This document shows, piece by piece, positions 1-64,000 of a stretch of 64,000 bases of DNA. Below the pieces are notes generated by a model. It was not told the origin of the DNA, ran no database searches, and saw nothing but the letters and a program-made list of their open reading frames with translations. This stretch comes from an uncultured Candidatus Saccharibacteria bacterium (GTDB taxonomy: Bacteria; Patescibacteriota; Minisyncoccia; Phycocordibacterales; UBA9973), in assembly GCA_964446965.1 (NCBI GenBank), contig CAYUQD010000003.1, forward strand, positions 3,989 to 67,988, read 5' to 3'. The position numbers were made by a program, and so were the translations under genes. Numbering within the stretch: position 1 is the first letter of the stretch; every line of letters begins with the position of its first letter.

Positions 1-1121
1 AGTACAAGCACAATTGGAACAAATACAGATGATATTTTATCAGCTAGTGCTTGAATAGGGGCTTTACTTCCTTGTGCCTCTCCAACCATTTTTACTATAT
101 GGGCAAGCATTGTTTCTGAACCTATTTTAGTAGCTTTGAACGTAAATGAACCTGTGGTATTTATAGTTCCCGCTATAACAGTATCCCCAATAGTTTTTTC
201 TACAGGAACAGGCTCGCCTGTTACCATGGCTTCATCAACAAAAGAAGACCCGTCAGTAAGCACACCATCTACTGGTATTTTCCCTGCTGGCTTCACTACT
301 ATCAAATCCCCATGTACCACTTGGTCTATAGGTATTTCAATTTCTTTTCCTTCTCTAATAACTATTGCTGTTTTAGCTTGTAAATTAAGGAGTTTTTCAA
401 TCGCATCGCCTGTTTTTATTTTGGAGCGAGCCTCAAGGTATTTACCGAATGCGATAAACGCAATGACCACTATCGTTACATCATAGTAGGTGTGTTCAAC
501 ATTGATGAATGCACGAAGCGGTTCTTCAAAAGCAGTAACAATAAAACTGTATAAAAAAGCTACAGAAGTCCCAATACCGATAAGAGTATCCATATTTGCT
601 TTGCCGTAGCGGAGAAATCGATAAAATCCCATAAGATAGGGCTTCCCGACTACAAACAAAGTATATGTAGCAAAAATTGGAAGTAGGTGATGGAAAAATT
701 CATAGACAGTAGCCGACATCTCTCCAACTACCTTAAATTGAGCTAGAATATCCCATGCCATAACAAAAATACTAAAGATAGCGAGAGGTATAACTGATAC
801 AACCTTAGTTTTCATATCAGCTACTTCTTTCAATTTTTCTTTCTTGGATTGATTAAGTCCTAGATGAGAAGCATGTTCATCAGCTGACATTCCCATACTT
901 TCCGCTGTAGGAATTTCGAGTGTATATCCAAGCTTTTCAATCTTTTCAGAAAGATGGTGTGGACTAGTTTTACTTTCATCATAGGCAACCTTAGCAGTTT
1001 CTGTTCCATAATTTACTTCAACAGAATGTACGCCATCTGTCTTTTTGAAGGTCTTTTCAATAATGCTGGCACATGAAGCACAGTGCATTCCTTTTACTTT
1101 GTATGTGTTTGAGGTAGACAT
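1..1121 (-). CDS. copA: Copper/heavy-metal translocating P-type ATPase, N-terminal ~370 aa (gene runs off the window start)
   Basis: Manual minus-strand translation from the ATG at 1119-1121 gives MSTSNTYKVKGMHCASCASIIEK, the HMA GMxCxxC metal-binding motif. Multiple TM helices follow, and AMVTGEP marks the actuator/TGE region. Absent from the ORF track because it is open at the window edge. Stop of the upstream csoR is 1 nt away. Confidence 0.85.
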   Translation of the reverse strand, partial: MSTSNTYKVKGMHCASCASIIEKTFKKTDGVHSVEVNYGTETAKVAYDESKTSPHHLSEKIEKLGYTLEIPTAESMGMSADEHASHLGLNQSKKEKLKEVADMKTKVVSVIPLAIFSIFVMAWDILAQFKVVGEMSATVYEFFHHLLPIFATYTLFVVGKPYLMGFYRFLRYGKANMDTLIGIGTSVAFLYSFIVTAFEEPLRAFINVEHTYYDVTIVVIAFIAFGKYLEARSKIKTGDAIEKLLNLQAKTAIVIREGKEIEIPIDQVVHGDLIVVKPAGKIPVDGVLTDGSSFVDEAMVTGEPVPVEKTIGDTVIAGTINTTGSFTFKATKIGSETMLAHIVKMVGEAQGSKAPIQALADKISSVFVPIVLV

Positions 1122-1122
1122 A

Positions 1123-1398
1123 TTATTTTCTCTTTAGTTTATAAACTTTCAAGACTTCCTCTTGTGCCTTTTCAACTTGACCGTTAGACATTTGGTGATG
1201 AACACAATGCCCTAGGTGATTTTCAAGGAGAGCATCTTCGACGCTCGAAAGACTAGACTTCACGGCAGAAGTTTGAGTAATTACATCTATACAATAAGTA
1301 TCATTCTCAATGAGCTTCTGTAATCCTCGCACCTGCCCTTCAATAAGCTTCAAACGACGAACTATATTTGCCTTACCTTTTTCATCCATGTATTTCAT
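1123..1398 (-). CDS. csoR: CsoR/RcnR-family metal-sensing transcriptional repressor
   Basis: 91 aa. RRLKLIEGQVRGLQKLIE and C-x-DVITQ-x-AV are typical of CsoR (DUF156). Sits directly upstream of copA on the same strand. Confidence 0.8.
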   Translation of the reverse strand: MKYMDEKGKANIVRRLKLIEGQVRGLQKLIENDTYCIDVITQTSAVKSSLSSVEDALLENHLGHCVHHQMSNGQVEKAQEEVLKVYKLKRK

Positions 1399-1627
1399 AT
1401 TCCTAGTCTATACCCCCTAGGGGTATACGTCAATATGCCGTATCTACCCCCTCAAGAAGAGGTGCTTTATGCGACTTGTAACCCGAGCATTGGCATCAGC
1501 CCTGAATACTCAAGATTGCTTTTTACTTCCTTCCAATTTATAGTTCTAAACGCATCTAACCACTCCCGCAAAAAAAATCGTACATGTTATACCAAAATAT
1601 ATTCCCAAATGCTATAGTAGTCAGTAT

Positions 1628-1948
1628 ATGGATATGATCAAAGGAAAAGTAACAGGATTTATGGACTTTATTCGAGAACAAGGCGTCGTCGGACTTGCAG
1701 TCGGTTTCATTCTCGGTGGCGCTGTCTCAAAGACGGTCACCTCGCTGGTGGAGAACATCATCAACCCGCTCGTTGGTGCAATGCTGGGCAAGGTCGCGCT
1801 CGCAGATAGAGCCGCAACTATCGGTGCCATCTCTATCAAATACGGCGCATTCATTTCTACTGTCGTCGACTTCCTCATTGTTGCCGCTGTTGTCTACTTT
1901 GGTGTCAAAGCACTCGGCCTCGACAAGCTCGACAAAAAGAAAGAGTAA
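1628..1948 (+). CDS. mscL: Large-conductance mechanosensitive channel MscL
   Basis: 106 aa. GFMDFIREQGVVGLAVGFILGGA...FLIVAAVVYF...KKKE matches MscL over its full length. Confidence 0.9.
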   Translation: MDMIKGKVTGFMDFIREQGVVGLAVGFILGGAVSKTVTSLVENIINPLVGAMLGKVALADRAATIGAISIKYGAFISTVVDFLIVAAVVYFGVKALGLDKLDKKKE

Positions 1949-1970
1949 CTCCTCGTGATACACTAGCACT

Positions 1971-2459
1971 ATGCCTCTAGAAACTCAGACATCACCCACT
2001 CCTCCCCCATCACTCTCGTGGAGTGTGCTCGAATTTCAACCGCAAGACCGTCATCCCGACTGGCTCTGGTATACAGGGCTCGTCTTTGGGATTGCGGCGA
2101 CCGTGTCATTCTTTTATGGCAATATTTTCTTTGGGATATTCCTCGTCGTGGCTGGAGCATGTGTCATCCTCTTTGCACAGCGGGCACCACAGATGATGGT
2201 GGTGACCTTTAATGAGAAAGATGTGTTGGTGGACAAGACTCTCATCACCTATGACCGGATCACTCAGTTTTGGATTGACGAAACCGGAAAACCGGATAAG
2301 CTGTTAATGCTCGTCAAAGGACACATCGTCCCCATGATGACAATCCCTCTCGGAGGCGTGACGGCAGCTACTGTCCGCACCGAGATGACCAAGCATGCCC
2401 CCGAAGTCACTATGCGTGAACCTCTAGGTATCAAGATCGCAGAGCGCCTCGGATTCTAG
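1971..2459 (+). CDS. Hypothetical membrane protein (two N-terminal TM helices plus a C-terminal soluble domain)
   Basis: 162-aa ORF; two hydrophobic helices (GLVFGIAATVSFFYGNIFFGIFLVVAGACVILF). No recognised motif. Confidence 0.45.
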   Translation: MPLETQTSPTPPPSLSWSVLEFQPQDRHPDWLWYTGLVFGIAATVSFFYGNIFFGIFLVVAGACVILFAQRAPQMMVVTFNEKDVLVDKTLITYDRITQFWIDETGKPDKLLMLVKGHIVPMMTIPLGGVTAATVRTEMTKHAPEVTMREPLGIKIAERLGF

Positions 2460-2483
2460 TACGCCGTTCCCCCACCATCTATC

Positions 2484-2555
2484 CCTCTCGTCGTTCAATG
2501 GATAGGACGTAACTTTGCGGAAGTTATGATATAGGTTCGATTCCTATCGAGAGGA
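2484..2555 (+). tRNA. tRNA-Arg (anticodon GCG)
   Basis: Hand-folded cloverleaf:
- acceptor CCTCTCG/CGAGAGG;
- U8;
- D-stem GTTC/GGAC, with GG in the D-loop;
- anticodon stem TAACT/AGTTA, loop TTGCGGA with G37;
- T-arm ATAGG-TTCGATT-CCTAT;
- discriminator A.
CCA is not encoded. Confidence 0.7.
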
Positions 2556-2613
2556 CATTTTTTTCTAAACAAAAAACCTCCCCGAAGGAAGGCTTTTCAA
2601 AAAACACCTCAAC

Positions 2614-2856
2614 TTAATGATATAAAATCACAATGATAGGAATAAGGAAACACACTATAAAGAATACCGCGTAGAGGAGAGCCTTCTTTATAGGGCATAT
2701 GTAGGTTATTGCGGCAATACAAATGATTGTCACAATAAGCCATTGTGGTATGAGCCACACAATAATTCCCAATGATGCGATGATACCAAAGATTAGTGCT
2801 TCTTTCCTGGCAAATAAATGCCGACCGAGTGCTTGAACTTTTTTCATCCTGCCCAA
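2614..2856 (-). CDS. Hypothetical small polytopic membrane protein
   Basis: 80-aa ORF, highly hydrophobic. Lies between the tRNA and the thioredoxin-like gene. Confidence 0.3.
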   Translation of the reverse strand: MGRMKKVQALGRHLFARKEALIFGIIASLGIIVWLIPQWLIVTIICIAAITYICPIKKALLYAVFFIVCFLIPIIVILYH

Positions 2857-2895
2857 TTTGTACTTGATACTAGTACAAAACCCCTTTTTGTCAAT

Positions 2896-3159
2896 CTACT
2901 TTACTCCTGCCCATTTTTTCAGTTCGTCGAATGAAACTTCACCACAGAGCCATGCTTTGTTGTCACTGTTAAAGTAGAACGGTACTCCCCCACACTTATC
3001 TCCCTTATCGCATTCCTTGATGAACTCCATGTTGCGTTTGTCATGCCAGACTTCCTTGCGAGAGATCACTACTTCTGGGTACTCCTTCATGAGTTTGTTC
3101 GTCAGCTCGCGCATACGCTGACAGTGTGGACATTCTTCTCCATAGAATTCATATAACAT
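2896..3159 (-). CDS. Small thioredoxin-fold protein with a CPHC active site (glutaredoxin/NrdH-like)
   Basis: MLYEFYGEECPHCQ...GGVPFYF. The CxxC lies at the N-terminus of a helix-like segment, as in Trx/Grx folds. Start chosen at the internal Met; the ORF extends to 3201. Confidence 0.55.
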   Translation of the reverse strand: MLYEFYGEECPHCQRMRELTNKLMKEYPEVVISRKEVWHDKRNMEFIKECDKGDKCGGVPFYFNSDNKAWLCGEVSFDELKKWAGVK

Positions 3160-3268
3160 GTGTGTAGTATAGCAAATAAAAAATACCCCATGGGTGAGCA
3201 AGAGGGTATTTTTTGAAAAAAGGGTTGGGCGTGGGTTTGGCTTTTTGAAAAGAATACCCTTGCGCGAA

Positions 3269-3529
3269 CTATTTCTCCTTTGTCATGCGAGAGAGGCGAG
3301 CCTTCTTGCGACTTGCGGTGTTCTTTTTGATGACACCTTTCTTTGCAGCCTTGTCGATGGCACTGTATGCGGCCTTGAGAGACTCCTTTGCATCCTTCCA
3401 GTTCTTGGCGACAACGAGCTTCTGGAGGTCTTTGACGCCTTCTTTGAGGGATTTCTTTGTACGAGTATTGATCGCGTTTTTCTTTTCAGAGACGCGGAGG
3501 GCCTTTTTGGCATTTCGGGTGATTGGCAT
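3269..3529 (-). CDS. rpsT: 30S ribosomal protein S20
   Basis: MPITRNAKKALRVSEKKNAINTRTKKSLKEG...KAAKKGVIKKNTASRKKARL is a full-length S20-like Lys/Ala-rich sequence. It is the C-terminal part of ORF 3269..3745; the upstream 72 aa is a spurious extension. Confidence 0.85.
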   Translation of the reverse strand: MPITRNAKKALRVSEKKNAINTRTKKSLKEGVKDLQKLVVAKNWKDAKESLKAAYSAIDKAAKKGVIKKNTASRKKARLSRMTKEK

Positions 3530-3586
3530 AACGGCAAAACTATAGCAGGAGAGACCCAATTGTGCAAGGGGTGGTATACTTTGGCC

Positions 3587-4132
3587 ATGATTGCACGGAT
3601 ACAAGGAGTCGTCGTGGACATTGTGGACAAAGGGGTCGTGGTCGACACAGGCCCCGTCGGCTACCTCGTCTATACTCCAGCACTGCTCGCTCCTGGTACC
3701 TCTGTCACCCTCCATACCCACCTCATCATCCGCGATGACGCACACGAACTCTACGGCTTTGCGACTGCTGAGGAGAAGGCACTCTTCACAACCCTTATCG
3801 GTGTCACTGGTGTCGGTCCCAAGACGGGGCTACAGATGCTCACCATATATCCACTCCCCGATCTCGTCGGCGCGATCCGTGCCGGAGATGCAAAGGCAAT
3901 ATCCCTCGTCCCCGGTATTGGCAAAAAAACCGCCGAGAAGGTCATCATCGACCTCAAGGACAAACTCGAAGGCTATGCGACGAGTGGGAGCAGTGCGAGT
4001 AATGATCTCGTCGAGGCACTCCTCTCGCTCGGATTCAAGGATCACGATATCCGCTCCACTCTCCCCACTCTCGACACCACACTCCCCATCGAACAACAGA
4101 TCACGATCGCGCTACAAATCCTCAAGAAATAA
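3587..4132 (+). CDS. ruvA: Holliday junction branch-migration protein RuvA
   Basis: MIARIQGVVVDIVDKGVVVDTGPVGYLVY...GVGPKTGLQML...LVPGIGKKTAEKVIIDLKDK gives RuvA domains I-III. In-frame ATG at 3587 within ORF 3194..4132; the N-terminal extension overlaps rpsT and is rejected. Confidence 0.85.
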   Translation: MIARIQGVVVDIVDKGVVVDTGPVGYLVYTPALLAPGTSVTLHTHLIIRDDAHELYGFATAEEKALFTTLIGVTGVGPKTGLQMLTIYPLPDLVGAIRAGDAKAISLVPGIGKKTAEKVIIDLKDKLEGYATSGSSASNDLVEALLSLGFKDHDIRSTLPTLDTTLPIEQQITIALQILKK

Positions 4133-4162
4133 AGAATGCCTCCCGTGTGGGAGGCATTATCA

Positions 4163-4747
4163 CTAATTTGTATGTTGCTGTATCCAGTCAATAAATACAT
4201 GGAGATGCAATCGATAGAAGTCTGTCAAGAGATCACTGTGGTTCATCCGTGCGTGTTGTCCCAACAATTCTTTGTAATGAGGATCTCCGAATTTAGTATG
4301 GGGAGCAATATCTATCTGTTTGCTCAGCCCGCAAACTTCGGTAAGTTCTGCAAAGAAGCTCGGCTCTATATCAAATACAGAAAGTACTGGCATTCTATTA
4401 AAATATTTTTCAAGTTCAGCATACGCATGACAGTGCAGATCAGTGATACCACACCCTCGTTTCGTGTCGATAATTCTTTTCCGAAGCTTTTGGTCAGAAG
4501 TTGTAGTGAACCACTCCATCGGCTTCATCAAGAATTGTCCAAGAAATACAGATCCCGAAATTTCATCAGGAAAAAGATTTTTAATGGTTTTGAAATAAAT
4601 TTCCCTTTTTACCGGTACATGACTACACGGGAGAATGTCATTGAACAAATTGATCCGCTCATTGATTCTCTGTGTCAGTTTGTCGATAGTAGGGGTGTGT
4701 CTATTTTGTTCAGTTGTGTGGTGCATGGGCGATAGATTTTTCTCCAT
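4163..4747 (-). CDS. Hypothetical protein (His/Cys-rich motif DLHCHAYAE)
   Basis: 194-aa ORF in an AT-rich stretch. The fully overlapping + strand ORF (4136..4735) has a junk-like composition (Cys/Trp/Phe-rich), so the minus strand is preferred. No family assignment possible by eye. Confidence 0.4.
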   Translation of the reverse strand: MEKNLSPMHHTTEQNRHTPTIDKLTQRINERINLFNDILPCSHVPVKREIYFKTIKNLFPDEISGSVFLGQFLMKPMEWFTTTSDQKLRKRIIDTKRGCGITDLHCHAYAELEKYFNRMPVLSVFDIEPSFFAELTEVCGLSKQIDIAPHTKFGDPHYKELLGQHARMNHSDLLTDFYRLHLHVFIDWIQQHTN

Positions 4748-4940
4748 ACTACCTCGCCATTACCTTTTGTCAAAAGGTGTATACTACTGACATGCATAGT
4801 GAACTCAAATGGTTTCTCCTCCTCTTTGTCGGTCTGTGGCTCGCCTGGCTCGTCACTGGTGGACCCTCTCGCATCCAACAAAACCGCGCAAATCCATTCA
4901 TCCAAGAGACATACAATGGAGGACAGATCTATCACAGTCG

Positions 4941-5474
4941 TTAGATATTGAGCATGCGATAGAGTGCGATACCTCCAGCCACTGCAACATTGAGAGATTC
5001 TTTTTTACCTTTCATAGGTATCACCACAATAGTATCTACTAGACTCAATACATCTGGTGCAATACCTCCGACTTCGTTACCGAGAATGAACGCAGTGGGT
5101 CCTTCGACTATCACTTGCTTGTAATCAATCGCTTCAACAGATTGCTCTATTGCAATTATTCTAATTCCTTTTTCTTTGAGTTCAGTAATCAGCACCCCTA
5201 TATCATCATACGGTTGCCACGGCATCGTGAGCTGTGCACCGAGGGCCGTCTTTGCAATGTCGCTTCGTGCCCGCCCAAATCGATCGAGTGGTTGTGGAGT
5301 AATAGCCGAGAGATAGATCTCCGATATTCCCGCCGCGTCAGCCGTCCGAAAGAGGGACCCCACGTTCTGCGCACTACGTATATCGTGCAATATGAGGATG
5401 GTATGTGGCGTTGATTTCATACGGTACGCATGGTATAGTTTTGCTACTTTTTTGCAAGACATAGTTGCAAACAA
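4941..5474 (-). CDS. SpoU/TrmH-family RNA 2'-O-methyltransferase
   Basis: ILILHDIRSAQNVGSLFRTADAAG...GNEVGGIAPDVL...NVAVAGGIALYRM are SPOUT methyltransferase motifs. The true start may be the internal Met (MKSTPH...). Confidence 0.75.
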   Translation of the reverse strand: MFATMSCKKVAKLYHAYRMKSTPHTILILHDIRSAQNVGSLFRTADAAGISEIYLSAITPQPLDRFGRARSDIAKTALGAQLTMPWQPYDDIGVLITELKEKGIRIIAIEQSVEAIDYKQVIVEGPTAFILGNEVGGIAPDVLSLVDTIVVIPMKGKKESLNVAVAGGIALYRMLNI

Positions 5475-5479
5475 ACCAT

Positions 5480-5552
5480 GCCCCTATAGCTCAGTTGGTA
5501 GAGCAGCTCCCTTTTAAGGAGACGGTCGTAGGTTCGAATCCTACTGGGGGCA
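5480..5552 (+). tRNA. tRNA-Lys (anticodon UUU)
   Basis: GCCCCTATAGCTCAGTTGGTAGAGCAGCTCCCTTTTAAGGAGACGGTCGTAGGTTCGAATCCTACTGGGGGCA. Canonical D-arm (AGCTCAGTTGGTAGAGC), anticodon loop CUUUUAA, T-arm GTAGG-TTCGAAT-CCTAC. Acceptor GCCCCTA/TGGGGGC has one GU pair. Confidence 0.85.
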
Positions 5553-5556
5553 CAAT

Positions 5557-5577
5557 AAAATCACGAAGTGATTTTTC
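5557..5577 (+). terminator. Short hairpin plus T-run after tRNA-Lys
   Basis: AAATCAC-GAA-GTGATTT followed by TTTTT. The stem is short, so confidence is low. Confidence 0.35.
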
Positions 5578-5661
5578 CCAGAAGGTTCGAACCGTAAGGT
5601 GCCTATTTTTAAGGAGCAAAGCGACTATATAAAATAGTGCATCTCGACCGCAGGGAGAGGC

Positions 5662-5681
5662 GAATCCTACTGGGGGCACAA
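5662..5681 (+). repeat. 20-nt direct repeat of the tRNA-Lys 3' end (cgaatcctactgggggcaca); att-like scar
   Basis: Exact copy of tRNA positions 5533-5552 (3' half of T-loop, T-stem 3' strand, acceptor 3' strand, discriminator), found 110 bp downstream. It lacks the rest of the tRNA. Confidence 0.6.
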
Positions 5682-5735
5682 AAACACCCTCAATGGAAGT
5701 TGCAAAAGTTGCTCGTGCACGGTACCGTAGTATGT

Positions 5736-6131
5736 ATGAAGAAACAATATTGGATCTGGATCGTAGTCACTGTACTCATCATTGGAGGACTCATCGCACT
5801 GTTGGTCGTACAAGCAAAAAAGCCAGGCAAATATGACACCGTCGCACAATGTATCAATGACAGTGGTGCAACATTCTACGGCGCATTCTGGTGTCCGCAC
5901 TGCCAAGCAACCAAGGCAATGTTCGGCAAGAGTGCAAAACTCCTCCCCTACGTCGAATGTTCACAACCCAGTGGCAAAGGCCAACTGCAAATCTGTATAG
6001 ATGCGGGTGTGACCGGATATCCTACTTGGAGATTTGCCGATGGGAGCGAGCTCGGTGGTGAGCGCAGTATGAGTGAACTCGCCGCAAAAACCAACTGCCA
6101 AGCCCCTCTCGACGCGATCAACGCACAATAG
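5736..6131 (+). CDS. Membrane-anchored thioredoxin-fold thiol-disulfide oxidoreductase (DsbA-like, CPHC active site)
   Basis: MKKQYWIWIVVTVLIIGGLIALLVV is an N-terminal TM anchor. Followed by FWCPHCQ and a GYPTW cis-Pro-loop-like motif. Start taken at the internal Met of ORF 5637..6131. Confidence 0.65.
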   Translation: MKKQYWIWIVVTVLIIGGLIALLVVQAKKPGKYDTVAQCINDSGATFYGAFWCPHCQATKAMFGKSAKLLPYVECSQPSGKGQLQICIDAGVTGYPTWRFADGSELGGERSMSELAAKTNCQAPLDAINAQ

Positions 6132-6132
6132 T

Positions 6133-6660
6133 ATGTTCAACACCTTTGCAGCGCTCGGAACGATCGCAATCCAAATAGCTCTCGTTATTACAGTCATTGG
6201 ATATTTTGCCCGTGCTCCATTTATTCGTACTGTTGCCAACAATGCAGGACTCCTCGTCGCAAGTATATTCTCGATGAGCGTTATTATGAGCTTCATCTAT
6301 CAATACGGATTTGGGTACGAACCATGCCTGCTCTGCTGGTATCAGCGCATCTTTATTATTCCTGTTGCACTCCTCGCATGGACTGCATCACTACGCACCA
6401 GTCGTCTCCTCCAAAATCAAGTCATCATTCTCTCTGGGATGGGAGTATTGATCGCATTGTTCCATGTGATCATCGACATCTTCCCCACCGGTCTCGATGT
6501 CTGCGGAGCTACCGGTACGAGCTGTCTCGTGCGCTATGTGTACGAGTTTGGCTACATTACGATCCCGATGATGTCATTCACCATACTCTCAGCTGGACTC
6601 TTCCTCTCACTCCTCGCTAAGTATTATCCACAGAGCGATCTTGTGACTTCTGACAAGTAA
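6133..6660 (+). CDS. dsbB: Disulfide bond formation protein B-like (DsbB/BdbC family)
   Basis: Four TM segments. Contains PCLLCWYQR (the DsbB first-loop CxxC, cf. E. coli CVLCIYER) and a second Cys pair VCGATGTSC in the second loop. Start at the internal Met (6133), immediately after the upstream stop. Confidence 0.65.
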   Translation: MFNTFAALGTIAIQIALVITVIGYFARAPFIRTVANNAGLLVASIFSMSVIMSFIYQYGFGYEPCLLCWYQRIFIIPVALLAWTASLRTSRLLQNQVIILSGMGVLIALFHVIIDIFPTGLDVCGATGTSCLVRYVYEFGYITIPMMSFTILSAGLFLSLLAKYYPQSDLVTSDK

Positions 6661-6783
6661 CGTATACTTATGTATAAGTCCCCGTACCTTCGACTCATAC
6701 AGAGTCTCCTGTATCGACAGATACATATCGTTCCTTCCCTAGCAGTTCATTCGCACTCATAATAATAAAGTTTTTTACTCCTC

Positions 6784-6820
6784 AAAGGCCCCTTTCTCAA
6801 AAAGTGGCCTTTATTTTTTG
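6784..6820 (+). terminator. Rho-independent terminator (hairpin plus T-tract)
   Basis: AAAGGCC-CCTTTCTCAAAAAGT-GGCCTTT then ATTTTTTG. Lies between convergent dsbB (+) and the 6833..7456 gene (-). Confidence 0.5.
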
Positions 6821-6832
6821 TACTATTATTTT

Positions 6833-7456
6833 TTATTGCTCAAGTATTACCTTTTCTACCATGAGTTCCAGTGGTGCACCTGTCTCCCACGCACGTGCAT
6901 GCGCGAGCAAGAGACTCCGATACAGGGCGTCATACGTTGCTTTCTCTCTTGGACTCTTTGCAGACATATCACGCACTTTCCAATACAGTATTCCCATCAC
7001 TGCTTCGATACTACTATCGATGAGTGCCGCACGAAATGCGAGCCAGCGAGATTTCTTGTCAGATGCAGTGAGTGCTTTGGTTACTGCAAATACATCTCCC
7101 TCTTTTTTTGAAGGAGATTTTTTTTCACCAACATGAACGACTGCTCCAACCTTTTTGAATACAGTAACCGTTGGCGCAGGTAGTGCGATCTCTTCAAAGA
7201 TGAACATTGTCGGACTCACGAGGAGCTGCTTGAGGAATGGAGCTGCAATAGCAGTCTCTGTACCGAGCATATACTTCACATGTACAACAGGTGCTGCAGG
7301 ACTAAAGAGTGAGGGGTAGAGATACTGCTCGAGATCAAGGACACTACCATACGTATCGTCATACATGATCACCTCACTATCCACGAGCGGATCAGTGATC
7401 GATGCGATGTGTGTGTGTCGAGTAGTTTGGTTGTCGGCAACAATGAGAAAGAGCAT
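6833..7456 (-). CDS. Hypothetical protein (DUF4130-type 'probable DNA metabolism protein' considered as a weak possibility; unassigned)
   Basis: 207-aa ORF, no diagnostic motif seen. Translationally coupled with the upstream methyltransferase gene (shared coordinate 7456). Confidence 0.4.
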   Translation of the reverse strand: MLFLIVADNQTTRHTHIASITDPLVDSEVIMYDDTYGSVLDLEQYLYPSLFSPAAPVVHVKYMLGTETAIAAPFLKQLLVSPTMFIFEEIALPAPTVTVFKKVGAVVHVGEKKSPSKKEGDVFAVTKALTASDKKSRWLAFRAALIDSSIEAVMGILYWKVRDMSAKSPREKATYDALYRSLLLAHARAWETGAPLELMVEKVILEQ

Positions 7457-7935
7457 TAGAGAATCTTTGGGACGTCTTGTTTGTAATCCTCGTAGGCACC
7501 ATCATATGTCTCATAGAGTGCTGCCTCGTATTTATGAAAAAAGATATTTGAGATGAAGTATCCGATCACCGTCACCGCAAAAAATGCGAGTGACCCCGAC
7601 ACGACCGTATACCCTGTCACGAGCAAGACGATCCCGAGATGGGTGGGGTTGCGCATATAGCGATATGGTCCACGAAAGAAGTATGGCTTTGTCTGTGTAC
7701 CTGCAGTATGCATACCTCGACGCGATGTGTACTGTGCCCACACGACGAGCACTGCACCCACTCCAAAGCAGACAAATGCGGTGATCTGTGCGTGGAGACT
7801 TGGTGGTATCTCGTACCCGATCATTGTATCGACAAAGAGTCCGATAATACTGCCGAGGAAGTATGCAAAATACGATCGAGCCAGCGAGCTATGCATAGTG
7901 TGCTGTGAGTCAGTCATAGTATGTATTGTAACCAT
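7456..7935 (-). CDS. Isoprenylcysteine carboxyl methyltransferase (ICMT/PEMT) family membrane methyltransferase
   Basis: RGPYRYMRNPTHLGIVLLVTG is the hallmark ICMT/phospholipid methyltransferase motif. Multiple TM helices. Confidence 0.75.
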   Translation of the reverse strand: MVTIHTMTDSQHTMHSSLARSYFAYFLGSIIGLFVDTMIGYEIPPSLHAQITAFVCFGVGAVLVVWAQYTSRRGMHTAGTQTKPYFFRGPYRYMRNPTHLGIVLLVTGYTVVSGSLAFFAVTVIGYFISNIFFHKYEAALYETYDGAYEDYKQDVPKIL

Positions 7936-10290
7936 TTACTTGAGCTCATCAAGTCGATGCCCTATTCCGACCGACACTGCGAGCGGGACAGTGGGTATGG
8001 TGACCTGTATTGGACTGCGCGCAAAGGCGTTGACCATAGCCTCAGTGATGATTGTCTGTGCAGTATCTACAACAGCTTCTTCTACTTCGTACACGAGTTC
8101 ATCATGGATTTGAAGTGTGAGATGCACACGATCTACAAGTCCTTGTGTGCGCAGGTCAGTATCAATGAGCGCAATTGCGATCTTGACCAAGTCGGCATTT
8201 GTCCCTTGAATTGGAGCATTGACTGCAGTACGTTCTGCCATTGCGCGCAAGAATGGAGCCGCACTTGTGATACCGGGGAAGTATCTGCGTCGACCAAAGA
8301 CTGTCTCAGTATATCCGTTGGTTCGAGCAAACTCCTTGGTATCTTCGAGGTATGCTGCAATCGTTGGGAATGTTTTGAAATAGTCTTCGTAGTACTGTGC
8401 GGCTTCGGAGCGAGTTGAGCCCAGATTCTTTTGGAGCGCGGTGACCCCCATGCCATAGAGGATCCCAAAGTTGATGACCTTTGCCTTGCGTCGCATATCA
8501 CTCGTGACATCAGCGAGTGCAACCTTGAACATATCGGATGCAACACGTGTATGAATATCTACTCCCGACTCAAATGTCTCGATCAGTCGCTCGTCTCGCG
8601 AGAGCATGGCGAGTACACGCAACTCAATCTGTGAATAGTCGCATCCGATGAATACATGTCCCGGTCTCGCCACAAATCCGTGTCGGATCTCCTTGCCTCC
8701 CTCCCCTTTTGCAGGAATGTTTTGGAGGTTGGGATTGGTCGAAGAAAATCGCCCCGTAGTGGTGCCGTGTTGGAGGAATGTCGTATGTACACACGCGTCT
8801 GCATCAGCGTGCCCGAGGAGTGCGTCGACGTATGTCGTCAGGAGCTTCTGGACTTCTCGATACGTGAGTATCAACGGGATGATCGGGTGGTCATCGACGA
8901 GACTCTCGAGTGTCTCAGCGTTCGTCGTATATGCACCAGACGCCTTTTGCTTGCCCTTTGGTTTGAGTCCGAGGGTGACAAAGAGGAGTTCTGACATCTG
9001 CTTTGGGGAGTTGAGGTTAATAGATGTGCCGGTGAGATCTGTAATTTGTGTTTCGATACCAGCGAGTTGCTCCTTCATTCGCACTTGGAGCTTTTCAAAA
9101 TATGCGCGGTCAATGCGAATACCCCACTCTTGCATTTGGGCAATGATTGAGATGAGGGGTACTTCTATTTTTTCATACACATCGAGTACGCCTTTTTTCT
9201 TGAGCTCGATGAGTATGGCGTCGTATGCTTCTGCCAGCGTCTTCTTGCGAGTACGGTCGAGTATGGCGTCATAGTCCGGATTGGTGTTCTCAGAATACAG
9301 TACCCACAACGCAATAGATGCACGGCGCAGGAGATCGGGATCTATATCCTCGGTCGGGAGCGCTGGTGCAAAGTCAAAGAGTTTGCGAATGCGCGGCAAG
9401 AGACTGCGAAACTCATACTGAGTGAGTTTCTCGAGAATAGTATCTTGTACTACTGATGCTCGGTATGGCGTATCAGGAAGGCTCCAGACGATCGGTGCAT
9501 CACGACGGATAGTGGCCAGAGTTTTTGAGAATAATGCATCATCTTCGTGTTCGGTGAGGATACCGATGATGCGTGGGGTGAGACCGGCAACTTTGAGTTC
9601 GTCTGGCTTTTTTTTGAGGGCCTTGTAGAGGGCTTCGATAGAGCCGAATGTTTGGATGATCGTTGTTGCAGTCTTTTCTCCAATCCCAGGGACACCAATG
9701 ATGTTATCCGATGGATCTCCGCGAAGTCCCTTGTAGTCGACGAGCTGCTTGGGTTTAAATCCGTATCGCTCGACGACTCCTGCCTCGTCATAGATTACGG
9801 TATCTGTCACACCTTTTTTGAGAGTGAATACTCTCACCGACTTTCCTTTGACGAGTTGGAGTGTGTCCATATCTCCGGATGCAATCACGATCGAGAGGTC
9901 GGGTGTATGTTCAAACTGCTCGACCAGAGTACCAATGACATCATCCGCTTCAAATCCTTCAGCGTCGAGACATTCTATATTGAATGCCGCAAAGAGATCT
10001 CGTGAACTCTTGAGTTGTGCTATCAGATCATCATCTGCCTTCACTCTCCCTTTTTTGTATGCATCATATGCTGCATGACGAAATGTGGGTTTGGGCAAGT
10101 CATACGCTGCAACGATATAGTCCGGCTTGAGATCCTCGATGATACGGATGAGCATGGTCGCAATACCATAGAGTGCCCCGGTGGGCTCCCCGAGACTATT
10201 GGTGAAGTTTGGGAGCGCATGATACGCGCGATGAATAATCGCGTGCGCGTCAAGGATGACGAGAGTTTTTTGATCTTTTACCTTTGCCAT
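7936..10290 (-). CDS. polA: DNA polymerase I (5'-3' exonuclease plus polymerase domains; short form, 784 aa)
   Basis: N-terminal MAKVKDQKTLVILDAHAIIHRAYHALP (5' nuclease) and C-terminal QIHDELVYEV, RRKAKVINFGILYG (pol motifs A/B/C). Its length suggests the 3'-5' exonuclease domain is reduced or absent. Confidence 0.9.
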   Translation of the reverse strand: MAKVKDQKTLVILDAHAIIHRAYHALPNFTNSLGEPTGALYGIATMLIRIIEDLKPDYIVAAYDLPKPTFRHAAYDAYKKGRVKADDDLIAQLKSSRDLFAAFNIECLDAEGFEADDVIGTLVEQFEHTPDLSIVIASGDMDTLQLVKGKSVRVFTLKKGVTDTVIYDEAGVVERYGFKPKQLVDYKGLRGDPSDNIIGVPGIGEKTATTIIQTFGSIEALYKALKKKPDELKVAGLTPRIIGILTEHEDDALFSKTLATIRRDAPIVWSLPDTPYRASVVQDTILEKLTQYEFRSLLPRIRKLFDFAPALPTEDIDPDLLRRASIALWVLYSENTNPDYDAILDRTRKKTLAEAYDAILIELKKKGVLDVYEKIEVPLISIIAQMQEWGIRIDRAYFEKLQVRMKEQLAGIETQITDLTGTSINLNSPKQMSELLFVTLGLKPKGKQKASGAYTTNAETLESLVDDHPIIPLILTYREVQKLLTTYVDALLGHADADACVHTTFLQHGTTTGRFSSTNPNLQNIPAKGEGGKEIRHGFVARPGHVFIGCDYSQIELRVLAMLSRDERLIETFESGVDIHTRVASDMFKVALADVTSDMRRKAKVINFGILYGMGVTALQKNLGSTRSEAAQYYEDYFKTFPTIAAYLEDTKEFARTNGYTETVFGRRRYFPGITSAAPFLRAMAERTAVNAPIQGTNADLVKIAIALIDTDLRTQGLVDRVHLTLQIHDELVYEVEEAVVDTAQTIITEAMVNAFARSPIQVTIPTVPLAVSVGIGHRLDELK

Positions 10291-10398
10291 ATGCCATTAC
10301 TGTACTACCCCTTGGGGAGTTTTGCTACTACCGTTGATTGACAAAATTAATTTAGAATTGTAATGTCAAGAAAAATCTCTAACAATTAAAACATACTT

Positions 10399-10797
10399 AT
10401 GAGCAGTACAAACACATCCATCCCTGAAAATGGACTAACTATTACTTCAGAAATTCCAGATGTAGAAGAAGGGTATTACGACCTACTATTTAAAGAGCTT
10501 GATATGCTCAACAACAAAAATGTTCTCCGAAACACGGAGCATGATAAGGGTCGATACGTAATTGCAAATTATATTTACCTAACCTATGAGCATCTGCAAT
10601 TAAATACAGTCAGAGAAATTGACTACGACCAGGTCAGAGATTGGGGACACAAAAATCGTATACTTGCCGAACTTTTATTGTGCAAAGAATATTTATTTAA
10701 GAAAAAAAAATTCCCCCTAGAAGCGTTTCTACACTGGATATATCGTTTTGGTAACCCTGCCGATGTTGGCATGATCAGATACAGTATGTATCAATAA
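10399..10797 (+). CDS. Hypothetical protein (AT-rich islet)
   Basis: 132-aa ORF in a visibly AT-rich segment between polA and tsaE. No motif recognised. Confidence 0.4.
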   Translation: MSSTNTSIPENGLTITSEIPDVEEGYYDLLFKELDMLNNKNVLRNTEHDKGRYVIANYIYLTYEHLQLNTVREIDYDQVRDWGHKNRILAELLLCKEYLFKKKKFPLEAFLHWIYRFGNPADVGMIRYSMYQ

Positions 10798-10807
10798 TAA
10801 AAAGAAT

Positions 10808-10836
10808 TGAAAGACCTATCTCTGATAGGTCTTTAT
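10808..10836. terminator. Bidirectional hairpin terminator between convergent genes
   Basis: AAAGACCTATC-TCTG-ATAGGTCTTT with flanking T/A runs. Overlaps the tsaE stop. Confidence 0.5.
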
Positions 10837-11285
10837 TGTTTCTTCATAATCCGTCGTTGATCTTCTATGTGTTCAATCTCATACCGCACTGTTCCTTCTG
10901 GAAGAATACTCTCTATCCTCTCAGGCCATTCAACGACAACTAATATATTCGGACTTTCTATCATTTTCTGCCATCCAAGTATTTCCAACTCCTTCGGGTC
11001 TTCTATTCTATAGGCATCGATGTGTATTAATTTATCCCATCGTTCATCAGTGGTTTCATAAAACTTCGCGATCACGAATGTCGGACTGACTACTGGTGTC
11101 GCGACGCCGAGCGATCGAGCAAGTGCTTGTACGAGGGTCGTCTTGCCGGCACCGAGGTCACCACGTAGTCCGACGACAGTAGCAGTCGCTCCTGGTACAA
11201 GAGACGCTATGAGCGCGTCTGCAGTCTCCCCAACCTGATCCTGTGTATAGCGAGTATCCATACCTAGGATAGTAGCACAATACAA
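10833..11285 (-). CDS. tsaE: tRNA threonylcarbamoyladenosine biosynthesis protein TsaE (YjeE)
   Basis: P-loop GDLGAGKTTLVQALARSLG followed by SPTFVI...Y.HIDAYRI, the characteristic TsaE layout. Confidence 0.8.
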   Translation of the reverse strand: MYCATILGMDTRYTQDQVGETADALIASLVPGATATVVGLRGDLGAGKTTLVQALARSLGVATPVVSPTFVIAKFYETTDERWDKLIHIDAYRIEDPKELEILGWQKMIESPNILVVVEWPERIESILPEGTVRYEIEHIEDQRRIMKKQ

Positions 11286-11330
11286 AACCCCCGCGTGAAG
11301 CGGGGGTTTTGATCCTTGTGGTGGAGTTAT

Positions 11331-13367
11331 TTAAGCGTTGTTCTTTCTGTAGATATTACGAGAGAGAACAATGAGGGCGAGAATCACGAGGATGAGGAGC
11401 AACCATCCGATGAGTGTATTTGGGAGGAATGATCCAAATCCGAACACACTAGCACCGAGGAGGTTAGGACAATCGTTAGACACAGTGATCAATGAGTATG
11501 CGATTGCATCTTCTTGAGCACGAGTCTTTGCGTTGGTATATACCACAGTTGCAGTTGCAACAGTGAGGTTACCAGTGATTGCGGTTTCATTTACGCGTGC
11601 ATGCACGGTGATGATCCCCTGCTCACCTGGACGAATGTCTCCGAGAGCAATCGTCATCGTACGGTCAACTACTTCATAGGTGCCTCGTGAGGCATTGAGG
11701 TAACTGAGCTCCTTTGGATGACTGAACTGGAGAACTGCTTTTTCAAGTACTTGGTTAGATACGTTTTGGTACGAGATCGTATAATCGACTGTACCATTCA
11801 CACACATTCGATCGTAGTTACTTTCGACAGTGAGTTTGAGTAATGACGGCGCGCTCTGGGCTACCACTACATTGTTGTGCACAACCGGAGTTGGCGTAAC
11901 AATAACTGGCGATGAAGTTTTAGTTGTCTGGAATCGAACAGTGTCACCATAGGCGATGCCATTTGAATTCTGGACAACAGCACGATAGAAGTATGCGGCA
12001 CCAGGTACGAGACCTGAGACGAGATCACTGTAGTACTGGGAACTATTGCCACCCTGTACTGTCTGTGAACTTGTGCGGTTGCCGAAGCTTCCTGAAAGTC
12101 CCCATTCGAACCACGCAGTAGTGTTACTGGTAGTTGTGTTAGGAACTGCGATACCGTTGAGGCGAGCCTGTGTGCCACCGAATACGGTTGCAACAGTAGT
12201 GATCGCCTGTGGAGCGGTATCAGTGTTGACTGAGCGAACGGTTACAGTTGCGGTGTCAGTCTCAGAGTCACCATTGTTACAGTATGCGCGGAGTGTATAA
12301 CTCGTTGTACTGTATGGACTGACTGATACAGAGCCGTCTTCGCTGCGGTTTCCTGAGAGACCACTGATCGTGACGTAGTCGACGTCTCCACTGGTTGTCC
12401 AACGAAGGGTAGAACTACTGCCTCGATCGATCAATGTAGGGCTTGGGTAAAAGTCATCAACACTACATGCTTGATCATTAGTGTCAGTTACTCTGATAGT
12501 GAGTGAACGCGTGTCGCCGAGATTACCATCGAAGTCATACGCCTTGAGAGTATATGTCTGCGTGTTATCTGGACTTACATTGCGAGATCCATCAGCATTT
12601 TGCTGACCAGAGATATCAGTGATCGTGACATAGTCACAGTCAGTAGTATTCCACACGATCTCAGTGCTGTCTCCTTCATCGATAGATGAGTCGTCAGCAT
12701 CGAAGTCGTTGATCTGACATTCGTCAGTATTGCCAGTACCAATGCCATCAACATACACAGTTACATATCGCTGACCACCAATGTTATCATTAGCATCATA
12801 GACGGTAAGTGAAAACTGGGTTGTTGCATAGATTGCACCAGTGTAGATGCTCCCGTATGGAGGGCGATCTCCGGGATATGCCGCAGGGTGGATTGCTGCA
12901 CTGTCACAGTTTTCACTGTCCCAGTGGAGGGTAGTCCCTTCTCCGTACTGTACAACTGCAAGTGCCGCTACAAAGTCAGTAGGTACACATCGAGCAGTTG
13001 GTGTCGTCGGAGTACTTGGTCCGTTGGGGCCAGTGGTACTACCAGTGACGGTAATAGTAATAGACTTTGAGTTGATGCTTGTCGCACCAAAAGAGTCACG
13101 TCCTACGACAGTAAATGTAGTCGTAGCCGTGAGCGGGCCAGTCGGTACACTCCCTGATGGAGGACGGTTGTCCGGGTTTTGCGCCGGAGTGATCGACACC
13201 GTAGCACAGCCACTTGTAGACCAGTTGAGGGTTGTCCCTGTACCAGTCGACACAAATGTCTGATTTGCGGTGAGCGTGTTCACCGTACACATACTCGCCT
13301 GTGCTGAGTCAGCAGAGACAGATATCATGAGTGCGAACACTGCGATTGAAATAATAAATTTTTTCAT
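11331..13367 (-). CDS. Cell-surface protein: signal peptide, four tandem ~90-aa Ig-like repeats, DUF11-like domain, C-terminal LPNTL motif plus TM anchor
   Basis: MKKFIISIAVFALMISVSADSAQA is a signal peptide. The repeats share the pattern TL-W-T--CD-V-I-------PPSGS--TGP-TATTTFT. The C-terminus is SFLPNTLIGWLLLILVILALIVLSRNIYRKNNA. Confidence 0.6.
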   Translation of the reverse strand: MKKFIISIAVFALMISVSADSAQASMCTVNTLTANQTFVSTGTGTTLNWSTSGCATVSITPAQNPDNRPPSGSVPTGPLTATTTFTVVGRDSFGATSINSKSITITVTGSTTGPNGPSTPTTPTARCVPTDFVAALAVVQYGEGTTLHWDSENCDSAAIHPAAYPGDRPPYGSIYTGAIYATTQFSLTVYDANDNIGGQRYVTVYVDGIGTGNTDECQINDFDADDSSIDEGDSTEIVWNTTDCDYVTITDISGQQNADGSRNVSPDNTQTYTLKAYDFDGNLGDTRSLTIRVTDTNDQACSVDDFYPSPTLIDRGSSSTLRWTTSGDVDYVTISGLSGNRSEDGSVSVSPYSTTSYTLRAYCNNGDSETDTATVTVRSVNTDTAPQAITTVATVFGGTQARLNGIAVPNTTTSNTTAWFEWGLSGSFGNRTSSQTVQGGNSSQYYSDLVSGLVPGAAYFYRAVVQNSNGIAYGDTVRFQTTKTSSPVIVTPTPVVHNNVVVAQSAPSLLKLTVESNYDRMCVNGTVDYTISYQNVSNQVLEKAVLQFSHPKELSYLNASRGTYEVVDRTMTIALGDIRPGEQGIITVHARVNETAITGNLTVATATVVYTNAKTRAQEDAIAYSLITVSNDCPNLLGASVFGFGSFLPNTLIGWLLLILVILALIVLSRNIYRKNNA

Positions 13368-13448
13368 AATTATGATAGTGAGATAATAAAGTTCGACGTT
13401 TTACTCTTTAGCACTCCAAAGTTCTCGCCCTGAAGTACTAAAGAATAA

Positions 13449-13477
13449 AAGAGATGGATGAATTCACACCCATCTCT
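13449..13477 (-). terminator. Hairpin downstream of the 13532..14611 minus-strand gene
   Basis: AAGAGATGG-ATGAATTCACAC-CCATCTCTT, with a T-rich stretch on the minus strand after the stem. Confidence 0.35.
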
Positions 13478-13531
13478 TATTTTAAAACAAAAGCTCGCAT
13501 AATCCTTACAACACACACCTTCGTCTGTTGA

Positions 13532-14611
13532 TTAATACCCAATGAGAGATCCGTACTCACGATTGGTAACAGGAATTAAAGTCCTATTACCATTGAGACT
13601 TCCTCCAGGTAAACCTACAGGATTGAGGGTCGTATTATTATTATGACCCGTTCCTGTAGTACCTGTCGTCCATGGTTGATTGGGATTGAGAGGTCCAGTT
13701 TCATAGACGATGCCGGTATTGTTGTTGTTGGGGAACCGTATTGGGGGATTATATCCACCAATAACCTGTTGCTGTTGCTGGATATTGCCCTTGTCTCTCG
13801 TTAAGAGATAGAGTATGCCAGCTCCTGCTACAACTCCGAGTCCTGCTGCTAACCCTGGAGAAATTCCACGCTTTTTCTCAGGTACTGGTGGTGGAGGTAT
13901 GTACCCTCCCATGTTGGATGCACCGAGTGGTGCACTGTTTGTGGCGGTGGCATTGTTAGTACTACCGTTGTACACATACACATTGACAGCACCATTAGTT
14001 GCTGGTGTCCCCGTAGCCGGATTGGGTGGCGGGGGTGGTGGTGGAGCATTTGGGATGTACTGACCTCGGGTCAGATTGCCGCAATATGTTGAGATAATAG
14101 GTATGTCGCCATACATTCCCAACATTTCTCCAACACGTGGCCATGGTTCCATTTGACCAGTCTCAGAATTTGCATACGGAATCGATTTGAATTCCGTCCG
14201 TTCAAAGCCTGGCGTCAACATACCCATTTCGAGCCTCCCAGTAAACTGGTTGGCTGGTACCCATTGCAAGCCATTGATGACACTTGCTGGATTTCCTGGG
14301 TAATTACCTCCTAGTACTGTCGCACAATGTGCAGGAAATCGCTCATTGAAGCGCGGGTCCTGAAAATACGTGTGATCACCTTGTAGTACAGCATTGCGTA
14401 ATACTGTAACAAAGTCCGCGAGGTTTTCACCAGTGAAAACACCGCGATACTGTGGATGAAGGAATCCGTGAAATGGTTTCGGGTTTAGCGTTGGGTAGAT
14501 TGCACCGGAATTGTCTCCAAATGCATTCCCTTCGGCATTGCTTGCTTTTGTATGTAGCGTGCCTGATAGTAGTATCACCAGGGAAATCGCTAATTTGGAA
14601 AGTACACTCAT
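13532..14611 (-). CDS. Secreted/membrane-anchored protein with a poly-Pro linker and internal TM segment
   Basis: Signal peptide MSVLSKLAISLVILLSGTLHTKA. Contains PPPPPPPNP and PPPPVP tracts, a TM segment (GLAAGLGVVAGAGILYLL), and a C-terminal Asn/Gly-rich low-complexity tail. Confidence 0.5.
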   Translation of the reverse strand: MSVLSKLAISLVILLSGTLHTKASNAEGNAFGDNSGAIYPTLNPKPFHGFLHPQYRGVFTGENLADFVTVLRNAVLQGDHTYFQDPRFNERFPAHCATVLGGNYPGNPASVINGLQWVPANQFTGRLEMGMLTPGFERTEFKSIPYANSETGQMEPWPRVGEMLGMYGDIPIISTYCGNLTRGQYIPNAPPPPPPPNPATGTPATNGAVNVYVYNGSTNNATATNSAPLGASNMGGYIPPPPVPEKKRGISPGLAAGLGVVAGAGILYLLTRDKGNIQQQQQVIGGYNPPIRFPNNNNTGIVYETGPLNPNQPWTTGTTGTGHNNNTTLNPVGLPGGSLNGNRTLIPVTNREYGSLIGY

Positions 14612-14773
14612 TTTTATCTATTTTTAGAGGTGAAATTGAAATGATTAGATTTGCATATATCATAGCATATTTCACTACCCTTGTCAACTACCTTCCCCTA
14701 CCCCTCTTTTAGTGGTCAAACGGGCTATATTTGAGAGGGGTTTTGCGCCTATGTAGGGTATACTTGGAGTACT

Positions 14774-16486
14774 ATGGTAGTCTTTGACGAAGAACAGCAA
14801 CAAAAGCGATACAACGAGCTTCGCACCCAAGAAGAAGAAAGTCTCGTCGCTACCCTCGCACAGACTCGGTACAATATCGACTCAGTCGATCTCTCGGGAC
14901 AACCCATCGACAACGACGCAATCCGCCTCCTCGAAGAAAAGGAAGCTCGTGCACTCGACGTCGGTCCCTACAAACTCATCGGCAAAAAACTCATGCTCGC
15001 CGTACGCTCTCCGCGCGCCGGAGGCGCCCAAAAGGCAAAAGAAATCCTCGAAGCAAAAGGATTTGAGGTGACATTTGTCATGGCAAGTGAGCGCAGTATC
15101 CAAAAGGTATGGAGTCGCTACGAAGACCTCTCGTTTGCAACCCGCTCGCGCGCCGGAGGACTCGACGTCTCGCCCGATGTCTTGGTCGAACTCTCTCAAA
15201 AGATCAAGACGACCGAGGACGCAGTCACCGAGATCGAGACTGCGCTCGCGGACGACTCGGGTACCCACCACCTCTCGCGAATACTTGAGATCATCCTTGG
15301 GGCAGGTATCGGTCTCGGCGCGTCTGATGTACACATCGAACCAATGGAAGACAAAGTTGAGCTACGGTTCCGTCTCGACGGTGTGCTCCGTGTGATCACC
15401 TATTTCAAACACACCACATACAAACAGATCAACACTCGTATCAAACTCCTCTCAGGTCTCAAACTCACCATCTCGAGCACGCCGCAAGACGGACGATTTA
15501 GCGCCTTCCTCGGCACTGGCCCTGATCAGATCGAGATATCATTTCGTACATCACTCATTCCAGGAGCATATGGCGAGAGTATCGTGCTCCGTATCCTCAA
15601 TCCAAAAAGTATCCGTGTCGGACTCGAAGACCTCGGTATATCAGCCCCGATGTTCGACATCTTTATGCGAGAGATCAAGAAGCCTAATGGCATGATATTG
15701 CTCACTGGACCGACAGGAAGTGGTAAGACAACGACACTCTATGCGTTCTTGCAAAAGATCTACAGCCCCGAAGTCAAAATCATCACCATCGAAGACCCAA
15801 TCGAGTATCACCTACCCGGTATTACACAGACACAAACTGATCACAAAAAAGGGTACACCTTCCTCGAAGGTTTGCGATCAGCACTGCGTCAGGACCCCGA
15901 CGTCATCATGGTGGGAGAAATCCGCGACCCCGAGACTGCAAAGATTGCCGTAGAGAGTGCGCTCACCGGTCACTTGGTCTTCTCTACCCTCCACACCAAT
16001 AATGCAAGTGGTGTGATCCCTCGCCTCATCGATCTCGAGGTCAACCCCAAGATCTTGGTATCCGCACTCTCGCTCTCGATCGCGCAACGACTCGTGCGCA
16101 CACTCTGTACACAGTGCCGTGCTGAACGCCCTGTCACCCCCGAAGAAAAATCCCTGATCGAAACAATCTGGGATACCGCAGTCGCAAATGGCAAAAATAT
16201 AGAACAGTATGGCGTGCAGCGCACTATCACCACACTCTGGAGTGCAGTCGGTTGCGAACACTGCAATGGTACTGGTTACAAAGGACGACTCGGACTCTTT
16301 GAGGTAATTCAAAATAGCGAAAGTATTGAACAGATAATCGTCAGCTCCCCAAGCGAGCGCGAGATCAAAAAAATCGCAGATACCCAAGGCACCCTCGACA
16401 TGCGCGAAGATGGCCTGGTAAAAATCCTGCAAGGAAAGACTGATTTTGAAGAAGTAAAAAGTGTCGTGGATCTATATGAAAAGTAA
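14774..16486 (+). CDS. pilB: Type IV pilus / type II secretion assembly ATPase (PilB/GspE family)
   Basis: N-terminal GspE-N-like domain; Walker A LLTGPTGSGKTTTLYA; Asp/His boxes; Walker B DPDVIMVGEIRD. Tetracysteine CTQC...CEHCNGTGYKGRLGLFEV is typical of PilB. Confidence 0.85.
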   Translation: MVVFDEEQQQKRYNELRTQEEESLVATLAQTRYNIDSVDLSGQPIDNDAIRLLEEKEARALDVGPYKLIGKKLMLAVRSPRAGGAQKAKEILEAKGFEVTFVMASERSIQKVWSRYEDLSFATRSRAGGLDVSPDVLVELSQKIKTTEDAVTEIETALADDSGTHHLSRILEIILGAGIGLGASDVHIEPMEDKVELRFRLDGVLRVITYFKHTTYKQINTRIKLLSGLKLTISSTPQDGRFSAFLGTGPDQIEISFRTSLIPGAYGESIVLRILNPKSIRVGLEDLGISAPMFDIFMREIKKPNGMILLTGPTGSGKTTTLYAFLQKIYSPEVKIITIEDPIEYHLPGITQTQTDHKKGYTFLEGLRSALRQDPDVIMVGEIRDPETAKIAVESALTGHLVFSTLHTNNASGVIPRLIDLEVNPKILVSALSLSIAQRLVRTLCTQCRAERPVTPEEKSLIETIWDTAVANGKNIEQYGVQRTITTLWSAVGCEHCNGTGYKGRLGLFEVIQNSESIEQIIVSSPSEREIKKIADTQGTLDMREDGLVKILQGKTDFEEVKSVVDLYEK

Positions 16487-16513
16487 AAACACCCTAGCGC
16501 TAGGGTGTTTTTA
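16486..16513 (+). terminator. Rho-independent terminator after pilB
   Basis: AAAAACACCCTAGCGCTAGGGTGTTTTT is a perfect GC-rich palindrome with a T-tract. Confidence 0.65.
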
Positions 16514-16540
16514 CTTGAGTTTGAATTTTTATTCAAAAAA

Positions 16541-16675
16541 GCACTAATCTCTAAACAGTCCTTATGGATATAAAAAACATAAGTAAGACAACTTTGTAGG
16601 ATAGCCCCAGTCGAGACCAGAACGTCCTGCGCCGAAATCTAGAACCGTAGCTGACTGCTTAGAGATTAGTGACTT
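16541..16675. repeat. ~135-bp segment bounded by 18-bp imperfect inverted repeats (ACTAATCTCTAAACAGTC / GACTGCTTAGAGATTAGT); MITE-like or structured RNA
   Basis: Inverted termini seen directly, with 1 mismatch. The internal ~100 bp is noncoding. Located in the pilB-ruvB intergenic region. Confidence 0.4.
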
Positions 16676-16731
16676 CTTGATATACAATAGATTTGTGAAG
16701 CTCTAGAAAGAGTATAGCATATATAAATATT

Positions 16732-17724
16732 ATGTCAAGTATTCCCCCTATCCCTCCATCCAAAGTCCCCGACGAACAGTTCTCGGACACTGTATTGCGC
16801 CCAGGCACCTTTGATGACTACATCGGGCAATCTCAGATCAAAAAAAATCTCTCTATCCTCATCGGTGCCGCAAAAGCGCGCGGTCATAGCCCTGAACACA
16901 TCCTCTTTTATGGCCCACCAGGACTTGGCAAGACAACTCTTGCCCACGTCATCGCTCGCGAAGTTGGTGCAAACATCCGTGTGACGTCCGGTCCCGCTAT
17001 CGAGAAGGTCGGCGACCTCGCAGCGATCCTCACCAACCTCAAGCCTGGCGATATGCTCTTCATCGATGAGATTCATCGACTCAACAAAACGATCGAGGAA
17101 GTCCTCTACCCCGTCATGGAAACTGGCAAAATGGATATCATGATCGGCAAGGGGCCAAGTGCGCGCACCGTACAACTCGACCTCCCTCCATTCACACTTG
17201 TGGGAGCTACTACTCGATTTGGGATGCTCTCTGCTCCGCTGCGCACACGTTTCAGTGGTGGCGCATTTCGTCTCGAGTTCTATACTCCTGCTGAGATCTC
17301 TACTATCCTCGCGCGTTCTGCGAGTATCCTCGACATCGCACTTCCACAGAGCGAGCTCGACGCGATTGCGAGCCGGTCTCGTCAGACTCCGCGCATCGCC
17401 AACTACTTGTTGCGACGTGTACGCGACTATGCACAGATGAACAAGCGCTCTATCGACACAAGTGCGGTGCGCGAAGCATTCGCCCTCCTCGGACTCGATG
17501 ACAATGGTCTATCTATGAGCGACATCGATATACTACGCACTCTCAAGGACAAGTTTGGTGGAGGACCGACTGGGGTCAAGAATCTCGCTGCAGCAACCGG
17601 TGAGGATGAAGGCACTATCGAAGACGTCGTCGAACCATACCTCATCCAACTCGGCCTCCTCGAACGAACGCCACGCGGTCGAGTACTCACAGAGAAAGGG
17701 AGAGAGTATCTTGAAAATGCATAA
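16732..17724 (+). CDS. ruvB: Holliday junction DNA helicase RuvB
   Basis: Walker A FYGPPGLGKTTLAHVIA, Walker B LFIDEIHRL, sensor/arginine finger region, RTPRIANYLLRRVRD. Confidence 0.9.
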   Translation: MSSIPPIPPSKVPDEQFSDTVLRPGTFDDYIGQSQIKKNLSILIGAAKARGHSPEHILFYGPPGLGKTTLAHVIAREVGANIRVTSGPAIEKVGDLAAILTNLKPGDMLFIDEIHRLNKTIEEVLYPVMETGKMDIMIGKGPSARTVQLDLPPFTLVGATTRFGMLSAPLRTRFSGGAFRLEFYTPAEISTILARSASILDIALPQSELDAIASRSRQTPRIANYLLRRVRDYAQMNKRSIDTSAVREAFALLGLDDNGLSMSDIDILRTLKDKFGGGPTGVKNLAAATGEDEGTIEDVVEPYLIQLGLLERTPRGRVLTEKGREYLENA

Positions 17725-18202
17725 CATTATTATTGCCATTGATCCTGGGTACGACCGCTGTGGCGTCGCGATCATTAGTGATGGAGCTCTTGCCCACTCG
17801 ACCTGCATCATCACCAACAAAAAGGATTCCCATGAGAAACGTCTGACACAGATCTATGAAACGATCACAACGTTGATCCAAGAGTGGCACCCAACACACC
17901 TCGCCGTCGAGACACTCTTCTTTTCGACCAATAAAAAGACCGCGATCAAAGTAGCAGAGGCTCGGGGTGTCATCATTCTCCTCGCCGGTATACACAACAT
18001 CGAACTCCTCGAACTCTCCCCCCAAGATGTGAAACTCGCCATGGCTGGAGTCGGCAACGCAGACAAAAAGCAGGTCCAAAAGATGGTTGCAATGACGCTC
18101 AAGATCGATATATCGGACAAACTCGATGACGAAATCGATGCAATCGCACTCGGATATGCAGCGCTCGGTCTCATACGAGTCAACCAAATGGGAAAAAGAT
18201 AA
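17717..18202 (+). CDS. ruvC: Crossover junction endodeoxyribonuclease RuvC
   Basis: MHNIIIAIDPGYDRCGVAII carries the catalytic Asp in the IDPG motif; RuvC-length domain. Start at 17717 overlaps the ruvB stop by 8 nt. The long N-terminal extension in the ORF track (from 17555) is rejected. Confidence 0.85.
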   Translation: MHNIIIAIDPGYDRCGVAIISDGALAHSTCIITNKKDSHEKRLTQIYETITTLIQEWHPTHLAVETLFFSTNKKTAIKVAEARGVIILLAGIHNIELLELSPQDVKLAMAGVGNADKKQVQKMVAMTLKIDISDKLDDEIDAIALGYAALGLIRVNQMGKR

Positions 18203-18282
18203 CTATTGGTCTTGCAAAGCAAAACACTATTTGATACAACTTAATGCATCATTATCGGAATAATTAATACAAACGCACACCC

Positions 18283-18519
18283 ATGGACGAAGAAATCGAC
18301 AAAGAAGAACTAGAAGGATTCTCTATCCTCAAAGAAGGAAGTGATGATATCGATGTAGTAGAACCAGAAGTAGAGGTAGTAGAAGAAGATCCCAACACAG
18401 CACTCTACGACAACGCATTCGCAAAAGAAGAGGACGGCTACTCCCCCGAAACGACCGACCCTGATGCACTCGAGATGTCTAAACTCATCTTTGATGAACT
18501 TGGCTACGAAGACCGGTAA
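18283..18519 (+). CDS. Hypothetical small highly acidic protein
   Basis: 78 aa, roughly 40% Asp/Glu (EELEGFSILKEGSDDIDVVEPEVEVVEEDP...). Followed by a strong terminator. Confidence 0.4.
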   Translation: MDEEIDKEELEGFSILKEGSDDIDVVEPEVEVVEEDPNTALYDNAFAKEEDGYSPETTDPDALEMSKLIFDELGYEDR

Positions 18520-18520
18520 A

Positions 18521-18552
18521 TAAAAAAACACCGCATATGCGGTGTTTTTTTA
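18521..18552. terminator. Bidirectional rho-independent terminator
   Basis: AAAAAAACACCGCATATGCGGTGTTTTTTTAT is a perfect palindrome flanked by A- and T-tracts. Lies between convergent genes. Confidence 0.65.
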
Positions 18553-18984
18553 TTTCTTTGCACTCGTACGCTTTTCTGTACATTTGGGACACAGACATCC
18601 TTTGGGTTTGATGTATTCGTTCCAGTACTCCTTGCCGTAGTCGTAGCAGAGTTCTTCGCCCGGAGCGATGTTGCGAATGGCAGAGATGTACACTCTCCCT
18701 TTTGCGGTATCGGGTTCACAGTTGGCGCGACACGAATGATTGATGTATCGGGCGACATTTTTGCGCGTCGTACCATCGATGTGACGGTTGCTCGATGTCT
18801 CGAACAAATATCGTCCACCACGTCGATTTGCCTCTGCCGCAGTGATGACATCGCCAAAGTATTCGATAATGCATTCACCTTTCTTGATCGGGACTTTTGC
18901 AAAGAGTCCGAGTCCGTTGATGCCGCGCTTGACCGAGAGATCCTTTGGGGCTGAGTACTGTGGAATATATTTGACGCGGGTCAT
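18550..18984 (-). CDS. SET-domain protein (putative protein lysine methyltransferase)
   Basis: NHSCRANCE (the SET NHSCxPN motif), ELCYDYG (the ELxxDY motif), and a post-SET Cys cluster CLCPKC. Start placed at the internal Met (MTRVKYIPQ...). Confidence 0.7.
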   Translation of the reverse strand: MTRVKYIPQYSAPKDLSVKRGINGLGLFAKVPIKKGECIIEYFGDVITAAEANRRGGRYLFETSSNRHIDGTTRKNVARYINHSCRANCEPDTAKGRVYISAIRNIAPGEELCYDYGKEYWNEYIKPKGCLCPKCTEKRTSAKK

Positions 18985-19001
18985 GATGGGATGAGTATAC
19001 C

Positions 19002-19859
19002 TTAGACACTCCATTTTGCGTAGATACCTGTCGTGAGGACGCGCTCATCATGTGCGTGCTGAATACCGACATCACCGTAGGTGATCGTCCCCTCAGGCAA
19101 GGTACCGTGTAGCAACTCTGCGAATGTGCGTGCACCGTATCCTGCAGCGTATCCATTGAGTATGACGAGACGTGCAGTAGGTGTGAGGAGTTGTGGGATC
19201 AATGCAACAAGTTCTGCGAGGGACTCCTCAATCTTCCAGACTTCCCCTTTGGGACCGCGCCCAAATGCCGGTGGATCCATGACGATAATGTCGAATCGTT
19301 CTTCACGTTGTACAAGCCGCTTTGCATACCGCAGTGCGTCTTCGCAGATGACACGCAATGCGTCTGGTGCGAGACCAGAGAGTGCTGCATTTTCTTTGAC
19401 GATATCTATCGTACCCTTTGAGGCATCGACATGGGTGACCTTAATCCCCGCCTTTGCAGCTGCGACACTTGCCGCTCCGGTGTAGCCAAAGAGGTTGAGC
19501 ATCGTGAGGTCACCATGTTTTGTACCAAGCACGTGTAGCTCATCCCATTGCATCGCATGTTCTGGGAATATTCCAACATGCTTGAATCCTTTGAACGAGA
19601 GCGCAAGTGTAATGTCGTTGTAGGTGATATTCCATGACTCTGGAGTACCGGATGCGACAGTCCATCGCTCACCTTTGTCTGCCCAGAGGAACTGCGCCTG
19701 CGCATCGAGCCATCTGTCGGTATGTAGTTTGTGTCCCAATGCTTGTGGGTCTGGACGATCAAGAACTACTCCCCCGACCAGTTCGAGACGGCGTCCATCT
19801 CCACTATCGAGAAGTTGATAATCGTTCCACCCTTTTGTGATTGTATCGATGCGTTTCAT
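19002..19859 (-). CDS. Class I SAM-dependent RNA methyltransferase (RlmI/RlmKL-like; DPPAF motif)
   Basis: LNLFGYTGAASVAAAKAG (motif I) and IVMDPPAFGRGPKGEVW (motif IV), as in rRNA m5C/m2G methyltransferases. Confidence 0.7.
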   Translation of the reverse strand: MKRIDTITKGWNDYQLLDSGDGRRLELVGGVVLDRPDPQALGHKLHTDRWLDAQAQFLWADKGERWTVASGTPESWNITYNDITLALSFKGFKHVGIFPEHAMQWDELHVLGTKHGDLTMLNLFGYTGAASVAAAKAGIKVTHVDASKGTIDIVKENAALSGLAPDALRVICEDALRYAKRLVQREERFDIIVMDPPAFGRGPKGEVWKIEESLAELVALIPQLLTPTARLVILNGYAAGYGARTFAELLHGTLPEGTITYGDVGIQHAHDERVLTTGIYAKWSV

Positions 19860-19864
19860 TGTTG

Positions 19865-20770
19865 TTATTGTGGTGTCGTCGAATTGGTGAGTGCTGGTGC
19901 GAGATCAGGATACTGGAATACGAATCCTTTGTCGAGGAGGAGTTGTGGACTGACACGTTGATTGCGGGTGAGTTCAGGGACGAGTTCTGCCCCAAAGAGT
20001 ATTCGTTTGATAAAACCAGGAATGCTGCCGAGTATTCGACGGTGTAGTACTCGACTAAGGGTCGCCATGAATGTGCTGTGCATGAGTTCGGTTGGTGCGA
20101 CTGCGTTGACCGGTCCCTGCAATGTCGAGGTCTGTAGTGCAAAGATGTACGCATTCACAATGTCGTCCTCGTGGATCCATGGTTGCCAGAAATCTGTACG
20201 AGAGAGCTTCATAAGGAACCCAAACCGTGCAGTCTTTGTGAGCTCGCCAAGCATTCCACCGTGTCCGACAACGGGTGCAGTGCGGATGGTCACCACTCGC
20301 GTCCCAAAGGATTCGGCAGCAAACGCTTGTGCTTCCCACTCTCCAACGACATCTGCAAGGAATCCTGTGCCTCGCTCGCTCTTCTCGGTGAGTTCTTCAC
20401 TCCCGCGTTCACCATAATATCCGACGGCGGATGCATTGATGAGGATACCCGGACGTGCTGTTGCTCCTCGCATACTCTCGACAATATGACGAGTGCTGAT
20501 GATGCGACTATCGTGAATGAGTTGCTTGTATGAAGGTGTCCACTTTTTATTGATAGGCGCACCTACAAGGTTGATCACTGCGTCGGTATGTTCGAGGACG
20601 TTAAAAGGGAGTTGGTTCTTTGTACTGTCGCAGGCAATATAGTACAACCGCTCGTGCGTGAAGCGTGGCGCTACACGGTCAATAACAACCACAGTATCTC
20701 CGAGCGCCAAGAGTTTGCGTGTGAGCTGGGTCCCAATGAAGCCTGATCCTCCAGCTATAACAATAGTCAT
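19865..20770 (-). CDS. TIGR01777-family epimerase/dehydratase-like protein (YfcH-like, NAD-binding Rossmann plus DUF1731)
   Basis: MTIVIAGGSGFIGTQLTRKLLALGDTVVVIDR is the GxxGxxG Rossmann motif. The C-terminal region matches the DUF1731 pattern. Confidence 0.75.
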   Translation of the reverse strand: MTIVIAGGSGFIGTQLTRKLLALGDTVVVIDRVAPRFTHERLYYIACDSTKNQLPFNVLEHTDAVINLVGAPINKKWTPSYKQLIHDSRIISTRHIVESMRGATARPGILINASAVGYYGERGSEELTEKSERGTGFLADVVGEWEAQAFAAESFGTRVVTIRTAPVVGHGGMLGELTKTARFGFLMKLSRTDFWQPWIHEDDIVNAYIFALQTSTLQGPVNAVAPTELMHSTFMATLSRVLHRRILGSIPGFIKRILFGAELVPELTRNQRVSPQLLLDKGFVFQYPDLAPALTNSTTPQ

Positions 20771-20863
20771 AGCTGTATGGTATCACGATATTTTGCATAC
20801 CTTGTGATAGACAACATAACTCACTCTTTTGCAAAAACCGAGTTCTAGGATAGTATGCGCCAT

Positions 20864-21022
20864 ATGGATGGATTCCTCGATATCGTCGAAAAGGTACTCC
20901 TCGCAATACTCAACTTTGCGCTCTTTGTCGTGCTCTCTCTACTCTTTCTCCCCGCATTCCTCATTGTGCAGTACCTCCAAAAGCCGTGGGAGGACTCAAT
21001 GAAAAAGAACCTCAATCTCTAA
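20864..21022 (+). CDS. Possible small membrane protein (52 aa)
   Basis: Hand-translated: MDGFLDIVEKVLLAILNFALFVVLSLLFLPAFLIVQYLQKPWEDSMKKNLNL. One TM helix. Below the ORF-track cutoff; speculative. Confidence 0.2.
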   Translation: MDGFLDIVEKVLLAILNFALFVVLSLLFLPAFLIVQYLQKPWEDSMKKNLNL

Positions 21023-21028
21023 AAGGTG

Positions 21029-22222
21029 TTAGATGATTTTAATAAATCTATTTTTGCCGACTTTGTAGGTAGCGAGAGTTGCAGGAAGTTTTGCATCAAG
21101 CACCTTTTCTTTGGTATCGAAGTTTGAGATTGCACCTGCATCGAGGAGTCGACGGAGCGCGCTCTTTGATTCGACTACTCCTTCACTGAGGAGGATGTCT
21201 TCGAGTGAACGCGCGTTGCCAGTCACCTCTGTACTGACATCGGTACTTTCTCTCTGTTGGAATGTCGCGACGAATGCGTTCTCGGCAGCGATCGCACTCT
21301 TTTCATCGGTACAACTTTTCACTATCTCATATGCGAGGCGCATCTTGATGTCTCGGGGGTTGATACCGCTATCGAGCTCACCTTTGATCGCATTGACTTG
21401 CGACATCGTGTAGTCAGTACAAAGCTCAAACCCTGAGAGGATCATGCCATCGGTCCAACTCATGATCTTGCCGTACATATCACTCGGAGTGTCAGTGAGT
21501 GCGATCATGTTGCCAGTGGTCTTGCCCATCTTTGACCCTGTATTGTCTTCGAGGAGTTTCATCGTGATCACGAACTTCTCTTTGTCTTTCATCTGCCGCA
21601 TGAGGGTTCGGCCAGCGAGCATATTGAAGAGTTGGTCATTGCCCCCAACTTCTCCATCGACATCCATGTGGACTGAGTCGTACCCCTGCATGAGTGGGTA
21701 CATAAATTCGTGCACATATATTGGCTTGCCTTCTGCGTGGCGCTTCACAAACATGTCGCGCTTGAGCATCTGATCCACCGTCATTTGGGACGCGAGGTTG
21801 AGTACATCGGCAAATTTCATTTTGCCGAGCCAGTCGTTGTTGAATTTCACCACAGCAGCGTTCGCTCCGCTAAATCGGATGAACTTGGACGCCTGCTTTT
21901 TGTACATCTTGAGGTTCGTCTTGATCTCTTTCTCAGTGAGTGGTTTGCGCACAGAGAGTTTGTCCGGATCGCCGATGCGCGCCGTGAAGTCCCCAATCAG
22001 AAATATGATCTTGTGCCCGAGGTCTTGGAACTGGCGAAGCTTGCGCAACTGAATGACGTGCCCGATGTGCAGTGTCGTACCAGTAGGATCGAAACCTGCA
22101 TAGATCGACAGTTTCTTGGTACCAGATATCGCCGCCTCGACGAACCCCTTGCTTGGGAGGATTTCTGAGACACCCTTGTGCAACACGAGATCAATAAGTT
22201 CCTGCTTGGTCGGCTTGTCCAT
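21029..22222 (-). CDS. tyrS: Tyrosine--tRNA ligase
   Basis: HIGH motif (TLHIGHVIQL); KMSKS variant (KMGKTTGN); C-terminal S4-like domain. Confidence 0.9.
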   Translation of the reverse strand: MDKPTKQELIDLVLHKGVSEILPSKGFVEAAISGTKKLSIYAGFDPTGTTLHIGHVIQLRKLRQFQDLGHKIIFLIGDFTARIGDPDKLSVRKPLTEKEIKTNLKMYKKQASKFIRFSGANAAVVKFNNDWLGKMKFADVLNLASQMTVDQMLKRDMFVKRHAEGKPIYVHEFMYPLMQGYDSVHMDVDGEVGGNDQLFNMLAGRTLMRQMKDKEKFVITMKLLEDNTGSKMGKTTGNMIALTDTPSDMYGKIMSWTDGMILSGFELCTDYTMSQVNAIKGELDSGINPRDIKMRLAYEIVKSCTDEKSAIAAENAFVATFQQRESTDVSTEVTGNARSLEDILLSEGVVESKSALRRLLDAGAISNFDTKEKVLDAKLPATLATYKVGKNRFIKII

Positions 22223-22269
22223 ACAGGAGGGATTGTAGCATTTCCCATCAAAAAACTCCTTATACAGTA

Positions 22270-22500
22270 TTAATGTATAAGGAGTTGAAATGTTCCGGGA
22301 TATGCTAAGAGATATCCGACAAGGAACACAATGATATAGCGCCAGTGCTTTTTTACAAATCCAGCAATGTGCTTCTGGGAAGATTGGAGGTACTTCTTGT
22401 GGTCTTTAACTATTATAGAAAAGAATAGTCCTATGATCCAAAGAAAAACAGCTATTTGTACTATGACACCGAGCGCAGTATCGAGCATACCGTTTGGCAT
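22270..22500 (-). CDS. Hypothetical small membrane protein
   Basis: 76 aa with two hydrophobic helices. AT-rich context. Confidence 0.3.
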   Translation of the reverse strand: MPNGMLDTALGVIVQIAVFLWIIGLFFSIIVKDHKKYLQSSQKHIAGFVKKHWRYIIVFLVGYLLAYPGTFQLLIH

Positions 22501-22636
22501 AAAGATGAAGTTTTGGTGAACAATTTATGAGTATATTATATACCAAAATATGACTTTTGTCAATATAAAGTTTATGGTTTATTGAGGTAATTATTCTCTT
22601 AAGAAAAAATTTATCTCTTTTCCCTATACTTAGTAT

Positions 22637-23017
22637 ATGGAACATGAATACGACACGTGGAATACATTGAAAAAGAAGTTGAATGCAAGAACAACTCCAG
22701 TATATGCAAATACTCGAGAAATATGGTGGTGTTCATTTGGACTCAATGTCGGTACCGAACTCTATGGCAAACACGAACTTTTTGAGCGACCTATTCTCGT
22801 TCTCAAAGTATTTAATACAGAAACTATTAAGGTTATTCCCCTCACCTCTCATACACCAAACAAATTTCACATTCCTGTTCGTTGTGGAGATATAGTTTCG
22901 TACGGAAGCATTGCCCACATAAAAACTATTAGCACCAAGCGTCTCTCTCGCAAAGTTGGTCGTATAGATATGCATCAATTCAAAGAAATTATTGCTGTAT
23001 ATAAACAGTCCATCTAG
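22637..23017 (+). CDS. MazF/PemK-family endoribonuclease toxin-like protein (orphan)
   Basis: REIWWCSFGLNVGTELYGKHELFERPILVLKVFNTETIKVIPLTSH follows the PemK/MazF pattern GEIWxVxLxPxxGxExxgxRPvLVlsxxxxxxxxvvPlTS. No antitoxin ORF upstream. Confidence 0.45.
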   Translation: MEHEYDTWNTLKKKLNARTTPVYANTREIWWCSFGLNVGTELYGKHELFERPILVLKVFNTETIKVIPLTSHTPNKFHIPVRCGDIVSYGSIAHIKTISTKRLSRKVGRIDMHQFKEIIAVYKQSI

Positions 23018-23022
23018 AAATC

Positions 23023-23050
23023 GGAAACCGCATCACATGATGCGGTTTCC
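23023..23050 (+). terminator. Stem-loop after the MazF-like gene (no clear U-tract)
   Basis: GGAAACCGCATCACATGATGCGGTTTCC is a perfect palindrome. Confidence 0.35.
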
Positions 23051-23189
23051 TCGGAGCCCGAAGGCCTTATGAATAAAGTATATGTTATCTCGTTTCTTTG
23101 TCAAATAAAAAAGCCGATGATTATCAACAAATAATCTAGTGTAATCGTGCTATAACTCCTTCGTCTTTTATAAATAGCCCCCTATTGCT

Positions 23190-25715
23190 ATGATGAATGG
23201 TATGCAAAAGAAACAACACTCAATACGACAATGGTTCAAGCACTTCACGTGGAAAAAAGCTGGGATAGTAGCCATCGGGCTCTTTTTCTTCTTTTTTGGT
23301 GTGGGACTGCTCTGGGCAGCGACGATCAAACTTCCCGATATCTCGACCTTTGAGGCGCGCAAGATTGCAAACTCATCCAAGATCACCGACCGCACCGGAG
23401 AGATCGTCCTCTACGATATCAACCAAGGTGTCCGTCGGACCGAGATCCCCTTTGAAGAGATGGGCGACAATATCAAGAACGCCGTCGTCGCAATCGAGGA
23501 CGCGCACTTCTACACACACTCTGGTATCCGCCCGACGTCCATCATTCGTGCAATATTCGTCAACATCACTTCTGGTTCATTCTCCCAAGGAGGCTCGACA
23601 CTGACCCAACAGATCATCAAGAACACCCTTCTCAACACTGACAAGACCGTCGTTCGCAAATTCAAGGAATGGGTACTCGCACTCAAGCTCGAGCGAGAGT
23701 TCACCAAAGATCAGATCCTGACTATCTACCTCAACGACGCACCATTTGGGAGTACTATCTATGGAGTCCAAGAAGCATCAAAGGCATTCTTCCTCAAAGA
23801 CGCAAAGGATCTGACACTCGCCGAGAGTGCGTACCTCGCAGCCCTCATGCCGGCACCGTCATATTACAGTCCATTCGGCCAACACAAGGACAAGCTCGAT
23901 GGTCGCAAAGACCTCGTCCTCTCCAAGATGGCGCAGTACGGATACATCACCTCTGACGAAGCAGCGACTGCAAAGGCAGAAGTGGTTGAATTTAACATAT
24001 CTGCATCCAACAGTATCAAGGCTCCTCACTTCACGTTCTGGATCCTCGACTATCTCGAGGCAACCTATGGCAAGGACGTCATGGAGTCAGGTGGATATAC
24101 GATCAAAACAACGCTTGATTTTGAGTTACAAAAAACCGCCGAAGCAACGATCACCGAATTTGCGGCGAGTAACCTCAGTCGGTATAACGCATCGAACTCT
24201 GCGATGGTTGCTATCGACCCAAAGACTGGGCAAATCCTCTCAATGGTTGGATCCAAAGATTACTTTAGCAAAGACATCGATGGTGCATACAATGTCGCGA
24301 CTGCACTTCGTCAACCAGGTTCATCATTCAAACCATTCGCATATCTCACTGCATTTACAAAAGGATATACTCCCGACACTATCCTCTTTGACGTACCGAC
24401 AGAATTCTCGACATCATGTCCTCCTATCACTACTCCCGCAGCAGGCAATACTGACGACGCGTGTTATCACCCCCAGAACTTCGATGGCAAGTTCAAGGGA
24501 CCACTCTCAATGCGTAGCTCGCTCGCCGAATCCCGCAACGTACCATCTGTAAAGACACTCTACCTCGCTGGAGTAGATGACGTCGTCGACAACGCCCATA
24601 AACTCGGTATCACCACCCTCAATAACCCAAAATCTATCGGCCTGTCGCTCGTGCTCGGAGGTGGTGAAGTGAAACTCCTCGATATGACGAGTGCGTACTC
24701 AGTATTTGCCAATAGTGGCGTGCGCAACCCTGCAGTCGGCATACTCGAAGTCAAAGATAGGTCTGGCAAGATCATCGAAGAGTTCACCGAAGACTCTCGT
24801 GAAGTCATCGACAAGAATGCCGTCCTCACACTCAACGACGTCCTCAGTGATGCATCGGCTCGTACTCCAACCTTTGGTGGAGCAATCACTATCCCAGGAG
24901 TCGCTGTAAAGACTGGTACCACCAACGACGAGCGTGACGCGTGGATCATTGGCTACACCCCAAACCTCGCAGTCGGAGTATGGTCTGGAAATAATGACAA
25001 TAAATCAATGCGTAGTGGTGGTTCTGCGGTGTCCGGTCCTATCTGGAAAAAATTTATGGAACAAGCACTCCAAACTATCCCTACAACACCCTTCGAAAAG
25101 CCAGCTCCCGACCCTGACTACGACACCCTCAAACCTATCCTTCGCGGCAAATGGATGGGCAACCGCACTGTTGAAGTCGATCGTGTGACCGGACTTCTAG
25201 CAACTGAGGCTACTCCACACGAATCCCGTATCGAAAAGATCATTACCGATGTCCAAGATATCCTCTACTGGGTCGACAAGAGCAATCCTCGCGGACCTGC
25301 CCCTACCAACCCGAATAATGATCCCCAGTTTCGTCTCTGGAATCCTCCCGTGCAAACATGGTGGATCAATAACTATATGAAGTATCCAGGTACAAGCATT
25401 AGTGATATACCGACTGAATACGACACTGTGCATACCAGCGACAACCTTCCTTCTATTATCATAGGTGGTATATCTGATACGATGAATAGTTCTAGTACAA
25501 CAACGATATCAATATCTACTGATGATCAGTACCCCCTCACATCAGTTGACCTGTTTGTGAATAATACATTCATTACTAGTCTATCGAATCCGTTCCGATT
25601 TCGTTTTACTCCGAGTGATTACAACTACGGTCCTGGTACATATACCATCAAAGCGACAGGAACAAATAGTATCTTTAGTAAAAGTAGTATTGAAAAAACA
25701 TTTACTATTATCTAA
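23190..25715 (+). CDS. Class A penicillin-binding protein (PBP1A-type, glycosyltransferase GT51 plus transpeptidase, with C-terminal extension)
   Basis: GT51 motifs EDAHFYTHSGI and GGSTLTQQ. Transpeptidase motifs SSFKP, SxN region and KTGTT. Roughly 150 aa of extra C-terminal domain. Confidence 0.9.
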   Translation: MMNGMQKKQHSIRQWFKHFTWKKAGIVAIGLFFFFFGVGLLWAATIKLPDISTFEARKIANSSKITDRTGEIVLYDINQGVRRTEIPFEEMGDNIKNAVVAIEDAHFYTHSGIRPTSIIRAIFVNITSGSFSQGGSTLTQQIIKNTLLNTDKTVVRKFKEWVLALKLEREFTKDQILTIYLNDAPFGSTIYGVQEASKAFFLKDAKDLTLAESAYLAALMPAPSYYSPFGQHKDKLDGRKDLVLSKMAQYGYITSDEAATAKAEVVEFNISASNSIKAPHFTFWILDYLEATYGKDVMESGGYTIKTTLDFELQKTAEATITEFAASNLSRYNASNSAMVAIDPKTGQILSMVGSKDYFSKDIDGAYNVATALRQPGSSFKPFAYLTAFTKGYTPDTILFDVPTEFSTSCPPITTPAAGNTDDACYHPQNFDGKFKGPLSMRSSLAESRNVPSVKTLYLAGVDDVVDNAHKLGITTLNNPKSIGLSLVLGGGEVKLLDMTSAYSVFANSGVRNPAVGILEVKDRSGKIIEEFTEDSREVIDKNAVLTLNDVLSDASARTPTFGGAITIPGVAVKTGTTNDERDAWIIGYTPNLAVGVWSGNNDNKSMRSGGSAVSGPIWKKFMEQALQTIPTTPFEKPAPDPDYDTLKPILRGKWMGNRTVEVDRVTGLLATEATPHESRIEKIITDVQDILYWVDKSNPRGPAPTNPNNDPQFRLWNPPVQTWWINNYMKYPGTSISDIPTEYDTVHTSDNLPSIIIGGISDTMNSSSTTTISISTDDQYPLTSVDLFVNNTFITSLSNPFRFRFTPSDYNYGPGTYTIKATGTNSIFSKSSIEKTFTII

Positions 25716-25962
25716 TACTCTTTACGAGTAGTTTGTGTTCAGTGAATGCTTTCACGAGATGGTCCTGCTTTAGACGCAGGGCCATTTTCATTGTGGGAGA
25801 AACATGAAGTGTGAGAACACCTTCTTTGAGGGACACAACATTCTCGGGAGTGAGCGTGATGTTGGTAACCGATTTGATCACAGTAACCACAGTATCTTTG
25901 TACGCAGACTGTGCATCAATCTTTTGCTTGAGTCCATAGAGAATACTGTTGAACAAAGACAT
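25708..25962 (-). CDS. DUF721/DciA-like small protein downstream of dnaN
   Basis: 84 aa. VVSLKEGVLTLHVSPTMKMALRLKQDHLVKAF fits the DUF721 pattern (G-L-v-v-s--w--eL). Its position directly after dnaA-dnaN is typical of this family. Confidence 0.45.
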   Translation of the reverse strand: MSLFNSILYGLKQKIDAQSAYKDTVVTVIKSVTNITLTPENVVSLKEGVLTLHVSPTMKMALRLKQDHLVKAFTEHKLLVKSIR

Positions 25963-25968
25963 ATATAT

Positions 25969-27066
25969 TTAGCGATTGGTTGGCATCAAAAGGTAGAGGA
26001 AATGAGTGTCGTTGACTGAAGTAATAACAATAGGCTTGTTGGGTTTAGTAAATGAGAGTACAACACTATCTCCAGTGAGCGCCCCAAACACATCAAGGAA
26101 ATATTTGAGATTACAAATAACCTCTATTGGATTGCCTTGTACTACTCCATCAATGACTGATAGAGATGATCCGACGTCACTATTCTTTGATGAGATGGTG
26201 ATCTGTTTTTTACTTGGATCAATCGCAAAGACAACTTGTAAAAATTTGTCTGCAAAAATAGTCGAGAGACGAAGGGTATTGAGAAGGTCTTGCTTCATCA
26301 CCACAACTTTTGTTTCTTCTTCTTTTGGAATAATGAGTTGGTATGGTGGAAATCCTCCATCAATAAGTCGAGATGTAAAGTAGATAGTGGCTCCTCGAAG
26401 TGATATCTGATTGCGCGTATATGATATAACCGCAGTATCTCCACAAACTTCAAGTGCACGCAAGAAATCTCCCACATTTTTGTACGGAATGAGTATTTTT
26501 GAGATATCAGGAATACCTTTAATAGAGATTTTCTTTTCAGCGAGGCGGAATGAGTCTGTTGCAACTATATACAGAGTACCTTGCTCACTATAGAGATATA
26601 TACTCGAGATCTCAGGTTTGATCTCACTCACTGCCGCAGCAAAATAGACACTTCGTATCCCTTCGAGCAGTACATCACTCTTTATTTCAAATTGATCCCC
26701 TTCTACAGTTGGGAGTGCGGGAAATTCTTCTGGAGGAAGAGACTTGATCACTGTGGTCGTCTTTTGTGATGCTAGGGTAAGGTTGTCATGCTCGAGACTG
26801 AGTTCTATATCTGCTGTCCCAGAAAGGTTATTACATACATTTGCAACAACATCTCCCTTAACAACAACAGTGCCTTCTATTTCTACTTTTGCAGGTATTT
26901 CTACTTCTATTCCAACTGCAAGGTTAGTAGAACGAATCTTTATAGATTTACCCGACGCAGTGATGAGAATAGAGTGAAGAATAGGAAGCGTGAGATTCTT
27001 GCCCGTCATACGATCAGCGAGAGATACTGCGTGTTTTAATTTTTCTACTTGGCAGATTGCTTTCAT
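25969..27066 (-). CDS. dnaN: DNA polymerase III beta sliding clamp
   Basis: Full-length, three-domain. Contains ATDSFRLA and other clamp signatures. Sits immediately downstream of dnaA. Confidence 0.9.
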   Translation of the reverse strand: MKAICQVEKLKHAVSLADRMTGKNLTLPILHSILITASGKSIKIRSTNLAVGIEVEIPAKVEIEGTVVVKGDVVANVCNNLSGTADIELSLEHDNLTLASQKTTTVIKSLPPEEFPALPTVEGDQFEIKSDVLLEGIRSVYFAAAVSEIKPEISSIYLYSEQGTLYIVATDSFRLAEKKISIKGIPDISKILIPYKNVGDFLRALEVCGDTAVISYTRNQISLRGATIYFTSRLIDGGFPPYQLIIPKEEETKVVVMKQDLLNTLRLSTIFADKFLQVVFAIDPSKKQITISSKNSDVGSSLSVIDGVVQGNPIEVICNLKYFLDVFGALTGDSVVLSFTKPNKPIVITSVNDTHFLYLLMPTNR

Positions 27067-27286
27067 ATTTTTTATATTAATTACTCTAGGCTTACTATAG
27101 GATGTGGATTGTGGATAAGATCTCTTTTGTGTTGATGTATAACGGTTAATTTGGAATTAGTAAATGTGGATATAAAGAGAAAAGATGGGATATGTTTTAA
27201 TGGAGGAGTACTTATACATTCATTGTTCAGAGTTTTTGCGAATAGTATTCTATTGTTGTTCCTTGTTATCCACATACTACACACAG
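27067..27286. other. Putative oriC segment: DnaA-box cluster plus AT-rich unwinding region in the dnaA-dnaN intergenic spacer
   Basis: TGTGGATAA (27110-27118) and TTATCCACA (27265-27273) are perfect consensus DnaA boxes. TGTGGATTG (27103-27111) and TGTGGATAT (27165-27173) are near matches. Flanking AT-rich runs. Confidence 0.55.
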
Positions 27287-28645
27287 TTATTTGAACAATA
27301 TGCGGATATCTTCAAGTTGTTTCATGAGATTTGGATCTGTGGCGAGCTCTCCTTTGATCTTCTCATATGAGTGGATGACTGTTGTATGATCTTTTCCCCC
27401 AAGTTTTGCACCAATAGAGGGATAGCTCTCGTTGAAGTCCTCACGGAGCATGAACATGATGATTTGTCGTGCACGAACAATCTCTTTGCGACGAGTTTTC
27501 TCATAGATTACTCGCTCATCGAGGTTGTAGTAGTCAGAGATGAGCTTCACGACGGTGTCTATAGATACTATTTTCTTTGGTTTGACACTATTTTTGATAA
27601 GGAGCTTGACCTCAGGGAGACTGATTGGTTTTTGTTTGACTGAGGCGTGTACATTGATCACATTGAGGACGCCTTCGAGTTCACGGATACTGCTTGTCAC
27701 CACAGAAGCTACATAGAGGAGTACATCTTCTTCGAGGGGGTGTGGGAGGTGACTACTCTTTTCTCGGACAATGGCGAGACGACTCTCGAGATCAGGTTCT
27801 TGGATATCGATCGTCATACCAGCGTTAAATCTGGTCTTGAGGCGGTCTTCGAGGCCAATAATATGGTTGGGGTGCTTGTCACTTGAGAAGATGATGTTCT
27901 TGTTCTGTTCATAGAGCGTGTTGAACAGGTGAAAGAGTTCGGTCTGTGTCCCCTCCTTGCCTGAGATGAACTGGATATCATCAATGATGAGTACGTCGTA
28001 CTTGCGGTACTTTTCTCGGAATGTATTGGAACGGTTGGCCTGCACTGAGGTAGTGTAGTCATTCATGAATTTCTCCGCAGTGGTGTAGTAGACACGTTTG
28101 TCAGGAAAGAGCCGTTTGAACTCATTCCCTACAGCCTGGATGAGGTGAGTTTTGCCGAGACCACTCGGACTATAGAAGAAAAGGGGGTTATATGCGTTCT
28201 GAGGGTTCTTGATGACGGCTTGGGCTGCAGCATAGGCGAGCTCGTTGAATGGCCCCACAATGAAGCTCTCGAACGTATAGCGAGGGTTGAGGTTGTCATC
28301 ACGGTTGATATAGAGTTGTTGGAGTGGGAGTTCGTTGCGCTCAGGTTCAATCGTCTTTGGGGTGGATTGGGCGACTGGAGTCGGTGTGCCAATAATGAAC
28401 TCTACCCCTCGAATATGGTCGAGATAACTCACAATCGTCTTGAGGATGAGTTTGTGATACTTGGTCATCATCCATTCACGGACAAATTCGTTGGGGACGG
28501 CGACATAGATGATCCCTTCCTCCTCTTTGTTGATAGCAGTATTCTTGAACCACGTCGTGAAATTGGCATTGGTAACCTGAGGTTCAATGTCCTGCAAGCA
28601 TTTAGACCATAGTTGTGAGACGGAGTGTTCCATGAGTATCATCAT
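27287..28645 (-). CDS. dnaA: Chromosomal replication initiator protein DnaA
   Basis: AAA+ Walker A GLGKTHL, Walker B IDDIQF, sensor motifs, and the C-terminal DNA-binding helix (KLGGKDHTTVIHSYEKI). Confidence 0.9.
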   Translation of the reverse strand: MMILMEHSVSQLWSKCLQDIEPQVTNANFTTWFKNTAINKEEEGIIYVAVPNEFVREWMMTKYHKLILKTIVSYLDHIRGVEFIIGTPTPVAQSTPKTIEPERNELPLQQLYINRDDNLNPRYTFESFIVGPFNELAYAAAQAVIKNPQNAYNPLFFYSPSGLGKTHLIQAVGNEFKRLFPDKRVYYTTAEKFMNDYTTSVQANRSNTFREKYRKYDVLIIDDIQFISGKEGTQTELFHLFNTLYEQNKNIIFSSDKHPNHIIGLEDRLKTRFNAGMTIDIQEPDLESRLAIVREKSSHLPHPLEEDVLLYVASVVTSSIRELEGVLNVINVHASVKQKPISLPEVKLLIKNSVKPKKIVSIDTVVKLISDYYNLDERVIYEKTRRKEIVRARQIIMFMLREDFNESYPSIGAKLGGKDHTTVIHSYEKIKGELATDPNLMKQLEDIRILFK

Positions 28646-28771
28646 ACAGTATCCGTACCACTTTGTTGAAAGTGTGGATAAGCTGTGTACAGAGTGGATT
28701 ATAGCAGAATAGGAGGAAGGAGAAATACTACTTGATTACTTCCCTATCTTTGTGTATAGTTCTCGATACTT
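28646..28771. promoter_or_regulatory. Divergent dnaA / rpmH promoter region with DnaA boxes
   Basis: TGTGGATAA at 28674-28682 is a perfect box; AGTGGATTA at 28693-28701 is weak. This is the classic rpmH<>dnaA divergent arrangement. Confidence 0.45.
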
Positions 28772-28906
28772 ATGTCACAGACCTACCAGCCAAACAAGCG
28801 AAAACGAGCTACAACACACGGATTTCTCGTGCGTAGTGCCTCTGTAGGTGGCCGCAAGGTCCTCAAGGCTCGTCGCCAGAAAGGCCGAGCAAAAATAAGC
28901 GTATAA
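28772..28906 (+). CDS. rpmH: 50S ribosomal protein L34
   Basis: Hand-translated: [44 protein letters not shown]. Below the ORF-track size cutoff. Canonical position upstream of rnpA. Confidence 0.85.
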
Positions 28907-28913
28907 TACGCCT

Positions 28914-29243
28914 ATGCTCCCCTCGATAGAACGGGTACCCCGCTCAGAATTCCAGAATATCCTTGAAAATAAGGGTATTTTAGTTATTTATAACAAACTC
29001 GGCACCCTCAAATACGTCCCAATAGCGCCCAAAATGCTCTCTGTCGTGACCAGTAGCAAGCACGAAAAGAAGGCGGTACTGCGCAACAAGCTCCGCCGAC
29101 GGATATACTCCCTTGCCCAGACCCTTCCTATACCTATACAAGGCATCTTTTATGTTGCAAAATCAAGCTATTCCCTCTCATTTCCCGAGATCAAGACCCT
29201 TTTCAATGAATTACTCACAAAAGCTCAAAAAACTACCAAATAG
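28914..29243 (+). CDS. rnpA: Ribonuclease P protein component
   Basis: Basic 109-aa protein with KKAVLRNKLRRRIY (the RNR motif region). Immediately follows rpmH. Confidence 0.75.
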   Translation: MLPSIERVPRSEFQNILENKGILVIYNKLGTLKYVPIAPKMLSVVTSSKHEKKAVLRNKLRRRIYSLAQTLPIPIQGIFYVAKSSYSLSFPEIKTLFNELLTKAQKTTK

Positions 29244-29472
29244 CGTCGCAATTCTATTAATACGTATATATCGGGTTATTTTCTCGCCTTCAGTCGGTAT
29301 ACTGCGGATTATCCCCTTCTACCCCCGCCCTACCTGTATCTTTTATCCTACCTGCTCCCAATACGGCATCGATGCGTTCCGAACATATCCATTTCTCACC
29401 GCCCTACGCAAAACAGCAAACCGTGTTGGTCGCTGTCATCCGGGAAATGAACCTGGGGTGGATATGATTTAG
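29206..29472 (+). CDS. yidD: Membrane protein insertion efficiency factor YidD
   Basis: RIYRVIFSP...CIFYPTCSQYGIDAF...GRCHPGNEPGVD are conserved YidD Cys motifs. Start at the internal Met of ORF 29113..29472; overlaps the rnpA 3' end. Confidence 0.75.
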   Translation: MNYSQKLKKLPNSVAILLIRIYRVIFSPSVGILRIIPFYPRPTCIFYPTCSQYGIDAFRTYPFLTALRKTANRVGRCHPGNEPGVDMI

Positions 29473-30506
29473 ATAGAAATTTTTACTTTAGACATTATTT
29501 GATCGTATATTTGAGGGTTTTTGAATCGATTCTTAAATTCTTCTATATTATCAGATAGATCACCACGAATTATTTCAGGTCTGTCATTGTCTTTCCTGCC
29601 TCTTTTAATAAACGTATCAATTACGTTTTGAACATTGGTCGCTATTTGGTCTGGAGTAACAAGGCCTTTATAGATCATATACTCCGCAGTATTTGTACTC
29701 CCTGAGACTAATGCTCCAAAGTTGTTGTAATTTAATAATAATTCTTCCACGTGTTGTTGTGGAAAGTTTTTTATGGAGGATTTAGTAGAATCACCAATTT
29801 CTGGTTCGACGAGTTCTCCTTCTATTGATGCTTTTTTCTCTATCAAGTCATTCAATGCAACTTCTGTCACAAGAGTACCTTCTGTTGCTTTTACTTGAAC
29901 ATACTCGCGAGGATGTATTTCATTAGTCGTTTTGATATCAGAAGTTACTTCCACTTCGACAAGCTCTCCTTTGCTTTCCAAATTAAATTTTGAACCAATT
30001 TTAATTAATTCTCGAGGCGGAGCTTTCTTTTCAAAAACTTCAACATCTTCCTTGATTTCCCCCCTTACTTCTACTTGATCCTTTTTACTATTCAATTCAC
30101 GTATGTTATCTATAATTCCAGACTTCTCAGATTCTTTTTCTCTAGTTTTTTCATCTAGTTCAGTGTTACTTTCCACTCCTTTTATTTTGCGATCAGATAA
30201 GTCACGAAGTTCGTTTATAACTGAATTCAAATCACTTTTTTGTTGTGAAAGCAATGTATCCTTATCTATTACAGTATTCAACTCTTCGGAGTTACCACCA
30301 CGTGCTTCAGCATTCTCAATATTTGCTGCGGTTTGTGAGCTCATACTTTCGACTTGAGTATTGAGTGCAGCCAGTTTCTCGTCAGCGAGAGCTACTAAAT
30401 CCTCGTGTCCCAATAACTCTGTGTCTTCTTTGAATTTCTCTAAACCAACCCTGTCTTCCCCTATTGTCTCGAGTTCTTTCTTGAGTAAATCTTTTTCGTT
30501 ATCCAT
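29469..30506 (-). CDS. Hypothetical acidic coiled-coil protein (AT-rich; opposite strand between yidD and yidC)
   Basis: 345 aa, Glu/Lys/Asp-rich with heptad-like periodicity. No enzymatic motif. Confidence 0.5.
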   Translation of the reverse strand: MDNEKDLLKKELETIGEDRVGLEKFKEDTELLGHEDLVALADEKLAALNTQVESMSSQTAANIENAEARGGNSEELNTVIDKDTLLSQQKSDLNSVINELRDLSDRKIKGVESNTELDEKTREKESEKSGIIDNIRELNSKKDQVEVRGEIKEDVEVFEKKAPPRELIKIGSKFNLESKGELVEVEVTSDIKTTNEIHPREYVQVKATEGTLVTEVALNDLIEKKASIEGELVEPEIGDSTKSSIKNFPQQHVEELLLNYNNFGALVSGSTNTAEYMIYKGLVTPDQIATNVQNVIDTFIKRGRKDNDRPEIIRGDLSDNIEEFKNRFKNPQIYDQIMSKVKISI

Positions 30507-30510
30507 GGTA

Positions 30511-30678
30511 TTAAAATAAATTAGTAATTTCTTGTCTGAGTGCCTCCATTTTTTTCTGATCTATCTCTTTGAAATACTGGGCAATTACCTCTTTTTGGCG
30601 GGCTTCAAGTTCCAAGAGTTTTTGTCTCGCTGTTTCGTAAATCTCTTCTATTTTCTGCTTTTTCTCTTCATTGGTCAT
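30511..30678 (-). CDS. Possible small coiled-coil protein (55 aa) immediately upstream of the 29469..30506 gene
   Basis: Hand-translated: MTNEEKKQKIEEIYETARQKLLELEARQKEVIAQYFKEIDQKKMEALRQEITNLF. Its stop lies 5 nt before the downstream ATG. Below the ORF-track cutoff. Confidence 0.25.
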   Translation of the reverse strand: MTNEEKKQKIEEIYETARQKLLELEARQKEVIAQYFKEIDQKKMEALRQEITNLF

Positions 30679-30748
30679 ATTTTTTCATAATTGTACCAAC
30701 ATAGCCTGTCAATTGCCATTTTTGGCACTATCTGTACAATAGAAAGTC

Positions 30749-31453
30749 ATGAATACCCTTTGGAACACCGTTATCTACGACCCGATCTACAACGCGCTCA
30801 TTTTCATTGCCCAGAACATCACAATGCAGGATGTAGGACTCGCAGTGATCGTACTCACGGTGCTCATCCGCTTCATCATTATGCCCCTCTCCAAAAAGAG
30901 CATTGTCGGGCAGTACAAGATGCGCGCGCTCGAGCCCAAACTCCAAGAGATCAAAGCTCGCGGCCTCTCAAAAGAAGAAGAAGCCAAAGAAACCTTTGCG
31001 CTCTACAAGACCGAAAAGATCAACCCGTTCTCCGGATGTCTCTACCTCCTCATCCAGCTCCCGATCCTCTTTGCGCTCTACTTTGTCTTCATGCGTGGAG
31101 TGGTACAACCAGATCATCTCTACTCATTCCTCAGTACTGATGGCCTCCGCAATACCCTCTTTGGGATCATCGACATTACCCTCCCATTCCTCCCGTTTGC
31201 AATACTCGCTGGTATCACCCAAGGTCTCCAAGCCTTCCTCCAACCAAAGCCTCCAGTATCAAATGAGAAAGGATTCCAAAATCAATTTGCAAAGAGTATG
31301 TCGGTGCAGACTCGGTACGTACTCCCGATCATTATCATTATTGTCGCAAGCAAGCTCGCTGCAGCAGTATCGTTGTACTGGATTGTGGCAAATACGTTCT
31401 CTATACTTCAGGAACTCTATTTCCGCAACAAGATCAAAGCAGGCAAACTCTAA
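30749..31453 (+). CDS. yidC: Membrane protein insertase YidC (short, Oxa1-like form)
   Basis: LAVIVLTVLIRFIIMPLSKKS...MRALEPKLQEIKAR...NPFSGCLYLLIQLPILFALYFV shows the conserved YidC TM2-TM3 core. Five TM helices. Confidence 0.85.
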   Translation: MNTLWNTVIYDPIYNALIFIAQNITMQDVGLAVIVLTVLIRFIIMPLSKKSIVGQYKMRALEPKLQEIKARGLSKEEEAKETFALYKTEKINPFSGCLYLLIQLPILFALYFVFMRGVVQPDHLYSFLSTDGLRNTLFGIIDITLPFLPFAILAGITQGLQAFLQPKPPVSNEKGFQNQFAKSMSVQTRYVLPIIIIIVASKLAAAVSLYWIVANTFSILQELYFRNKIKAGKL

Positions 31454-31454
31454 T

Positions 31455-31490
31455 AAAAAAACCGCTCACCTCATAGTGAGCGGTTTTTTA
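31455..31490 (+). terminator. Rho-independent terminator after yidC
   Basis: AAAAAAACCGCTCAC-CTCATA-GTGAGCGGTTTTTTA. Confidence 0.65.
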
Positions 31491-31496
31491 GTTGTA

Positions 31497-32762
31497 TTAA
31501 TATGAGAACTGCCAGAGGAGACCGGTCTGTTTGTCGACGAAATACACACGTTGCGCCCCTTCGTCTACAGAAAGCATCGTCATGTCATATGAAGCACTCG
31601 TGTTGTCATAGAGAGTTGTTGCAGTGACTGCACCGGTGTTGATCCGGTAGAGTTTGTCACTAAACGATATTGTGCCTTGGTACCACGCATCAGGATATTG
31701 TGCCTCTGCGACAGTATCGTTGCCGGCACAGATGAGGTCGTCGGTAGTGAGCCAAGCGCATTTCTCGGGCATGACTTTGATATTGAGGGTACGAGTCGTG
31801 TTGTTCTTTGTGTTGAGGATCTTTGAGACGAATGCTGTATCAGTACTCTGTGAGTAGAGTATGTATGCCCCAGAGGGACTCACACTTGCGGTCAGACCGT
31901 TGATGTCCCCGATGACGCGACGAAGTTTCTTTTCAGTGGTATCGATTTTGTAGAGGTATCCAGGTGCTTGGGCAGTTGCCTTGGTCTGGAGATAGATCGT
32001 CTTTGCGGTCGGCCACGAGAGGATCCATTCTCGGAATGGAGTGCTCACGATGTCTACCTTCTTTGCATTGAGACTCGTCGTGGTTGAGAGAAGTGCACCA
32101 TTAGCATCTATTGCAATACGTGCAACCTGTGTACCATCTGGAGATGCGACCGCAGAGATAATGTTGTCGGGGAGATATACCCCTTCATGTTGCGTACGAG
32201 TGCCGTTGGGGTTGGGTGGAGGGATCGGGACACTATATGTTGCAACAGTACGTGCATCTGGACGAATAAAACGCAGGAGTGCTGTTGTAGACTTGTCCGC
32301 AAAGACCGTCTCATAAATATTGGGGATGTAGACGTTCGAGATCTGGAGCGGTACTGCGTCGTCCTCTATCTCGTACACATACCCATTGCTGCGTGAGACA
32401 TAGCGTACGATGCGTTTGATAACGGTCTGTAGTGTCGGCTTTGCTTTGGGTGTGTTGGGGTCTGCCGCGATCGTGAGGGTTGAGGATTGTGTGAATGCGC
32501 TATACCCTGCTACTGCACTTGCGCTCATGAGGCGAAATGCTGAAGGAGCTGCTGATTGGGATATTGGGATTGTTGAGGTTGGAGTATCGGGGATGAGACC
32601 GGGAATGTTGGTGGGATCCCCACTATCACCTATCGGAAAGAATGCCGAAAAGTCAGTGATCGCAGGCACTCCCGGAGCGGTCTGTCGACTCTTTGCATAC
32701 AGATACCATCCGACACCTGCGACAACAATAACGATAAGTATGATAATGAGGCCCTTGCGCAT
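31497..32762 (-). CDS. Membrane-anchored extracellular protein, beta-propeller-like (last gene of the T4SS-like cluster)
   Basis: N-terminal TM (MRKGLIIILIVIVVAGVGWYLY). Repeated beta-strand-rich segments with S/T-D-G motifs resemble PD40/TolB-type blades. Confidence 0.5.
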   Translation of the reverse strand: MRKGLIIILIVIVVAGVGWYLYAKSRQTAPGVPAITDFSAFFPIGDSGDPTNIPGLIPDTPTSTIPISQSAAPSAFRLMSASAVAGYSAFTQSSTLTIAADPNTPKAKPTLQTVIKRIVRYVSRSNGYVYEIEDDAVPLQISNVYIPNIYETVFADKSTTALLRFIRPDARTVATYSVPIPPPNPNGTRTQHEGVYLPDNIISAVASPDGTQVARIAIDANGALLSTTTSLNAKKVDIVSTPFREWILSWPTAKTIYLQTKATAQAPGYLYKIDTTEKKLRRVIGDINGLTASVSPSGAYILYSQSTDTAFVSKILNTKNNTTRTLNIKVMPEKCAWLTTDDLICAGNDTVAEAQYPDAWYQGTISFSDKLYRINTGAVTATTLYDNTSASYDMTMLSVDEGAQRVYFVDKQTGLLWQFSY

Positions 32763-32777
32763 ACGAGTAGTATATCA

Positions 32778-34592
32778 CTAGAGAGCGTATGCAGCAGGAT
32801 TGCTTTTGCAAATCTGATATTCTCGCATCTTTTTTGCGACGGTTGCATTCACGACAGCACTGTTTGCATTGCAACCACCCCCTGCCCCAGCTTGGTAGAC
32901 ACGAAATGCTCCTTCGGCACTACCACCACACTGTTGCAACCCCTGTTTGAGTAGGTTGATACCTGCGGTTACGTTATCTTCGGGGACGAGAATGGTCTGC
33001 CATCCAGTGAATGGAACACTTCTATTGATCCAGTGTGTCCCCCCTTCTTTTACCCCCTCACGCCAAGCCGCAGTGTTGTATCCTGTTGGGAATTTTGTTA
33101 TCTGCATGAGTCCCCCACCTTTGCTAAATCTCCAGTCGAGACCGTATCCTGCTTGAGAAGAATTGATAGATTTGGGACAGATGTTGAGGGTTTGTGAATC
33201 AGTAAATTTTGTCCCATCGAGCTTGATACCACTTCCGACGAATGCAGTTCTCGAAGGCACGCCGCTCACACGAACATTCTCATCACATCCGATGACGTTG
33301 GGTACCCAACTAGACTCGACCGTGATGGTCGCTTTGACGAGGCAGGCATCGATGGACTTTTGTTGAGAGAGTATGGTGACCATGTTCACATACACGGGCT
33401 TTGCTTTAATCGTCTGCCCAGTGAGCGTCTGATAGAATGCGGGATCGATGACTGCTTTTTCTACCCCCACCTCCACACTCGCCACATTAATACTATTCTC
33501 CACCAACTTCGGATTGATTGTATTGAGAATGAGATACGCCGAGAGTGCCAGCAATAACCCAATCAATGCAGTCTTGAATCCTTCTTTAGACTTCGCTTGA
33601 ATGAACGGAACATCAGAGGTGAGAATTGCATACCCTTCATACATCAACCGCAACACCAACACCACTGCAGTGAGCCCAATCAATGTCTTGAAGGCAAAGT
33701 TCAAAAATCCATTGATATCACAGACTGCATTTTCACCAATCTTTCCCTCAAGTTTCTGTTGTGCACACAAATCTGGATCCATCAGTACTGCAAGTCCAGG
33801 CCATGGTGCAAGCAAGTGATAGCTCTTTGCATCAAATGCTGCTTGTTCTGCTTGGCTCCCTGCCCCGATATATCCCTTGGTACTATCGAAGTCTCCGGCG
33901 CGGGAGTCGAGGGTTGTGGTTGTGCCTTTTTGTTTGATGATGTGGCGAAAGAAGTATTTTTTGTCCGGGGTGAGGCCGCTGATGTTCCAACGATAGGTCC
34001 CATCATCGCTGATTCCTTCGAGATCAGTCCCTGATCCTGTATGAGCAACTGCCACGAGCTTGTCGCTCGGTCCACCATCTGTTACGAAGGGTGATCGGGA
34101 ATATTCAAGTTCTATCTTGAGGTTGTTGACACTCGGATACACACTCGTATCTATTTTGCCCGAGATCGTCGCAGTCTGTCCGGTCGTATCAAAAGTGAGT
34201 GGCCATTTGTAGAATGACGCCGTCGCGTTGCCAGTGTTGACGATGAGAGTAGTCGTGACAGTGGTAGCAAATCCTGACATTCCGATACCTCCGCCCGGGA
34301 GTTTGAGCACTGAGAAGTAGTATGTGCGGTTAGTCGCATACGCGCTCCCCGCAATAGTCCATACGACACTACCATTGGTTGCAGACTGGATATTTGTGCT
34401 CGCTGGTGCGACTGGTGGAACGGGGTTGGGACCGTTGTAGAGTTCAAACCGAGCAGTAGCGTCGGTGACGCCGGTCATCGTCACGACGATACTAGTGGGT
34501 GTCTGTGTTGCGGTGAGTGGATACATCTCCGCAGAGGCAGATGTGGTGCAGAGAGAGAAAACAAATATTAAAAAGAGAAATAGTTTTTTCAT
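32778..34592 (-). CDS. Fusion protein: signal peptide, FN3-like domains, VirB2/pilin-like two-helix TM hairpin, C-terminal lytic transglycosylase (SLT/VirB1-like)
   Basis: Signal peptide MKKLFLFLIFVFSLCTTSASA. TM hairpin FLNFAFKTLIGLTAVVLVLRLMYEGY...FKTALIGLLLALSAYLILNTINP. C-terminal SLT motifs ATITVESSW (catalytic Glu-Ser), GLMQITKFPTGYNTAAW, YQAGAGG. Confidence 0.7.
   Translation of the reverse strand: MKKLFLFLIFVFSLCTTSASAEMYPLTATQTPTSIVVTMTGVTDATARFELYNGPNPVPPVAPASTNIQSATNGSVVWTIAGSAYATNRTYYFSVLKLPGGGIGMSGFATTVTTTLIVNTGNATASFYKWPLTFDTTGQTATISGKIDTSVYPSVNNLKIELEYSRSPFVTDGGPSDKLVAVAHTGSGTDLEGISDDGTYRWNISGLTPDKKYFFRHIIKQKGTTTTLDSRAGDFDSTKGYIGAGSQAEQAAFDAKSYHLLAPWPGLAVLMDPDLCAQQKLEGKIGENAVCDINGFLNFAFKTLIGLTAVVLVLRLMYEGYAILTSDVPFIQAKSKEGFKTALIGLLLALSAYLILNTINPKLVENSINVASVEVGVEKAVIDPAFYQTLTGQTIKAKPVYVNMVTILSQQKSIDACLVKATITVESSWVPNVIGCDENVRVSGVPSRTAFVGSGIKLDGTKFTDSQTLNICPKSINSSQAGYGLDWRFSKGGGLMQITKFPTGYNTAAWREGVKEGGTHWINRSVPFTGWQTILVPEDNVTAGINLLKQGLQQCGGSAEGAFRVYQAGAGGGCNANSAVVNATVAKKMREYQICKSNPAAYAL
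33472..33910. repeat. Intragenic direct repeat, copy A (~440 bp, near-identical to 35101..35550)
   Basis: A core of ~235 bp is identical base for base (ctacccccacctccacactcgcc...aaggcaaagttcaaaaa). There is a short divergent patch, then ~140 bp more at high identity. Encodes the shared TM hairpin. Confidence 0.8.
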
Positions 34593-34632
34593 CTAATATC
34601 GAGAGGATTATAGATGTATTGTACTACGAACA

Positions 34633-36276
34633 TTACTTTCCGTTTACTGACCAGTGCCAAGCTTCGCTCGGAAGATTTTTGAACCCATACTTTGCCGCAT
34701 TGATAGATAGCCATACATAACAAGGATTGCTATGGTCACGCTGCCCTATTCGTGAACCGTTGCAACTAAAATCAATCGCCATTCCTCGCTCGTGCATTGA
34801 GTGTCCAGGACGAGCTGTGGGAGGTCGGCACGATGTAGATGGTGTCGATTCATCAGGGCATCCGTGAGCTACACGCAACTGCTTTTGACGTATTGTAGAA
34901 CGTGATCCGTATCCCGTGAGGATGATATTGTTATTTTTTGCAGCGGCGATCATAGCAGTTAGTTTTTGGGCGATTGATTTGCACACATTAATTTTATTTG
35001 GTGTACCAAATGTAGTGACATCAACAAATCCTTCGGGGCAGGATTTTGTATCCCCTCCCACTGCATATATGTTGTTGGGTTCGAGTTCAGTTTCTTCATC
35101 TACCCCCACCTCCACACTCGCCACATTAATACTATTCTCCACCAACTTCGGATTGATTGTATTGAGAATGAGATACGCCGAGAGTGCCAGCAATAACCCA
35201 ATCAATGCAGTCTTGAATCCTTCTTTAGACTTCGCTTGAATGAACGGAACATCAGAGGTGAGAATTGCATACCCTTCATACATCAACCGCAACACCAACA
35301 CCACTGCAGTGAGCCCAATCAATGTCTTGAAGGCAAAGTTCAAAAAACCATTGATATCACAGACACTATTTTCTGATACTGTCTTCTCAACGTACTTCTT
35401 TTGATAACAGAGATCTGGATCCATCAGTACTGCAAGTCCAGGCCATGGTGCAAGCAAGTGATAACTCTTTGCATCAAATGCTGCTTTTTCTGCTTGGCTT
35501 CCTGCCCCGATATAACCCTTGGTACTATCGAAGTCTCCGGCGCGGGAGTTCAATACCGTCGCCGTACCTTTGAGGAGAACAACATGACGAAAATAATATT
35601 TTGTACCAGGCGTGAGTCCTGAGATATTCCAATAATAAGAACCGTCAGAGGCTACACCTTCGACACTACCTCCATCAGTAGTGTGCGCTTTTGCGATGAG
35701 TTTGTCGCTTGGACCCGCAGGAGTGGTGAAAGGGGTTCTCGCGTAGTGGAGTTGGAGCTCGAGCGCGCTTGTGTTGGGATACTTTGTGGTGTCGATGAGT
35801 CCTGAGATCATCGCAGTCTGTCCGGTGGGGACGAATGTCAGTGGCCAGCGATAGGTGTCGTCGGGGATACCTGCAGAACCGTTGATGATGGTTTGTGTTG
35901 CGGTGACCGGTTCATCTGTACCGGGAGAGATACCGTTGAGTTTGACTGCTCGGATATAGAGCGTTGTAGCGGGGTTGATACCAGATATCGACCATGCGAC
36001 GACATTGTTGGTGACAGGTTTGATCAGATCGCTCGCAGTACCGACAGGGAGAGTGTTTTGGGTATTTTGTGCAGCAATCGTAGAAAAAGGGGCCCTCAAT
36101 ATCTCGAGCTTGTATTGTGCGGTGTCGTTGGGTACACCAGTCATCGTCGCGGTCACAGCTGTCGTGGTGACAGAGATAGTGAGTGGGTATGTGGCAGCAT
36201 GTGCTGTGTCGATACGTGCCACACCCCCAACGAGGAAGTTTGCGACAAGTAGTAAAAGGAGCAGGAATGGTTTCAT
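34633..36276 (-). CDS. Paralogous fusion protein: signal peptide, FN3-like domains, same pilin-like TM hairpin, C-terminal M15-family (VanY/LAS) zinc peptidase
   Basis: The central ~150 aa is near-identical to the neighbouring paralog. C-terminal GYGSRSTIRQKQL...PGHSMHERGMAIDF...SEAWHWS has the HxxxxxxD and H zinc ligands of LAS/M15 D,D- or L,D-peptidases. Confidence 0.7.
   Translation of the reverse strand: MKPFLLLLLLVANFLVGGVARIDTAHAATYPLTISVTTTAVTATMTGVPNDTAQYKLEILRAPFSTIAAQNTQNTLPVGTASDLIKPVTNNVVAWSISGINPATTLYIRAVKLNGISPGTDEPVTATQTIINGSAGIPDDTYRWPLTFVPTGQTAMISGLIDTTKYPNTSALELQLHYARTPFTTPAGPSDKLIAKAHTTDGGSVEGVASDGSYYWNISGLTPGTKYYFRHVVLLKGTATVLNSRAGDFDSTKGYIGAGSQAEKAAFDAKSYHLLAPWPGLAVLMDPDLCYQKKYVEKTVSENSVCDINGFLNFAFKTLIGLTAVVLVLRLMYEGYAILTSDVPFIQAKSKEGFKTALIGLLLALSAYLILNTINPKLVENSINVASVEVGVDEETELEPNNIYAVGGDTKSCPEGFVDVTTFGTPNKINVCKSIAQKLTAMIAAAKNNNIILTGYGSRSTIRQKQLRVAHGCPDESTPSTSCRPPTARPGHSMHERGMAIDFSCNGSRIGQRDHSNPCYVWLSINAAKYGFKNLPSEAWHWSVNGK
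35101..35550. repeat. Intragenic direct repeat, copy B
   Basis: See copy A; offset 1629 bp. Confidence 0.8.
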
Positions 36277-37232
36277 TAGTTAAATAAAAGGGTAAAGGTC
36301 TTTTCGACGTGTTGGAGTCCGTAGGTGACCGTGGTGATGGCGAGGTCGAGGATACTCTGTCCGCGTCTGTCTGGTCGGGATAGACCGATCTGGTTTGCCT
36401 GAGGGCGCGACACACTCTCTCCATCAACCTTGAGATCAAAGGTGAGGTCTGCGAGTACGGTGCGAGGAATAGAAAAGAAATACGGCTCAAAATGGAGTAC
36501 TATCCCCTGCTCGATGAAGGGAATGGTCGAGAGGTAGCCATGAGCATAGTCGATGTATCCTTGGCGAGTCTCGTACGCAATGACTTGTGGCGTGCGCAGA
36601 GGACTCAGTCGACTCATCCCTGCTCCTGCAAATGACCCTCCTCCGATCGAAACCTCGATGGTTTCTTGGGGGTTAAATTCGTTGTGTTTGATCAGGAGAC
36701 TCGACTTGCCAAAGCCGCTCTCTGCAACGAGTGCAGAACCATTGCGAGACCAGTTATAACTCAACCCTTTTGGGGCGCTCGCAGAAGGGATGACACTGTA
36801 GCGGATGAGGCCGTTGACGGGCAGGAGCGCCTTGCCTTTGTAGAATGGGTGTGTGTAGCTGTCGACCGCCTCCCAGAGCAAGTCGATACTTGCCGGACGC
36901 AAGACGAGTGTTCCGCTTGCTGATGTTCCATTTCCTGAAGCGGTAATACCAATAGTCCCTGTTGCGCCTGCTGCTGGAGCTACAACAGCGACACTAGTCG
37001 TCCCTGTCCCCTTTGCGATGACGACATTGTTGTATGTCCACGAGATGTTGGCTTGGTTGAGATCCATTGCATAGCTCGTTGCGGTCAGTGTGACAGTACT
37101 CCCCGGAGTAGGATTTAGAGGGATAGTGTCGATTGAGATGTCGCCATCAATACTCTGCGCATGAGCAGTACCTACTAGTACAAAAATCAGTATTAGGGTT
37201 GCAATACATGTGCGCACGAATGCCATATGCAT
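36276..37232 (-). CDS. Secreted protein of unknown function (T4SS-cluster member)
   Basis: Start placed at MHMAFVRTCIATLILIFVLVGTAHAQ (signal peptide); the longer ORF to 37544 is an unlikely extension. Beta-rich, Ser/Thr/Gly-rich N-terminal half. Its stop overlaps the downstream start. Confidence 0.5.
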   Translation of the reverse strand: MHMAFVRTCIATLILIFVLVGTAHAQSIDGDISIDTIPLNPTPGSTVTLTATSYAMDLNQANISWTYNNVVIAKGTGTTSVAVVAPAAGATGTIGITASGNGTSASGTLVLRPASIDLLWEAVDSYTHPFYKGKALLPVNGLIRYSVIPSASAPKGLSYNWSRNGSALVAESGFGKSSLLIKHNEFNPQETIEVSIGGGSFAGAGMSRLSPLRTPQVIAYETRQGYIDYAHGYLSTIPFIEQGIVLHFEPYFFSIPRTVLADLTFDLKVDGESVSRPQANQIGLSRPDRRGQSILDLAITTVTYGLQHVEKTFTLLFN

Positions 37233-37263
37233 CAGTATAGCACTACAGATAGGTATAGAGATG

Positions 37264-39075
37264 CTAGGACGAGCGGTTTTGTTCGCTAAATTCTTTCTTT
37301 GCGGCACGGATGGAGATGACTTGGCTTGGGTCAGAGGTAATAATCTGGTCTTCGGTATAGGACGCGATGATCTTGATGGCGACATGTTTGAGTCCTGCAA
37401 AGAATATTCCTTCTCCAACACCACTCTCGAGAAGTAGGAACTTTTCTTCATCGGTGAGGTTGAATGTCTTTTGGAGGACATCCATTGTCGACGGAGACTG
37501 TTTGAGCAGGAGTTGAATGGATGAGTTGGTGACGATCGGGACACCGTATGGACTCTTCATGAAGTCCCCCACGTCCTGCGTGATCGTACAGAGTCCGAGG
37601 TAATATTTGCGACCTCGTTTTGCGATCGAGTAGAGGAACGACGCAGTGTCATCACTCTTCATCATCCACCATGCCTCATCGACGACGAGCAATCGCTTTT
37701 TGAGCTCCTTGCGAACGGCATTCCAGATGAAATGAGTGACGATGTACATCGCCGCTGGTTTGAGATCATCCTCCATGTCGCGAACGGAGAAGACTACAAA
37801 CTTTTTGTTGATGTCGACGTTGGTTGGTTGGTTGATGAAGGTCGCCCAAGATCCGTGTGTGTACTTGGTGAGACGTTGGAGGATGGATTCTGTCCCCTCC
37901 ATCCCAGAGAGCACCATCTCAAAGTCTGAGAGAAGTGGTGGCTCGATCGTTGCAAAGTCGCTCTCTGGACTAATGTCTTTGAGTGAGTACGTCTCGGTGA
38001 TGGCGCGGTCGATGAGTGAGTCTTCTTCGGGAGAGAGTCCTCCGAGCATGATACGGAATAGTCCGACGAGGTTGATGATGTTGCTGCGCAATACATCTGC
38101 AGGAGATTCGTCGACACGAGGGATCGGTAGGTCAAATGGGTTGATGTGGTTGTCTGATGAAAGTGAGATATTGAAATAGCGTCCACCGATCGCTTCGGCG
38201 AGGTATTCATACTCTCGTTCTGGGTCGATGACGATGACATCGGTATCGAACATGAGGGTACGGATGATCTCGAGTTTGGTCGCATAGGATTTGCCGGCAC
38301 CAGACTTGGCAAAGATGATGGAGTTGTAGTTCTCGAGCGAGAATCGGTCAAAGATCACGAGTGATGAGTTGTGACGGTTCACCCCATAGAGGATACCTTC
38401 GTCCCCGGTGAGATCAAATGAGACAAATGGGAACATACTCGAGATGGGTTCTGAGTTGAGTTTCTGGGTGATACCAAGCTTGTCAGTACCGAGCGGGACA
38501 ACGGTCTTGAAGCCGTCTTCTTCTTGGAAGAGTGCGGGCTTGATATATATCATCTTGCTCTCGAGCATGCTCTTGATCTCGCTCTCTGTACGGAACAAAT
38601 CGTTCTCGTTGTCAGCGTAGATAGTGATATAGAAGCCGATGTTGAACATCTTTTCTTGGGCTTGGGTCAGGCTATCACGGAGCTCCTCGAGGTCTTGGTA
38701 GGCAGTATCGAGCATTGGGTCGCGAACAACACCCTTTTGTTGGCGGACGATGATCTGACTTTCGACTTCGGCGATCTTTTTTTGGAAGTGTTTGAGGAGT
38801 TCGGCAGTCTCGATCGGATTGACGTAGATTGCCACATCAAAGATCTTGTCGAGGTTGATGATGGGAGTGAGCCAGTTGTCGGTGAGAAAGCGTGGATATG
38901 ATATGACAAAAAAGGTTCGCACAATCTTGTCCCCGATACGCATGCTCTTTGGGGTGATCTCGATTGCAGAGGGTGCGATCTTGTCCGCGAGCTCCATAGT
39001 CGCCCATTCATACACCTGTGAGGGTGCGATAGGGAGAGATTTATTTTCTTTCTTTTTGCTACCAAAGAGTGACAT
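37264..39075 (-). CDS. VirB4/TrbE/CagE-family type IV secretion ATPase (short monoderm PrgJ/TcpF-like form)
   Basis: Walker A FAKSGAGKSY, Walker B LLVVDEAWWMM (the VirB4 DEAW motif), CTITQDVGDF. The N-terminal region (RTFFVISYPRFLTDNWLTPI) is typical of Gram-positive VirB4 homologs. Confidence 0.85.
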   Translation of the reverse strand: MSLFGSKKKENKSLPIAPSQVYEWATMELADKIAPSAIEITPKSMRIGDKIVRTFFVISYPRFLTDNWLTPIINLDKIFDVAIYVNPIETAELLKHFQKKIAEVESQIIVRQQKGVVRDPMLDTAYQDLEELRDSLTQAQEKMFNIGFYITIYADNENDLFRTESEIKSMLESKMIYIKPALFQEEDGFKTVVPLGTDKLGITQKLNSEPISSMFPFVSFDLTGDEGILYGVNRHNSSLVIFDRFSLENYNSIIFAKSGAGKSYATKLEIIRTLMFDTDVIVIDPEREYEYLAEAIGGRYFNISLSSDNHINPFDLPIPRVDESPADVLRSNIINLVGLFRIMLGGLSPEEDSLIDRAITETYSLKDISPESDFATIEPPLLSDFEMVLSGMEGTESILQRLTKYTHGSWATFINQPTNVDINKKFVVFSVRDMEDDLKPAAMYIVTHFIWNAVRKELKKRLLVVDEAWWMMKSDDTASFLYSIAKRGRKYYLGLCTITQDVGDFMKSPYGVPIVTNSSIQLLLKQSPSTMDVLQKTFNLTDEEKFLLLESGVGEGIFFAGLKHVAIKIIASYTEDQIITSDPSQVISIRAAKKEFSEQNRSS

Positions 39076-39095
39076 TGTGTCTCTAGTATACAGTA

Positions 39096-39737
39096 TTATT
39101 TGGAGTTTACGGTTGCTTGGGTAGTACTTTCTCCGGGATTGAATGTTTTGTACAGAAGTTCGATCATTTCTTCGGTACCGAGTTGTGCGACACGGAGGCC
39201 GACACGCGAGAGTCCTTGTTCGACGACATTGACGCGTTCTTCGAGTTGGGTGCGCTGTTCTTCGAAGTCGCTCACTGTTTGCGCAGCGGTCTGTTTGGAG
39301 CCGAGGAATGAAAATACCTTACCAATCCCCGTTTGTTGGCTGAGTATCGGAGGGATATATGGGATCACCACAAAGAAATTCTTGCGCATGATGTTGACTT
39401 GGTCGGTGAAGCTCTGGATGAACTGGATGTACTCGCGTGTCTGTACTTGGAGGAGGGACTCAGTTTGCTGCTTGAGACGGTTTTGCAATGTCAGAATATA
39501 TGGACGGATGTCGTATCGTCTACTCTGGATCACGATCTGTATTGGGAAGTCGAGTGTGTTGAGGAAGTTTTGGAACTGCATGAGGGTTGCGCGCTGTTCG
39601 TCATAACTCTTGAGGGAGAGGTTGATCGACGAGACGAGGACGGCCATTGCGAGCGTGCCGTCTTTGAGGACGACGATACCATCGCGAACTTCTTTGACGG
39701 GGACGAATTGTTGGGCAGGTGTGCCAAAGGTTGCCAT
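39096..39737 (-). CDS. Hypothetical T4SS-associated soluble protein (resembles a VirB4 N-terminal-domain-like fold; inference)
   Basis: 213 aa, no TM. VKEVRDGIVVLKDGTLAMAVLVSSINLSLKSYDEQ echoes the N-terminal pattern of VirB4 proteins. Tightly coupled between the PrgI-like gene and virB4. Confidence 0.45.
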   Translation of the reverse strand: MATFGTPAQQFVPVKEVRDGIVVLKDGTLAMAVLVSSINLSLKSYDEQRATLMQFQNFLNTLDFPIQIVIQSRRYDIRPYILTLQNRLKQQTESLLQVQTREYIQFIQSFTDQVNIMRKNFFVVIPYIPPILSQQTGIGKVFSFLGSKQTAAQTVSDFEEQRTQLEERVNVVEQGLSRVGLRVAQLGTEEMIELLYKTFNPGESTTQATVNSK

Positions 39738-39739
39738 AA

Positions 39740-40150
39740 TTATTTGGGAGTATTGGGGTCAATCACATCGAGACTCCACGAGAGAGTCTTGAGCTTGCTC
39801 TCCGTCAGTGTACCACGACCATTGCTTGCGATTGCTTCGGGTACTGCGCGACCAGGAGTTTTTTGTTCTTGTTTGTGCCAGAGATAGAGGCGTGAACGCG
39901 AATAATATTTGATAAATGACTCGAGGACGTTGATGAATGGCTTGTCATTGTAGCGAAAGAATGTGAGCGCAAGTGCGAGTGCCGCAAGTGCCGGAGCGAC
40001 AAAGATCGAGATGAATATCGGGAGGAACTTGAATGCGAGATAGACGAGACCTGCACCTCCGGCGAGATAGACGAACTGTCGGAACGTGAACGGTCCGAAT
40101 ACTTTGTCTTCGATATCGATAAATTGGGGAACCTTGAACTGCATAGGCAT
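39740..40150 (-). CDS. PrgI/VirB3-like small membrane protein
   Basis: MPMQFKVPQFIDIEDKVFGPFTFRQFVYLAGGAGLVYLAF matches the conserved PrgI-family N-terminus and is followed by two TM helices. Located directly upstream of the VirB4-like gene, as VirB3 is in T4SS loci. Confidence 0.55.
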   Translation of the reverse strand: MPMQFKVPQFIDIEDKVFGPFTFRQFVYLAGGAGLVYLAFKFLPIFISIFVAPALAALALALTFFRYNDKPFINVLESFIKYYSRSRLYLWHKQEQKTPGRAVPEAIASNGRGTLTESKLKTLSWSLDVIDPNTPK

Positions 40151-40232
40151 AGTATACTATGCCAAGGACAAAGTTTATAAAACTTATATCACGCTTGACT
40201 TCTTAGGTCGCCTGTACGACTATTACCACTAT

Positions 40233-40841
40233 ATGAGCATGGAATCCCCCCAACAAAAAGCAAAGCGAGTAATTAATGAACATCCTGGTCTCGATCCGGA
40301 TTTCGAGAAGAAATTTGAAGAGGTCCGACCAGTACTTGAACAGTACGAAAAGGAGGGTAAGTTCGATAATATTGCAGAACGCGCAGCTGAAAATAATGCA
40401 AAATTTGCAGCGCAAAGAAGAGAACGTGAAGAAATGGAAGAGCCTCAGATCGCTGAAGTCATTTCAACGATTCTTCATACAGAGAGATCTCCAGAAAAGT
40501 CTGAAACCTCACAAGGTCATGTGAAGTACGATGGTTCTTGGACAGATGAGTCTAAAAAGCCTCGCAGTATTATCTTTGGAGCAGATCCAACTAAAGAAGA
40601 GATAGAAGCTGCATATAAAAAGTTACCTAAAGAAGAGAGTTACTCACAAAAAATGGCAAAAAATCATCTCTCAATGGTGGAACACCTAACGCTTGATACT
40701 AACGAAAAAAGAACACGAAACAGAATTAATTTCATGCAACGGGCAGATAGAATCGAAGCAGATCGTCAAAAAAAGAAGACGGTTGCTCAGCAATTGATGC
40801 AGTGGTGGAAAGGTTTGGACGATAAAGATAGGCTCAACTAA
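40233..40841 (+). CDS. Hypothetical highly charged protein, opposite strand inside the cluster
   Basis: About 200 aa, Lys/Glu-rich (MSMESPQQKAKRV...). Start placed at the internal Met so it does not overlap the PrgI-like gene. AT-rich. Confidence 0.4.
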   Translation: MSMESPQQKAKRVINEHPGLDPDFEKKFEEVRPVLEQYEKEGKFDNIAERAAENNAKFAAQRREREEMEEPQIAEVISTILHTERSPEKSETSQGHVKYDGSWTDESKKPRSIIFGADPTKEEIEAAYKKLPKEESYSQKMAKNHLSMVEHLTLDTNEKRTRNRINFMQRADRIEADRQKKKTVAQQLMQWWKGLDDKDRLN

Positions 40842-40845
40842 TCTT

Positions 40846-41367
40846 CTACTTATCAGGAATTTCTCGATAGGGATCGATCGATTTGATGCCACTAGGAGCG
40901 GATGATGGTGCGGCTGAAGGAGTCGATGGCGCAGGTGTTGCTGAAGGATCGGTAGTATAGGTGCGCTTCGTGGGAGCGAGCGTCGATGGAGTAGTCATGG
41001 TTTGATTGAGGCGAGCGAGCATGTCGGATGGGGTTGGGGCTGAAGTAGACGCCTGGGTAGGCTCAGATAATTGAACATTGCCATTTTTAAGAAATGTATA
41101 CATCTTATCAATAATTTTTTCCATATTTCCCTTTTCAAGTAACAAAGAAAGCTGTGTTTCTAAGTTCTCTCCCAACTGTTTTATATCATTTTTCTTTAAA
41201 AGAAATAATGTCATCTCCCCATCAAGTATTGTAGATACTTCTTCTGTAATATTGAATTCTTTTTTTAATTCATCCAAGAATGTATCAATTTGTGCAAGCA
41301 TACCAAATTCCTTGGAATTTGGATCAAGAGATTCTAATAGTGTAAGCGTTTCCTCGTTTATATCCAT
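40846..41367 (-). CDS. Hypothetical protein with a Pro/Ser/Thr/Ala-rich C-terminal tail
   Basis: 173 aa. Helical N-terminal half, then SAPTPSD...PSATPAPSTPSAAPSSAPSG low-complexity tail. Coupled to the upstream VirB6-like gene. Confidence 0.45.
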   Translation of the reverse strand: MDINEETLTLLESLDPNSKEFGMLAQIDTFLDELKKEFNITEEVSTILDGEMTLFLLKKNDIKQLGENLETQLSLLLEKGNMEKIIDKMYTFLKNGNVQLSEPTQASTSAPTPSDMLARLNQTMTTPSTLAPTKRTYTTDPSATPAPSTPSAAPSSAPSGIKSIDPYREIPDK

Positions 41368-41371
41368 AGTA

Positions 41372-44300
41372 CTATCCTAAACCAAGTTGCTTCCGAATGC
41401 TAGAAATATCGCTGTTGATACGATTGCGTTCAGCAATAACTGTATTTGGTGACGCCATACCGTGATTTACATTTGAAGCCTGATAATTTTGAACATCGAG
41501 TACGGTGAGACTGTCAAGATCGTTGTTGTTGGCATGTCGAGCAACTGGTGAAAGTGTTTGTTGCATACGGAGTTTATCAACACCAAGTTGTTTGAGGCGA
41601 CCTTCCAGTTTTGTTCGCTCGCCGGCACTAATAGTATCTTTTGCCTTTGATTCTCGACTATTGATAACATTTTCTCGAGCTGCTCCTTGAATTGCTCCTT
41701 GTCCAATCGCTGCAGCTGCACCCACTATAGCGCCACCGGTTACTACACTTGCCCCTGCTGCAGTTGCAGCCGCACCGACAGCTGCACCAGGAGTGGTAAC
41801 TCTGTTGGTGGATCGTTGAGCTACTCTTGATAGGAATGTGCCGCGTGCAAGTTTTGCCTGGTATGTTTTTTCACGTGCGCGATTGACTTCTGTGGTTGTC
41901 TCTACGCGCTTATTTCCTTGAGCTGCTTGCGCAGTAAGATCATTTTGTCGGAAATCAACTTCATTAAACGCAACACCGTTTGCGAGATCGGTTGTTTCCG
42001 CTGCTTTACGTCGTGCATCATATCCAGCTTCCCATGCTTTGTTTTTCTTGTCTTGGGTAACAGCCGCAGCGCCTCGAAGTTGAAATCTCTCAGCGCGATC
42101 GACAAGTACTTTCTCGTTTCGACTAATTGCCTCTTTGAAGCCCCCTTGTGTTTTATTGGTTCCAGTTCCTGTCATTTTAACTAGTTTATTATCCAGCCCA
42201 ATACCAGTTTCTTTTTCAAACCTTTTTCCAACAGCGCTATTTCTCGCATCGTATGTCGCAGTAGACATTTTTGTCCCTGTTTGCATTGTTCTATCAGCAA
42301 GACGCGCATACCATTTACCGCTCGCTGAAGCATCTTGTAATGTTTTAGATTCAGCAAGCCTGGTACCTAATCTTCCTAAAGTATTTCTACCAGCAAGCGC
42401 AGCTCCACCAGTCGCAACCCCAAGCGCTGCCCCACCGACAAATCCTACTGCTTTTTCAGAGTAGTTTTGTACTAACTTCCCTGCAAATCCCGCGTACTTT
42501 TCAGCTATTTTCACACCTTGCTTAATCATCATATATACAATAAGCATCGGGATTGCGGTGTAGATAACTATCTCAAGGAATGACCCAGAATCTTTGTTGA
42601 GATACACCGTGATGAAATCTGTCTCCAGGAATGAATAGACAATATATAAAAAGAATACAAAGATCGGTGCAAGGAGTGCGTATCCTGTCAGGTCACTAAG
42701 CCATTTTTTCCACGAAAGTTCGCTGATAGAATTCAAAAAAGGAATGTTACCCTGAGTGAGGACTGCAAATGGTGCAAAGATCATACAGAGATAGAGTCCG
42801 ATCACGCGTCCGAGGAACATGAAGGTGGTCTTCCAAAACATAACCGCAACTGCAAAGAGAATGATCGCTGCAATGAGACTGACAACGATATAATACGTCG
42901 CATAGTCATAACTATTGAGATCGACTGCGGTAGTACCAGAACCGTCTTTATTTGGGAGAGCCTTGTTTGCGCTGAGGACTTTTGCACTAAAGAGCTTTTG
43001 CGGGTTGAATGCGGACACTATCTTTTCGGACAGTGGTTTGAAGTTACCGGTACCTTCCTTGAGGTTGGGTATGTTGCCGTCGCTATTTCTCGGCTCACAC
43101 TTACCTTCACACACTTCTACAGAATTATAAAACACACGCGCAACGACATTGGATATGTCGATGACGACTCGGGTTGCAAAGAGTGAAAAGTTGATGAGGA
43201 TGGCGTTGAGGATGAGGCTCGCGACCACGCTCTTCATGTTGGTCTTGGTGTTGAATACAGCAGAGAGTCCTGTCCAGACGAGGATAATAATAAAGAAAAT
43301 ATTGGAGATATCGCGCACGAGTTGCCATCCACGCACCGCAAACTCTGCACGATATGATGTGTCAGAGAGTGAGTATCCGAGAAAGAAATCAAAGAGATTA
43401 CCCATGATACCTGCGAACCATTGAATAGGAACATAGAAGAAGTAATACACGAGTTGTGCAATACATCCCACAAATGTCCCACTAATAACACCGATTCCAC
43501 AGTTAGGTAATGTATCTGTTTGAGTGTCAGATGTGTTTGCAGCAGCAACACTTGCCTCGGTCTGACTTGCTGCCTCGGCGTTGGTGGCAGGCATTCTGAA
43601 TTTTTGAGAACTTGCGATACGGAAGTACGGTTTGTTACCGTCACAGAGGTTGTTGAATCCTTGCACGCTCTCGCTCTCACTATTGAGATTGAGTTGGTTG
43701 CCATTAGTATTTTGACCACAATACCAAAGTTCAGCTTGGTATTCTGTAGGGTCCCCTACTTTGAATTTATCATTTTTTGCGATGTATGCCCCGAGCGTAC
43801 CATTGCTCAGGAGTGGGGCGAATTGGCCGACGAGGAATGTGACATTAAATTTTGCATACTGTGTGTCACCTCTTTGAAAGCCTAGACCAGTATTAGTATC
43901 AAGTTTTGCGCGATAGTGGTATATCTTTGATGTCGGTGTTTCTTCAGAAGGTATAGTACATGTACTTTGTGTTGGACATAGTGGAGTGCCATCGCCTTTG
44001 AGGTCGTTATTCATTGGAGAGTGGGCGTATGGTACATCAGAAAATACACACTTTGTCCCATCTATTGCTCCAGTCCCAGGGTTGATATCGCAAATACGAA
44101 GCATAAACACATGTGGTACAAAATCTTGGAAAAGTGTACCTGTATAAAAATCCTTGATATAGGCCCACTTTTTTTCTTTATAAGGTATGTCATTAACAGG
44201 CAAAAAACTTCCCTGAAAATTGAATTTGAATGATGAGATCACCTGTGTCGGAGTAGTAGAGGTGGGATCAACTGGTCCCTGCCCTTGTGTCGGAGTGGTA

Positions 44301-44539
44301 GTTGTCCATGTACCTGGTCCTTGAAATCCGCTTTGACTCGTGAAATTTGCGATCTGCATCGTCAGACCCTTGGCAGGATCAGTCCCATCAAAGAGGTTGA
44401 TGTATTCATTGATGTCTGCATGCGAGAGTGCGACATTGCCAAATAGTGTCACGAGAAATACAAGCGAAACGATCGCCTTTGTCATATTGCGCCCAAAAGA
44501 TCTAGCTATCCGAAACCATAGCGAGGAATGAGAATTCAC
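41372..44539 (-). CDS. VirB6/TrbL-like polytopic membrane protein with a large N-terminal extracellular domain and C-terminal coiled-coil extension (1055 aa)
   Basis: Signal/TM at the N-terminus, a ~350-aa extracellular domain, about seven TM helices with a ~100-aa loop after TM3, then a ~350-aa hydrophilic coiled-coil tail. The architecture parallels PrgH/TcpH/ConG-type VirB6 homologs. Confidence 0.55.
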   Translation of the reverse strand: MNSHSSLWFRIARSFGRNMTKAIVSLVFLVTLFGNVALSHADINEYINLFDGTDPAKGLTMQIANFTSQSGFQGPGTWTTTTPTQGQGPVDPTSTTPTQVISSFKFNFQGSFLPVNDIPYKEKKWAYIKDFYTGTLFQDFVPHVFMLRICDINPGTGAIDGTKCVFSDVPYAHSPMNNDLKGDGTPLCPTQSTCTIPSEETPTSKIYHYRAKLDTNTGLGFQRGDTQYAKFNVTFLVGQFAPLLSNGTLGAYIAKNDKFKVGDPTEYQAELWYCGQNTNGNQLNLNSESESVQGFNNLCDGNKPYFRIASSQKFRMPATNAEAASQTEASVAAANTSDTQTDTLPNCGIGVISGTFVGCIAQLVYYFFYVPIQWFAGIMGNLFDFFLGYSLSDTSYRAEFAVRGWQLVRDISNIFFIIILVWTGLSAVFNTKTNMKSVVASLILNAILINFSLFATRVVIDISNVVARVFYNSVEVCEGKCEPRNSDGNIPNLKEGTGNFKPLSEKIVSAFNPQKLFSAKVLSANKALPNKDGSGTTAVDLNSYDYATYYIVVSLIAAIILFAVAVMFWKTTFMFLGRVIGLYLCMIFAPFAVLTQGNIPFLNSISELSWKKWLSDLTGYALLAPIFVFFLYIVYSFLETDFITVYLNKDSGSFLEIVIYTAIPMLIVYMMIKQGVKIAEKYAGFAGKLVQNYSEKAVGFVGGAALGVATGGAALAGRNTLGRLGTRLAESKTLQDASASGKWYARLADRTMQTGTKMSTATYDARNSAVGKRFEKETGIGLDNKLVKMTGTGTNKTQGGFKEAISRNEKVLVDRAERFQLRGAAAVTQDKKNKAWEAGYDARRKAAETTDLANGVAFNEVDFRQNDLTAQAAQGNKRVETTTEVNRAREKTYQAKLARGTFLSRVAQRSTNRVTTPGAAVGAAATAAGASVVTGGAIVGAAAAIGQGAIQGAARENVINSRESKAKDTISAGERTKLEGRLKQLGVDKLRMQQTLSPVARHANNNDLDSLTVLDVQNYQASNVNHGMASPNTVIAERNRINSDISSIRKQLGLG

Positions 44540-44569
44540 GAATACAGTGTATCACGGGGTGCGCGACTA

Positions 44570-45475
44570 TTACCACAAATTGAGACGCAATGCCTTCACA
44601 AGTCTGCCCTTGCCGTATCCAAAATCATTGAGATTAACAATAGGTTGGAATGTTTCTATTGAATCCGTTACAAAACCAAGTGTATCGGTCGAGCTATTGT
44701 TCCAGAATGGTGTTGCGACACGTTTTTTGTACAGAGGATTTGCAAGTTGTGGAGTTTTGTTGAGGCAGTAGGTGAGAAGTTCTTGGAGTTGTACTCCTTT
44801 GATATCGAACGTGTCATGGTTTGAGACCTCACGAGCGACGTCTTCGTCGGTACGAATGGACTCTGCGATAGTGTAAAAGCGTCGTTCGAGTGTCTTGAGG
44901 TCAGCGAGTTCTTGGGGGGTAAAGATGATATTGAGATCAGCATCACTACACTGAGGTAGTGGGGTTGATCTTGTTGGGGGTGGAGGGGTGGGGTTACTAC
45001 CAGGATTAGAGGTCCCAGGAGTTGTCGGAGTGGTAGTGGTAGTACCCGGACCTGTACCAATAGGTGTTGTGTTGGGAGTCGTAGGTGTCGTGTTCGGAGT
45101 AGAGGGTGTTGTACCGGGGCCATTAGTGTTTGTGCCTGAGGGTGAGGTTGTCGGACTGAGTGTCTCGTCGGTAAAGACGCTCACTTGTGTCTCAGATGGA
45201 GTGAGAGATCCTGACCATGATGTCTGTGAAGGAGTTTGTCCTGTAGGTGTGTCAGTCGTCGTACCGGATCCGTCTGTGGTGAAATCTGATGAGAGACTTC
45301 CTGGATCGTCGGGAGACACGGTACCACTACTGCTACTACCTGTTACAAATTCACGAAAGCTCAGTGGGTTGCTACCATTTTCAGTAGCGGTCTTGCGGGC
45401 AGAGAGCCACAATCCCCCCAGCACGATGGCTGCGACAATGACTATGATGATAAATATAGGGATAAAACGTCTCAT
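44570..45475 (-). CDS. Membrane-anchored protein with a Thr/Pro-rich linker and C-terminal globular domain
   Basis: N-terminal TM (FIPIFIIIVIVAAIVLGGLWL); ~150 aa of T/P/S/G low complexity; ~120-aa C-terminal domain. Confidence 0.5.
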   Translation of the reverse strand: MRRFIPIFIIIVIVAAIVLGGLWLSARKTATENGSNPLSFREFVTGSSSSGTVSPDDPGSLSSDFTTDGSGTTTDTPTGQTPSQTSWSGSLTPSETQVSVFTDETLSPTTSPSGTNTNGPGTTPSTPNTTPTTPNTTPIGTGPGTTTTTPTTPGTSNPGSNPTPPPPTRSTPLPQCSDADLNIIFTPQELADLKTLERRFYTIAESIRTDEDVAREVSNHDTFDIKGVQLQELLTYCLNKTPQLANPLYKKRVATPFWNNSSTDTLGFVTDSIETFQPIVNLNDFGYGKGRLVKALRLNLW

Positions 45476-45477
45476 GG

Positions 45478-47613
45478 TTATAGATTACTATAGAAATACT
45501 GACTTGACTGTATTGATTGTAATACATGACTGTTGGGAGTGTCAGACTCCACTCGAGCGACGGGCACGACTGGAGTAGTATTGATGACGTATGCTTCGTT
45601 GATACACGTCGTATCTACTGGTGTACCTGCTGCTGCTTGTGCAGCTATGTAGCGCGCCTTTGCTCGAGAGACAATGTCCTGTGTTTGGCGATGGATCTCA
45701 GTGAGTTGTTCGAGCGCGTCTTCGGTATTGGAGATATTTTGGTTGTACTGAGTAGTGTACTCAGTGATGTTGCGGTTGTATCCGACGAGTTTGCCCGCCT
45801 CTTTGTACGCACTCTTTGCAAATGCCCGTGCATCTGCTTGTTGAAATGTTCCGGATTCTAGACTTGCATATGCAGTAGCGAGACTTTCTGGGTCAAAACC
45901 AGATGCATTGAGCTCATTGATGATGGTCAAGAGAGATGCTTCGAGGTATGGAATGATACTACTGACGTTGCCGGGCACATTGAAAGCACCAGCACTTTGT
46001 CTAATCATAAAAGTTTCTGGTTTGAGTTTGCGTTGTGTGTCGGTGACCTTGTCATAGAGAACTGGTTCACCGGCGAGAACTGGTGGAGGTGAAGTGTTCC
46101 CTCCACCAAAGAGTCCTCCAAGGATAGGAATACTACTCATGAATCCTTGGAGTGCAGTTGGACCACTTGCGGGTGGTTGCGAGAGACTACCGGTGAGTGC
46201 TTGGAAGTTATCAGAGAGCCCTGTCCCCCAACTCGGGTTGGGTCCGGGGAGGCAGTAGTCGAGCCAGCCGAGTGTTGGGACGATGCGCTCCATTGCGATC
46301 TGAGCATCACTCGCACGACTGATGTAGTCGTGTTGTGTCTGGAGAATGGCGCGGAGTTGTTGCGGACGACTAATATCAAAGTCGTTGTTATATCCACCAG
46401 TCGCGCTCTGGTACCCGAGTTGAATATCAGTAGTAGAGACACTTGCGAGGGGTTGACCGTTGGTGCCATAGACGACATTTGAGCCGACACCGATACCACT
46501 ACTGGTACCACCACGACTACCAACGTTCCCGAGACCATTTTGGAAAAGTCTGTTGATGAGCTGGTCAAAGAATGACCCAAGGACTTCATTGATCTTGTCT
46601 GCTTGTTCGAGCTGGCGCACTGCTGAGTTGGTCACATAGGATGTCTGCTGTGCAATGATGGCTCCCGGAGTGACAGTCTCGTAGCGAATGCATTTCGGAG
46701 CACCTGCTGGTGCGGCAGGAGTGATAGGGCCAGAGACAGTACCAGGAAGTTGCTCGTCCACCGGGACACCATTGGCAGTCGTTGCGCTGGTGAAGCGAAT
46801 GTCCTCGTACTCAGCACATTTCTTCATACTGAGGAAGCCGTTGCCTTGGACGAGTTCGCTCTTGATGTTTTCTTGGGCGTCAGAGATTTCGCGACTGACT
46901 TGCTCGCTCGCGCTAAAGTATGCCCCAAGTGGGTTGTTGCGGAAGTCGAGAAATGAATCCCACCCCCCATTAGTGAAGTCTTTTTGGAACTTTTCGTACT
47001 TTTGTCCCTCAGGAGTATTCATTACTTGACCGACGCGTCCATCATCAAATCCGGTGACTTGCGATGTAATGGTAGAACGGATAGCGTTGCCAAAGATTGA
47101 GTTGTTGTTCGGCACTCGAGCGAGGAAACTCTGGATCTTTTCGTCATTGATGGACTTGAGGTACGAGTCCATGTCGCGTACATAGAGTGGGTTGCCACTA
47201 AATCCGGTGTTGACCCAGTTGAGGGTTTTGTCAGAGACTTTTTGGAGGGCGTTCTTTGCGACTGCATAGGCGATGCCATCGAGACAGTTGGTCTTTTTTG
47301 CTTGCTTCTCAGCGAGCTTTTTTGCTTCTGAGTCTTTGACGGGGACCATTTGTGATGCACCAGGGATTGCGTAGAGGGCTTGTTGGCCGACAGCCGCAGG
47401 GTTTGGGCTCGAATTCCCAAATAAATCTGACGCCATACTCGAAATAGAACTTCCGATGTTGGTACAGTTGAGGATGGCACCACCGACTCCGCTAAATGAC
47501 ATTCCTTGAAAGCTCGTCGTTGCCGCACCTGGAGTACTTGGGGTGAAGGATTGTGCGCCGACAACGATCGGTGTACACAGTGCAAGTATGAATATAAACA
47601 GGGATCGTTGCAT
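45478..47613 (-). CDS. Large secreted protein of unknown function (711 aa)
   Basis: Signal peptide MQRSLFIFILALCTPIVVGAQS. No TM. Gly/Ser/Thr/Asn-rich. Confidence 0.55.
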   Translation of the reverse strand: MQRSLFIFILALCTPIVVGAQSFTPSTPGAATTSFQGMSFSGVGGAILNCTNIGSSISSMASDLFGNSSPNPAAVGQQALYAIPGASQMVPVKDSEAKKLAEKQAKKTNCLDGIAYAVAKNALQKVSDKTLNWVNTGFSGNPLYVRDMDSYLKSINDEKIQSFLARVPNNNSIFGNAIRSTITSQVTGFDDGRVGQVMNTPEGQKYEKFQKDFTNGGWDSFLDFRNNPLGAYFSASEQVSREISDAQENIKSELVQGNGFLSMKKCAEYEDIRFTSATTANGVPVDEQLPGTVSGPITPAAPAGAPKCIRYETVTPGAIIAQQTSYVTNSAVRQLEQADKINEVLGSFFDQLINRLFQNGLGNVGSRGGTSSGIGVGSNVVYGTNGQPLASVSTTDIQLGYQSATGGYNNDFDISRPQQLRAILQTQHDYISRASDAQIAMERIVPTLGWLDYCLPGPNPSWGTGLSDNFQALTGSLSQPPASGPTALQGFMSSIPILGGLFGGGNTSPPPVLAGEPVLYDKVTDTQRKLKPETFMIRQSAGAFNVPGNVSSIIPYLEASLLTIINELNASGFDPESLATAYASLESGTFQQADARAFAKSAYKEAGKLVGYNRNITEYTTQYNQNISNTEDALEQLTEIHRQTQDIVSRAKARYIAAQAAAGTPVDTTCINEAYVINTTPVVPVARVESDTPNSHVLQSIQSSQYFYSNL

Positions 47614-48512
47614 TATTGTTGTAGTATACCGTATTCGGACAAATAGTCAGTCAGTCCGATGACTGCAGTGTCGAGTTTGGTGTTGTAGTTTTTGTACAAG
47701 GCGACACCGATGAGTGCGGAGATACCATTATCAGAGAGTTGTTGAATGATCTCAAACGAGTCCCCTACTCCGGCAATACCATTGATAATATCGAGGTGGT
47801 AGTTGGCGACTCCGACAGGAGTCCGGACTGCGGCGAGCTCTTTGGTGAGTTTGATGTATTGTGCGCGTGTTGCAGTGAGTGCTTCGAGACCGCTTGTATC
47901 TTCGGTTTCGATAGCTTGGACGATGATGGCGATGTCGTCATCCCCTTTGCTATATCGAGAGAGAATATTCTTTACTTGGGTAGAGTAGGTGGTGAGAGAT
48001 TGACTCGTCGTCTGGATCGTCTGGATGTCTTTTGAGGAATAGGTATTGGTGACGAGGTCGGTATCGATCGATGAGCCAAAGTTTGCGGCGATCTCTTGCA
48101 ATGTTGCACTATCGACTGCCTCGGACTGACCGAGTGCTATCGCGAGCGTGTAGAGTTCGCGAGAGAGACGGTCGGTCTCGTTGGTAGGGGTTGTTGCAGT
48201 ACCCGAGACACCGAGCGACGCCTTTTTGTCTTCTATGATCTGTCTGTTGGATATGCCGTGAGTATAGAGGACTGTCGGGTCGAGGCCCCAGAGCTTTTCT
48301 TCCCAGTCGGGGATACCGTTACCATTTGTGTCTTGGTTGAGGATGTCTCCGACGGTGGTGTTGTCGACGGTGACGCGAGACTCGTCAGTATCTGACGAAA
48401 AGAGCCCTCGGAACCACGATGTCTGGACGATCAATACGATCGCGAGTACTCCGATAGCAATGCCGCCACGAATGAGGAACTGTTTACTTGGTCTGTTGGT
48501 GTCAGGCTGCAT
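47613..48512 (-). CDS. Membrane-anchored extracellular protein (possible VirB8-like position)
   Basis: Start at the internal Met (MQPDTNRPSKQFLIRGGIAIGVLAIVLIVQTSWF), placed just after the upstream stop. Single N-terminal TM plus a ~260-aa extracellular domain. Confidence 0.45.
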   Translation of the reverse strand: MQPDTNRPSKQFLIRGGIAIGVLAIVLIVQTSWFRGLFSSDTDESRVTVDNTTVGDILNQDTNGNGIPDWEEKLWGLDPTVLYTHGISNRQIIEDKKASLGVSGTATTPTNETDRLSRELYTLAIALGQSEAVDSATLQEIAANFGSSIDTDLVTNTYSSKDIQTIQTTSQSLTTYSTQVKNILSRYSKGDDDIAIIVQAIETEDTSGLEALTATRAQYIKLTKELAAVRTPVGVANYHLDIINGIAGVGDSFEIIQQLSDNGISALIGVALYKNYNTKLDTAVIGLTDYLSEYGILQQ

Positions 48513-48520
48513 AAGATATA

Positions 48521-48928
48521 TTAGAGTCCGTAGCTCCCACCAGAAACGCCGTAGTTTGTCGTTTTTTTCACAGGGAATGGTACTGAACCCATCGAGCACG
48601 TACTGAGGTTGGGGATGAGGTCGTGACGCCCGAGGACCCATTGAGTTACTTGAGGTTTCTTGGTAGGGCTAGTCGTATAGAGTGGAATGACTCCGTATAC
48701 ATTGCTCACGATGTTGCTGACACTGCCTCCTTGGAGAGTAGAGAGACCAGCTGCGAGGTTGCTCGCAAGTACGACTGGTCCTGTGCCCGTGCCAATACAG
48801 GTCACTGATGGAATACGGATCGAGAGAACCTTGCCACCAAATGGTTGTGTCATACCTGCGGCTCGCGCCATGTATGGGAGCGAGATGATACAGAGAATGA
48901 GTACGACGATGATGTGATAGTGTTTCAT
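48521..48928 (-). CDS. Small secreted protein (first gene of the cluster)
   Basis: Signal peptide MKHYHIIVVLILCIISLPYMARA. Gly/Ser/Thr/Val-rich mature part. Confidence 0.45.
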   Translation of the reverse strand: MKHYHIIVVLILCIISLPYMARAAGMTQPFGGKVLSIRIPSVTCIGTGTGPVVLASNLAAGLSTLQGGSVSNIVSNVYGVIPLYTTSPTKKPQVTQWVLGRHDLIPNLSTCSMGSVPFPVKKTTNYGVSGGSYGL

Positions 48929-48934
48929 TACACT

Positions 48935-49747
48935 CTATTGTACACCGTTTTTGTATTTTGCGAGTACGGCGACGAGTGTGTGCCACTGGATAAGTGTAAG
49001 CGTCTCGGGTCGAGCGGTATGTGGGATGTCGATCTCATGAAGTGCATGTAGTGCCATATCCTTGTCACCGAGGTAGTCACCGAGACTTTTTGCGAGTTGC
49101 TTTCGCTTTGTCCCAAATACTGCCTTCATCACTGCAAAGAACGCTTGCTCATCGATATCTGCAAAGAAATCTCTCGTGATCCCTTCTATCGAGACGATTG
49201 CACTCTCTACTGTTGGTGCGGGAGCAAATGCGCCTCGGGGTACACGTTCGATGATACGAGCTGTACCATATGCTGCTATCGCAATAGACAACACACTCTG
49301 TTTGCCATCGCGAGCGACGATGCGTTCTGCTACTTCGCGCTGCATGAGGAGGACCATCTGTGTGGGTGGATATGATGTACTGAGAAATTTCTCAATGATT
49401 GCCCCGGTAATGTAGTACGGAATGTTTGCGACGAGTTTGTATGATGGATATCCATATGCGCGCATAGCGACTGGGTCATAGGTGAGGATGTCTTGTTCGA
49501 TAATATCGAGCTTGTGATCGGCGAGGGCTTGGGCAAAGCGCTCGCGTAGGAGTGGGATGAGTTCGCGATCCTTTTCGATTGCAACGACCATGCCAGCAGT
49601 TGCTACGAGTCGCTCCGTCAGCACTCCGTGTCCTGGACCTATCTCAAGGATGAGGTCGTCTACATGATGATCTGCTGCACTGACAATAGATGCGAGCGCG
49701 CGTTCGCTCCGGAGGAAGTGTTGGCCGAGAGACTTTTTTGCTTTCAT
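48935..49747 (-). CDS. rsmA: 16S rRNA (adenine1518/1519-N6)-dimethyltransferase RsmA/KsgA
   Basis: KSLGQHFL, LEIGPGHGVLT (SAM motif I), NIPYYIT. Confidence 0.85.
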   Translation of the reverse strand: MKAKKSLGQHFLRSERALASIVSAADHHVDDLILEIGPGHGVLTERLVATAGMVVAIEKDRELIPLLRERFAQALADHKLDIIEQDILTYDPVAMRAYGYPSYKLVANIPYYITGAIIEKFLSTSYPPTQMVLLMQREVAERIVARDGKQSVLSIAIAAYGTARIIERVPRGAFAPAPTVESAIVSIEGITRDFFADIDEQAFFAVMKAVFGTKRKQLAKSLGDYLGDKDMALHALHEIDIPHTARPETLTLIQWHTLVAVLAKYKNGVQ

Positions 49748-49771
49748 ATATATAGACACACTATACCGTAT

Positions 49772-51679
49772 TTAGAGAAAGACGGTGGTAAATCCGGGTT
49801 CTCCCGCTCTCGTCTCCCTGACAATGATCTCTTCAGGGATGTCGAGGACAAACTCTGACGGCATTCGTACATCACGCATACCATATATAGTACGCATACT
49901 GGCGTAGGTAATATAGAGCTTGTGGCGAGCGCGAGTGATGGCAACATACATGAGTCGTCGCTCTTCTTCTGCATCAGCTCCTGTTGCTCCCCTATCTCGT
50001 CCACTAGGAAAGAGTCCTTGTTCGAGTCCGACGAGAAATACCACTGCAAACTCGAGTCCTTTTGCGGCGTGCACGGTCATGAGCTTCACCCCATCTGCGG
50101 CTTCGAGGTTGTCTTGGTCACTCATCAGTGTTGCTTCTTCGATTAGCTTTTCCATACCAGCTTCGGTCCCGAGATGGTCGTAGCGTGTTGCGATCGAGAC
50201 GAGTTCTCCGAGGTTCTGGAGGCGCTCTTCGCCGTCAGGTTCCCCTTTGTAAAAAGTATCCATCCCACTCTTTGTGATGATGTACTTGATACTCTCTGAC
50301 ACAGTGTTGCCTTCCATGTGTATGCGAATGTCTTCGAGGAGTGCAAAGAACTTCTGCACCGAGAGCTGTGCCTTGCCAGTGAGCGCTTCCTTGGCAAAGA
50401 CTTTTGCGATAGTGACCTTGCCGATACCACGAGCAGGGACGTTGATCGTGCGTTTGATATCGAGCAAACTGTCGGGGTTGATCGCGGCGCGCATGTACGA
50501 GAGCACGTCTTTGATCTCCTTTCGTTCAAAGAATCGCACTCCGAGCACTTGATATGGGATCGAGTACGAGAGGAATGCTTCTTCGAGCGCACGAGATTGC
50601 GCATTGGTGCGAAAGAGTACTGCAATGTCGCTTGGCTTCACACCTGCATCGATATGCTCTATTGCGCGCTCAACGACAAAGTTCGCCTCGTCACTCTCGT
50701 CGTATGCGGTGTACATTGAGATGAGTTCCCCATCGCTGTTGCTGGTGAAGAGGTTTTTGGGAGTGCGATAAGTATTTTTGTTGATGACTTCGTTTGCAGC
50801 GGCGAGGACGGTCTTGGTCGAGCGATAGTTTTCTTCGAGGATGACGACGACTGCTTCGGGATAGTCTCGCTCAAATTCCAAAATGTTTTTGATGTTGGCA
50901 CCACGCCATGAGTAGATACTCTGGTCAGAGTCACCGACGACACATATATTTTTTGTGTGCGACGCGAGAGCTTTTGCGATACGATACTGTACTTCGTTGG
51001 TGTCTTGGTACTCGTCGATGTGGATGTGTGACCAGGTGTTGTTGCACCATGCGCGGGCTTCGTCATGCTGTTCGAGGAGGAGGACCGTCTGTGTGAGCAA
51101 GTCGTCAAAGTCGAGCGCCTTTTGCTCAGCCTTGAGGGTGCGGTATTTGCGCCACACTCGTCCAGCGAGACGGTACTGCGGGTTTGCTTCCTTCTCGAGG
51201 TCATCGGGGCTGATGAATGCGTTAGCTGCGCGGCTAATGGTATTTTTGATTCCGCGAGGGTCGTTCTCCTTTGGGTCGAGACCTTGGGCGAGGAGCGACT
51301 CTTTGATGAGAGAGAGAGTGTCAGCGTCATCGAGAATGGTAAATCGCTTCACTGTCCCCCCGAATGCTCCGAACTTTCGCAACAAAAATACCCCCAGACT
51401 GTGGAACGTACTGACAAATGGCACACCATCGGCTCGCTCGATGAACGACATCTGCCCCAATAGATGGAGCGCTCGCTCGCGCATTTCTTTTGCAGCCTTG
51501 TTGGTGAAGGTCACGGCGAGTACTGCAGATGGTGCGACCCCTGTTGTGATGATGTGGCAGATGCGATGCACGACCGTCTTGGTCTTGCCAGCCCCTGCCC
51601 CAGCCACGATGAGGAGTGGTCCATCTGTGGTGAGGACTGCTTTGCGCTGAGCGTCATTGAGACCAGTAGTGAAATCCAT
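49772..51679 (-). CDS. UvrD/PcrA-family ATP-dependent DNA helicase (635 aa)
   Basis: LNDAQRKAV, Walker A AGAGAGKT, DEYQDTN, and the remaining SF1A helicase motifs. Confidence 0.85.
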   Translation of the reverse strand: MDFTTGLNDAQRKAVLTTDGPLLIVAGAGAGKTKTVVHRICHIITTGVAPSAVLAVTFTNKAAKEMRERALHLLGQMSFIERADGVPFVSTFHSLGVFLLRKFGAFGGTVKRFTILDDADTLSLIKESLLAQGLDPKENDPRGIKNTISRAANAFISPDDLEKEANPQYRLAGRVWRKYRTLKAEQKALDFDDLLTQTVLLLEQHDEARAWCNNTWSHIHIDEYQDTNEVQYRIAKALASHTKNICVVGDSDQSIYSWRGANIKNILEFERDYPEAVVVILEENYRSTKTVLAAANEVINKNTYRTPKNLFTSNSDGELISMYTAYDESDEANFVVERAIEHIDAGVKPSDIAVLFRTNAQSRALEEAFLSYSIPYQVLGVRFFERKEIKDVLSYMRAAINPDSLLDIKRTINVPARGIGKVTIAKVFAKEALTGKAQLSVQKFFALLEDIRIHMEGNTVSESIKYIITKSGMDTFYKGEPDGEERLQNLGELVSIATRYDHLGTEAGMEKLIEEATLMSDQDNLEAADGVKLMTVHAAKGLEFAVVFLVGLEQGLFPSGRDRGATGADAEEERRLMYVAITRARHKLYITYASMRTIYGMRDVRMPSEFVLDIPEEIIVRETRAGEPGFTTVFL

Positions 51680-51754
51680 AGTGGAGATAGTGTACTTTAT
51701 TTACAACAAAAGAAAAAACGCATGGGATACATGCGTTATATGCTACTTTAGACC

Positions 51755-52423
51755 TTATTGAGCCAATACGATATTTCTGGTTTTAATTTTTCCAAAAAAT
51801 TTCTCTATTCCCACCCACACTATGTACAATAGTTGAGCGTACAAAAAGTAACAGGTGTACATCGATACCCACTCACCCGCAGTGGGATCAATAATCTTTG
51901 AAAAGCTACCCATAATTAGTAATTGGGCTATATGAGCAAATATCATTGCTACTACGAAGATAGTCGTGAATATTTTACATTTGACCCACTCTGGTTTTGA
52001 CCCACACAATAGTCGCGATAACAAAAGTCCAAAAAGGACAGCAAAAATGAAACATATCACTATAGTACTCTGCTCACCACTCGAAGTATATATGAGTACG
52101 GGTACAATTTTTTCACCCTCTTCTCTCAAAACTACGCCGCGATACCTTACTTGGAGTGTAAATGCTGGAATATAAGCAAAAATACCAACTGGACCTTTAG
52201 TGCGATTAGTAATGAAGTTCATAGCGCTGATGATAGGAATTCTTCGATCAACGAATACTGTTTTTTTAATGGACACCTTTTCATTATTATGAACAAATGT
52301 CTTGGTAACAATACCGGTCCATCCAATAAACTCTACAGAATAGGCAGTATCTGATGAGTGTTGTGAAAATGATAATTGGCACAACAGGTTGGAAATGAGC
52401 AATAAACATAACGTTTTTTTCAT
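51755..52423 (-). CDS. Hypothetical protein with signal peptide and C-terminal TM helices (AT-rich)
   Basis: 222 aa. MKKTLCLLLISNLLCQLSFSQ is a signal peptide. Confidence 0.4.
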   Translation of the reverse strand: MKKTLCLLLISNLLCQLSFSQHSSDTAYSVEFIGWTGIVTKTFVHNNEKVSIKKTVFVDRRIPIISAMNFITNRTKGPVGIFAYIPAFTLQVRYRGVVLREEGEKIVPVLIYTSSGEQSTIVICFIFAVLFGLLLSRLLCGSKPEWVKCKIFTTIFVVAMIFAHIAQLLIMGSFSKIIDPTAGEWVSMYTCYFLYAQLLYIVWVGIEKFFGKIKTRNIVLAQ

Positions 52424-52525
52424 GATGATAAGTTTTTTGTAACTATACTTTATCTAAATCGATTGTCAATTTATATAAAAATAAGGGTTTTTTGGCAAAA
52501 AACTATTGACTAATGTTGTATAATA

Positions 52526-53668
52526 TTGTCATATCACAACCCGCGCGCATTTCATTGGTACACTAATGATCTACTTATGGTTCCACAACAAGATACACCC
52601 GGAACGTCTACCGACGTTCCCAAACGTTCAAAGAAGCATTTCTTCCGTGATATCGGCAAGAAACAGATTATTTACATAATAGTTCCCCTCTTACTCATTA
52701 ACGCAGGTATTGCGCATACTATTGCTGACCAGATCAAGATCAAGGCAAATGCAGAGACGCCTTTCATAGAGGTCAAAGACGAGAGTACAAGCGCCGATAG
52801 TGCAGATCTCGCAGACACCGATAGTACTGAGGAGTCTGAGATAGTCTCCGAAGGAGAAGACACCGTTATCACGACATACGTAGTCAAAAGTGGCGATACT
52901 CTTTCGGGTATTGCAGATAAGTTCAATATCACGATCAACACGATCCGTTGGGCCAATGACCTCACTGAGAAGACGTCCAAGATCAACATCGGCGACGAAC
53001 TCGTCATCCTCCCTGTTAGCGGAGTCGAACACACCGTCAAAAAGGGTGAGACTCTCTCTGGTATCGCCGCAAAGTATGACGCGAGCCAAGAAGATATCCT
53101 CAAGTACAATGACATTGAGAAAGATGCGATCAAGGTAGGGACCGAACTCATCATCCCTGGCGCAGAACCAATCGCTGTCAAAGCTCCGGCAAAGAAGGTT
53201 GTTGCGACAAAGACAACTTCTCCATCAACAACCACAAAAGTTGTAGCGACAACAGCTACGACAAAAGACGATGATGATGAAAAAGAACCTACAGCATCGT
53301 CTTCATACAGCACTCCGGTACACGGCATCCTTACCCAAGGGCTTCATGATGGCAACGCAGTAGACTTTGGTGTCTCAGTAGGTACGACAGTATCTGCATT
53401 CAAAAGCGGGGTCGTCACTATCGCAAAGAGTTCTGGATACAATGGCGGATACGGCAACTATATCGTCATCAGTCACGAAGGAAGTTGTCAGACGCAGTAC
53501 TCCCACCTCTCATCCGTCAGTGTTGCAGTTGGAGACAAGGTATCAATGGGAGAGACAATTGGTCGCTCAGGCAACACCGGACGATCGACTGGTCCACACC
53601 TCCACTTCAATGCTCGTAACTGTGGTGGCAATCCATTCTCAAAATTCAAAATCGGTACTCGTTTCTAA
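52526..53668 (+). CDS. Peptidoglycan hydrolase: 2x LysM plus M23 (LytM-type) metallopeptidase
   Basis: Two LysM repeats (YVVKSGDTLSGIADKF; HTVKKGETLSGIAAKY). M23 motifs HEGSCQTQYSHL and GPHLHFN. A Thr-rich linker separates the domains. Confidence 0.8.
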   Translation: MSYHNPRAFHWYTNDLLMVPQQDTPGTSTDVPKRSKKHFFRDIGKKQIIYIIVPLLLINAGIAHTIADQIKIKANAETPFIEVKDESTSADSADLADTDSTEESEIVSEGEDTVITTYVVKSGDTLSGIADKFNITINTIRWANDLTEKTSKINIGDELVILPVSGVEHTVKKGETLSGIAAKYDASQEDILKYNDIEKDAIKVGTELIIPGAEPIAVKAPAKKVVATKTTSPSTTTKVVATTATTKDDDDEKEPTASSSYSTPVHGILTQGLHDGNAVDFGVSVGTTVSAFKSGVVTIAKSSGYNGGYGNYIVISHEGSCQTQYSHLSSVSVAVGDKVSMGETIGRSGNTGRSTGPHLHFNARNCGGNPFSKFKIGTRF

Positions 53669-53671
53669 AAA

Positions 53672-53708
53672 AAGAATCCCCTCCAAATGTTGGAGGGGGT
53701 TTTGTTTA
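53672..53708. terminator. Bidirectional rho-independent terminator
   Basis: AATCCCCTCCAAATGTTGGAGGGGGTTTTGTTT. Lies between convergent genes. Confidence 0.6.
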
Positions 53709-54125
53709 GGCGGCAACGCCATTTGTTTCGATGAATGATTCAAATCGAACTTTTAGTTTGTCTTCGAGCCCATCGTTGTTGGTGCCTTCAATGTAAATTG
53801 TTTCCCCGGTAGATGCACACATAGCAACGACAAAGTATGGTTCGTTGTTGTGAATTATCTTGGATAATCCGATCCCATAAATATCGGCATAATGTTCACG
53901 CTCACTTTGCTTTTCGGGAAAATAAAATGGGGCAATCAATTGCTGCGCAATGTGTTCGGCTTGTTTCCGTGCATCCTGTTTGTTTGTGATGTTGAGCCTT
54001 TCAACATTTTTTGGGACTTCTCCATTGAAGTGAATTACTTTTCTGCAGGTTGTCAGCAGGGCTTGAGAGATCATGTTAAATAAATCTCGAGATGTTCGGT
54101 CAAAGACAAATAAATTTTGTTCCAT
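53706..54125 (-). CDS. Hypothetical protein
   Basis: 139-aa ORF; no recognised motif. Confidence 0.4.
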   Translation of the reverse strand: MEQNLFVFDRTSRDLFNMISQALLTTCRKVIHFNGEVPKNVERLNITNKQDARKQAEHIAQQLIAPFYFPEKQSEREHYADIYGIGLSKIIHNNEPYFVVAMCASTGETIYIEGTNNDGLEDKLKVRFESFIETNGVAA

Positions 54126-54174
54126 ATTCTTTTATATTTTTTGTGCATTCTACTGATATGGGAGATAAAGTCAA

Positions 54175-55680
54175 TCACTCAATTTTGGGTCGATACTGTA
54201 GTGCTTCGAGGATGTGTGTGAGGCCGATAGTGTCGGACTCATCGAGGTCGGCAATCGTTCGTGCAACTTTGATCGTGCGCATATAGACTCGTGGCGAGAG
54301 CTTGAGTTTCTCGGCGTAGACTTGGAGTTGGATGCGCGCATCATCGCTGAGGTTTGCGATGCTTTGTACTTCGCTCGATGTCAGTGCAGAGTTGAGTTTC
54401 CCATATCGATCATGTTGGATTGCACGCACTGTTGCTACGGTATTTCGTATTGCAGTACTCTCCCCAACTCTCGGTGCATCATGGAGTGTTGCGTACTCGA
54501 CGTGCTGGACGGGTACCCAGAGATCGATGCGATCGACGATTGGTCCCGAGAGTTTCTTGGTGTATCGTGCGATCTCAGCGCCACTGCACGTGCAGTGCTT
54601 GACCCCACTTCCTCGATATCCGCACGGACATGGATTCATCGCCGCGAGCAATATAAACCGCGCGGGGTATCGCACACTCCCTTTTGCCCGAGCGACTGTG
54701 ATCGATCCGTCTTCGATGGGTTCGCGCAATGCTTCGAGCACTCGTCGATCAAATTCGGGAAACTCATCGAGGTACAACACACCGCGATGTGCGAGCGTGA
54801 TGTCACCCGGACGCAGTTGTTGCCCGCCACCAATGATCGCAATATGCGACGCACTGTGATGTGGAGCACGCAATGGGACCGTTCCACCCAGCGCATCGTT
54901 GATGAGTCCGATTGATGAATAAATTGTTGCGACTTCGAGGAAGTCGTCTTGGGAGAGCGCGGGCATGATGCCATGGAATGCCTTGGCGAGCATCGACTTG
55001 CCGGTGCCAGGTGGACCGTAGAGTACGATGTTGTGTCCGCCAGCAGCGGCGATGGTGAGCGCGCGTTTGGCTTGGAGTTGACCTCGCACATCGGCAAAGT
55101 CTGTAGTTGTGGTATGTGACGAGGGTTGTGGTGGAGCATATATCGCCGCGTGTAACGACTCGACACCGAGGAGGTGTGAAACGAGGTCAGCAAGCGTCGG
55201 GATGAGATAGATCGTGATGCCATCGATCAGCGTTGCTTCTGTTTCATTTGCCTTGGGTACGTAGAGTTCTTTGTACTCGTGTGCCTTTGCCCACTGTGCG
55301 ATCGAGAGGATGCCACGCACGCTCCGTACGTCGCCATTGAGCCCAAGCTCTCCAACAAAGAGTTTGTCCGACTCATCGAATGCAATGTCCCCGATCGCGG
55401 TCAGGTATCCGAGTGCGATCGCCACATCAAAGTATGCGCCCTCTTTGCGCAGCTCTGCCGGCGAGAGCGACACAATGATCTTGTGGTTCTCGCTCTTGGG
55501 ATTCTTGTCGCAGTTGTTGCGCAGTGCCGAGATGACTCGCTCACGACTTTCTTCGACGCTCTTGTCGGGAAGCCCGACGATCTGGAATACATAGAGTCCC
55601 CGATTGATATCGGTCTCGACCACGACTCCCGCCGCGTGGAGTCCCGAGAGTTGTGCGCAATGAATTCTGGAGAAAGCCAT
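54175..55680 (-). CDS. comM: YifB/ComM-family Mg-chelatase-like AAA+ ATPase
   Basis: N-terminal ChlI-like Lon domain. Walker A GPPGTGKSML, Walker B LYLDEFPEF, C-terminal Mg_chelatase_C region. Confidence 0.85.
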   Translation of the reverse strand: MAFSRIHCAQLSGLHAAGVVVETDINRGLYVFQIVGLPDKSVEESRERVISALRNNCDKNPKSENHKIIVSLSPAELRKEGAYFDVAIALGYLTAIGDIAFDESDKLFVGELGLNGDVRSVRGILSIAQWAKAHEYKELYVPKANETEATLIDGITIYLIPTLADLVSHLLGVESLHAAIYAPPQPSSHTTTTDFADVRGQLQAKRALTIAAAGGHNIVLYGPPGTGKSMLAKAFHGIMPALSQDDFLEVATIYSSIGLINDALGGTVPLRAPHHSASHIAIIGGGQQLRPGDITLAHRGVLYLDEFPEFDRRVLEALREPIEDGSITVARAKGSVRYPARFILLAAMNPCPCGYRGSGVKHCTCSGAEIARYTKKLSGPIVDRIDLWVPVQHVEYATLHDAPRVGESTAIRNTVATVRAIQHDRYGKLNSALTSSEVQSIANLSDDARIQLQVYAEKLKLSPRVYMRTIKVARTIADLDESDTIGLTHILEALQYRPKIE

Positions 55681-55797
55681 GAAACAACCGTACCAAAAAA
55701 AGATAAAGATTTTCTAAAGTTTTTGTGAAACAAAATAAAAAAGCGCCTCTTAATGATTTTAAGAGGCGCAGAAAAGAGAATTACATAGTACATATAT

Positions 55798-56133
55798 TCA
55801 CTGTGGTATAGGGGCTACAATATATACATCGTTATATTTTTTGAGCTCCACATACAATTGGATAACATTTGTCTTTCTGAGTTCGTTCGATATCTCCCAT
55901 GAAACATCCAACCATCCATAGCCACCTACGAATATTTGATATGTATCACTATCAAAGTTGTGGCGTACATTGACCTCGTCATCATCTATATATGAGTAGG
56001 CTCCATCGACGTCGCTAGAAAGATTTAAGATTACTGAATATGTCCTTTGAAATAACTTTCCATTTTTTAGTATCGCGTGTGTAGAAAAAACAGAGATACA
56101 TATTGTTTCGGCAATAAGTAATGCAAGGTTCAT
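55798..56133 (-). CDS. Hypothetical small secreted protein (AT-rich)
   Basis: 111 aa with a signal-peptide-like N-terminus. Confidence 0.35.
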   Translation of the reverse strand: MNLALLIAETICISVFSTHAILKNGKLFQRTYSVILNLSSDVDGAYSYIDDDEVNVRHNFDSDTYQIFVGGYGWLDVSWEISNELRKTNVIQLYVELKKYNDVYIVAPIPQ

Positions 56134-56179
56134 AGCTTTTTAGTTTTCCATACTTTACGCAAATAGTGCGAAAAGTCAA

Positions 56180-56521
56180 TTACTTGTACGAAAACAACTT
56201 TTTATCGAAGTCTTTGATCACACCCTTCTTATCGACTTCGATTCCTTCTGCTTTGTAGAGTTTGAGACGGCGAGATTTGTATTCGTTGGTGAGCCATACT
56301 TTCCCACCGGCGTAGACAATGCGGTGAAACGGGATGTTCTTTGCGCCGGCATCAAATGCCTTGCCGAGTATTGCCGTCACACTTCTCGCTGCTTGCCCAC
56401 CTCCGCCAGCGGCTCGTGCGATGTGCCCATACGTCGTCACCTTCCCTTTTGGGATCAATAGTGCGAGCTCAACAACTCGTTCGCTAAATGTTTTTCCAAT
56501 TTCTTTTTTTACGATCTTCAT
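56180..56521 (-). CDS. Alkyltransferase-like protein (MGMT DNA-binding domain lacking the acceptor Cys)
   Basis: TYGHIARAAGGGGQAARSVTAILGKAFDAGAKNIPFHRIVYAGG carries PFHR where Ogt/Ada have PCHR. Start at the internal Met. Confidence 0.6.
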   Translation of the reverse strand: MKIVKKEIGKTFSERVVELALLIPKGKVTTYGHIARAAGGGGQAARSVTAILGKAFDAGAKNIPFHRIVYAGGKVWLTNEYKSRRLKLYKAEGIEVDKKGVIKDFDKKLFSYK

Positions 56522-56595
56522 GTGTGAAACTATGCACTCGAGCAAATAAAAAAGCAACCACAAAAAGTGATTGCTTAATAAATGTTTAACAATGA

Positions 56596-57117
56596 TCAGA
56601 GGTGCATTAATCGAAAGTCATCCCACCAACAAGTCAATTCAAACCATTTCCATGAGATCCACTCAACAATCATATTGAGTACGACTGTAGCAGTAATAAC
56701 ACAGAAATATAAAATCGGTACCAATAAGGTAATGTACAAAAACACAGGATTCTGAACTAAAAATAAATTTAATCTATCTTTATATGGCCATAAGACCTGA
56801 TAATTATCTTTAATCCTTTTCCATGTTCCTGTTCCCACATTCCCACCTGTTTTTTTATACAAACTATCCATTTGTAGCCATAACATAAGTGGTGTCATTA
56901 TCATGTACATAATGATCATGAACCATGCAGTATTTCTGTACACCTTTATATCCTGATGCTGGAGGATATGATTTCTCATTAATAAATTATACGTAACTGC
57001 GCTGTACAGTATCGTAATCAATGCTCCGGCAATGCCGATAATCCATAAATGTTTTTTCATCCCAATTAGTTTTTTGTGAAAAGATTTTGTTTCACACACT
57101 TTACATTTTTTTCGCAA
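56596..57117 (-). CDS. Hypothetical polytopic membrane protein (AT-rich)
   Basis: 173 aa with at least four hydrophobic helices. Confidence 0.4.
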   Translation of the reverse strand: MRKKCKVCETKSFHKKLIGMKKHLWIIGIAGALITILYSAVTYNLLMRNHILQHQDIKVYRNTAWFMIIMYMIMTPLMLWLQMDSLYKKTGGNVGTGTWKRIKDNYQVLWPYKDRLNLFLVQNPVFLYITLLVPILYFCVITATVVLNMIVEWISWKWFELTCWWDDFRLMHL

Positions 57118-57159
57118 AAAGTCAAAACCACCCGTTCGGGTGGTTTCTATTTTTACTTC

Positions 57160-57516
57160 TTATCCATTCATATGCTCCTTGCACGTTTTCGCACTAGGAT
57201 TTGCTTCGAGGCGTTCTGGTTCGATCTTTTCTCCGCCGATTTCGCAGATGCCGTAGCCACCTTCTTCGATCTTTGTCAGTGCACTGTTTACATCAGAGAG
57301 ACGAGCTTGGAGTGTTGTTACCATACCACTACGTTCTTCGAAGTCTTCGAAGCGGTCAGCGGCGTCGTTGTCATCGATCTCGCCCATCATGTCCTGGTTT
57401 GGGGTTGCTTCCCAGATGTTGGTCTCCGTGTTAAAGAGGGCTATAGAACCGAGCTCTTCTTCGAGAGTCGCCTTTTCTGCTACGAGCTTTTCTTTGTATT
57501 GTTTGGTATCTTTCAT
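57160..57516 (-). CDS. DksA/TraR-family zinc-finger protein (YocK-like)
   Basis: C-terminal GYGICEIGGEKIEPERLEANPSAKTCKEH with an N-terminal coiled coil, as in the DksA/TraR C4-type family. Only two Cys are visible. Confidence 0.5.
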   Translation of the reverse strand: MKDTKQYKEKLVAEKATLEEELGSIALFNTETNIWEATPNQDMMGEIDDNDAADRFEDFEERSGMVTTLQARLSDVNSALTKIEEGGYGICEIGGEKIEPERLEANPSAKTCKEHMNG

Positions 57517-57615
57517 GCCGATTATAGTAGCATGTCACCCCAAATGCACAAGGGTGTTTTTGCACAGCTTTTTATATGAAATTTACAGCCCCACGCACCT
57601 CGTCGGGCCTTAGTG

Positions 57616-58530
57616 CTATCTCTGTCGAATGATCGTATCGTACACCGCTTTGAGGACATTCGGGTCAGTAGCAACGACGATCGTGCGTTCAGTTGCGTAG
57701 CCATAGTAGAGAATGATCGTCTTTACATTGGTATCGATGTTGGTACTTGCGAGCGTGCGCACCGGCAAGTTGTACATATAACTACTCTCAAATCCTGCAC
57801 TCACCTCTTCGGCATCAGTGCGTGGTGGGATTGCAAGTATTGCTCCGACACTGTCGAGGAGTTTTGGTTCTGCGATCAAGAATTCTTTTGATGCGATCTC
57901 TGCACTAGGTACGGAGAAAATGAGGAAGGGAGACACACGCGTGCCGTTGTTGTACACACCGAGTCGGACGAGCGAGATCGCCGCGAGGAATGGTTCGCCA
58001 AAATCAATACCAAAGTATCGGAACACTTCTTCGGATGACAGTGGGGTGAGTGTTGTGCTGTCAGAGAGGAATGGTACGAGGACTGGCTTGCCTTCGATGA
58101 TGTCAGGACTGGTGGTGATGCTCGTGATCGCGTCGAGGGAGGCTGTCTTGTCTGTAATGACAGGAGCGATATTTTGGAATACGCCGACTGTCGGGAGAGG
58201 TGCAACAGAGACCGTGAGAGTGCGGTAGTAGTATCCACCATAGACGATGGCACCGAGTGCGAGGATGACGAGGATGACTCCGCCGGTGGTGTACCACCCT
58301 TTTTGGTGACGAACGACGTCGCGTTCTTTTTCGAGTTCTTCGCGTTCACGAGCGGTGTGCAGCATTTCTTGGACGACGTGTGCGTCAGTCGCATTCATCG
58401 CAAGCGAGAGATCTTCTTGGAAGGTGTGCACGATTGGGCGGTTCTCGTGACTCTCCTCTACTGGCTTTTGCGGCACAGCAGGAGGTTGTGTTGGAGGAGT
58501 CTCGGGTTGTGTCGGTGTGGTTGGTTCCAT
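57616..58530 (-). CDS. Membrane-anchored hypothetical protein (Pro/Thr-rich N-terminus, one TM, extracellular domain)
   Basis: 304 aa with a TM at GGVILVILALGAIVYGGYYY. Confidence 0.45.
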   Translation of the reverse strand: MEPTTPTQPETPPTQPPAVPQKPVEESHENRPIVHTFQEDLSLAMNATDAHVVQEMLHTAREREELEKERDVVRHQKGWYTTGGVILVILALGAIVYGGYYYRTLTVSVAPLPTVGVFQNIAPVITDKTASLDAITSITTSPDIIEGKPVLVPFLSDSTTLTPLSSEEVFRYFGIDFGEPFLAAISLVRLGVYNNGTRVSPFLIFSVPSAEIASKEFLIAEPKLLDSVGAILAIPPRTDAEEVSAGFESSYMYNLPVRTLASTNIDTNVKTIILYYGYATERTIVVATDPNVLKAVYDTIIRQR

Positions 58531-58536
58531 GGAGGA

Positions 58537-59046
58537 TTAGTATCCGATGAGGTACTTTTTGGAGTGAGTAGAGAGATCGAGGAAGTCGTCTGCGGCGAGC
58601 TTGAGTGATGCAGACGCACTTTGGCCAAATGTCGCGACCTCAACTTGGATACCGTGGTGGTAGCGGAGGAACTGACACAGCGGGACGAAGTCGCCGTCCC
58701 CTGAGACGATGACAATGGCATCGAGTTTGGGGGCCATGGTGACACAGTCGATGGCGAGTCCGATATCCCAGTCGGCTTTCTTTGAGCCGTCATAGAATAT
58801 CTGGAGGTCTTTGCTCTTGGTCTCGATCCCCGCTTTGTTAAGTGCCCCGAGGAATGCCTTCTCGTCTTCATTCTCGGTTGTGATCACGTACGCGATCGCA
58901 CGCACGAGCGAGCGACCTGCGAGTACGTCTTTGACGATATTGGCAAAGTTGACCTTGCGTTTGTAGATATGCTTTGCGGTGTGGTAGAGGTTCTGTGCAT
59001 CGATGAATACCCCTACGCGTTGTTCCTTGTGTTTGATGATGGCCAT
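58537..59046 (-). CDS. NYN-domain (LabA-like, DUF88) protein
   Basis: QRVGVFIDAQNLYH...DIGLAIDCV...IVIVSGDGDFVPL gives the conserved acidic residues of the NYN/PIN-like nuclease fold. Start at the internal Met. Confidence 0.7.
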   Translation of the reverse strand: MAIIKHKEQRVGVFIDAQNLYHTAKHIYKRKVNFANIVKDVLAGRSLVRAIAYVITTENEDEKAFLGALNKAGIETKSKDLQIFYDGSKKADWDIGLAIDCVTMAPKLDAIVIVSGDGDFVPLCQFLRYHHGIQVEVATFGQSASASLKLAADDFLDLSTHSKKYLIGY

Positions 59047-59095
59047 GACTATGAGTATACAACAAAACACTCCGCAAATGCGGAGTGTTTCAGTA

Positions 59096-59356
59096 TTAAC
59101 CTTTGAGAAGTTTTGAGACTTCTTTGTGCTGATCAGGGTTTGTCTTTTCGAGTACCTTGAGGTGACCACGTCGGTCCGCTACCATCTTGATGAGGCCACG
59201 TCGTGAGTGGTTGTCCTTCTTGTGCTTCTTGAGGTGGGTTGCGAGTTCGTCGATCTTTTCGGTCAACATCGCTACCTGTACCTTCTTGCTGCCAGTATCA
59301 GTCTTGTGGACCTGATGCTTTTTGATGATTGTCTGCTTTTTCTTCGTTGATAACAT
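59096..59356 (-). CDS. rpsO: 30S ribosomal protein S15
   Basis: TGSKKVQVAMLTEKIDELATHLKKHKKDNHSRRGLIKMVADRR is a full S15 signature. Start at the internal Met MLSTKKK. Confidence 0.85.
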   Translation of the reverse strand: MLSTKKKQTIIKKHQVHKTDTGSKKVQVAMLTEKIDELATHLKKHKKDNHSRRGLIKMVADRRGHLKVLEKTNPDQHKEVSKLLKG

Positions 59357-59483
59357 GATATGGTCATCATAACACATGCCCTCGAGAAAGGCAAGTACCC
59401 CACCTTACCCCCGAAATATAGACAATGTGTACGAAATGCGAGAGCTTTTTTATGTCGCACAATATTTCGGCTATACTATGTAT

Positions 59484-60398
59484 ATGGACTTCCCTACTGC
59501 CAAGCGACAATTCCTCGAATACATCGAGATTGAAAAAGGGCGCAGTCTCAAGACTGTCGAGAACTACGACCACTACCTCACGCGCTTTGCGAGTGATATG
59601 AAGGTTGCCAAGGTGAGAGACATCACCGAGGATACACTGCGAGAATTTCGCCTCAAGCTCAACCGTGCTCCAGGTGTCAAAGTCCGTGGCCAAGCCGCAG
59701 CGACCATGAAGAAGAATACACAGAACTACTATATGATCGCGCTTCGATCATTTCTGAAATACTGTCGCAAGCGCAACATCGAGAGTGTCGCACCAGATGC
59801 AATCGAACTCGCAAAGACTGGCGCACGTCACCTCGATCTCATGACGACGGATGAGCTCGGGCGATTGCTCCAAGCTCCCGATCTCTCGACACTGCGAGGC
59901 TTGCGCGACAAGGCGCTCCTCGAACTCTTTTTCTCCACAGGACTTCGTCTCGCCGAACTCTGCTCGCTCAACAACGATCTGGATCTCTCTCGAGACGAGT
60001 TCTCTATCCGTGGAAAGGGCGAGAAGGTCCGCGTCGTATTTATCAGTGATGACGCCCGTACTGCGATCAAGGCATATCAGAAGGCGCGCAAGGATATGGA
60101 CGAAGCCATGTTTGTCGATATCGCAAAGAATGGTGCCGGCCGCAATGACCGACGCCTCACTCCTCGCTCTATCGAGCGCATTGTCCGTGCCTATGCCATC
60201 AAGGCTGGTATCTCAAAAAAGGTCACTCCTCACGTATTGCGCCACTCATTTGCCACCAACCTCCTCTCCAACGGTGCAGATATCCGTAGTGTTCAGATGA
60301 TGCTCGGCCACGCCAACATCGCTACTACACAGGTCTATACGCACATTACTGACAAGCAGTTGCGAGAGGTTCACAAGAAATTTCACAGCAAACGATAA
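59484..60398 (+). CDS. Tyrosine site-specific recombinase, XerC/XerD-like
   Basis: Catalytic R...HxxR...Y set: ELFFSTGLRLAEL, HVLRHSFATNLL, LGHANIATTQVYTH. Start at the internal Met MDFPTAKRQF. Confidence 0.8.
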   Translation: MDFPTAKRQFLEYIEIEKGRSLKTVENYDHYLTRFASDMKVAKVRDITEDTLREFRLKLNRAPGVKVRGQAAATMKKNTQNYYMIALRSFLKYCRKRNIESVAPDAIELAKTGARHLDLMTTDELGRLLQAPDLSTLRGLRDKALLELFFSTGLRLAELCSLNNDLDLSRDEFSIRGKGEKVRVVFISDDARTAIKAYQKARKDMDEAMFVDIAKNGAGRNDRRLTPRSIERIVRAYAIKAGISKKVTPHVLRHSFATNLLSNGADIRSVQMMLGHANIATTQVYTHITDKQLREVHKKFHSKR

Positions 60399-60446
60399 CT
60401 TCTTATTCTCCTAAAAATCTGTTATCATTGGGAAAAATAATTTAAT

Positions 60447-60776
60447 ATGAATCAAAAGTTAAAAAAAGTACTGCTCGCAGGAGTGATTGCAGTATGTATC
60501 GCAGGTGGAAGTATGACACTAGCCTCAAAAGGCGCCCCGAGAAAAGAGGTCAGCAATGACCAGTATGTCCGTGGATGGATCGACAATTCGTGGAACACAT
60601 TCACAATCCCCAAAAACCCCAATTTTATTATTGAGCCCACTATGCTCTTGATAAAACAAAAGAGAGAAAGGGATACAATTCTCAGAATTGCAAACCTTTC
60701 CTACACTGGAGAGGGATCTATGGATTCGAGCGTGCTCTCTATGAGAACAATAACTAATTGTGAAGTTACACAATAA
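60447..60776 (+). CDS. Hypothetical small secreted protein (AT-rich)
   Basis: Signal peptide MNQKLKKVLLAGVIAVCIAGGSMTLA; 109 aa. Confidence 0.35.
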   Translation: MNQKLKKVLLAGVIAVCIAGGSMTLASKGAPRKEVSNDQYVRGWIDNSWNTFTIPKNPNFIIEPTMLLIKQKRERDTILRIANLSYTGEGSMDSSVLSMRTITNCEVTQ

Positions 60777-60794
60777 GATAATTTATCACTCACC

Positions 60795-60822
60795 AAAAAA
60801 TGCCCAGCAATGGGCTTTTTTC
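60795..60822 (+). terminator. Rho-independent terminator
   Basis: AAAAATGCCCAGCAATGGGCTTTTTT. Confidence 0.55.
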
Positions 60823-61121
60823 TCTGGGAAGTTATACACAGTTGTGTGGTGTACAACGTATTGGTACAATAGATGCAAAGGTAGTTATTCAAAAACCCAA
60901 TATCTTTTACTCAACGACCTAACCGTCGTCCATTCCGCACTGTGTGCATCCGTCGTAGTACGTGTAATCCAAACAAACCACCGCAAAATGGTACTCGCAG
61001 TAGTTCTTCCAGTAGTTCTTTCAAATTTTAACCCCATGAAGTCTCAGACTTCATCTCCAATACTCTAAACCCCCTATTTTTAAACTAAGGGGGTTTTTCT
61101 TTTGCCTGCTATACTATTTTT

Positions 61122-61892
61122 ATGCGAATTATCTCCTGGAACACCAACGGCCTGCGCGCCACTGCCAAACAAGGCTATTTTGACCCATTATTTCGCGACT
61201 TGGACCCCGACATCCTCTGTCTGCAGGAGACCAAGGCACTCCCCGAGCAGCTCCCCGAGGAAGTCCGAGATGTATTTGGATACGCATCATACTTTGCCTT
61301 CCCTACCCTAAAGAAGGGGTATAGCGGTGTCGCTATCTATACCAAGGCTACTCCCCTCAATGTTACCTATGGTATCGGCATGGAGTCACTCGACAATGAG
61401 GGTCGCACGATCACTGCAGAGTATGACAACTACTACCTCATCAACTGCTACTTCCCCAATGGCGGGGGTGCTCCAGAGCGTCTCGAGTACAAACTCGCCT
61501 TTTATGACCAATTTTTGAAGTACATAGCCAAACTTGAGAAACATAAACCCGTGATCTTTTGTGGAGACGTGAACGTTGCCCATACCGAGATAGATCTCGC
61601 TCGTCCCAAGGAGAATGCGACCCACGTCGGCTTCCTGCCTATAGAACGCGCATGGATGGACAAGGTCGTCCACAAAGGATGGATCGACGTATTCCGCCAC
61701 CGCAACCCCACTACTACCGAGGTCTATACTTACTGGGATCAGTACTCCCATGCCAGAGAGCGCAACGTCGGCTGGCGTATCGATTATTTCTTTGTTTCCC
61801 CTATGTTGATCGGCAATGTCAGTGACTTCCAGACACTCACCCAATACTACGGTAGCGACCACTGCCCGATACTCCTCGACATCACGCTCTAA
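61122..61892 (+). CDS. xth: Exodeoxyribonuclease III (AP endonuclease)
   Basis: MRIISWNTNGLRA, LCLQETK, FCGDVNVAHTEIDL, GSDHCPI are all ExoIII/EEP catalytic motifs. Confidence 0.85.
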   Translation: MRIISWNTNGLRATAKQGYFDPLFRDLDPDILCLQETKALPEQLPEEVRDVFGYASYFAFPTLKKGYSGVAIYTKATPLNVTYGIGMESLDNEGRTITAEYDNYYLINCYFPNGGGAPERLEYKLAFYDQFLKYIAKLEKHKPVIFCGDVNVAHTEIDLARPKENATHVGFLPIERAWMDKVVHKGWIDVFRHRNPTTTEVYTYWDQYSHARERNVGWRIDYFFVSPMLIGNVSDFQTLTQYYGSDHCPILLDITL

Positions 61893-61900
61893 CTTTACAT

Positions 61901-62269
61901 TTGGACAATATATGCTATAGTTTTAAAAAACTACTGTATATGCATATCTTAAAAAAGAAAATCACGATCAAAACAATTATCGCTACCGTTGTGGCACTCT
62001 GCCTTCTGGCTCTCACTGGCATACTCATCGACCGGCAATGGTCCATCAATGCAGGATTGGTCTGCTGGATCATTGTTGTTGGTGGGATCCCTATTGGCTT
62101 TCTTGTCAGATGGGCTTTCGAGAAACTTCGGAATCGGAAATGGTTTAAAAAACCAAAGTCCAATGTACCATCTATTCAATGTCGTCCTGGCGAAGTGTCT
62201 GAGGATGAATTCCCTACCCCGAGTGAGGTGTTCACAAAAGAGTCATGGCCGGAGTTTGTAGAAGCCTAA
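61901..62269 (+). CDS. Hypothetical membrane protein
   Basis: 122 aa with two TM helices. Confidence 0.4.
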   Translation: MDNICYSFKKLLYMHILKKKITIKTIIATVVALCLLALTGILIDRQWSINAGLVCWIIVVGGIPIGFLVRWAFEKLRNRKWFKKPKSNVPSIQCRPGEVSEDEFPTPSEVFTKESWPEFVEA

Positions 62270-62287
62270 TTACCCCCTACAAAAAAA

Positions 62288-62322
62288 TTAACCCCATACA
62301 CATAGTGTATGGGGTTTTTTAA
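62288..62322 (+). terminator. Rho-independent terminator
   Basis: AACCCCATACACATAGTGTATGGGGTTTTTT. Confidence 0.6.
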
Positions 62323-62554
62323 GTAAGGATGTAGTAATGATTAGGCAGCTTTTCGTCGGTAATTCTGTTGACGATTACTTGGTCGATGGACGGTGCCTTT
62401 TGTTTTGCGGTCAAAGGATCCTTTTTCGGCAGCAATTTTTGCTGTACCGGTACTATTAAATTTCTTTTTACCCATAGAGAATTATTTTCTATGTTATACC
62501 AAAGCCCTCTTGTGTTGTAAAGGAGAAGGAGTAGACTATGGGAAACTGTTAGCT

Positions 62555-63061
62555 ATGAAAATAAATATATCTACGTTTCAGTCACGAACTGTAATAACTC
62601 CTCTTTTACAGGAAATATGGAAGGACACAACAATACTTCCACTTCCAAAGGATATTAGTTCATACATCACGTATTTCGATATTTTTTCTACATTCATCCG
62701 CAATACTTCATCTTTCTTGTTTCAAGAAGTAAAAAGAACAAATCTTTTTACTGAGGATGCAATACAAGATATTGAAGCAGATCTAGCAAGTTTGCACCGC
62801 CTTTGCAGTGCAATACAAAAGGAATTGCGCAACAATTATTTACTTTCCCGCAAGGATAAACGGTTGTTTGCACGGATGATGAATAAAAATGAAGAAATCT
62901 GGGAAAAATTTGATATCCTCTCGCTCAAGATAGCTGACCTCAATGATAATTTGTTGCATCCACATATTGGAGATTATCTCCCATCAGTAGAAACAACACT
63001 TACTCAATGTGATATGTCTGTTTTCTTGAATCAAAAAAAAGAGTCGTTCCGAAAAAATTAA
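62555..63061 (+). CDS. Hypothetical protein (AT-rich islet)
   Basis: Start at the internal Met MKINISTF. No motif recognised. Confidence 0.35.
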   Translation: MKINISTFQSRTVITPLLQEIWKDTTILPLPKDISSYITYFDIFSTFIRNTSSFLFQEVKRTNLFTEDAIQDIEADLASLHRLCSAIQKELRNNYLLSRKDKRLFARMMNKNEEIWEKFDILSLKIADLNDNLLHPHIGDYLPSVETTLTQCDMSVFLNQKKESFRKN

Positions 63062-63112
63062 AACTGGCCATAATTGGCCGGTTTTTTCTTGCTTGGTAAT
63101 AGGACTTCCTTT

Positions 63113-63565
63113 TTATACAAACATTTTTGCAATCACAAGAACGAGTCCGATCGTGACAAGGTAGGAGATACTATCACTTGCGAACTTTTTCCATGCGATA
63201 TCGCGAGGAGTATTGCCCCAGAGAATGCCCGAGCCAATGACGGGTACCATCATGGCAAGCCATACAAAGAATGCTTCTGTTGCAACCATCCCAAATGTCT
63301 GACCATTGCGCATCCCAAAGATAGTGATAAATCCGATAAAGAATGCCGTAAGCGCCGACATGATGAACTGTGCGAGATAGCTCTTCCACATCTTGGGTTT
63401 CATTTCCTCGATGAGGCGCTGTTGCTCGTCAGGCGAGATCTTGTCAAAGCCGATAGCCTTCATGTGGAGGCGTCCCATCGGGGTACCTGGTGAGTACCAG
63501 ATACTTCCGACAACGACTGATACTACTGCTCCAATAATAGCGATCAAAAGTATTGTTGTAATCAT
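63113..63565 (-). CDS. Hypothetical polytopic membrane protein
   Basis: About 150 aa with four hydrophobic helices. Start at the internal Met. Confidence 0.4.
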   Translation of the reverse strand: MITTILLIAIIGAVVSVVVGSIWYSPGTPMGRLHMKAIGFDKISPDEQQRLIEEMKPKMWKSYLAQFIMSALTAFFIGFITIFGMRNGQTFGMVATEAFFVWLAMMVPVIGSGILWGNTPRDIAWKKFASDSISYLVTIGLVLVIAKMFV

Positions 63566-63591
63566 ATAGTGAGAGTATATCGCAAGAAATG

Positions 63592-63864
63592 TTAGTCGCA
63601 TACTTCCCTCCTGTGTTTGATACGAAGAATGGTGAGGATAATGATATCGCCGTTATTGTCACATCTGAACACTGCCCGATAATCACCAATGCGATATCGG
63701 TACCTACCTGCAAGTCGCCCCGCAAGCGCTGTTGCACGAACGAGCGGATTAGAAAGTTCGCTGTTTTCTTTTATTTTGAAAACAATACGGAGCGCAATGC
63801 TCTTGTCTAGTCGCTCGAGGTCCCTTCGTGCTTGGGTAGTATAGGTGAGTTGGTATCTATTCAT
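63592..63864 (-). CDS. RelE/ParE-family type II toxin
   Basis: YRYRIGDYRAVFRCDNNGDIIILTILRIKHRREV is the classic RelE/ParE C-terminal signature. Its ATG overlaps the stop of the upstream ORF (ATGAATAG). Confidence 0.65.
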   Translation of the reverse strand: MNRYQLTYTTQARRDLERLDKSIALRIVFKIKENSELSNPLVRATALAGRLAGRYRYRIGDYRAVFRCDNNGDIIILTILRIKHRREVCD

Positions 63865-64000
63865 TAAAGCCAAGCGCCTCGAGGACGTCTTGGTGTGAAT
63901 GGAGTCGACCGTGTTTTATGTCTTCCTCTGCCGCAGCGATGTCAGCAACGAGTTTATCGAGCTTGGTATTGCGGGCAAACGGCTTCACCTCAAAGAGTGG
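63858..64000 (-). CDS. Putative antitoxin (C-terminal part; gene continues beyond the window end)
   Basis: Hand-translated C-terminus: ...PLFEVKPFARNTKLDKLVADIAAAEEDIKHGRLHSHQDVLEALGFNE. Its stop overlaps the relE/parE start. Confidence 0.4.

Follow-up and report, generated by a model that had tools for sequence, protein, structure and literature searches.

Locus and gene content

Does a gene cluster with the parts of a conjugation apparatus belong to a mobile element, or is it a resident machine of the chromosome, and what could it be used for? This question is raised by the minus-strand genes at positions 31497-48928 of the window, the stretch of 64,000 nucleotides which was analysed, from a genome placed in Parcubacteria/Paceibacteria. 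They form an origin-proximal, relaxase-free type IV secretion (T4SS) locus of a type already described for ultrasmall Patescibacteria. The cluster proposed in the initial annotation was found where it had been placed, and its components are backed by significant HMM matches, not by chance resemblance. Instead of the 15 minus-strand genes reported there, 13 ORFs of at least 100 aa were counted on this strand. The products fall into three sets: a translocon module made up of an extended VirB6, PrgI/VirB3 and a VirB4 split over two genes, two pilin-hydrolase proteins as envelope module, and six exported accessory proteins. The earlier figure of at least eight functionally unassigned proteins with a signal peptide or anchor is reached only with both hydrolases included.

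The core genes named as neighbours, ksgA, uvrD, yidC and dnaA, were all identified, and dnaN as well. The co-oriented run extends past 48928 via ksgA, uvrD and a 222-aa ORF up to 52423. At the 3' end of the cluster, in the space which separates its last gene from the convergent yidC, a hairpin with a 14-bp stem and A and T runs on both sides (31456-31489) is likely a bidirectional terminator. At least 594 related loci exist, 80 of which, from species-level Parcubacteria/Paceibacteria genomes, were retrieved for comparison of the gene order.

Translocon module

The 603-aa product of 37264-39075 (minus strand) is a VirB4-type ATPase without the N-terminal domain. It matched NCBIfam NF045971 (CD1110 family) with 4e-112 and 375.9 bits (cutoff 325) and Pfam P-loop_TraG with 6.6e-25. 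The Walker motifs A (KSGAGKS) and B (VVDEAWW) are intact, and the original assignment to the VirB4 family by a DEAW Walker B was correct. Identity to VirB4 proteins of Parcubacteria/Paceibacteria MAGs is 74-96%. The closest plasmid-encoded VirB4 proteins belong to the CD1110 family, all from Bacillota and Actinomycetota, with 27-35% identity. The sequence comparison thus supports an affinity of this VirB4 to monoderm (MPF-FATA) systems.

The N-terminal domain of VirB4 is encoded as a gene of its own at 39096-39737 (minus strand). Its 213-aa TrsD-like product, formerly listed as unknown, covers positions 2-118 of NF045971 and 105-284 of NF045975, and the TrsD model NF041427 was matched with 2e-6, under the model cutoff. 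A PrgI/VirB3-like small membrane protein of 136 aa (39740-40150, minus strand) was identified with PF12666 (1e-11; 45.7 bits, gathering score 27) and has a hydrophobic hairpin at aa 29-60. Its identity had been predicted correctly, but not its position directly upstream of the ATPase, as the TrsD-like gene intervenes.

The extended VirB6-like polytopic protein encoded at 41372-44539 (minus strand) has 1055 aa with a GTG as start codon and 1037 aa with the ATG at 44485. It consists of a signal peptide, a Cys-containing outer domain of about 300 aa, a TM core (aa ~345-715) and a hydrophilic C-terminus of about 340 aa. Neither this protein nor any of 45 orthologues gave a direct Pfam or NCBIfam match. 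The profile of the core reached distant relatives at 1e-33 to 1e-46, and Pfam TrbL falls within their aligned core. For an AF2 model of the core (pLDDT 83.7) the top three PDB matches were R388 TrwI/VirB6 with probabilities of 0.98-1.00, followed by DotA; with E 0.016 and a target-normalised TM of 0.46 the structural similarity is modest. Hence, the transitive TrbL profile and the predicted fold indirectly point to a VirB6/TrbL-type channel protein. The classification made at the outset is borne out by this route, without a direct HMM match.

Pilin-hydrolase fusion proteins

Two paralogues form the envelope module. The 604-aa protein (32778-34592, minus strand) consists of a signal peptide, an extracellular region of about 230 aa, a VirB2-type hairpin (aa 250-376, nt 33465-33845) and a C-terminal SLT lytic transglycosylase with TVES motif (Pfam 3.6e-6, over the gathering score). 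In the 547-aa protein (34633-36276, minus strand) a signal peptide and an N-terminal region are followed by the hairpin (aa 265-391, nt 35104-35484) and, at the C-terminus, by a VanY/M15 D,D-peptidase which carries the motifs SxHxxGxAxD and ExxH (Pfam 2.2e-10). The catalytic motifs of both enzymes are intact, both domains lie C-terminal to the two-TM hairpin, and the hairpin DNA of the two paralogues is 94-98% identical. The proposed SLT and M15 wall hydrolases, analogues of VirB1/CwlT/PrgK fused to pilin-like hairpins, were thus confirmed by Pfam matches and the hairpin profile.

The T4SS_pilin scores of the two window hairpins are weak (18.7 and 19.3 bits, gathering score 26.6). In general, direct searches recovered VirB4, PrgI, SLT and M15 (VanY) of the families initially suggested; VirB6/TrbL gave no direct match, and T4SS_pilin stayed under its gathering score in the window proteins. 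T4SS_pilin (PF18895) was matched by 50 of 62 orthologues, with 9e-10 as best value, and TrbC by six. The hairpin profile matches free-standing CPR pilins at 1e-24 to 1e-38. A Sec leader with a two-helix hydrophobic hairpin of PF18895/PF04956, which characterises VirB2/T4SS_pilin proteins, is therefore present by way of orthologues and profile. From these sequence relationships the hairpins in both hydrolases are classified as VirB2-type pilin modules, belonging to the free-standing CPR pilin family.

In the Parcubacteria/Paceibacteria loci every pilin hairpin near virB4 lies within a protein of 171-733 aa. The C-terminal domain fused to it belongs to at least 11 unrelated types, and all recognised types act on peptidoglycan.

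Alternatively, in the same T4SS the hairpins could serve as membrane anchors only. The hydrolases, of the VirB1/CwlT/PrgK type, would then breach the wall of the cell itself so that the machine can be assembled; no pilus would form, and the host wall would not be attacked. A hairpin with bulky domains on both sides, as in these proteins, may be a mere anchor which never polymerises. Hydrolases of Gram-positive T4SSs are membrane-anchored, multi-domain proteins, and an SLT domain with a peptidase is the classic VirB1-type pair. On the other hand, the hairpin belongs to a family of free-standing pilins, and homogenisation of the DNA between paralogues to the degree found here would be needless for a simple anchor. 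The chemistry of the own wall should stay constant, yet the type of the C-terminal domain varies even where the VirB4 proteins of two genomes share 87% identity or more. We regard the anchor function as a serious possibility, somewhat short of an even chance.

Accessory genes

The last gene of the cluster (31497-32762, minus strand) encodes a 421-aa protein with an N-terminal anchor (TM segment at residues 5-23) and is found at this position in 69 of the 80 loci. Neither Pfam nor NCBIfam gave a match; the only PDB matches of its profile were all TolB and weak (E 0.025-0.19), so that it is possibly a TolB-like beta-propeller. A 328-aa secreted, beta-rich protein without family match is encoded at 36276-37262 (minus strand), with a signal peptide ending in GTAHA|Q, and follows directly downstream of virB4 in 77/80 loci. 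Its start at 37262 was chosen because it fits the length of the orthologues; the longest ORF (to 37544) overlaps virB4. Between VirB6 and PrgI a 173-aa acidic protein without TM segment is encoded (40846-41367, minus strand), which evolves fast with a conserved C-terminal tail. The 202-aa charged ORF on the opposite strand (40233-40841, plus strand) lies in a gap of 695 nt. No homologue was found in related loci. Thus, the ORF is probably either no gene or an insertion specific to this lineage, and not a component of the machine.

A protein of 301 aa, restricted to the closest relatives, is encoded upstream of the VirB6-like gene (44570-45475, minus strand); its N-terminal TM anchor is followed by a linker rich in Pro and Thr and by a small Cys-containing domain at the C-terminus. 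The mostly helical, secreted 711-aa protein (45478-47613, minus strand) has six invariant Cys residues; its family was found only in Parcubacteria/Paceibacteria, and no similarity to known folds or families was seen. At 47613-48512 (minus strand) a TM-anchored protein of 299 aa is encoded, with the conserved acidic motif D-x-D-G-D-G-I-x-D-W-E-E, a helical C-terminal part and no family match. The poorly conserved, secreted 135-aa protein (48521-48928, minus strand), 6 nt downstream of ksgA, is a candidate member of the system. No VirB8-like protein was matched among PDB sequences by the profiles of four of these proteins (299, 301, 328 and 421 aa). The resemblance to a minimal VirB1/3/4/6/8 set, as first described, thus holds for VirB1, 3, 4 and 6, but for VirB8 no candidate was found among these four.

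Chromosomal inheritance

An ordinary integrative conjugative element (ICE) or transfer module, with relaxase, coupling protein and integrase just beyond the window, would explain the gene set: VirB4, PrgI, TrsD, VirB6 and wall hydrolases are those of Gram-positive conjugative elements, and upstream and downstream of the cluster the window covers only 15 and 31 kb, respectively. In these 15-31 kb to either side only housekeeping genes are found. The GC content of the cluster matches that of its flanks, and the composition is not atypical. No relaxase or T4CP (VirD4/TcpA) domain was detected in any window ORF of at least 300 aa, no att-like repeats flanking the cluster were found in the window, and no tRNA is adjacent, the nearest ones being 2.5 and 5.5 kb away. 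The absence of relaxase, VirD4 and att sites noted before is thus correct for the window. A tyrosine recombinase is present despite the claim that integrases are absent; this only recombinase of the window (59376-60398) is of Xer type (1.5e-69), lies 10 kb off past core genes and is a housekeeping enzyme. Furthermore, surveys found relaxases in only 103 Patescibacteria genomes, seldom near virB4 (PMC12102498). T4CP homologues are often encoded distant from virB4 (PMC12102498).

Most of the 80 genomes have preserved the order uvrD-ksgA-...-VirB6-PrgI-TrsD-VirB4-...-yidC-dnaA; the same core genes bracket the cluster and the block adjoins dnaA. Median identity across these genomes is 77.5% for VirB4, compared with 58.5% for DnaA and 45.5% for YidC. 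By conserved order and the better conservation of VirB4 than of DnaA, the cluster is a vertically inherited chromosomal machine and not an ICE. The ICE is already largely refuted and very improbable. The monoderm affinity of VirB4, the lack of mobility genes in the window and the synteny with dnaA agree with the monoderm-type T4SS in chromosomal, non-conjugative use which had been proposed.

Decay of an anciently integrated conjugative element into a non-functional remnant would also explain the missing relaxase, T4CP and VirB8; a split VirB4 and an interrupting opposite-strand ORF could be counted as signs of decay. Still, the cluster ORFs are all intact and closely packed, the catalytic motifs of VirB4, SLT and VanY are preserved, and VirB4 is more conserved than DnaA in the same genomes. 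The split itself is kept, with the TrsD-like gene as a separate ORF in 76/80 loci, and a homologous system is essential in S. epibionticum (PMC10633639). Hence, a remnant deserves hardly any credence.

Comparison with known systems

Wang 2023 and Quinonero-Coronel 2025 have already described this system, the absence of a relaxase and the location close to dnaA/ksgA included; thus, the novelty of the cluster as such is low. In 'Ca. Southlakia epibionticum' ML1 the homologous locus SEML1_0006-0019 adjoins dnaA, is essential by Tn-seq and has neither relaxase nor coupling protein (PMC10633639). Both loci share the dnaA/dnaN adjacency, the order hydrolases - VirB4 - TrsD-like - PrgI - VirB6-like, distal exported Ig-like proteins and VirB2-type pilin modules. 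In ML1 the pilins are encoded by six free-standing genes arranged as a divergent array, and the locus further contains two genes for VirB6-like proteins and one for an NTF2-like (VirB8-type) protein, whereas the window locus has one VirB6-like gene, no NTF2-like protein detected and pilin modules only inside hydrolase proteins. Its 711-, 299-, 301- and 421-aa accessory genes are without annotated counterpart in ML1. Essentiality is established for ML1, a Saccharibacterium, only.

The phylum-wide survey of Patescibacteria reported the same features, and likewise a location near dnaA/ksgA (PMC12102498). The Paceibacteria-type locus described there has an MPF-FATA-affine VirB4 with TrsD as commonest partner, PrgI, VirB6, VirB2-like pilins near virB4, VirB1-type hydrolases tied to virB4 specifically in Paceibacteria, rare relaxases and a position near dnaA, dnaN, ksgA and rnpA. 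No essential difference from the window locus was seen, which lies near dnaA/dnaN/ksgA, with TrsD, PrgI, VirB6 and a VirB2-like pilin and without a relaxase in the window.

With the MPF-FATA systems of monoderms (CTn2 CD1110 family; pCF10 Prg/Pcf; pGO1 Trs) the locus shares a CD1110-family VirB4, although with the low identity given above, PrgI and TrsD homologues, membrane-tethered wall hydrolases and the lack of outer-membrane core components. As differences, those systems possess a relaxase, oriT, T4CP, VirB8-like proteins and surface adhesins, are borne by mobile elements and have no VirB2 pilins. R388 Trw and Agrobacterium VirB (MPF-T) are linked to the locus by TrwI/VirB6 as best structural match of the VirB6-like TM core and by the hairpin, of a type matching the T4SS_pilin and TrbC/VirB2 families. 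In contrast, these are diderm machines with VirB7/9/10 and a small, processed VirB2 without extra domains, and the VirB6 of the window, with its large hydrophilic regions at both termini, represents the 'extended' type. By analogy only, the fusions resemble polymorphic effector and lysin architectures, in which a constant N-terminal module (here the hairpin) is joined to unrelated C-terminal enzymes switching between close relatives; no evidence of toxin/immunity pairs was found in the locus, and its recognised domains all act on peptidoglycan.

Function

A machine for DNA import (competence) like Helicobacter ComB or archaeal Ced, which take up DNA with VirB4-type ATPases, needs neither relaxase nor T4CP. 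VirB4 weakly matches CedB (NCBIfam 2.6e-9, far under the cutoff), ComM and a PilB-type ATPase are encoded elsewhere in the window, and in the class ABY1 T4SS genes co-localise with comF, recG and radA (PMC12102498). Against this, no recognisable DNA-binding or DNA-processing protein is encoded in the cluster. As far as PMC10633639 is related in PMC12857230, competence of S. epibionticum needs comEC and type IV pili, and deletion of comEC is viable while the T4SS is essential; within this account, the essential role of the T4SS is not transformation. DNA import is therefore considered unlikely. Of the functions suggested at first, DNA uptake among them, the non-conjugative use stands, and uptake is disfavoured by these comEC genetics in Saccharibacteria.

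Overall, the locus is very probably a chromosomal T4SS of Patescibacteria, descended from monoderm (MPF-FATA) conjugation machinery, which would act as a non-mobilising conduit between epibiont and host. Functional data from a Saccharibacterium only, the lack of a detected VirB8-like protein and pilin matches under the gathering score in the window speak against it. In such a conduit the VirB2-type hairpin of each Sec-exported fusion protein would place a peptidoglycan-cleaving domain outside the membrane, with SLT as predicted lyase of glycan strands and VanY/M15 as predicted peptidase of peptide stems. VirB4 would power the assembly of the VirB6/VirB3 channel and also that of a short structure, pilus-like or tubular, which the hairpin proteins either make up or anchor. 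The fused hydrolases could open the peptidoglycan of the cell itself or, more interestingly, of the attached host cell. The conduit would then carry macromolecules between epibiont and host rather than mobilise DNA.

Pilin modules which occur only fused to fast-swapping wall-cutting domains were not reported in the literature searched, and PMC12102498 mentions neither the pilin-hydrolase fusion nor the turnover of the fused domains. Thus, what appears to be new in this family of loci is that its only pilin-like modules are joined to rapidly exchanged enzyme domains which cut the cell wall.

Components of the translocon

For the type IV secretion (T4SS) cluster on the minus strand at 31497-48928, the VirB4-family ATPase proposed in the initial annotation was recovered with high scores. 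Its gene (37264-39075, minus strand) encodes the motifs KSGAGKS and VVDEAWW, and the product matches Pfam P-loop_TraG (6.6e-25) and AAA_10 (7e-11) as well as NCBIfam NF045971, the VirB4-like conjugal transfer ATPase of the CD1110 family (4e-112; 375.9 bits with a cutoff of 325). The latter match spans model positions 181-733 of 752. The 213-aa ORF at 39096-39737 (minus strand), formerly listed as of unknown function, is TrsD-like: it matches the N-terminal positions missing from VirB4 in the VirB4 models and also the TrsD model (3e-13, 1.6e-6 and 2e-6). Thus, VirB4 is split into two genes, and 76-80 related loci likewise keep the two ORFs separate. PrgI (39740-40150, minus strand; PF12666, 1e-11) had been named correctly, but it is not placed directly upstream of the ATPase, as the TrsD-like gene intervenes. 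The best plasmid-borne relatives of VirB4 belong to the CD1110 family and share 27-35% identity with it; all of them come from Bacillota or Actinomycetota, which confirms the monoderm affinity claimed for the system.

The 1055-aa polytopic protein had been assigned to VirB6/TrbL. No Pfam or NCBIfam match was obtained for it, none of 45 orthologues matched TrbL, and the full-length profile gave no match to PDB sequences. A profile of the transmembrane core (aa 335-725) recovered less closely related Patescibacteria proteins (1e-33 to 1e-46). The Pfam TrbL/VirB6 model is matched almost end to end by five of them (7.5e-6 to 1.2e-4, with one exceeding the gathering score), each within the core-aligned region. 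Furthermore, the core was modelled with AlphaFold2 (pLDDT 83.7, pTM 0.81), and the model was compared with 350,542 PDB chains. TrwI/VirB6 from the R388 T4SS takes the first three ranks (E 0.016-0.088, probability 0.98-1.00, target-normalised TM 0.40-0.46), and Legionella DotA comes next. Hence, the assignment failed by direct HMM match, but the protein can be accepted as an 'extended' VirB6 on indirect evidence, the TrbL matches of distant homologues and the predicted fold.

Gene order and conservation

The cluster comprises 13 packed minus-strand ORFs of at least 100 aa with intergenic gaps of 1-40 nt, apart from one gap of 695 nt (40151-40845). The co-oriented run exists, but extends past 48928: ksgA begins 6 nt upstream of the cluster and is followed by uvrD and a 222-aa ORF, so that the run reaches 52423. 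Together this is a block of ~21 kb with 16 co-oriented genes (31497-52423), transcribed toward the origin. In GC content (0.43-0.51) the cluster does not differ from its flanks. In a promoter and terminator scan nothing above chance was detected except a hairpin at 31456-31489, with a 14-bp stem and A and T runs on either side, located between the last cluster gene and the convergent yidC.

The 695-nt gap likely divides the cluster into two transcription units. It is filled by a Lys/Glu-rich ORF of 202 aa on the opposite strand (40233-40841, plus strand), for which PHROGs and NCBIfam scans gave no family match and the searches made found no homologue. In all related loci same-strand ORFs occupy the equivalent of 40151-40845. 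A regulator or inverted gene (40086-40841) was considered and rejected, the sole matches being antisense to the PrgI start. The ORF is probably either specific to this lineage or spurious.

One genome per GTDB species was scanned for close relatives of the VirB4, and at least 594 loci encoding them were found. The best 80 of these (74-96% VirB4 identity; examined with 10-kb flanks) all belong to metagenome-assembled genomes of the Parcubacteria/Paceibacteria type, labelled Nomurabacteria or Paceibacterota. With genes of unassigned family named by product length in aa, their recurrent order is uvrD-ksgA-(135)-299-711-(301)-VirB6-(173)-PrgI-TrsD-VirB4-328-pilin protein(s)-421-yidC (opposite)-dnaA, so that the embedding among core genes noted for the window is shared by most of them. 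TrsD was found in 80/80 loci, the 328-aa gene in 77, PrgI in 76, the 421-aa gene in 69, VirB6 and yidC in 64 each and dnaA in 58, counts that are limited by the flanks and by contig ends. In the same genomes the median amino acid identity is 77.5% for VirB4, a value somewhat inflated by the ranking of the loci on VirB4 similarity, 58.5% for DnaA, 50% for UvrD, 45.8% for KsgA and 45.5% for YidC. Conservation of VirB4 beyond these four proteins is unusual for a secretion ATPase.

Domain scans of ORFs of at least 300 aa revealed neither relaxase, VirD4/FtsK-type nor serine-recombinase domains in the 64-kb window, in agreement with the claim that relaxase and coupling protein are missing. The claimed absence of an integrase holds in part. 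One tyrosine recombinase is present (59376-60398, plus strand), but it matches XerD, XerC and XerA over the full length (~1e-69) and lies beyond ksgA, uvrD, an M23 peptidase, comM and other housekeeping genes. Judged by its sequence, it is the housekeeping dimer-resolution enzyme and not the integrase of an element. No direct repeats bracket the cluster, consistent with the reported lack of an att site, and the sole tRNAs are at 2.5 and 5.5 kb. The readings as integrative conjugative element or decaying remnant were rejected in view of synteny and conservation across the related loci. Sequence comparison thus identifies the cluster as a core machine that is inherited vertically and strongly constrained.

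Perfect DnaA boxes (27110, 27266 and 28673, within 27067-28700) cluster around dnaA and put oriC beside this gene, so that the T4SS genes start ~3 kb from the probable origin; the minimum of the cumulative GC skew is at ~30-32 kb. The 16-gene block is oriented head-on to the rightward replication fork, an arrangement shared by the related loci. Between yidD and yidC a segment of ~1.25 kb carries a 345-aa acidic, coiled-coil-like ORF (29469-30506, minus strand) with no family match. The segment is missing from the closest relatives, where the junction measures 16 nt (locus L004) or 529 nt (locus L002), and is a lineage-specific insertion beside the origin. Elsewhere in the window a PilB-type T2SSE ATPase (14774-16486) adjoins a 678-aa DUF11 protein and a 359-aa protein (11331-16486 in total). 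This region probably belongs to the type IV pilus/competence apparatus on which Patescibacteria also depend. ComM is encoded at 54175-55680.

Exported and accessory proteins

Six exported or anchored cluster proteins have no assigned family, and PHROGs and NCBIfam scans of them were empty. Signal peptides are found in the 328-aa, 711-aa and 135-aa proteins, the last being poorly conserved. The 711-aa family is restricted to Parcubacteria/Paceibacteria and has six invariant Cys; its AlphaFold2 model is helical, with no informative fold match. Transmembrane anchors occur in the 421-aa, the 301-aa (with a Pro/Thr-rich linker) and the 299-aa protein, which has a conserved acidic motif, DxDGDGIxDWEE. 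Profiles of the 301-, 299- and 328-aa proteins gave no match to PDB sequences, and that of the 421-aa protein only weak ones, all TolB (E 0.025-0.19). The VirB8 of the proposed VirB1/3/4/6/8 set was therefore not found with these four profiles.

The acidic, cytoplasmic 173-aa protein encoded between VirB6 and PrgI (40846-41367) is fast-evolving, and its position is filled in all loci. Its counterparts measure 176-390 aa, sometimes as two ORFs, and keep a short C-terminal tail (…DPYREIPDK). A role as substrate, chaperone or adaptor is conceivable.

Pilin-like hairpins fused to hydrolases

Both predicted cell-wall hydrolases were verified: an SLT protein (32778-34592, minus strand; SLT domain 3.6e-6, TVES motif) and a VanY/M15 protein (34633-36276, minus strand; VanY domain 2.2e-10, motifs SMHERGMAID and EAWH). 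Each contains a hydrophobic two-helix hairpin, scoring 18.7 and 19.3 bits with PF18895 (T4SS_pilin), which is under the gathering score of 26.6. Among same-position orthologues in related loci, 50/62 match T4SS_pilin (best 9e-10) and 6/62 TrbC/VirB2. A hairpin profile also retrieves free-standing Patescibacteria 'pilin' proteins of 100-230 aa (1e-24 to 1e-38). The postulated fusion of hydrolase domains to pilin-like hairpins is thereby supported. The predicted topology is VirB2-like: the signal peptide is cleaved, both termini are outside and a Lys-rich loop is cytoplasmic, which would put the enzyme domain at the outer surface. A conserved YxLLAPLP motif and an LNTINPxL motif occur in the hairpin proteins.

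The two genes are tandem paralogues (60% amino acid identity over 414 residues) with unrelated C-termini. In the hairpin-coding DNA (33455-33907 and 35094-35549) the identity reaches 98% over 280 nt and 94% over 154 nt; at the protein level it is ~45-55% in the adjoining N-terminal regions. Such near-identity of the hairpin DNA points to gene conversion or to a (domain-swap) duplication of very recent date.

In the 80 loci and the window, every ORF of 80 aa or longer was compared with the hairpin profile. One hairpin ORF lies within 10 kb of virB4 in 67 loci, and two in 5 loci and in the window. In the related loci the gene of the hairpin protein comes immediately after virB4 and the 328-aa gene. 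The ORFs measure 171-733 aa (median 441), and 69/77 are extended C-terminally by 100 aa or more. These extensions form at least 11 mutually unalignable clusters. All those recognised by Pfam are peptidoglycan enzymes, always C-terminal to the hairpin: NlpC/P60 (14 members), VanY/M15 (11), YkuD (5), SLT_2 (4), Peptidase_M15_4 (3) and SLT (3). At least seven C-terminal types occur among genomes with a VirB4 at least 87% identical to that of the window, and the two closest genomes (VirB4 95-96%) encode SLT_2 in place of VanY and SLT. N-terminal Ig-like domains (TIG, Big_1, Filamin) of the hairpin protein are also gained and lost among the 80 loci.

Discussion

The kind of system is already known. 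In the Saccharibacterium 'Ca. Southlakia epibionticum' the genes SEML1_0006-0019 adjoin dnaA, are essential by Tn-seq and are closest to Gram-positive conjugative T4SSs; pilins are present, coupling and relaxase proteins are missing, and the order is hydrolases, VirB4, a hypothetical protein (TrsD), PrgI and a VirB6-like protein (Wang et al. 2023, PMC10633639). A phylum survey placed the Patescibacteria VirB4 clade as sister to MPF-FATA, with TrsD as the most abundant partner and with PrgI, VirB6 and VirB2-like pilins near virB4 (Quinonero-Coronel et al. 2025, PMC12102498). VirB1 homologues were associated with virB4 in Paceibacteria, relaxases occurred in only 103 genomes, and the virB4 neighbourhood was enriched in dnaA, dnaN, ksgA, rnpA and rpmH (PMC12102498). 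According to a 2025 review these T4SSs are needed for growth and may form pili and provide a conduit. Hence, the chromosomal, non-conjugative use proposed in the initial annotation agrees with synteny, conservation and the lack of a relaxase in the window; it is right, but not new.

In contrast to S. epibionticum, where pilins are separate small genes and hydrolases separate proteins, the two are fused in the clade of the window. Such fusions are not mentioned in PMC10633639 or PMC12102498, and literature searches of incomplete coverage found nothing. Novelty is not proven by this, but the polymorphic pilin-hydrolase fusions of this clade may be new.

PrgI, TrsD, VirB4 and VirB6 would form the membrane translocon. 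The hairpin proteins would be inserted by Sec and then either form a polymer or attach to the machine. Their enzyme domains would lie outside, where SLT would cut the glycan and the peptidase the peptide part of peptidoglycan. The apparatus would serve as a conduit for epibiont-host exchange and not for conjugation. Whose wall is cut can be argued either way. Some cultivated Paceibacteria parasitise methanogenic archaea, which have no peptidoglycan, and in those lineages this would argue for a VirB1-type role of the enzymes on the cell's own wall. The rapid turnover of the C-terminal domain type weakly favours an outward-facing role, with the host wall as target. A more far-reaching reading of this host-directed role, which we consider rather improbable, is that the T4SS 'pilin' serves as a scaffold displaying interchangeable peptidoglycan-active warheads (NlpC/P60, VanY/M15, M15_4, YkuD, SLT, SLT_2 and several unrecognised ones) on the exterior of a structure assembled by the T4SS, by which the wall of a bacterial host is breached. 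Their rapid turnover would then track host wall chemistry, and a polymorphic pilus-borne system would set the host range.

Patescibacteria represent a large share of bacterial diversity, and the cargo and transport direction of their T4SSs are at issue. The window holds no new kind of system, but a clean and compact example of the Paceibacteria type. It offers a testable lead: peptidoglycan enzymes fused to a pilin-like module, with a type that changes between near-identical machines. Should host walls be their target, these enzymes would be the first candidates for molecular determinants of the way in which these epibionts open a conduit and of the cells on which they do so.

Follow-up and report, generated by a model that had tools for sequence, protein, structure and literature searches.

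We found that two adjacent genes of the window (the whole 64,000-nucleotide stretch of Candidatus Saccharibacteria DNA analysed here), hereafter A and B, share an internal segment of about 450 bp that recombination has made almost identical. We propose, with a probability of about 0.8, that this identity arose through interlocus gene conversion, in at least two tracts and probably with A as the donor, within a modular family of pilin-hydrolase proteins. The pair lies in tandem on the minus strand, in an origin-proximal chromosomal type IV secretion system (T4SS) cluster adjoined by yidC and dnaA (Table 1). The source is most likely a member of the class Paceibacteria, among the ultrasmall Patescibacteria (CPR). 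The VirB4-like, TrsD-like and PrgI-position genes stand directly upstream of the pair, in an order kept in L001, L003, L005 and L057, the PrgI and TraC-like Pfam matches being those of the syntenic genes of relatives; a conserved gene of 421 aa directly follows A. RuvB is also encoded within the window, which we counted in favour of conversion. At the A/B position, only one gene is found in L001 and L005, the closest relatives. The searched collections contained no close relative of the source genome (the best orthologues are 49-61% identical).

Table 1. Features of the A/B locus, in positions of the window
Feature	Position	Strand	Description
Gene A	32778-34592	-	ORF of 604 aa: signal peptide, two FN3-like beta-sandwiches, VirB2-like hairpin, linker, predicted SLT lytic transglycosylase
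SLT-like enzyme head of A	32784-33401	-	Orthologous to heads elsewhere (71% to P0002), unrelated to the B head
Linker of A	33435-33506	-	aa 363-386, disordered, pLDDT < 50
Helical hairpin of A (VirB2-like membrane core)	33516-33716	-	aa 293-359; from AF2, hydropathy and T4SS_pilin alignment
Proposed young conversion tract, copy A	33460-33725	-	266 nt, 1 difference (at 33708), 248 nt exact
Unconverted patch in A	33726-33770	-	45 nt, variable Cys-Cys loop AQQK-LEGKIGENAV, P0010/P0002 type
Proposed older conversion tract, copy A	33771-33908	-	138 nt, 5 differences from 35413-35550
Intergenic spacer	34593-34632	-	40 nt, B stop to A start; unique junction defining the tandem arrangement
Gene B	34633-36276	-	ORF of 547 aa: A-like architecture, C-terminus a predicted VanY/LAS zinc peptidase
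VanY/LAS peptidase head of B	34678-34989	-	C-terminal region 77% identical to P0068
Proposed young conversion tract, copy B	35099-35364	-	Partner of 33460-33725
Unconverted patch in B	35365-35412	-	48 nt, one codon longer, YQKKY-VEKTVSENSV
Proposed older conversion tract, copy B	35413-35550	-	Partner of 33771-33908
VirB4-like ATPase	37264-39075	-	Pfam P-loop_TraG, E = 6.6e-25; synteny in L001, L003, L005
TrsD/TraC-like gene	39096-39737	-	NCBIfam TrsD and VirB4 N-terminal matches
136-aa ORF	39740-40150	-	Position of the relatives' PrgI/VirB3-like gene; putative, assigned by position

The hairpin is preceded by about 230 aa of FN3 domains and followed by 155-227 aa of enzyme. The topology predicted from the signal peptide and the two TM helices is N-out/C-out, with the FN3 domains and the enzyme both outside the membrane. 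The AF2 model of A (mean pLDDT 79.5) contains helices at residues 293-325 and 329-359, and matched tandem FN3 structures in a Foldseek search of the PDB; the hydrophobic stretches of A are residues 1-23, 295-318 and 338-361, and a Lys-rich loop, YEGYAILTSDVPFIQAKSKEGFK, joins the two helices. The Pfam SLT domain scores 27 bits in A (cutoff 21.3), with putative catalytic motifs ES at aa 426 and GLMQ at aa 494, and the VanY domain scores 40.9 bits in B (cutoff 25), with putative motifs H..D (aa 493-502) and HxH (WHW, aa 540). From these domains and motifs, both heads are likely peptidoglycan hydrolases; the C-termini of A and B, SLT versus VanY in Pfam, show no homology to each other.

The near-identical copies span 33460-33908 and 35099-35550, within about 12 nt of the coordinates given in the original prediction, and self-BLAST of the window, the check suggested there, recovered the repeat in exactly two copies (449 vs 452 nt, 94.5% when aligned through the patch). 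A repeat search of the window returned the pairs 33455-33734 and 35094-35373 (280 nt, 98%) and 33754-33907 and 35396-35549 (154 nt, 94%). The longest exact run measures 248 nt (33460-33707 and 35099-35346), where about 235 bp had been read, and the predicted short divergent patch followed by some 140 bp of near identity is found as the 45/48-nt patch and the 138-nt tract with its five differences. The young tract encodes the end of the Cys loop, TM1, the loop, TM2 and the start of the linker; the older one encodes the segment running from just past the second FN3 domain to the first conserved Cys. The patch between them differs at 49% between A and B, though it lies inside the core, and the B version has an extra residue and 71% of its residues in common with the VanY-lineage genes P0068 and P0015. 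The repeat has sharp boundaries: in gene sense, the 60 nt just 5' of it contain 28 mismatches and the 60 nt just 3' of it contain 45. The DNA identity stops within the linker of A, at codon 377/378 (position 33460), which is the module junction; the tract ends there because homology ends, the SLT glycan cleaver of A and the VanY/LAS peptidase of B being unrelated. The flanks that had been described as diverged are so on the N-terminal side, whereas on the C-terminal side they are unrelated modules of domain-swapped paralogs.

Gene conversion and strong purifying selection had both been offered as causes of the identity, and the following lines of evidence distinguish them. First, the same codon is used at only 37 of the 99 residues identical between the N-terminal regions of A and B (37%), and 19 of 64 fourfold sites are alike, i.e. 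the N-terminal synonymous sites are saturated. In the core, the same codon is used at 126 of 131 residues (40/44 in the older tract, 86/87 in the young one), and the fourfold sites are alike at 61 of 64 (40/41 in the young tract). This difference in codon sharing is highly significant (Fisher test, p = 6e-24), and 87 consecutive same-codon matches at the N-terminal rate of 0.37 would have a probability of about 6e-38. Second, between genomes the same core codon is used at 38-62% of residues (A or B vs P0002, P0004 and P0068) and the amino-acid identity of the core is 43-80%, as compared to 70-85% for DnaA and 88-98% for VirB4; none of 1.84 billion representatives was more than 79% identical to the core. 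As core codons vary freely between genomes, selection at the protein level can't explain the A/B identity, whereas recombination can. Third, the C-terminus of A is 71% identical to P0002 and that of B 77% to P0068, while 96-100% identity is found between the core of A and that of B; the core of B is only 42-59% identical to that of P0068, whereas its head reaches 77%. The core is nevertheless the best-conserved part of the family in protein, with an invariant NTINP and other invariant columns, as would be expected if the protein, or a DNA or RNA element embedded in its gene, were held constant by selection and no recombination had occurred. Yet such selection would have to preserve fourfold sites whose codons change freely elsewhere, in a core that evolves faster than DnaA between genomes and encloses the divergent patch, and we regard it as a hardly credible cause.

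The same anatomy recurs in other genomes. In the ten tandem pairs that we examined, each from a different genome and including the window pair, the nearest neighbour of the core was the tandem partner for 20 of 20 genes (89-100% identity, the best match in another genome reaching 56-89%), and in a neighbour-joining tree of the core the partners were sisters in 10/10 pairs (bootstrap 96-100), which bears out the concerted evolution for which a comparison of paralog pairs had been suggested as a check. The C-terminus had no significant similarity to that of the partner in any of the 10 pairs. The longest identical runs measure 213-1085 nt and stop 0-4 codons from the end of the core in eight of ten pairs. 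In a four-taxon test, the N-terminal regions of L025_g2 and L033_g2 proved to be orthologues (aa identity of 70%, vs 31-40% to their partners), whereas the cores of L025 and L033 cluster within each genome (nt identity of 97% and 85% within, 76-78% between). The presence of the pattern in nine or more further genomes makes it a trait of a modular gene family that undergoes recombination. Besides the window, this family includes about 50 related loci, with proteins of 450-900 aa whose heads belong to at least nine Pfam cell-wall enzyme families; among tandem pairs the peptide-cleaving partner may be VanY, NlpC/P60 or Amidase_2. Together, the identity at synonymous and fourfold sites, the grouping by genome of the core but not of the flanks, and the two tracts of different age support the gene conversion originally suggested.

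Exchange of the heads was seen directly in L005 and L057, near-identical strains whose flanks match at 99.74% over 8 kb and in which the enzyme module has been exactly replaced (472 vs 739 nt), with breakpoints 13 codons past NTINPKLV and 6 nt ahead of the gene end. This swap uses the linker junction seen in the tandem pairs, and shows that VanY and SLT-like heads occur as alleles. Recombination or diversification between strains is also concentrated in the FN3 region.

These exchanges bear on a different history, in which the core segment or the whole gene was duplicated very recently, so that the identity is primary, and the N- and C-terminal parts were then replaced from diverged alleles. 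Head replacement does happen in the family, the FN3 region is variable between strains, and the pairs of L003, L028 and L030 show identity all the way between start codon and junction, whole N-terminus included, as a fresh duplication followed by a head swap predicts; for these three pairs that history fits as well as conversion. For the window pair it is unlikely, and the recent duplication contained in the original prediction does not suit genes with saturated N-terminal synonymous sites. A single duplication yields neither two tracts of unequal divergence nor a lineage-specific patch; the pairs of L025 and L033 predate speciation and yet have cores that group by genome; and about 700 nt of N-terminal sequence in one copy would have been replaced by a sequence only 44% identical, for which the best outside N-terminal match is 39-42%.

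The window is a metagenome-assembled contig, and its 248-nt exact repeat is longer than usual k-mers and 150-nt reads. The original prediction named the repeat a likely site of assembly collapse, and this warning is legitimate. De Bruijn assemblers can write one collapsed repeat node twice, so that the two copies may in truth be less alike than the exact 248-nt run suggests. The whole arrangement might likewise be artefactual, either as such a node written twice or as a chimera of VanY-type and SLT-type strain alleles of a single-gene locus, in keeping with the single gene of L001 and L005 and with the allelic heads of L005 and L057. We consider this quite improbable, for the following reasons. 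First, a tandem path needs a real junction from the B stop to the A start, which alleles of a single-gene locus do not supply. Second, the copy-specific SNPs (1 + 5) and the patch are kept in or beside the repeat. Third, the same anatomy occurs in nine other assemblies from different projects, and intermediate pairs with 84-97% nt identity are not a product of collapse. Fourth, the junction between genes 1 and 2 of L003 also appears in L004, an independent assembly from another sample.

We propose that intrachromosomal, non-reciprocal homologous recombination homogenised the hairpin and the segment just upstream of it, in at least two events: an older one, whose tract would now be about 96% identical, and a recent one corresponding to the 266-nt tract with its single difference. 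Both events would have left the variable Cys-Cys loop patch unconverted. Since B combines a VanY-lineage patch and head with an A-type core, A is the probable donor, as judged from a patch of 13-14 residues and from domain-level identities. A common core may be tolerated or favoured if A and B must fit the single adjoining T4SS, or co-assemble, while the heads would be kept different so that A and B cut different cell-wall bonds. The core may in addition double as the 5' homology arm for head swaps between alleles and genomes.

The label "pilin-like" given earlier to the core is a reasonable one. A has a signal peptide and a pair of hydrophobic helices with a short basic loop between them, and a virB4-like and a virB3-position gene adjoin the pair in the T4SS cluster. 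However, T4SS_pilin scores 18.7 bits in A (over aa 293-359) and 19.3 bits in B, both below the curated cutoff of 26.6, so that neither gene reaches the profile cutoff for a VirB2/TrbC pilin (PF18895 / PF04956); among 43 aligned family members, T4SS_pilin matches at E < 1e-3 in nine and TrbC in two. Moreover, a pilin would be a stand-alone mature subunit of about 70-130 aa, and A and B have 604 and 547 aa. Pilin homology, as judged from these profiles, is thus plausible, short of established. The traits of a VirB1-like hydrolase are all found, namely the enzymatic domain with its motifs, the location in a T4SS cluster and a predicted extracellular enzyme. As in polymorphic toxins, a fixed junction links a conserved part to a variable C-terminal module, but no cognate immunity gene lies 3' of either head (a 40-nt spacer follows B and the conserved 421-aa gene follows A) and no orphan head cassettes were seen, and we do not assign the pair to the CDI/Rhs-like polymorphic C-terminal toxin systems. 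A bolder reading, possible though doubtful, is that the hairpin core really is a pilin and that A and B either polymerise together into a T4SS pilus or attach to one, so that FN3 adhesion domains and swappable peptidoglycan-cutting heads are displayed on its outside, which would make it a wall-drilling filament; the identical core would then be a selected universal adaptor, kept compatible with the machine by conversion and serving also as the handle for head shuffling. If so, the filament of these epibionts would breach the wall of the host (or their own), and the heads would be shuffled within and between genomes like the C-termini of polymorphic toxins.

In Salmonella, tufA and tufB are an example of bacterial paralogs that evolve in concert through RecA-dependent gene conversion. 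As in that type of evolution, paralogs within a genome resemble each other more than their orthologues, synonymous sites included, and the tracts end where homology is lost. Unlike it, A and B homogenise an internal module only, between a fast-evolving N-terminus and a non-homologous C-terminus, they are adjacent within a secretion-system cluster, and the pattern is repeated in many genomes within a single family. RecA-dependent concerted evolution of bacterial paralogs has been surveyed (PMC6053082). The published VirB2-like pilin arrays of Patescibacteria are described as internally divergent (mean 25%, maximum 54% aa identity between members of an array; PMC12102498), and in the one strain tested, Southlakia epibionticum, the pilin array is essential and the T4SS is essential for epibiotic growth (PMC10633639); monoderm T4SSs usually lack pilins, the pilin genes of Patescibacteria being an acknowledged puzzle (PMC12857230). 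The loci studied here resemble these arrays as tandem VirB2-like hairpin genes that lie next to virB4, close to dnaA and away from any recognisable relaxase gene, and differ from them in their 89-100% identical within-pair cores and in the embedding of the hairpin in FN3 and hydrolase proteins of 450-900 aa. In the passages retrieved from these three papers (PMC12102498, PMC10633639, PMC12857230), neither FN3/hydrolase-pilin fusions nor gene conversion are mentioned; with respect to these passages, the family-level pattern appears undescribed, the mechanism itself, gene conversion between tandem paralogs, being textbook.

In respect of the heads, the pair resembles TraG, PrgK and CwlT, all membrane-anchored extracytoplasmic wall hydrolases of T4SS clusters that combine glycan- and peptide-cleaving activities. 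CwlT of ICEBs1 is a VirB1-like T4SS peptidoglycan hydrolase. TraG of pIP501 and PrgK of pCF10 are likewise VirB1-like hydrolases of Gram-positive conjugative T4SSs (cited in PMC12102498). In these proteins a single, simply anchored polypeptide has both activities, whereas here they would be split over tandem paralogs anchored by a VirB2-like hairpin and bearing FN3 domains. In respect of modularity, the family is reminiscent of CdiA-CT and Rhs-CT, the swapped C-terminal modules of polymorphic toxin systems, with a conserved N-terminal part and an exchangeable C-terminal module meeting at a fixed junction through homologous recombination; unlike them, its heads are peptidoglycan enzymes of housekeeping type, with no immunity gene behind. 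Finally, gene conversion acts on other families of surface-structure genes, such as pilE/pilS of Neisseria, where it drives pilin antigenic variation. T4SS paralog families of Anaplasma and Bartonella are also mentioned as subject to it (PMC12102498). In such systems, silent donors diversify an expressed copy, whereas here the membrane core of two full-length genes is homogenised and the variable parts lie outside the tract.

Exact repeats of 0.2-1.1 kb, such as those found here, make contig breaks and mis-joins predictable in CPR MAGs, and confound orthology calls and trees based on pilin-hydrolase proteins. Heads are exchanged at the fixed linker junction even between strains about 99% identical in their flanks. 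Within the part of the conserved cluster that was examined, one lineage has no VirB2-like proteins other than these large fusions, and a wall-degrading activity would thereby be physically tied to a pilin-like component, which offers a testable hypothesis as to how ultrasmall bacteria open a cell wall.

The near-identical repeat shared by genes A and B is real, lies where the original prediction placed it, and is best explained by interlocus gene conversion. The two adjacent genes are separated by a spacer of 40 nt (table below), and the repeat search aligned 33455-33734 with 35094-35373 (280 nt, 98% identity) and 33754-33907 with 35396-35549 (154 nt, 94%), the longest exact run being 248 nt (33460-33707 and 35099-35346). 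Both this search and self-BLAST returned two copies only, with no third copy or wider repeat family in the 64-kb window, and the Rfam scan at the gathering threshold, combined with a tRNA search, found no RNA element at the repeat, only two tRNAs located far away. In the 60 nt flanking the repeat, 28/60 positions differ on the 5' side and 45/60 on the 3' side (gene sense), and the DNA identity between A and B ends at codon 377/378, within the disordered linker.

Coordinates of the two paralogs, of their shared tracts, of the modelled domains of A and of the Pfam-negative heads (C-terminal modules) found at related loci
Feature	Position	Counterpart in B	Strand	Length	Remark
Gene A	32778-34592		-	604 aa	ORF
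Gene B	34633-36276		-	547 aa	ORF
Young tract	A 33460-33725	35099-35364		266 nt	1 difference, at 33708, synonymous
Divergent patch	A 33726-33770	35365-35412		45 / 48 nt	extra codon in B; about half of the bases differ
Older tract	A 33771-33908	35413-35550		138 nt	5 differences, 2 non-synonymous
Signal peptide helix	A residues 2-14				AlphaFold2 model
Two beta-sandwiches	A residues 26-120 and 133-236				AlphaFold2 model
Long helical hairpin	A residues 293-325 and 329-359				AlphaFold2 model
Low-confidence linker	A residues 363-386				AlphaFold2 model
Helical enzyme domain	A residues 398-603				AlphaFold2 model
Pfam-negative head	L018:2149-2763
Pfam-negative head	L028:6511-7128
Pfam-negative head	L030:4921-5550
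Pfam-negative head	L025:866-1519
Pfam-negative head	L034:3716-4045

The A and B proteins are ~44% identical over their N-terminal ~230 residues and 93-100% identical over ~150 central residues, and their C-terminal parts do not align. The expectation of diverged N- and C-terminal regions thus stands for the N-terminal region only, since the C-termini are unrelated enzymes in Pfam, i.e., different modules: an SLT lytic transglycosylase in A (27 bits, cutoff 21.3) and a VanY/LAS peptidase in B (40.9 bits, cutoff 25). Both heads retain motifs of catalytic type, VESSW and GLMQ for A, SMHERGMAID and WHW for B. The common centre, the VirB2-like core, matches the Pfam T4SS_pilin family below its cutoff (18.7 bits for A and 19.3 bits for B vs 26.6), and the NCBIfam search yielded no useful name for A or B. 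In the AlphaFold2 model of A (mean pLDDT 79.5), the N-terminal half matches tandem fibronectin type III (FN3) domains; only these domains were matched by the Foldseek PDB matches listed for the whole model, with no informative match for the hairpin. Hydropathy analysis revealed three hydrophobic stretches in A (1-23, 295-318 and 338-361), the last two being joined by a Lys-rich loop, from which an N-out/C-out topology is predicted that would orient both the FN3 domains and the enzyme outward.

The original prediction had offered strong purifying selection on the pilin-like core as an alternative to gene conversion, and the synonymous-site test rules this out. Between the N-terminal regions of A and B, the same codon is used at 37/99 identical-residue positions and 19/64 fourfold sites match, i.e., saturation; the corresponding values are 40/44 codons and 21/23 fourfold sites in the older tract, and 86/87 codons and 40/41 fourfold sites in the young tract. 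The core codons of the window genes are only 38-62% the same as those of P0002, P0004 and P0068, family proteins from other genomes. Between the window and related genomes, the identity is 88-98% for VirB4, 70-85% for DnaA, 43-80% for the pilin-hydrolase core and 27-42% for the FN3 region. As both codons and residues of the core vary between genomes, protein-level purifying selection cannot yield the A/B identity, whereas recent recombination can. No protein more than 79% identical to the window core was found among 1.84 billion representatives, which were searched exhaustively, and there was no closer relative for dating the conversion in the protein collections searched (best 49-61% identity). 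Gene conversion among bacterial paralogs is well known (PMC6053082).

Concerted evolution, the pattern to be looked for in related paralog pairs, was found throughout, so that the cores grouping by genome join the silent-site identity in supporting conversion. The scan of GTDB species representatives yielded 51 loci, among which a core HMM identified ten tandem pairs with strong cores (the window, L003, L007, L018, L019, L025, L028, L030, L033 and L034). Within these pairs, the cores are 84-100% identical in nucleotides, with longest exact runs of 54-1085 nt. The nearest core neighbour was the tandem partner for 20/20 genes (89-100%; best other genome, 56-89%), and in a neighbour-joining tree of 46 cores the partners were sisters in 10/10 pairs (bootstrap 96-100). 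None of the 20 genes had a C-terminus significantly similar to that of its partner, and 18 of them had a C-terminus with a clear homologue in another genome. The second genes of L025 and L033 share 70% of amino acids in their N-terminal regions vs 31-40% with their own partners, which indicates that the duplication is older than the split; yet their cores group by genome (97% and 85% nucleotide identity within, 76-78% between). This four-taxon pattern is what interlocus gene conversion classically leaves behind. For L030, L003 and L028, where the paralogs are identical from the start codon, a recent duplication followed by a head swap accounts for the data as well as conversion does.

The window being a MAG contig, the repeat may have been collapsed in the assembly graph and, as graph assemblers are able to do, written twice, in which case the exact identity would be slightly overstated. 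However, the tandem arrangement requires a junction between the B stop and the A start, something that would not be supplied by alleles of a locus with a single gene, and SNPs specific to each copy are kept inside and beside the repeat. Furthermore, nine other assemblies have a matching anatomy, including intermediates at 84-97% nucleotide identity, and the junction between genes 1 and 2 of L003 was independently assembled as L004.

The history of conversion in the window pair may be read from the patch, which encodes a variable loop flanked by two conserved cysteines. The patch of B (YQKKY-VEKTVSENSV) has the extra residue and 71% of positions in common with P0068 and P0015 (YQKKY-IEKTISEDAI), and that of A (AQQK-LEGKIGENAV) is of the P0010/P0002/P0037 type. 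The identity of B to P0068 is 77% for the head and 71% for the patch vs 42% and 59% for the two segments of the core, which is normally the best conserved part of the family proteins. In the simplest reading, B would have started with a P0068-like core, which A-type sequence later replaced in two or more events, an older one generating the older tract and a younger one generating the young tract, the patch between them being left unconverted.

The conversion tracts end in the linker because the homology ends there. In 8/10 pairs, the longest identical run stops 0-4 codons from the core end, its 5' end falling at varying positions between the interior of the core and the start codon. Independent evidence of the junction as a recombination breakpoint comes from two strains, L005 and L057 (99.74% identity in 8006 nt of downstream sequence and 96.7% in 3078 nt of upstream sequence), where the enzyme module is exactly replaced (472 nt of VanY in L005 vs 739 nt of SLT-like in L057). 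On the 5' side, the breakpoint is 13 codons past the NTINPKLV motif closing TM2, and on the 3' side it is 6 nt short of the gene end. This head swap and the variety of heads indicate that the core provides the 5' arm of homology in a system for exchanging heads. The region L057:2400-2800 differs from L005 by 60 mismatches within 400 nt of the FN3-2/core-5' region (P0015/P0068) vs ~1-2 sites per 200 nt elsewhere upstream; it is a second recombination or diversification hotspot of the pilin-hydrolase gene. At the otherwise perfectly syntenic locus, L001, L005, L006 and L057 on the one hand, and the window and L003 on the other, differ in having one or two pilin-hydrolase genes, with SLT-like, VanY, YkuD, SLT + NlpC/P60 or VanY + SLT heads, a variation consistent with genes being gained and lost when repeated cores cross over. 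Membership of the pair in the polymorphic toxins was ruled out, there being no immunity genes.

The heads of 43 aligned family members comprise VanY (12), SLT (8), NlpC/P60 (6), YkuD (4), SLT_2 (4), Amidase_5 (4, overlapping NlpC/P60 matches where checked), Peptidase_M15_4 (3) and SLT_4 (1); L033 has an Amidase_2 head, and GDSL-lipase families are listed for P0029. Where both heads are identifiable, namely the window (VanY + SLT), L003 (SLT + NlpC/P60), L007 (SLT-like + NlpC/P60) and L033 (SLT + Amidase_2), the pair appears to bring together a head that cleaves glycans and one that cleaves peptides or amides. This combination may parallel the two activities of the Gram-positive T4SS VirB1-like hydrolases TraG and PrgK (cited in PMC12102498). 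It is not proven as a rule for all pairs, because five heads belong to an uncharacterised Pfam-negative family (~200 aa, invariant E-G-F and T-N-N-P-G-N-I-G-N motifs), usually partnered by an NlpC/P60 paralog. The group profile had no PDB match, the two members tested had no PHROGs match, and an SLT-seeded iterative search did not reach the family, which is presumably one of cell-wall enzymes. The VanY gene precedes the SLT gene in the window, and the SLT-type gene comes first in L003, L007 and L033. A homogenised core would plausibly be tolerated or favoured if both proteins fit one machine or co-assemble. The subfamily is of modest size, with 183 clusters at 50% identity (E <= 1e-10), and is almost always of the fused type, as a length of 400 aa or more with a central core was seen for 142 of the best 150 hits.

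In gene sense, the T4SS cluster has genes for proteins of 1055 aa and 173 aa, followed by a 136-aa ORF located where relatives have their PrgI/VirB3-like gene, and then by genes for the TrsD/TraC-like protein, the VirB4-like ATPase, a protein of ~311 aa, B, A and a 421-aa protein, beyond which lie yidC, dnaA, dnaN and a class A PBP gene. The cluster is chromosomal, has the same gene order in the syntenic loci of relatives, and no stand-alone pilin is annotated in the syntenic clusters examined. It fits the description, in passages of PMC12102498, of Patescibacteria T4SS as MPF-FATA-like, often adjoining dnaA and with VirB2-like pilins, VirB1-like hydrolases being associated with virB4 mainly in Paceibacteria.

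In the comparison of the window with L001-L036, the VirB4-like ATPase (37264-39075) is 88-98% identical, and thus far more conserved than the core replication proteins DnaA (70-85%) and DnaN (58-82%); for its neighbours in the cluster, the 311-aa and 421-aa proteins, the identity is 39-65%. The mechanical ORF 36276-37544 (422 aa, starting with GTG) shares 281 nt with the 3' end of the VirB4-like gene; as its orthologues are 311-316 aa long, the true start codon is probably the ATG at 37211 (MHMAFVRTC..., signal-peptide-like). The PrgI-position gene (39740-40150) and the 173-aa gene (40846-41367) are separated by ~695 nt (40151-40845) vs ~27 nt in L001; this extra DNA, which looks like a lineage-specific insertion within the T4SS cluster, contains a Lys/Glu-rich ORF of 251 aa on the opposite strand (40086-40841), for which Pfam gave no match. 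RuvB is also encoded in the window, as is a T2SS/T4P-type secretion ATPase (T2SSE, E = 2e-113; 14774-16486) ~20 kb from the T4SS cluster, so that a type IV pilus/T2SS-like system and a T4SS are both encoded near the replication origin.

The T4SS of Patescibacteria, its proximity to dnaA and its pilin arrays have been published before; in contrast to the homogenised core of the window-type pairs, these arrays are divergent, the identity within an array not exceeding 54%, according to PMC12102498. The published passages matching our term searches make no mention of pilin-hydrolase fusions, homogenised cores or head swapping. Epibiotic growth of Southlakia epibionticum requires the T4SS and its pilin genes, as stated in PMC10633639. 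The finding is more notable at the level of the family than as a single repeat, because it establishes a physical tie between wall-degrading enzymes and the pilin, an enigmatic component of a CPR secretion system that is essential.
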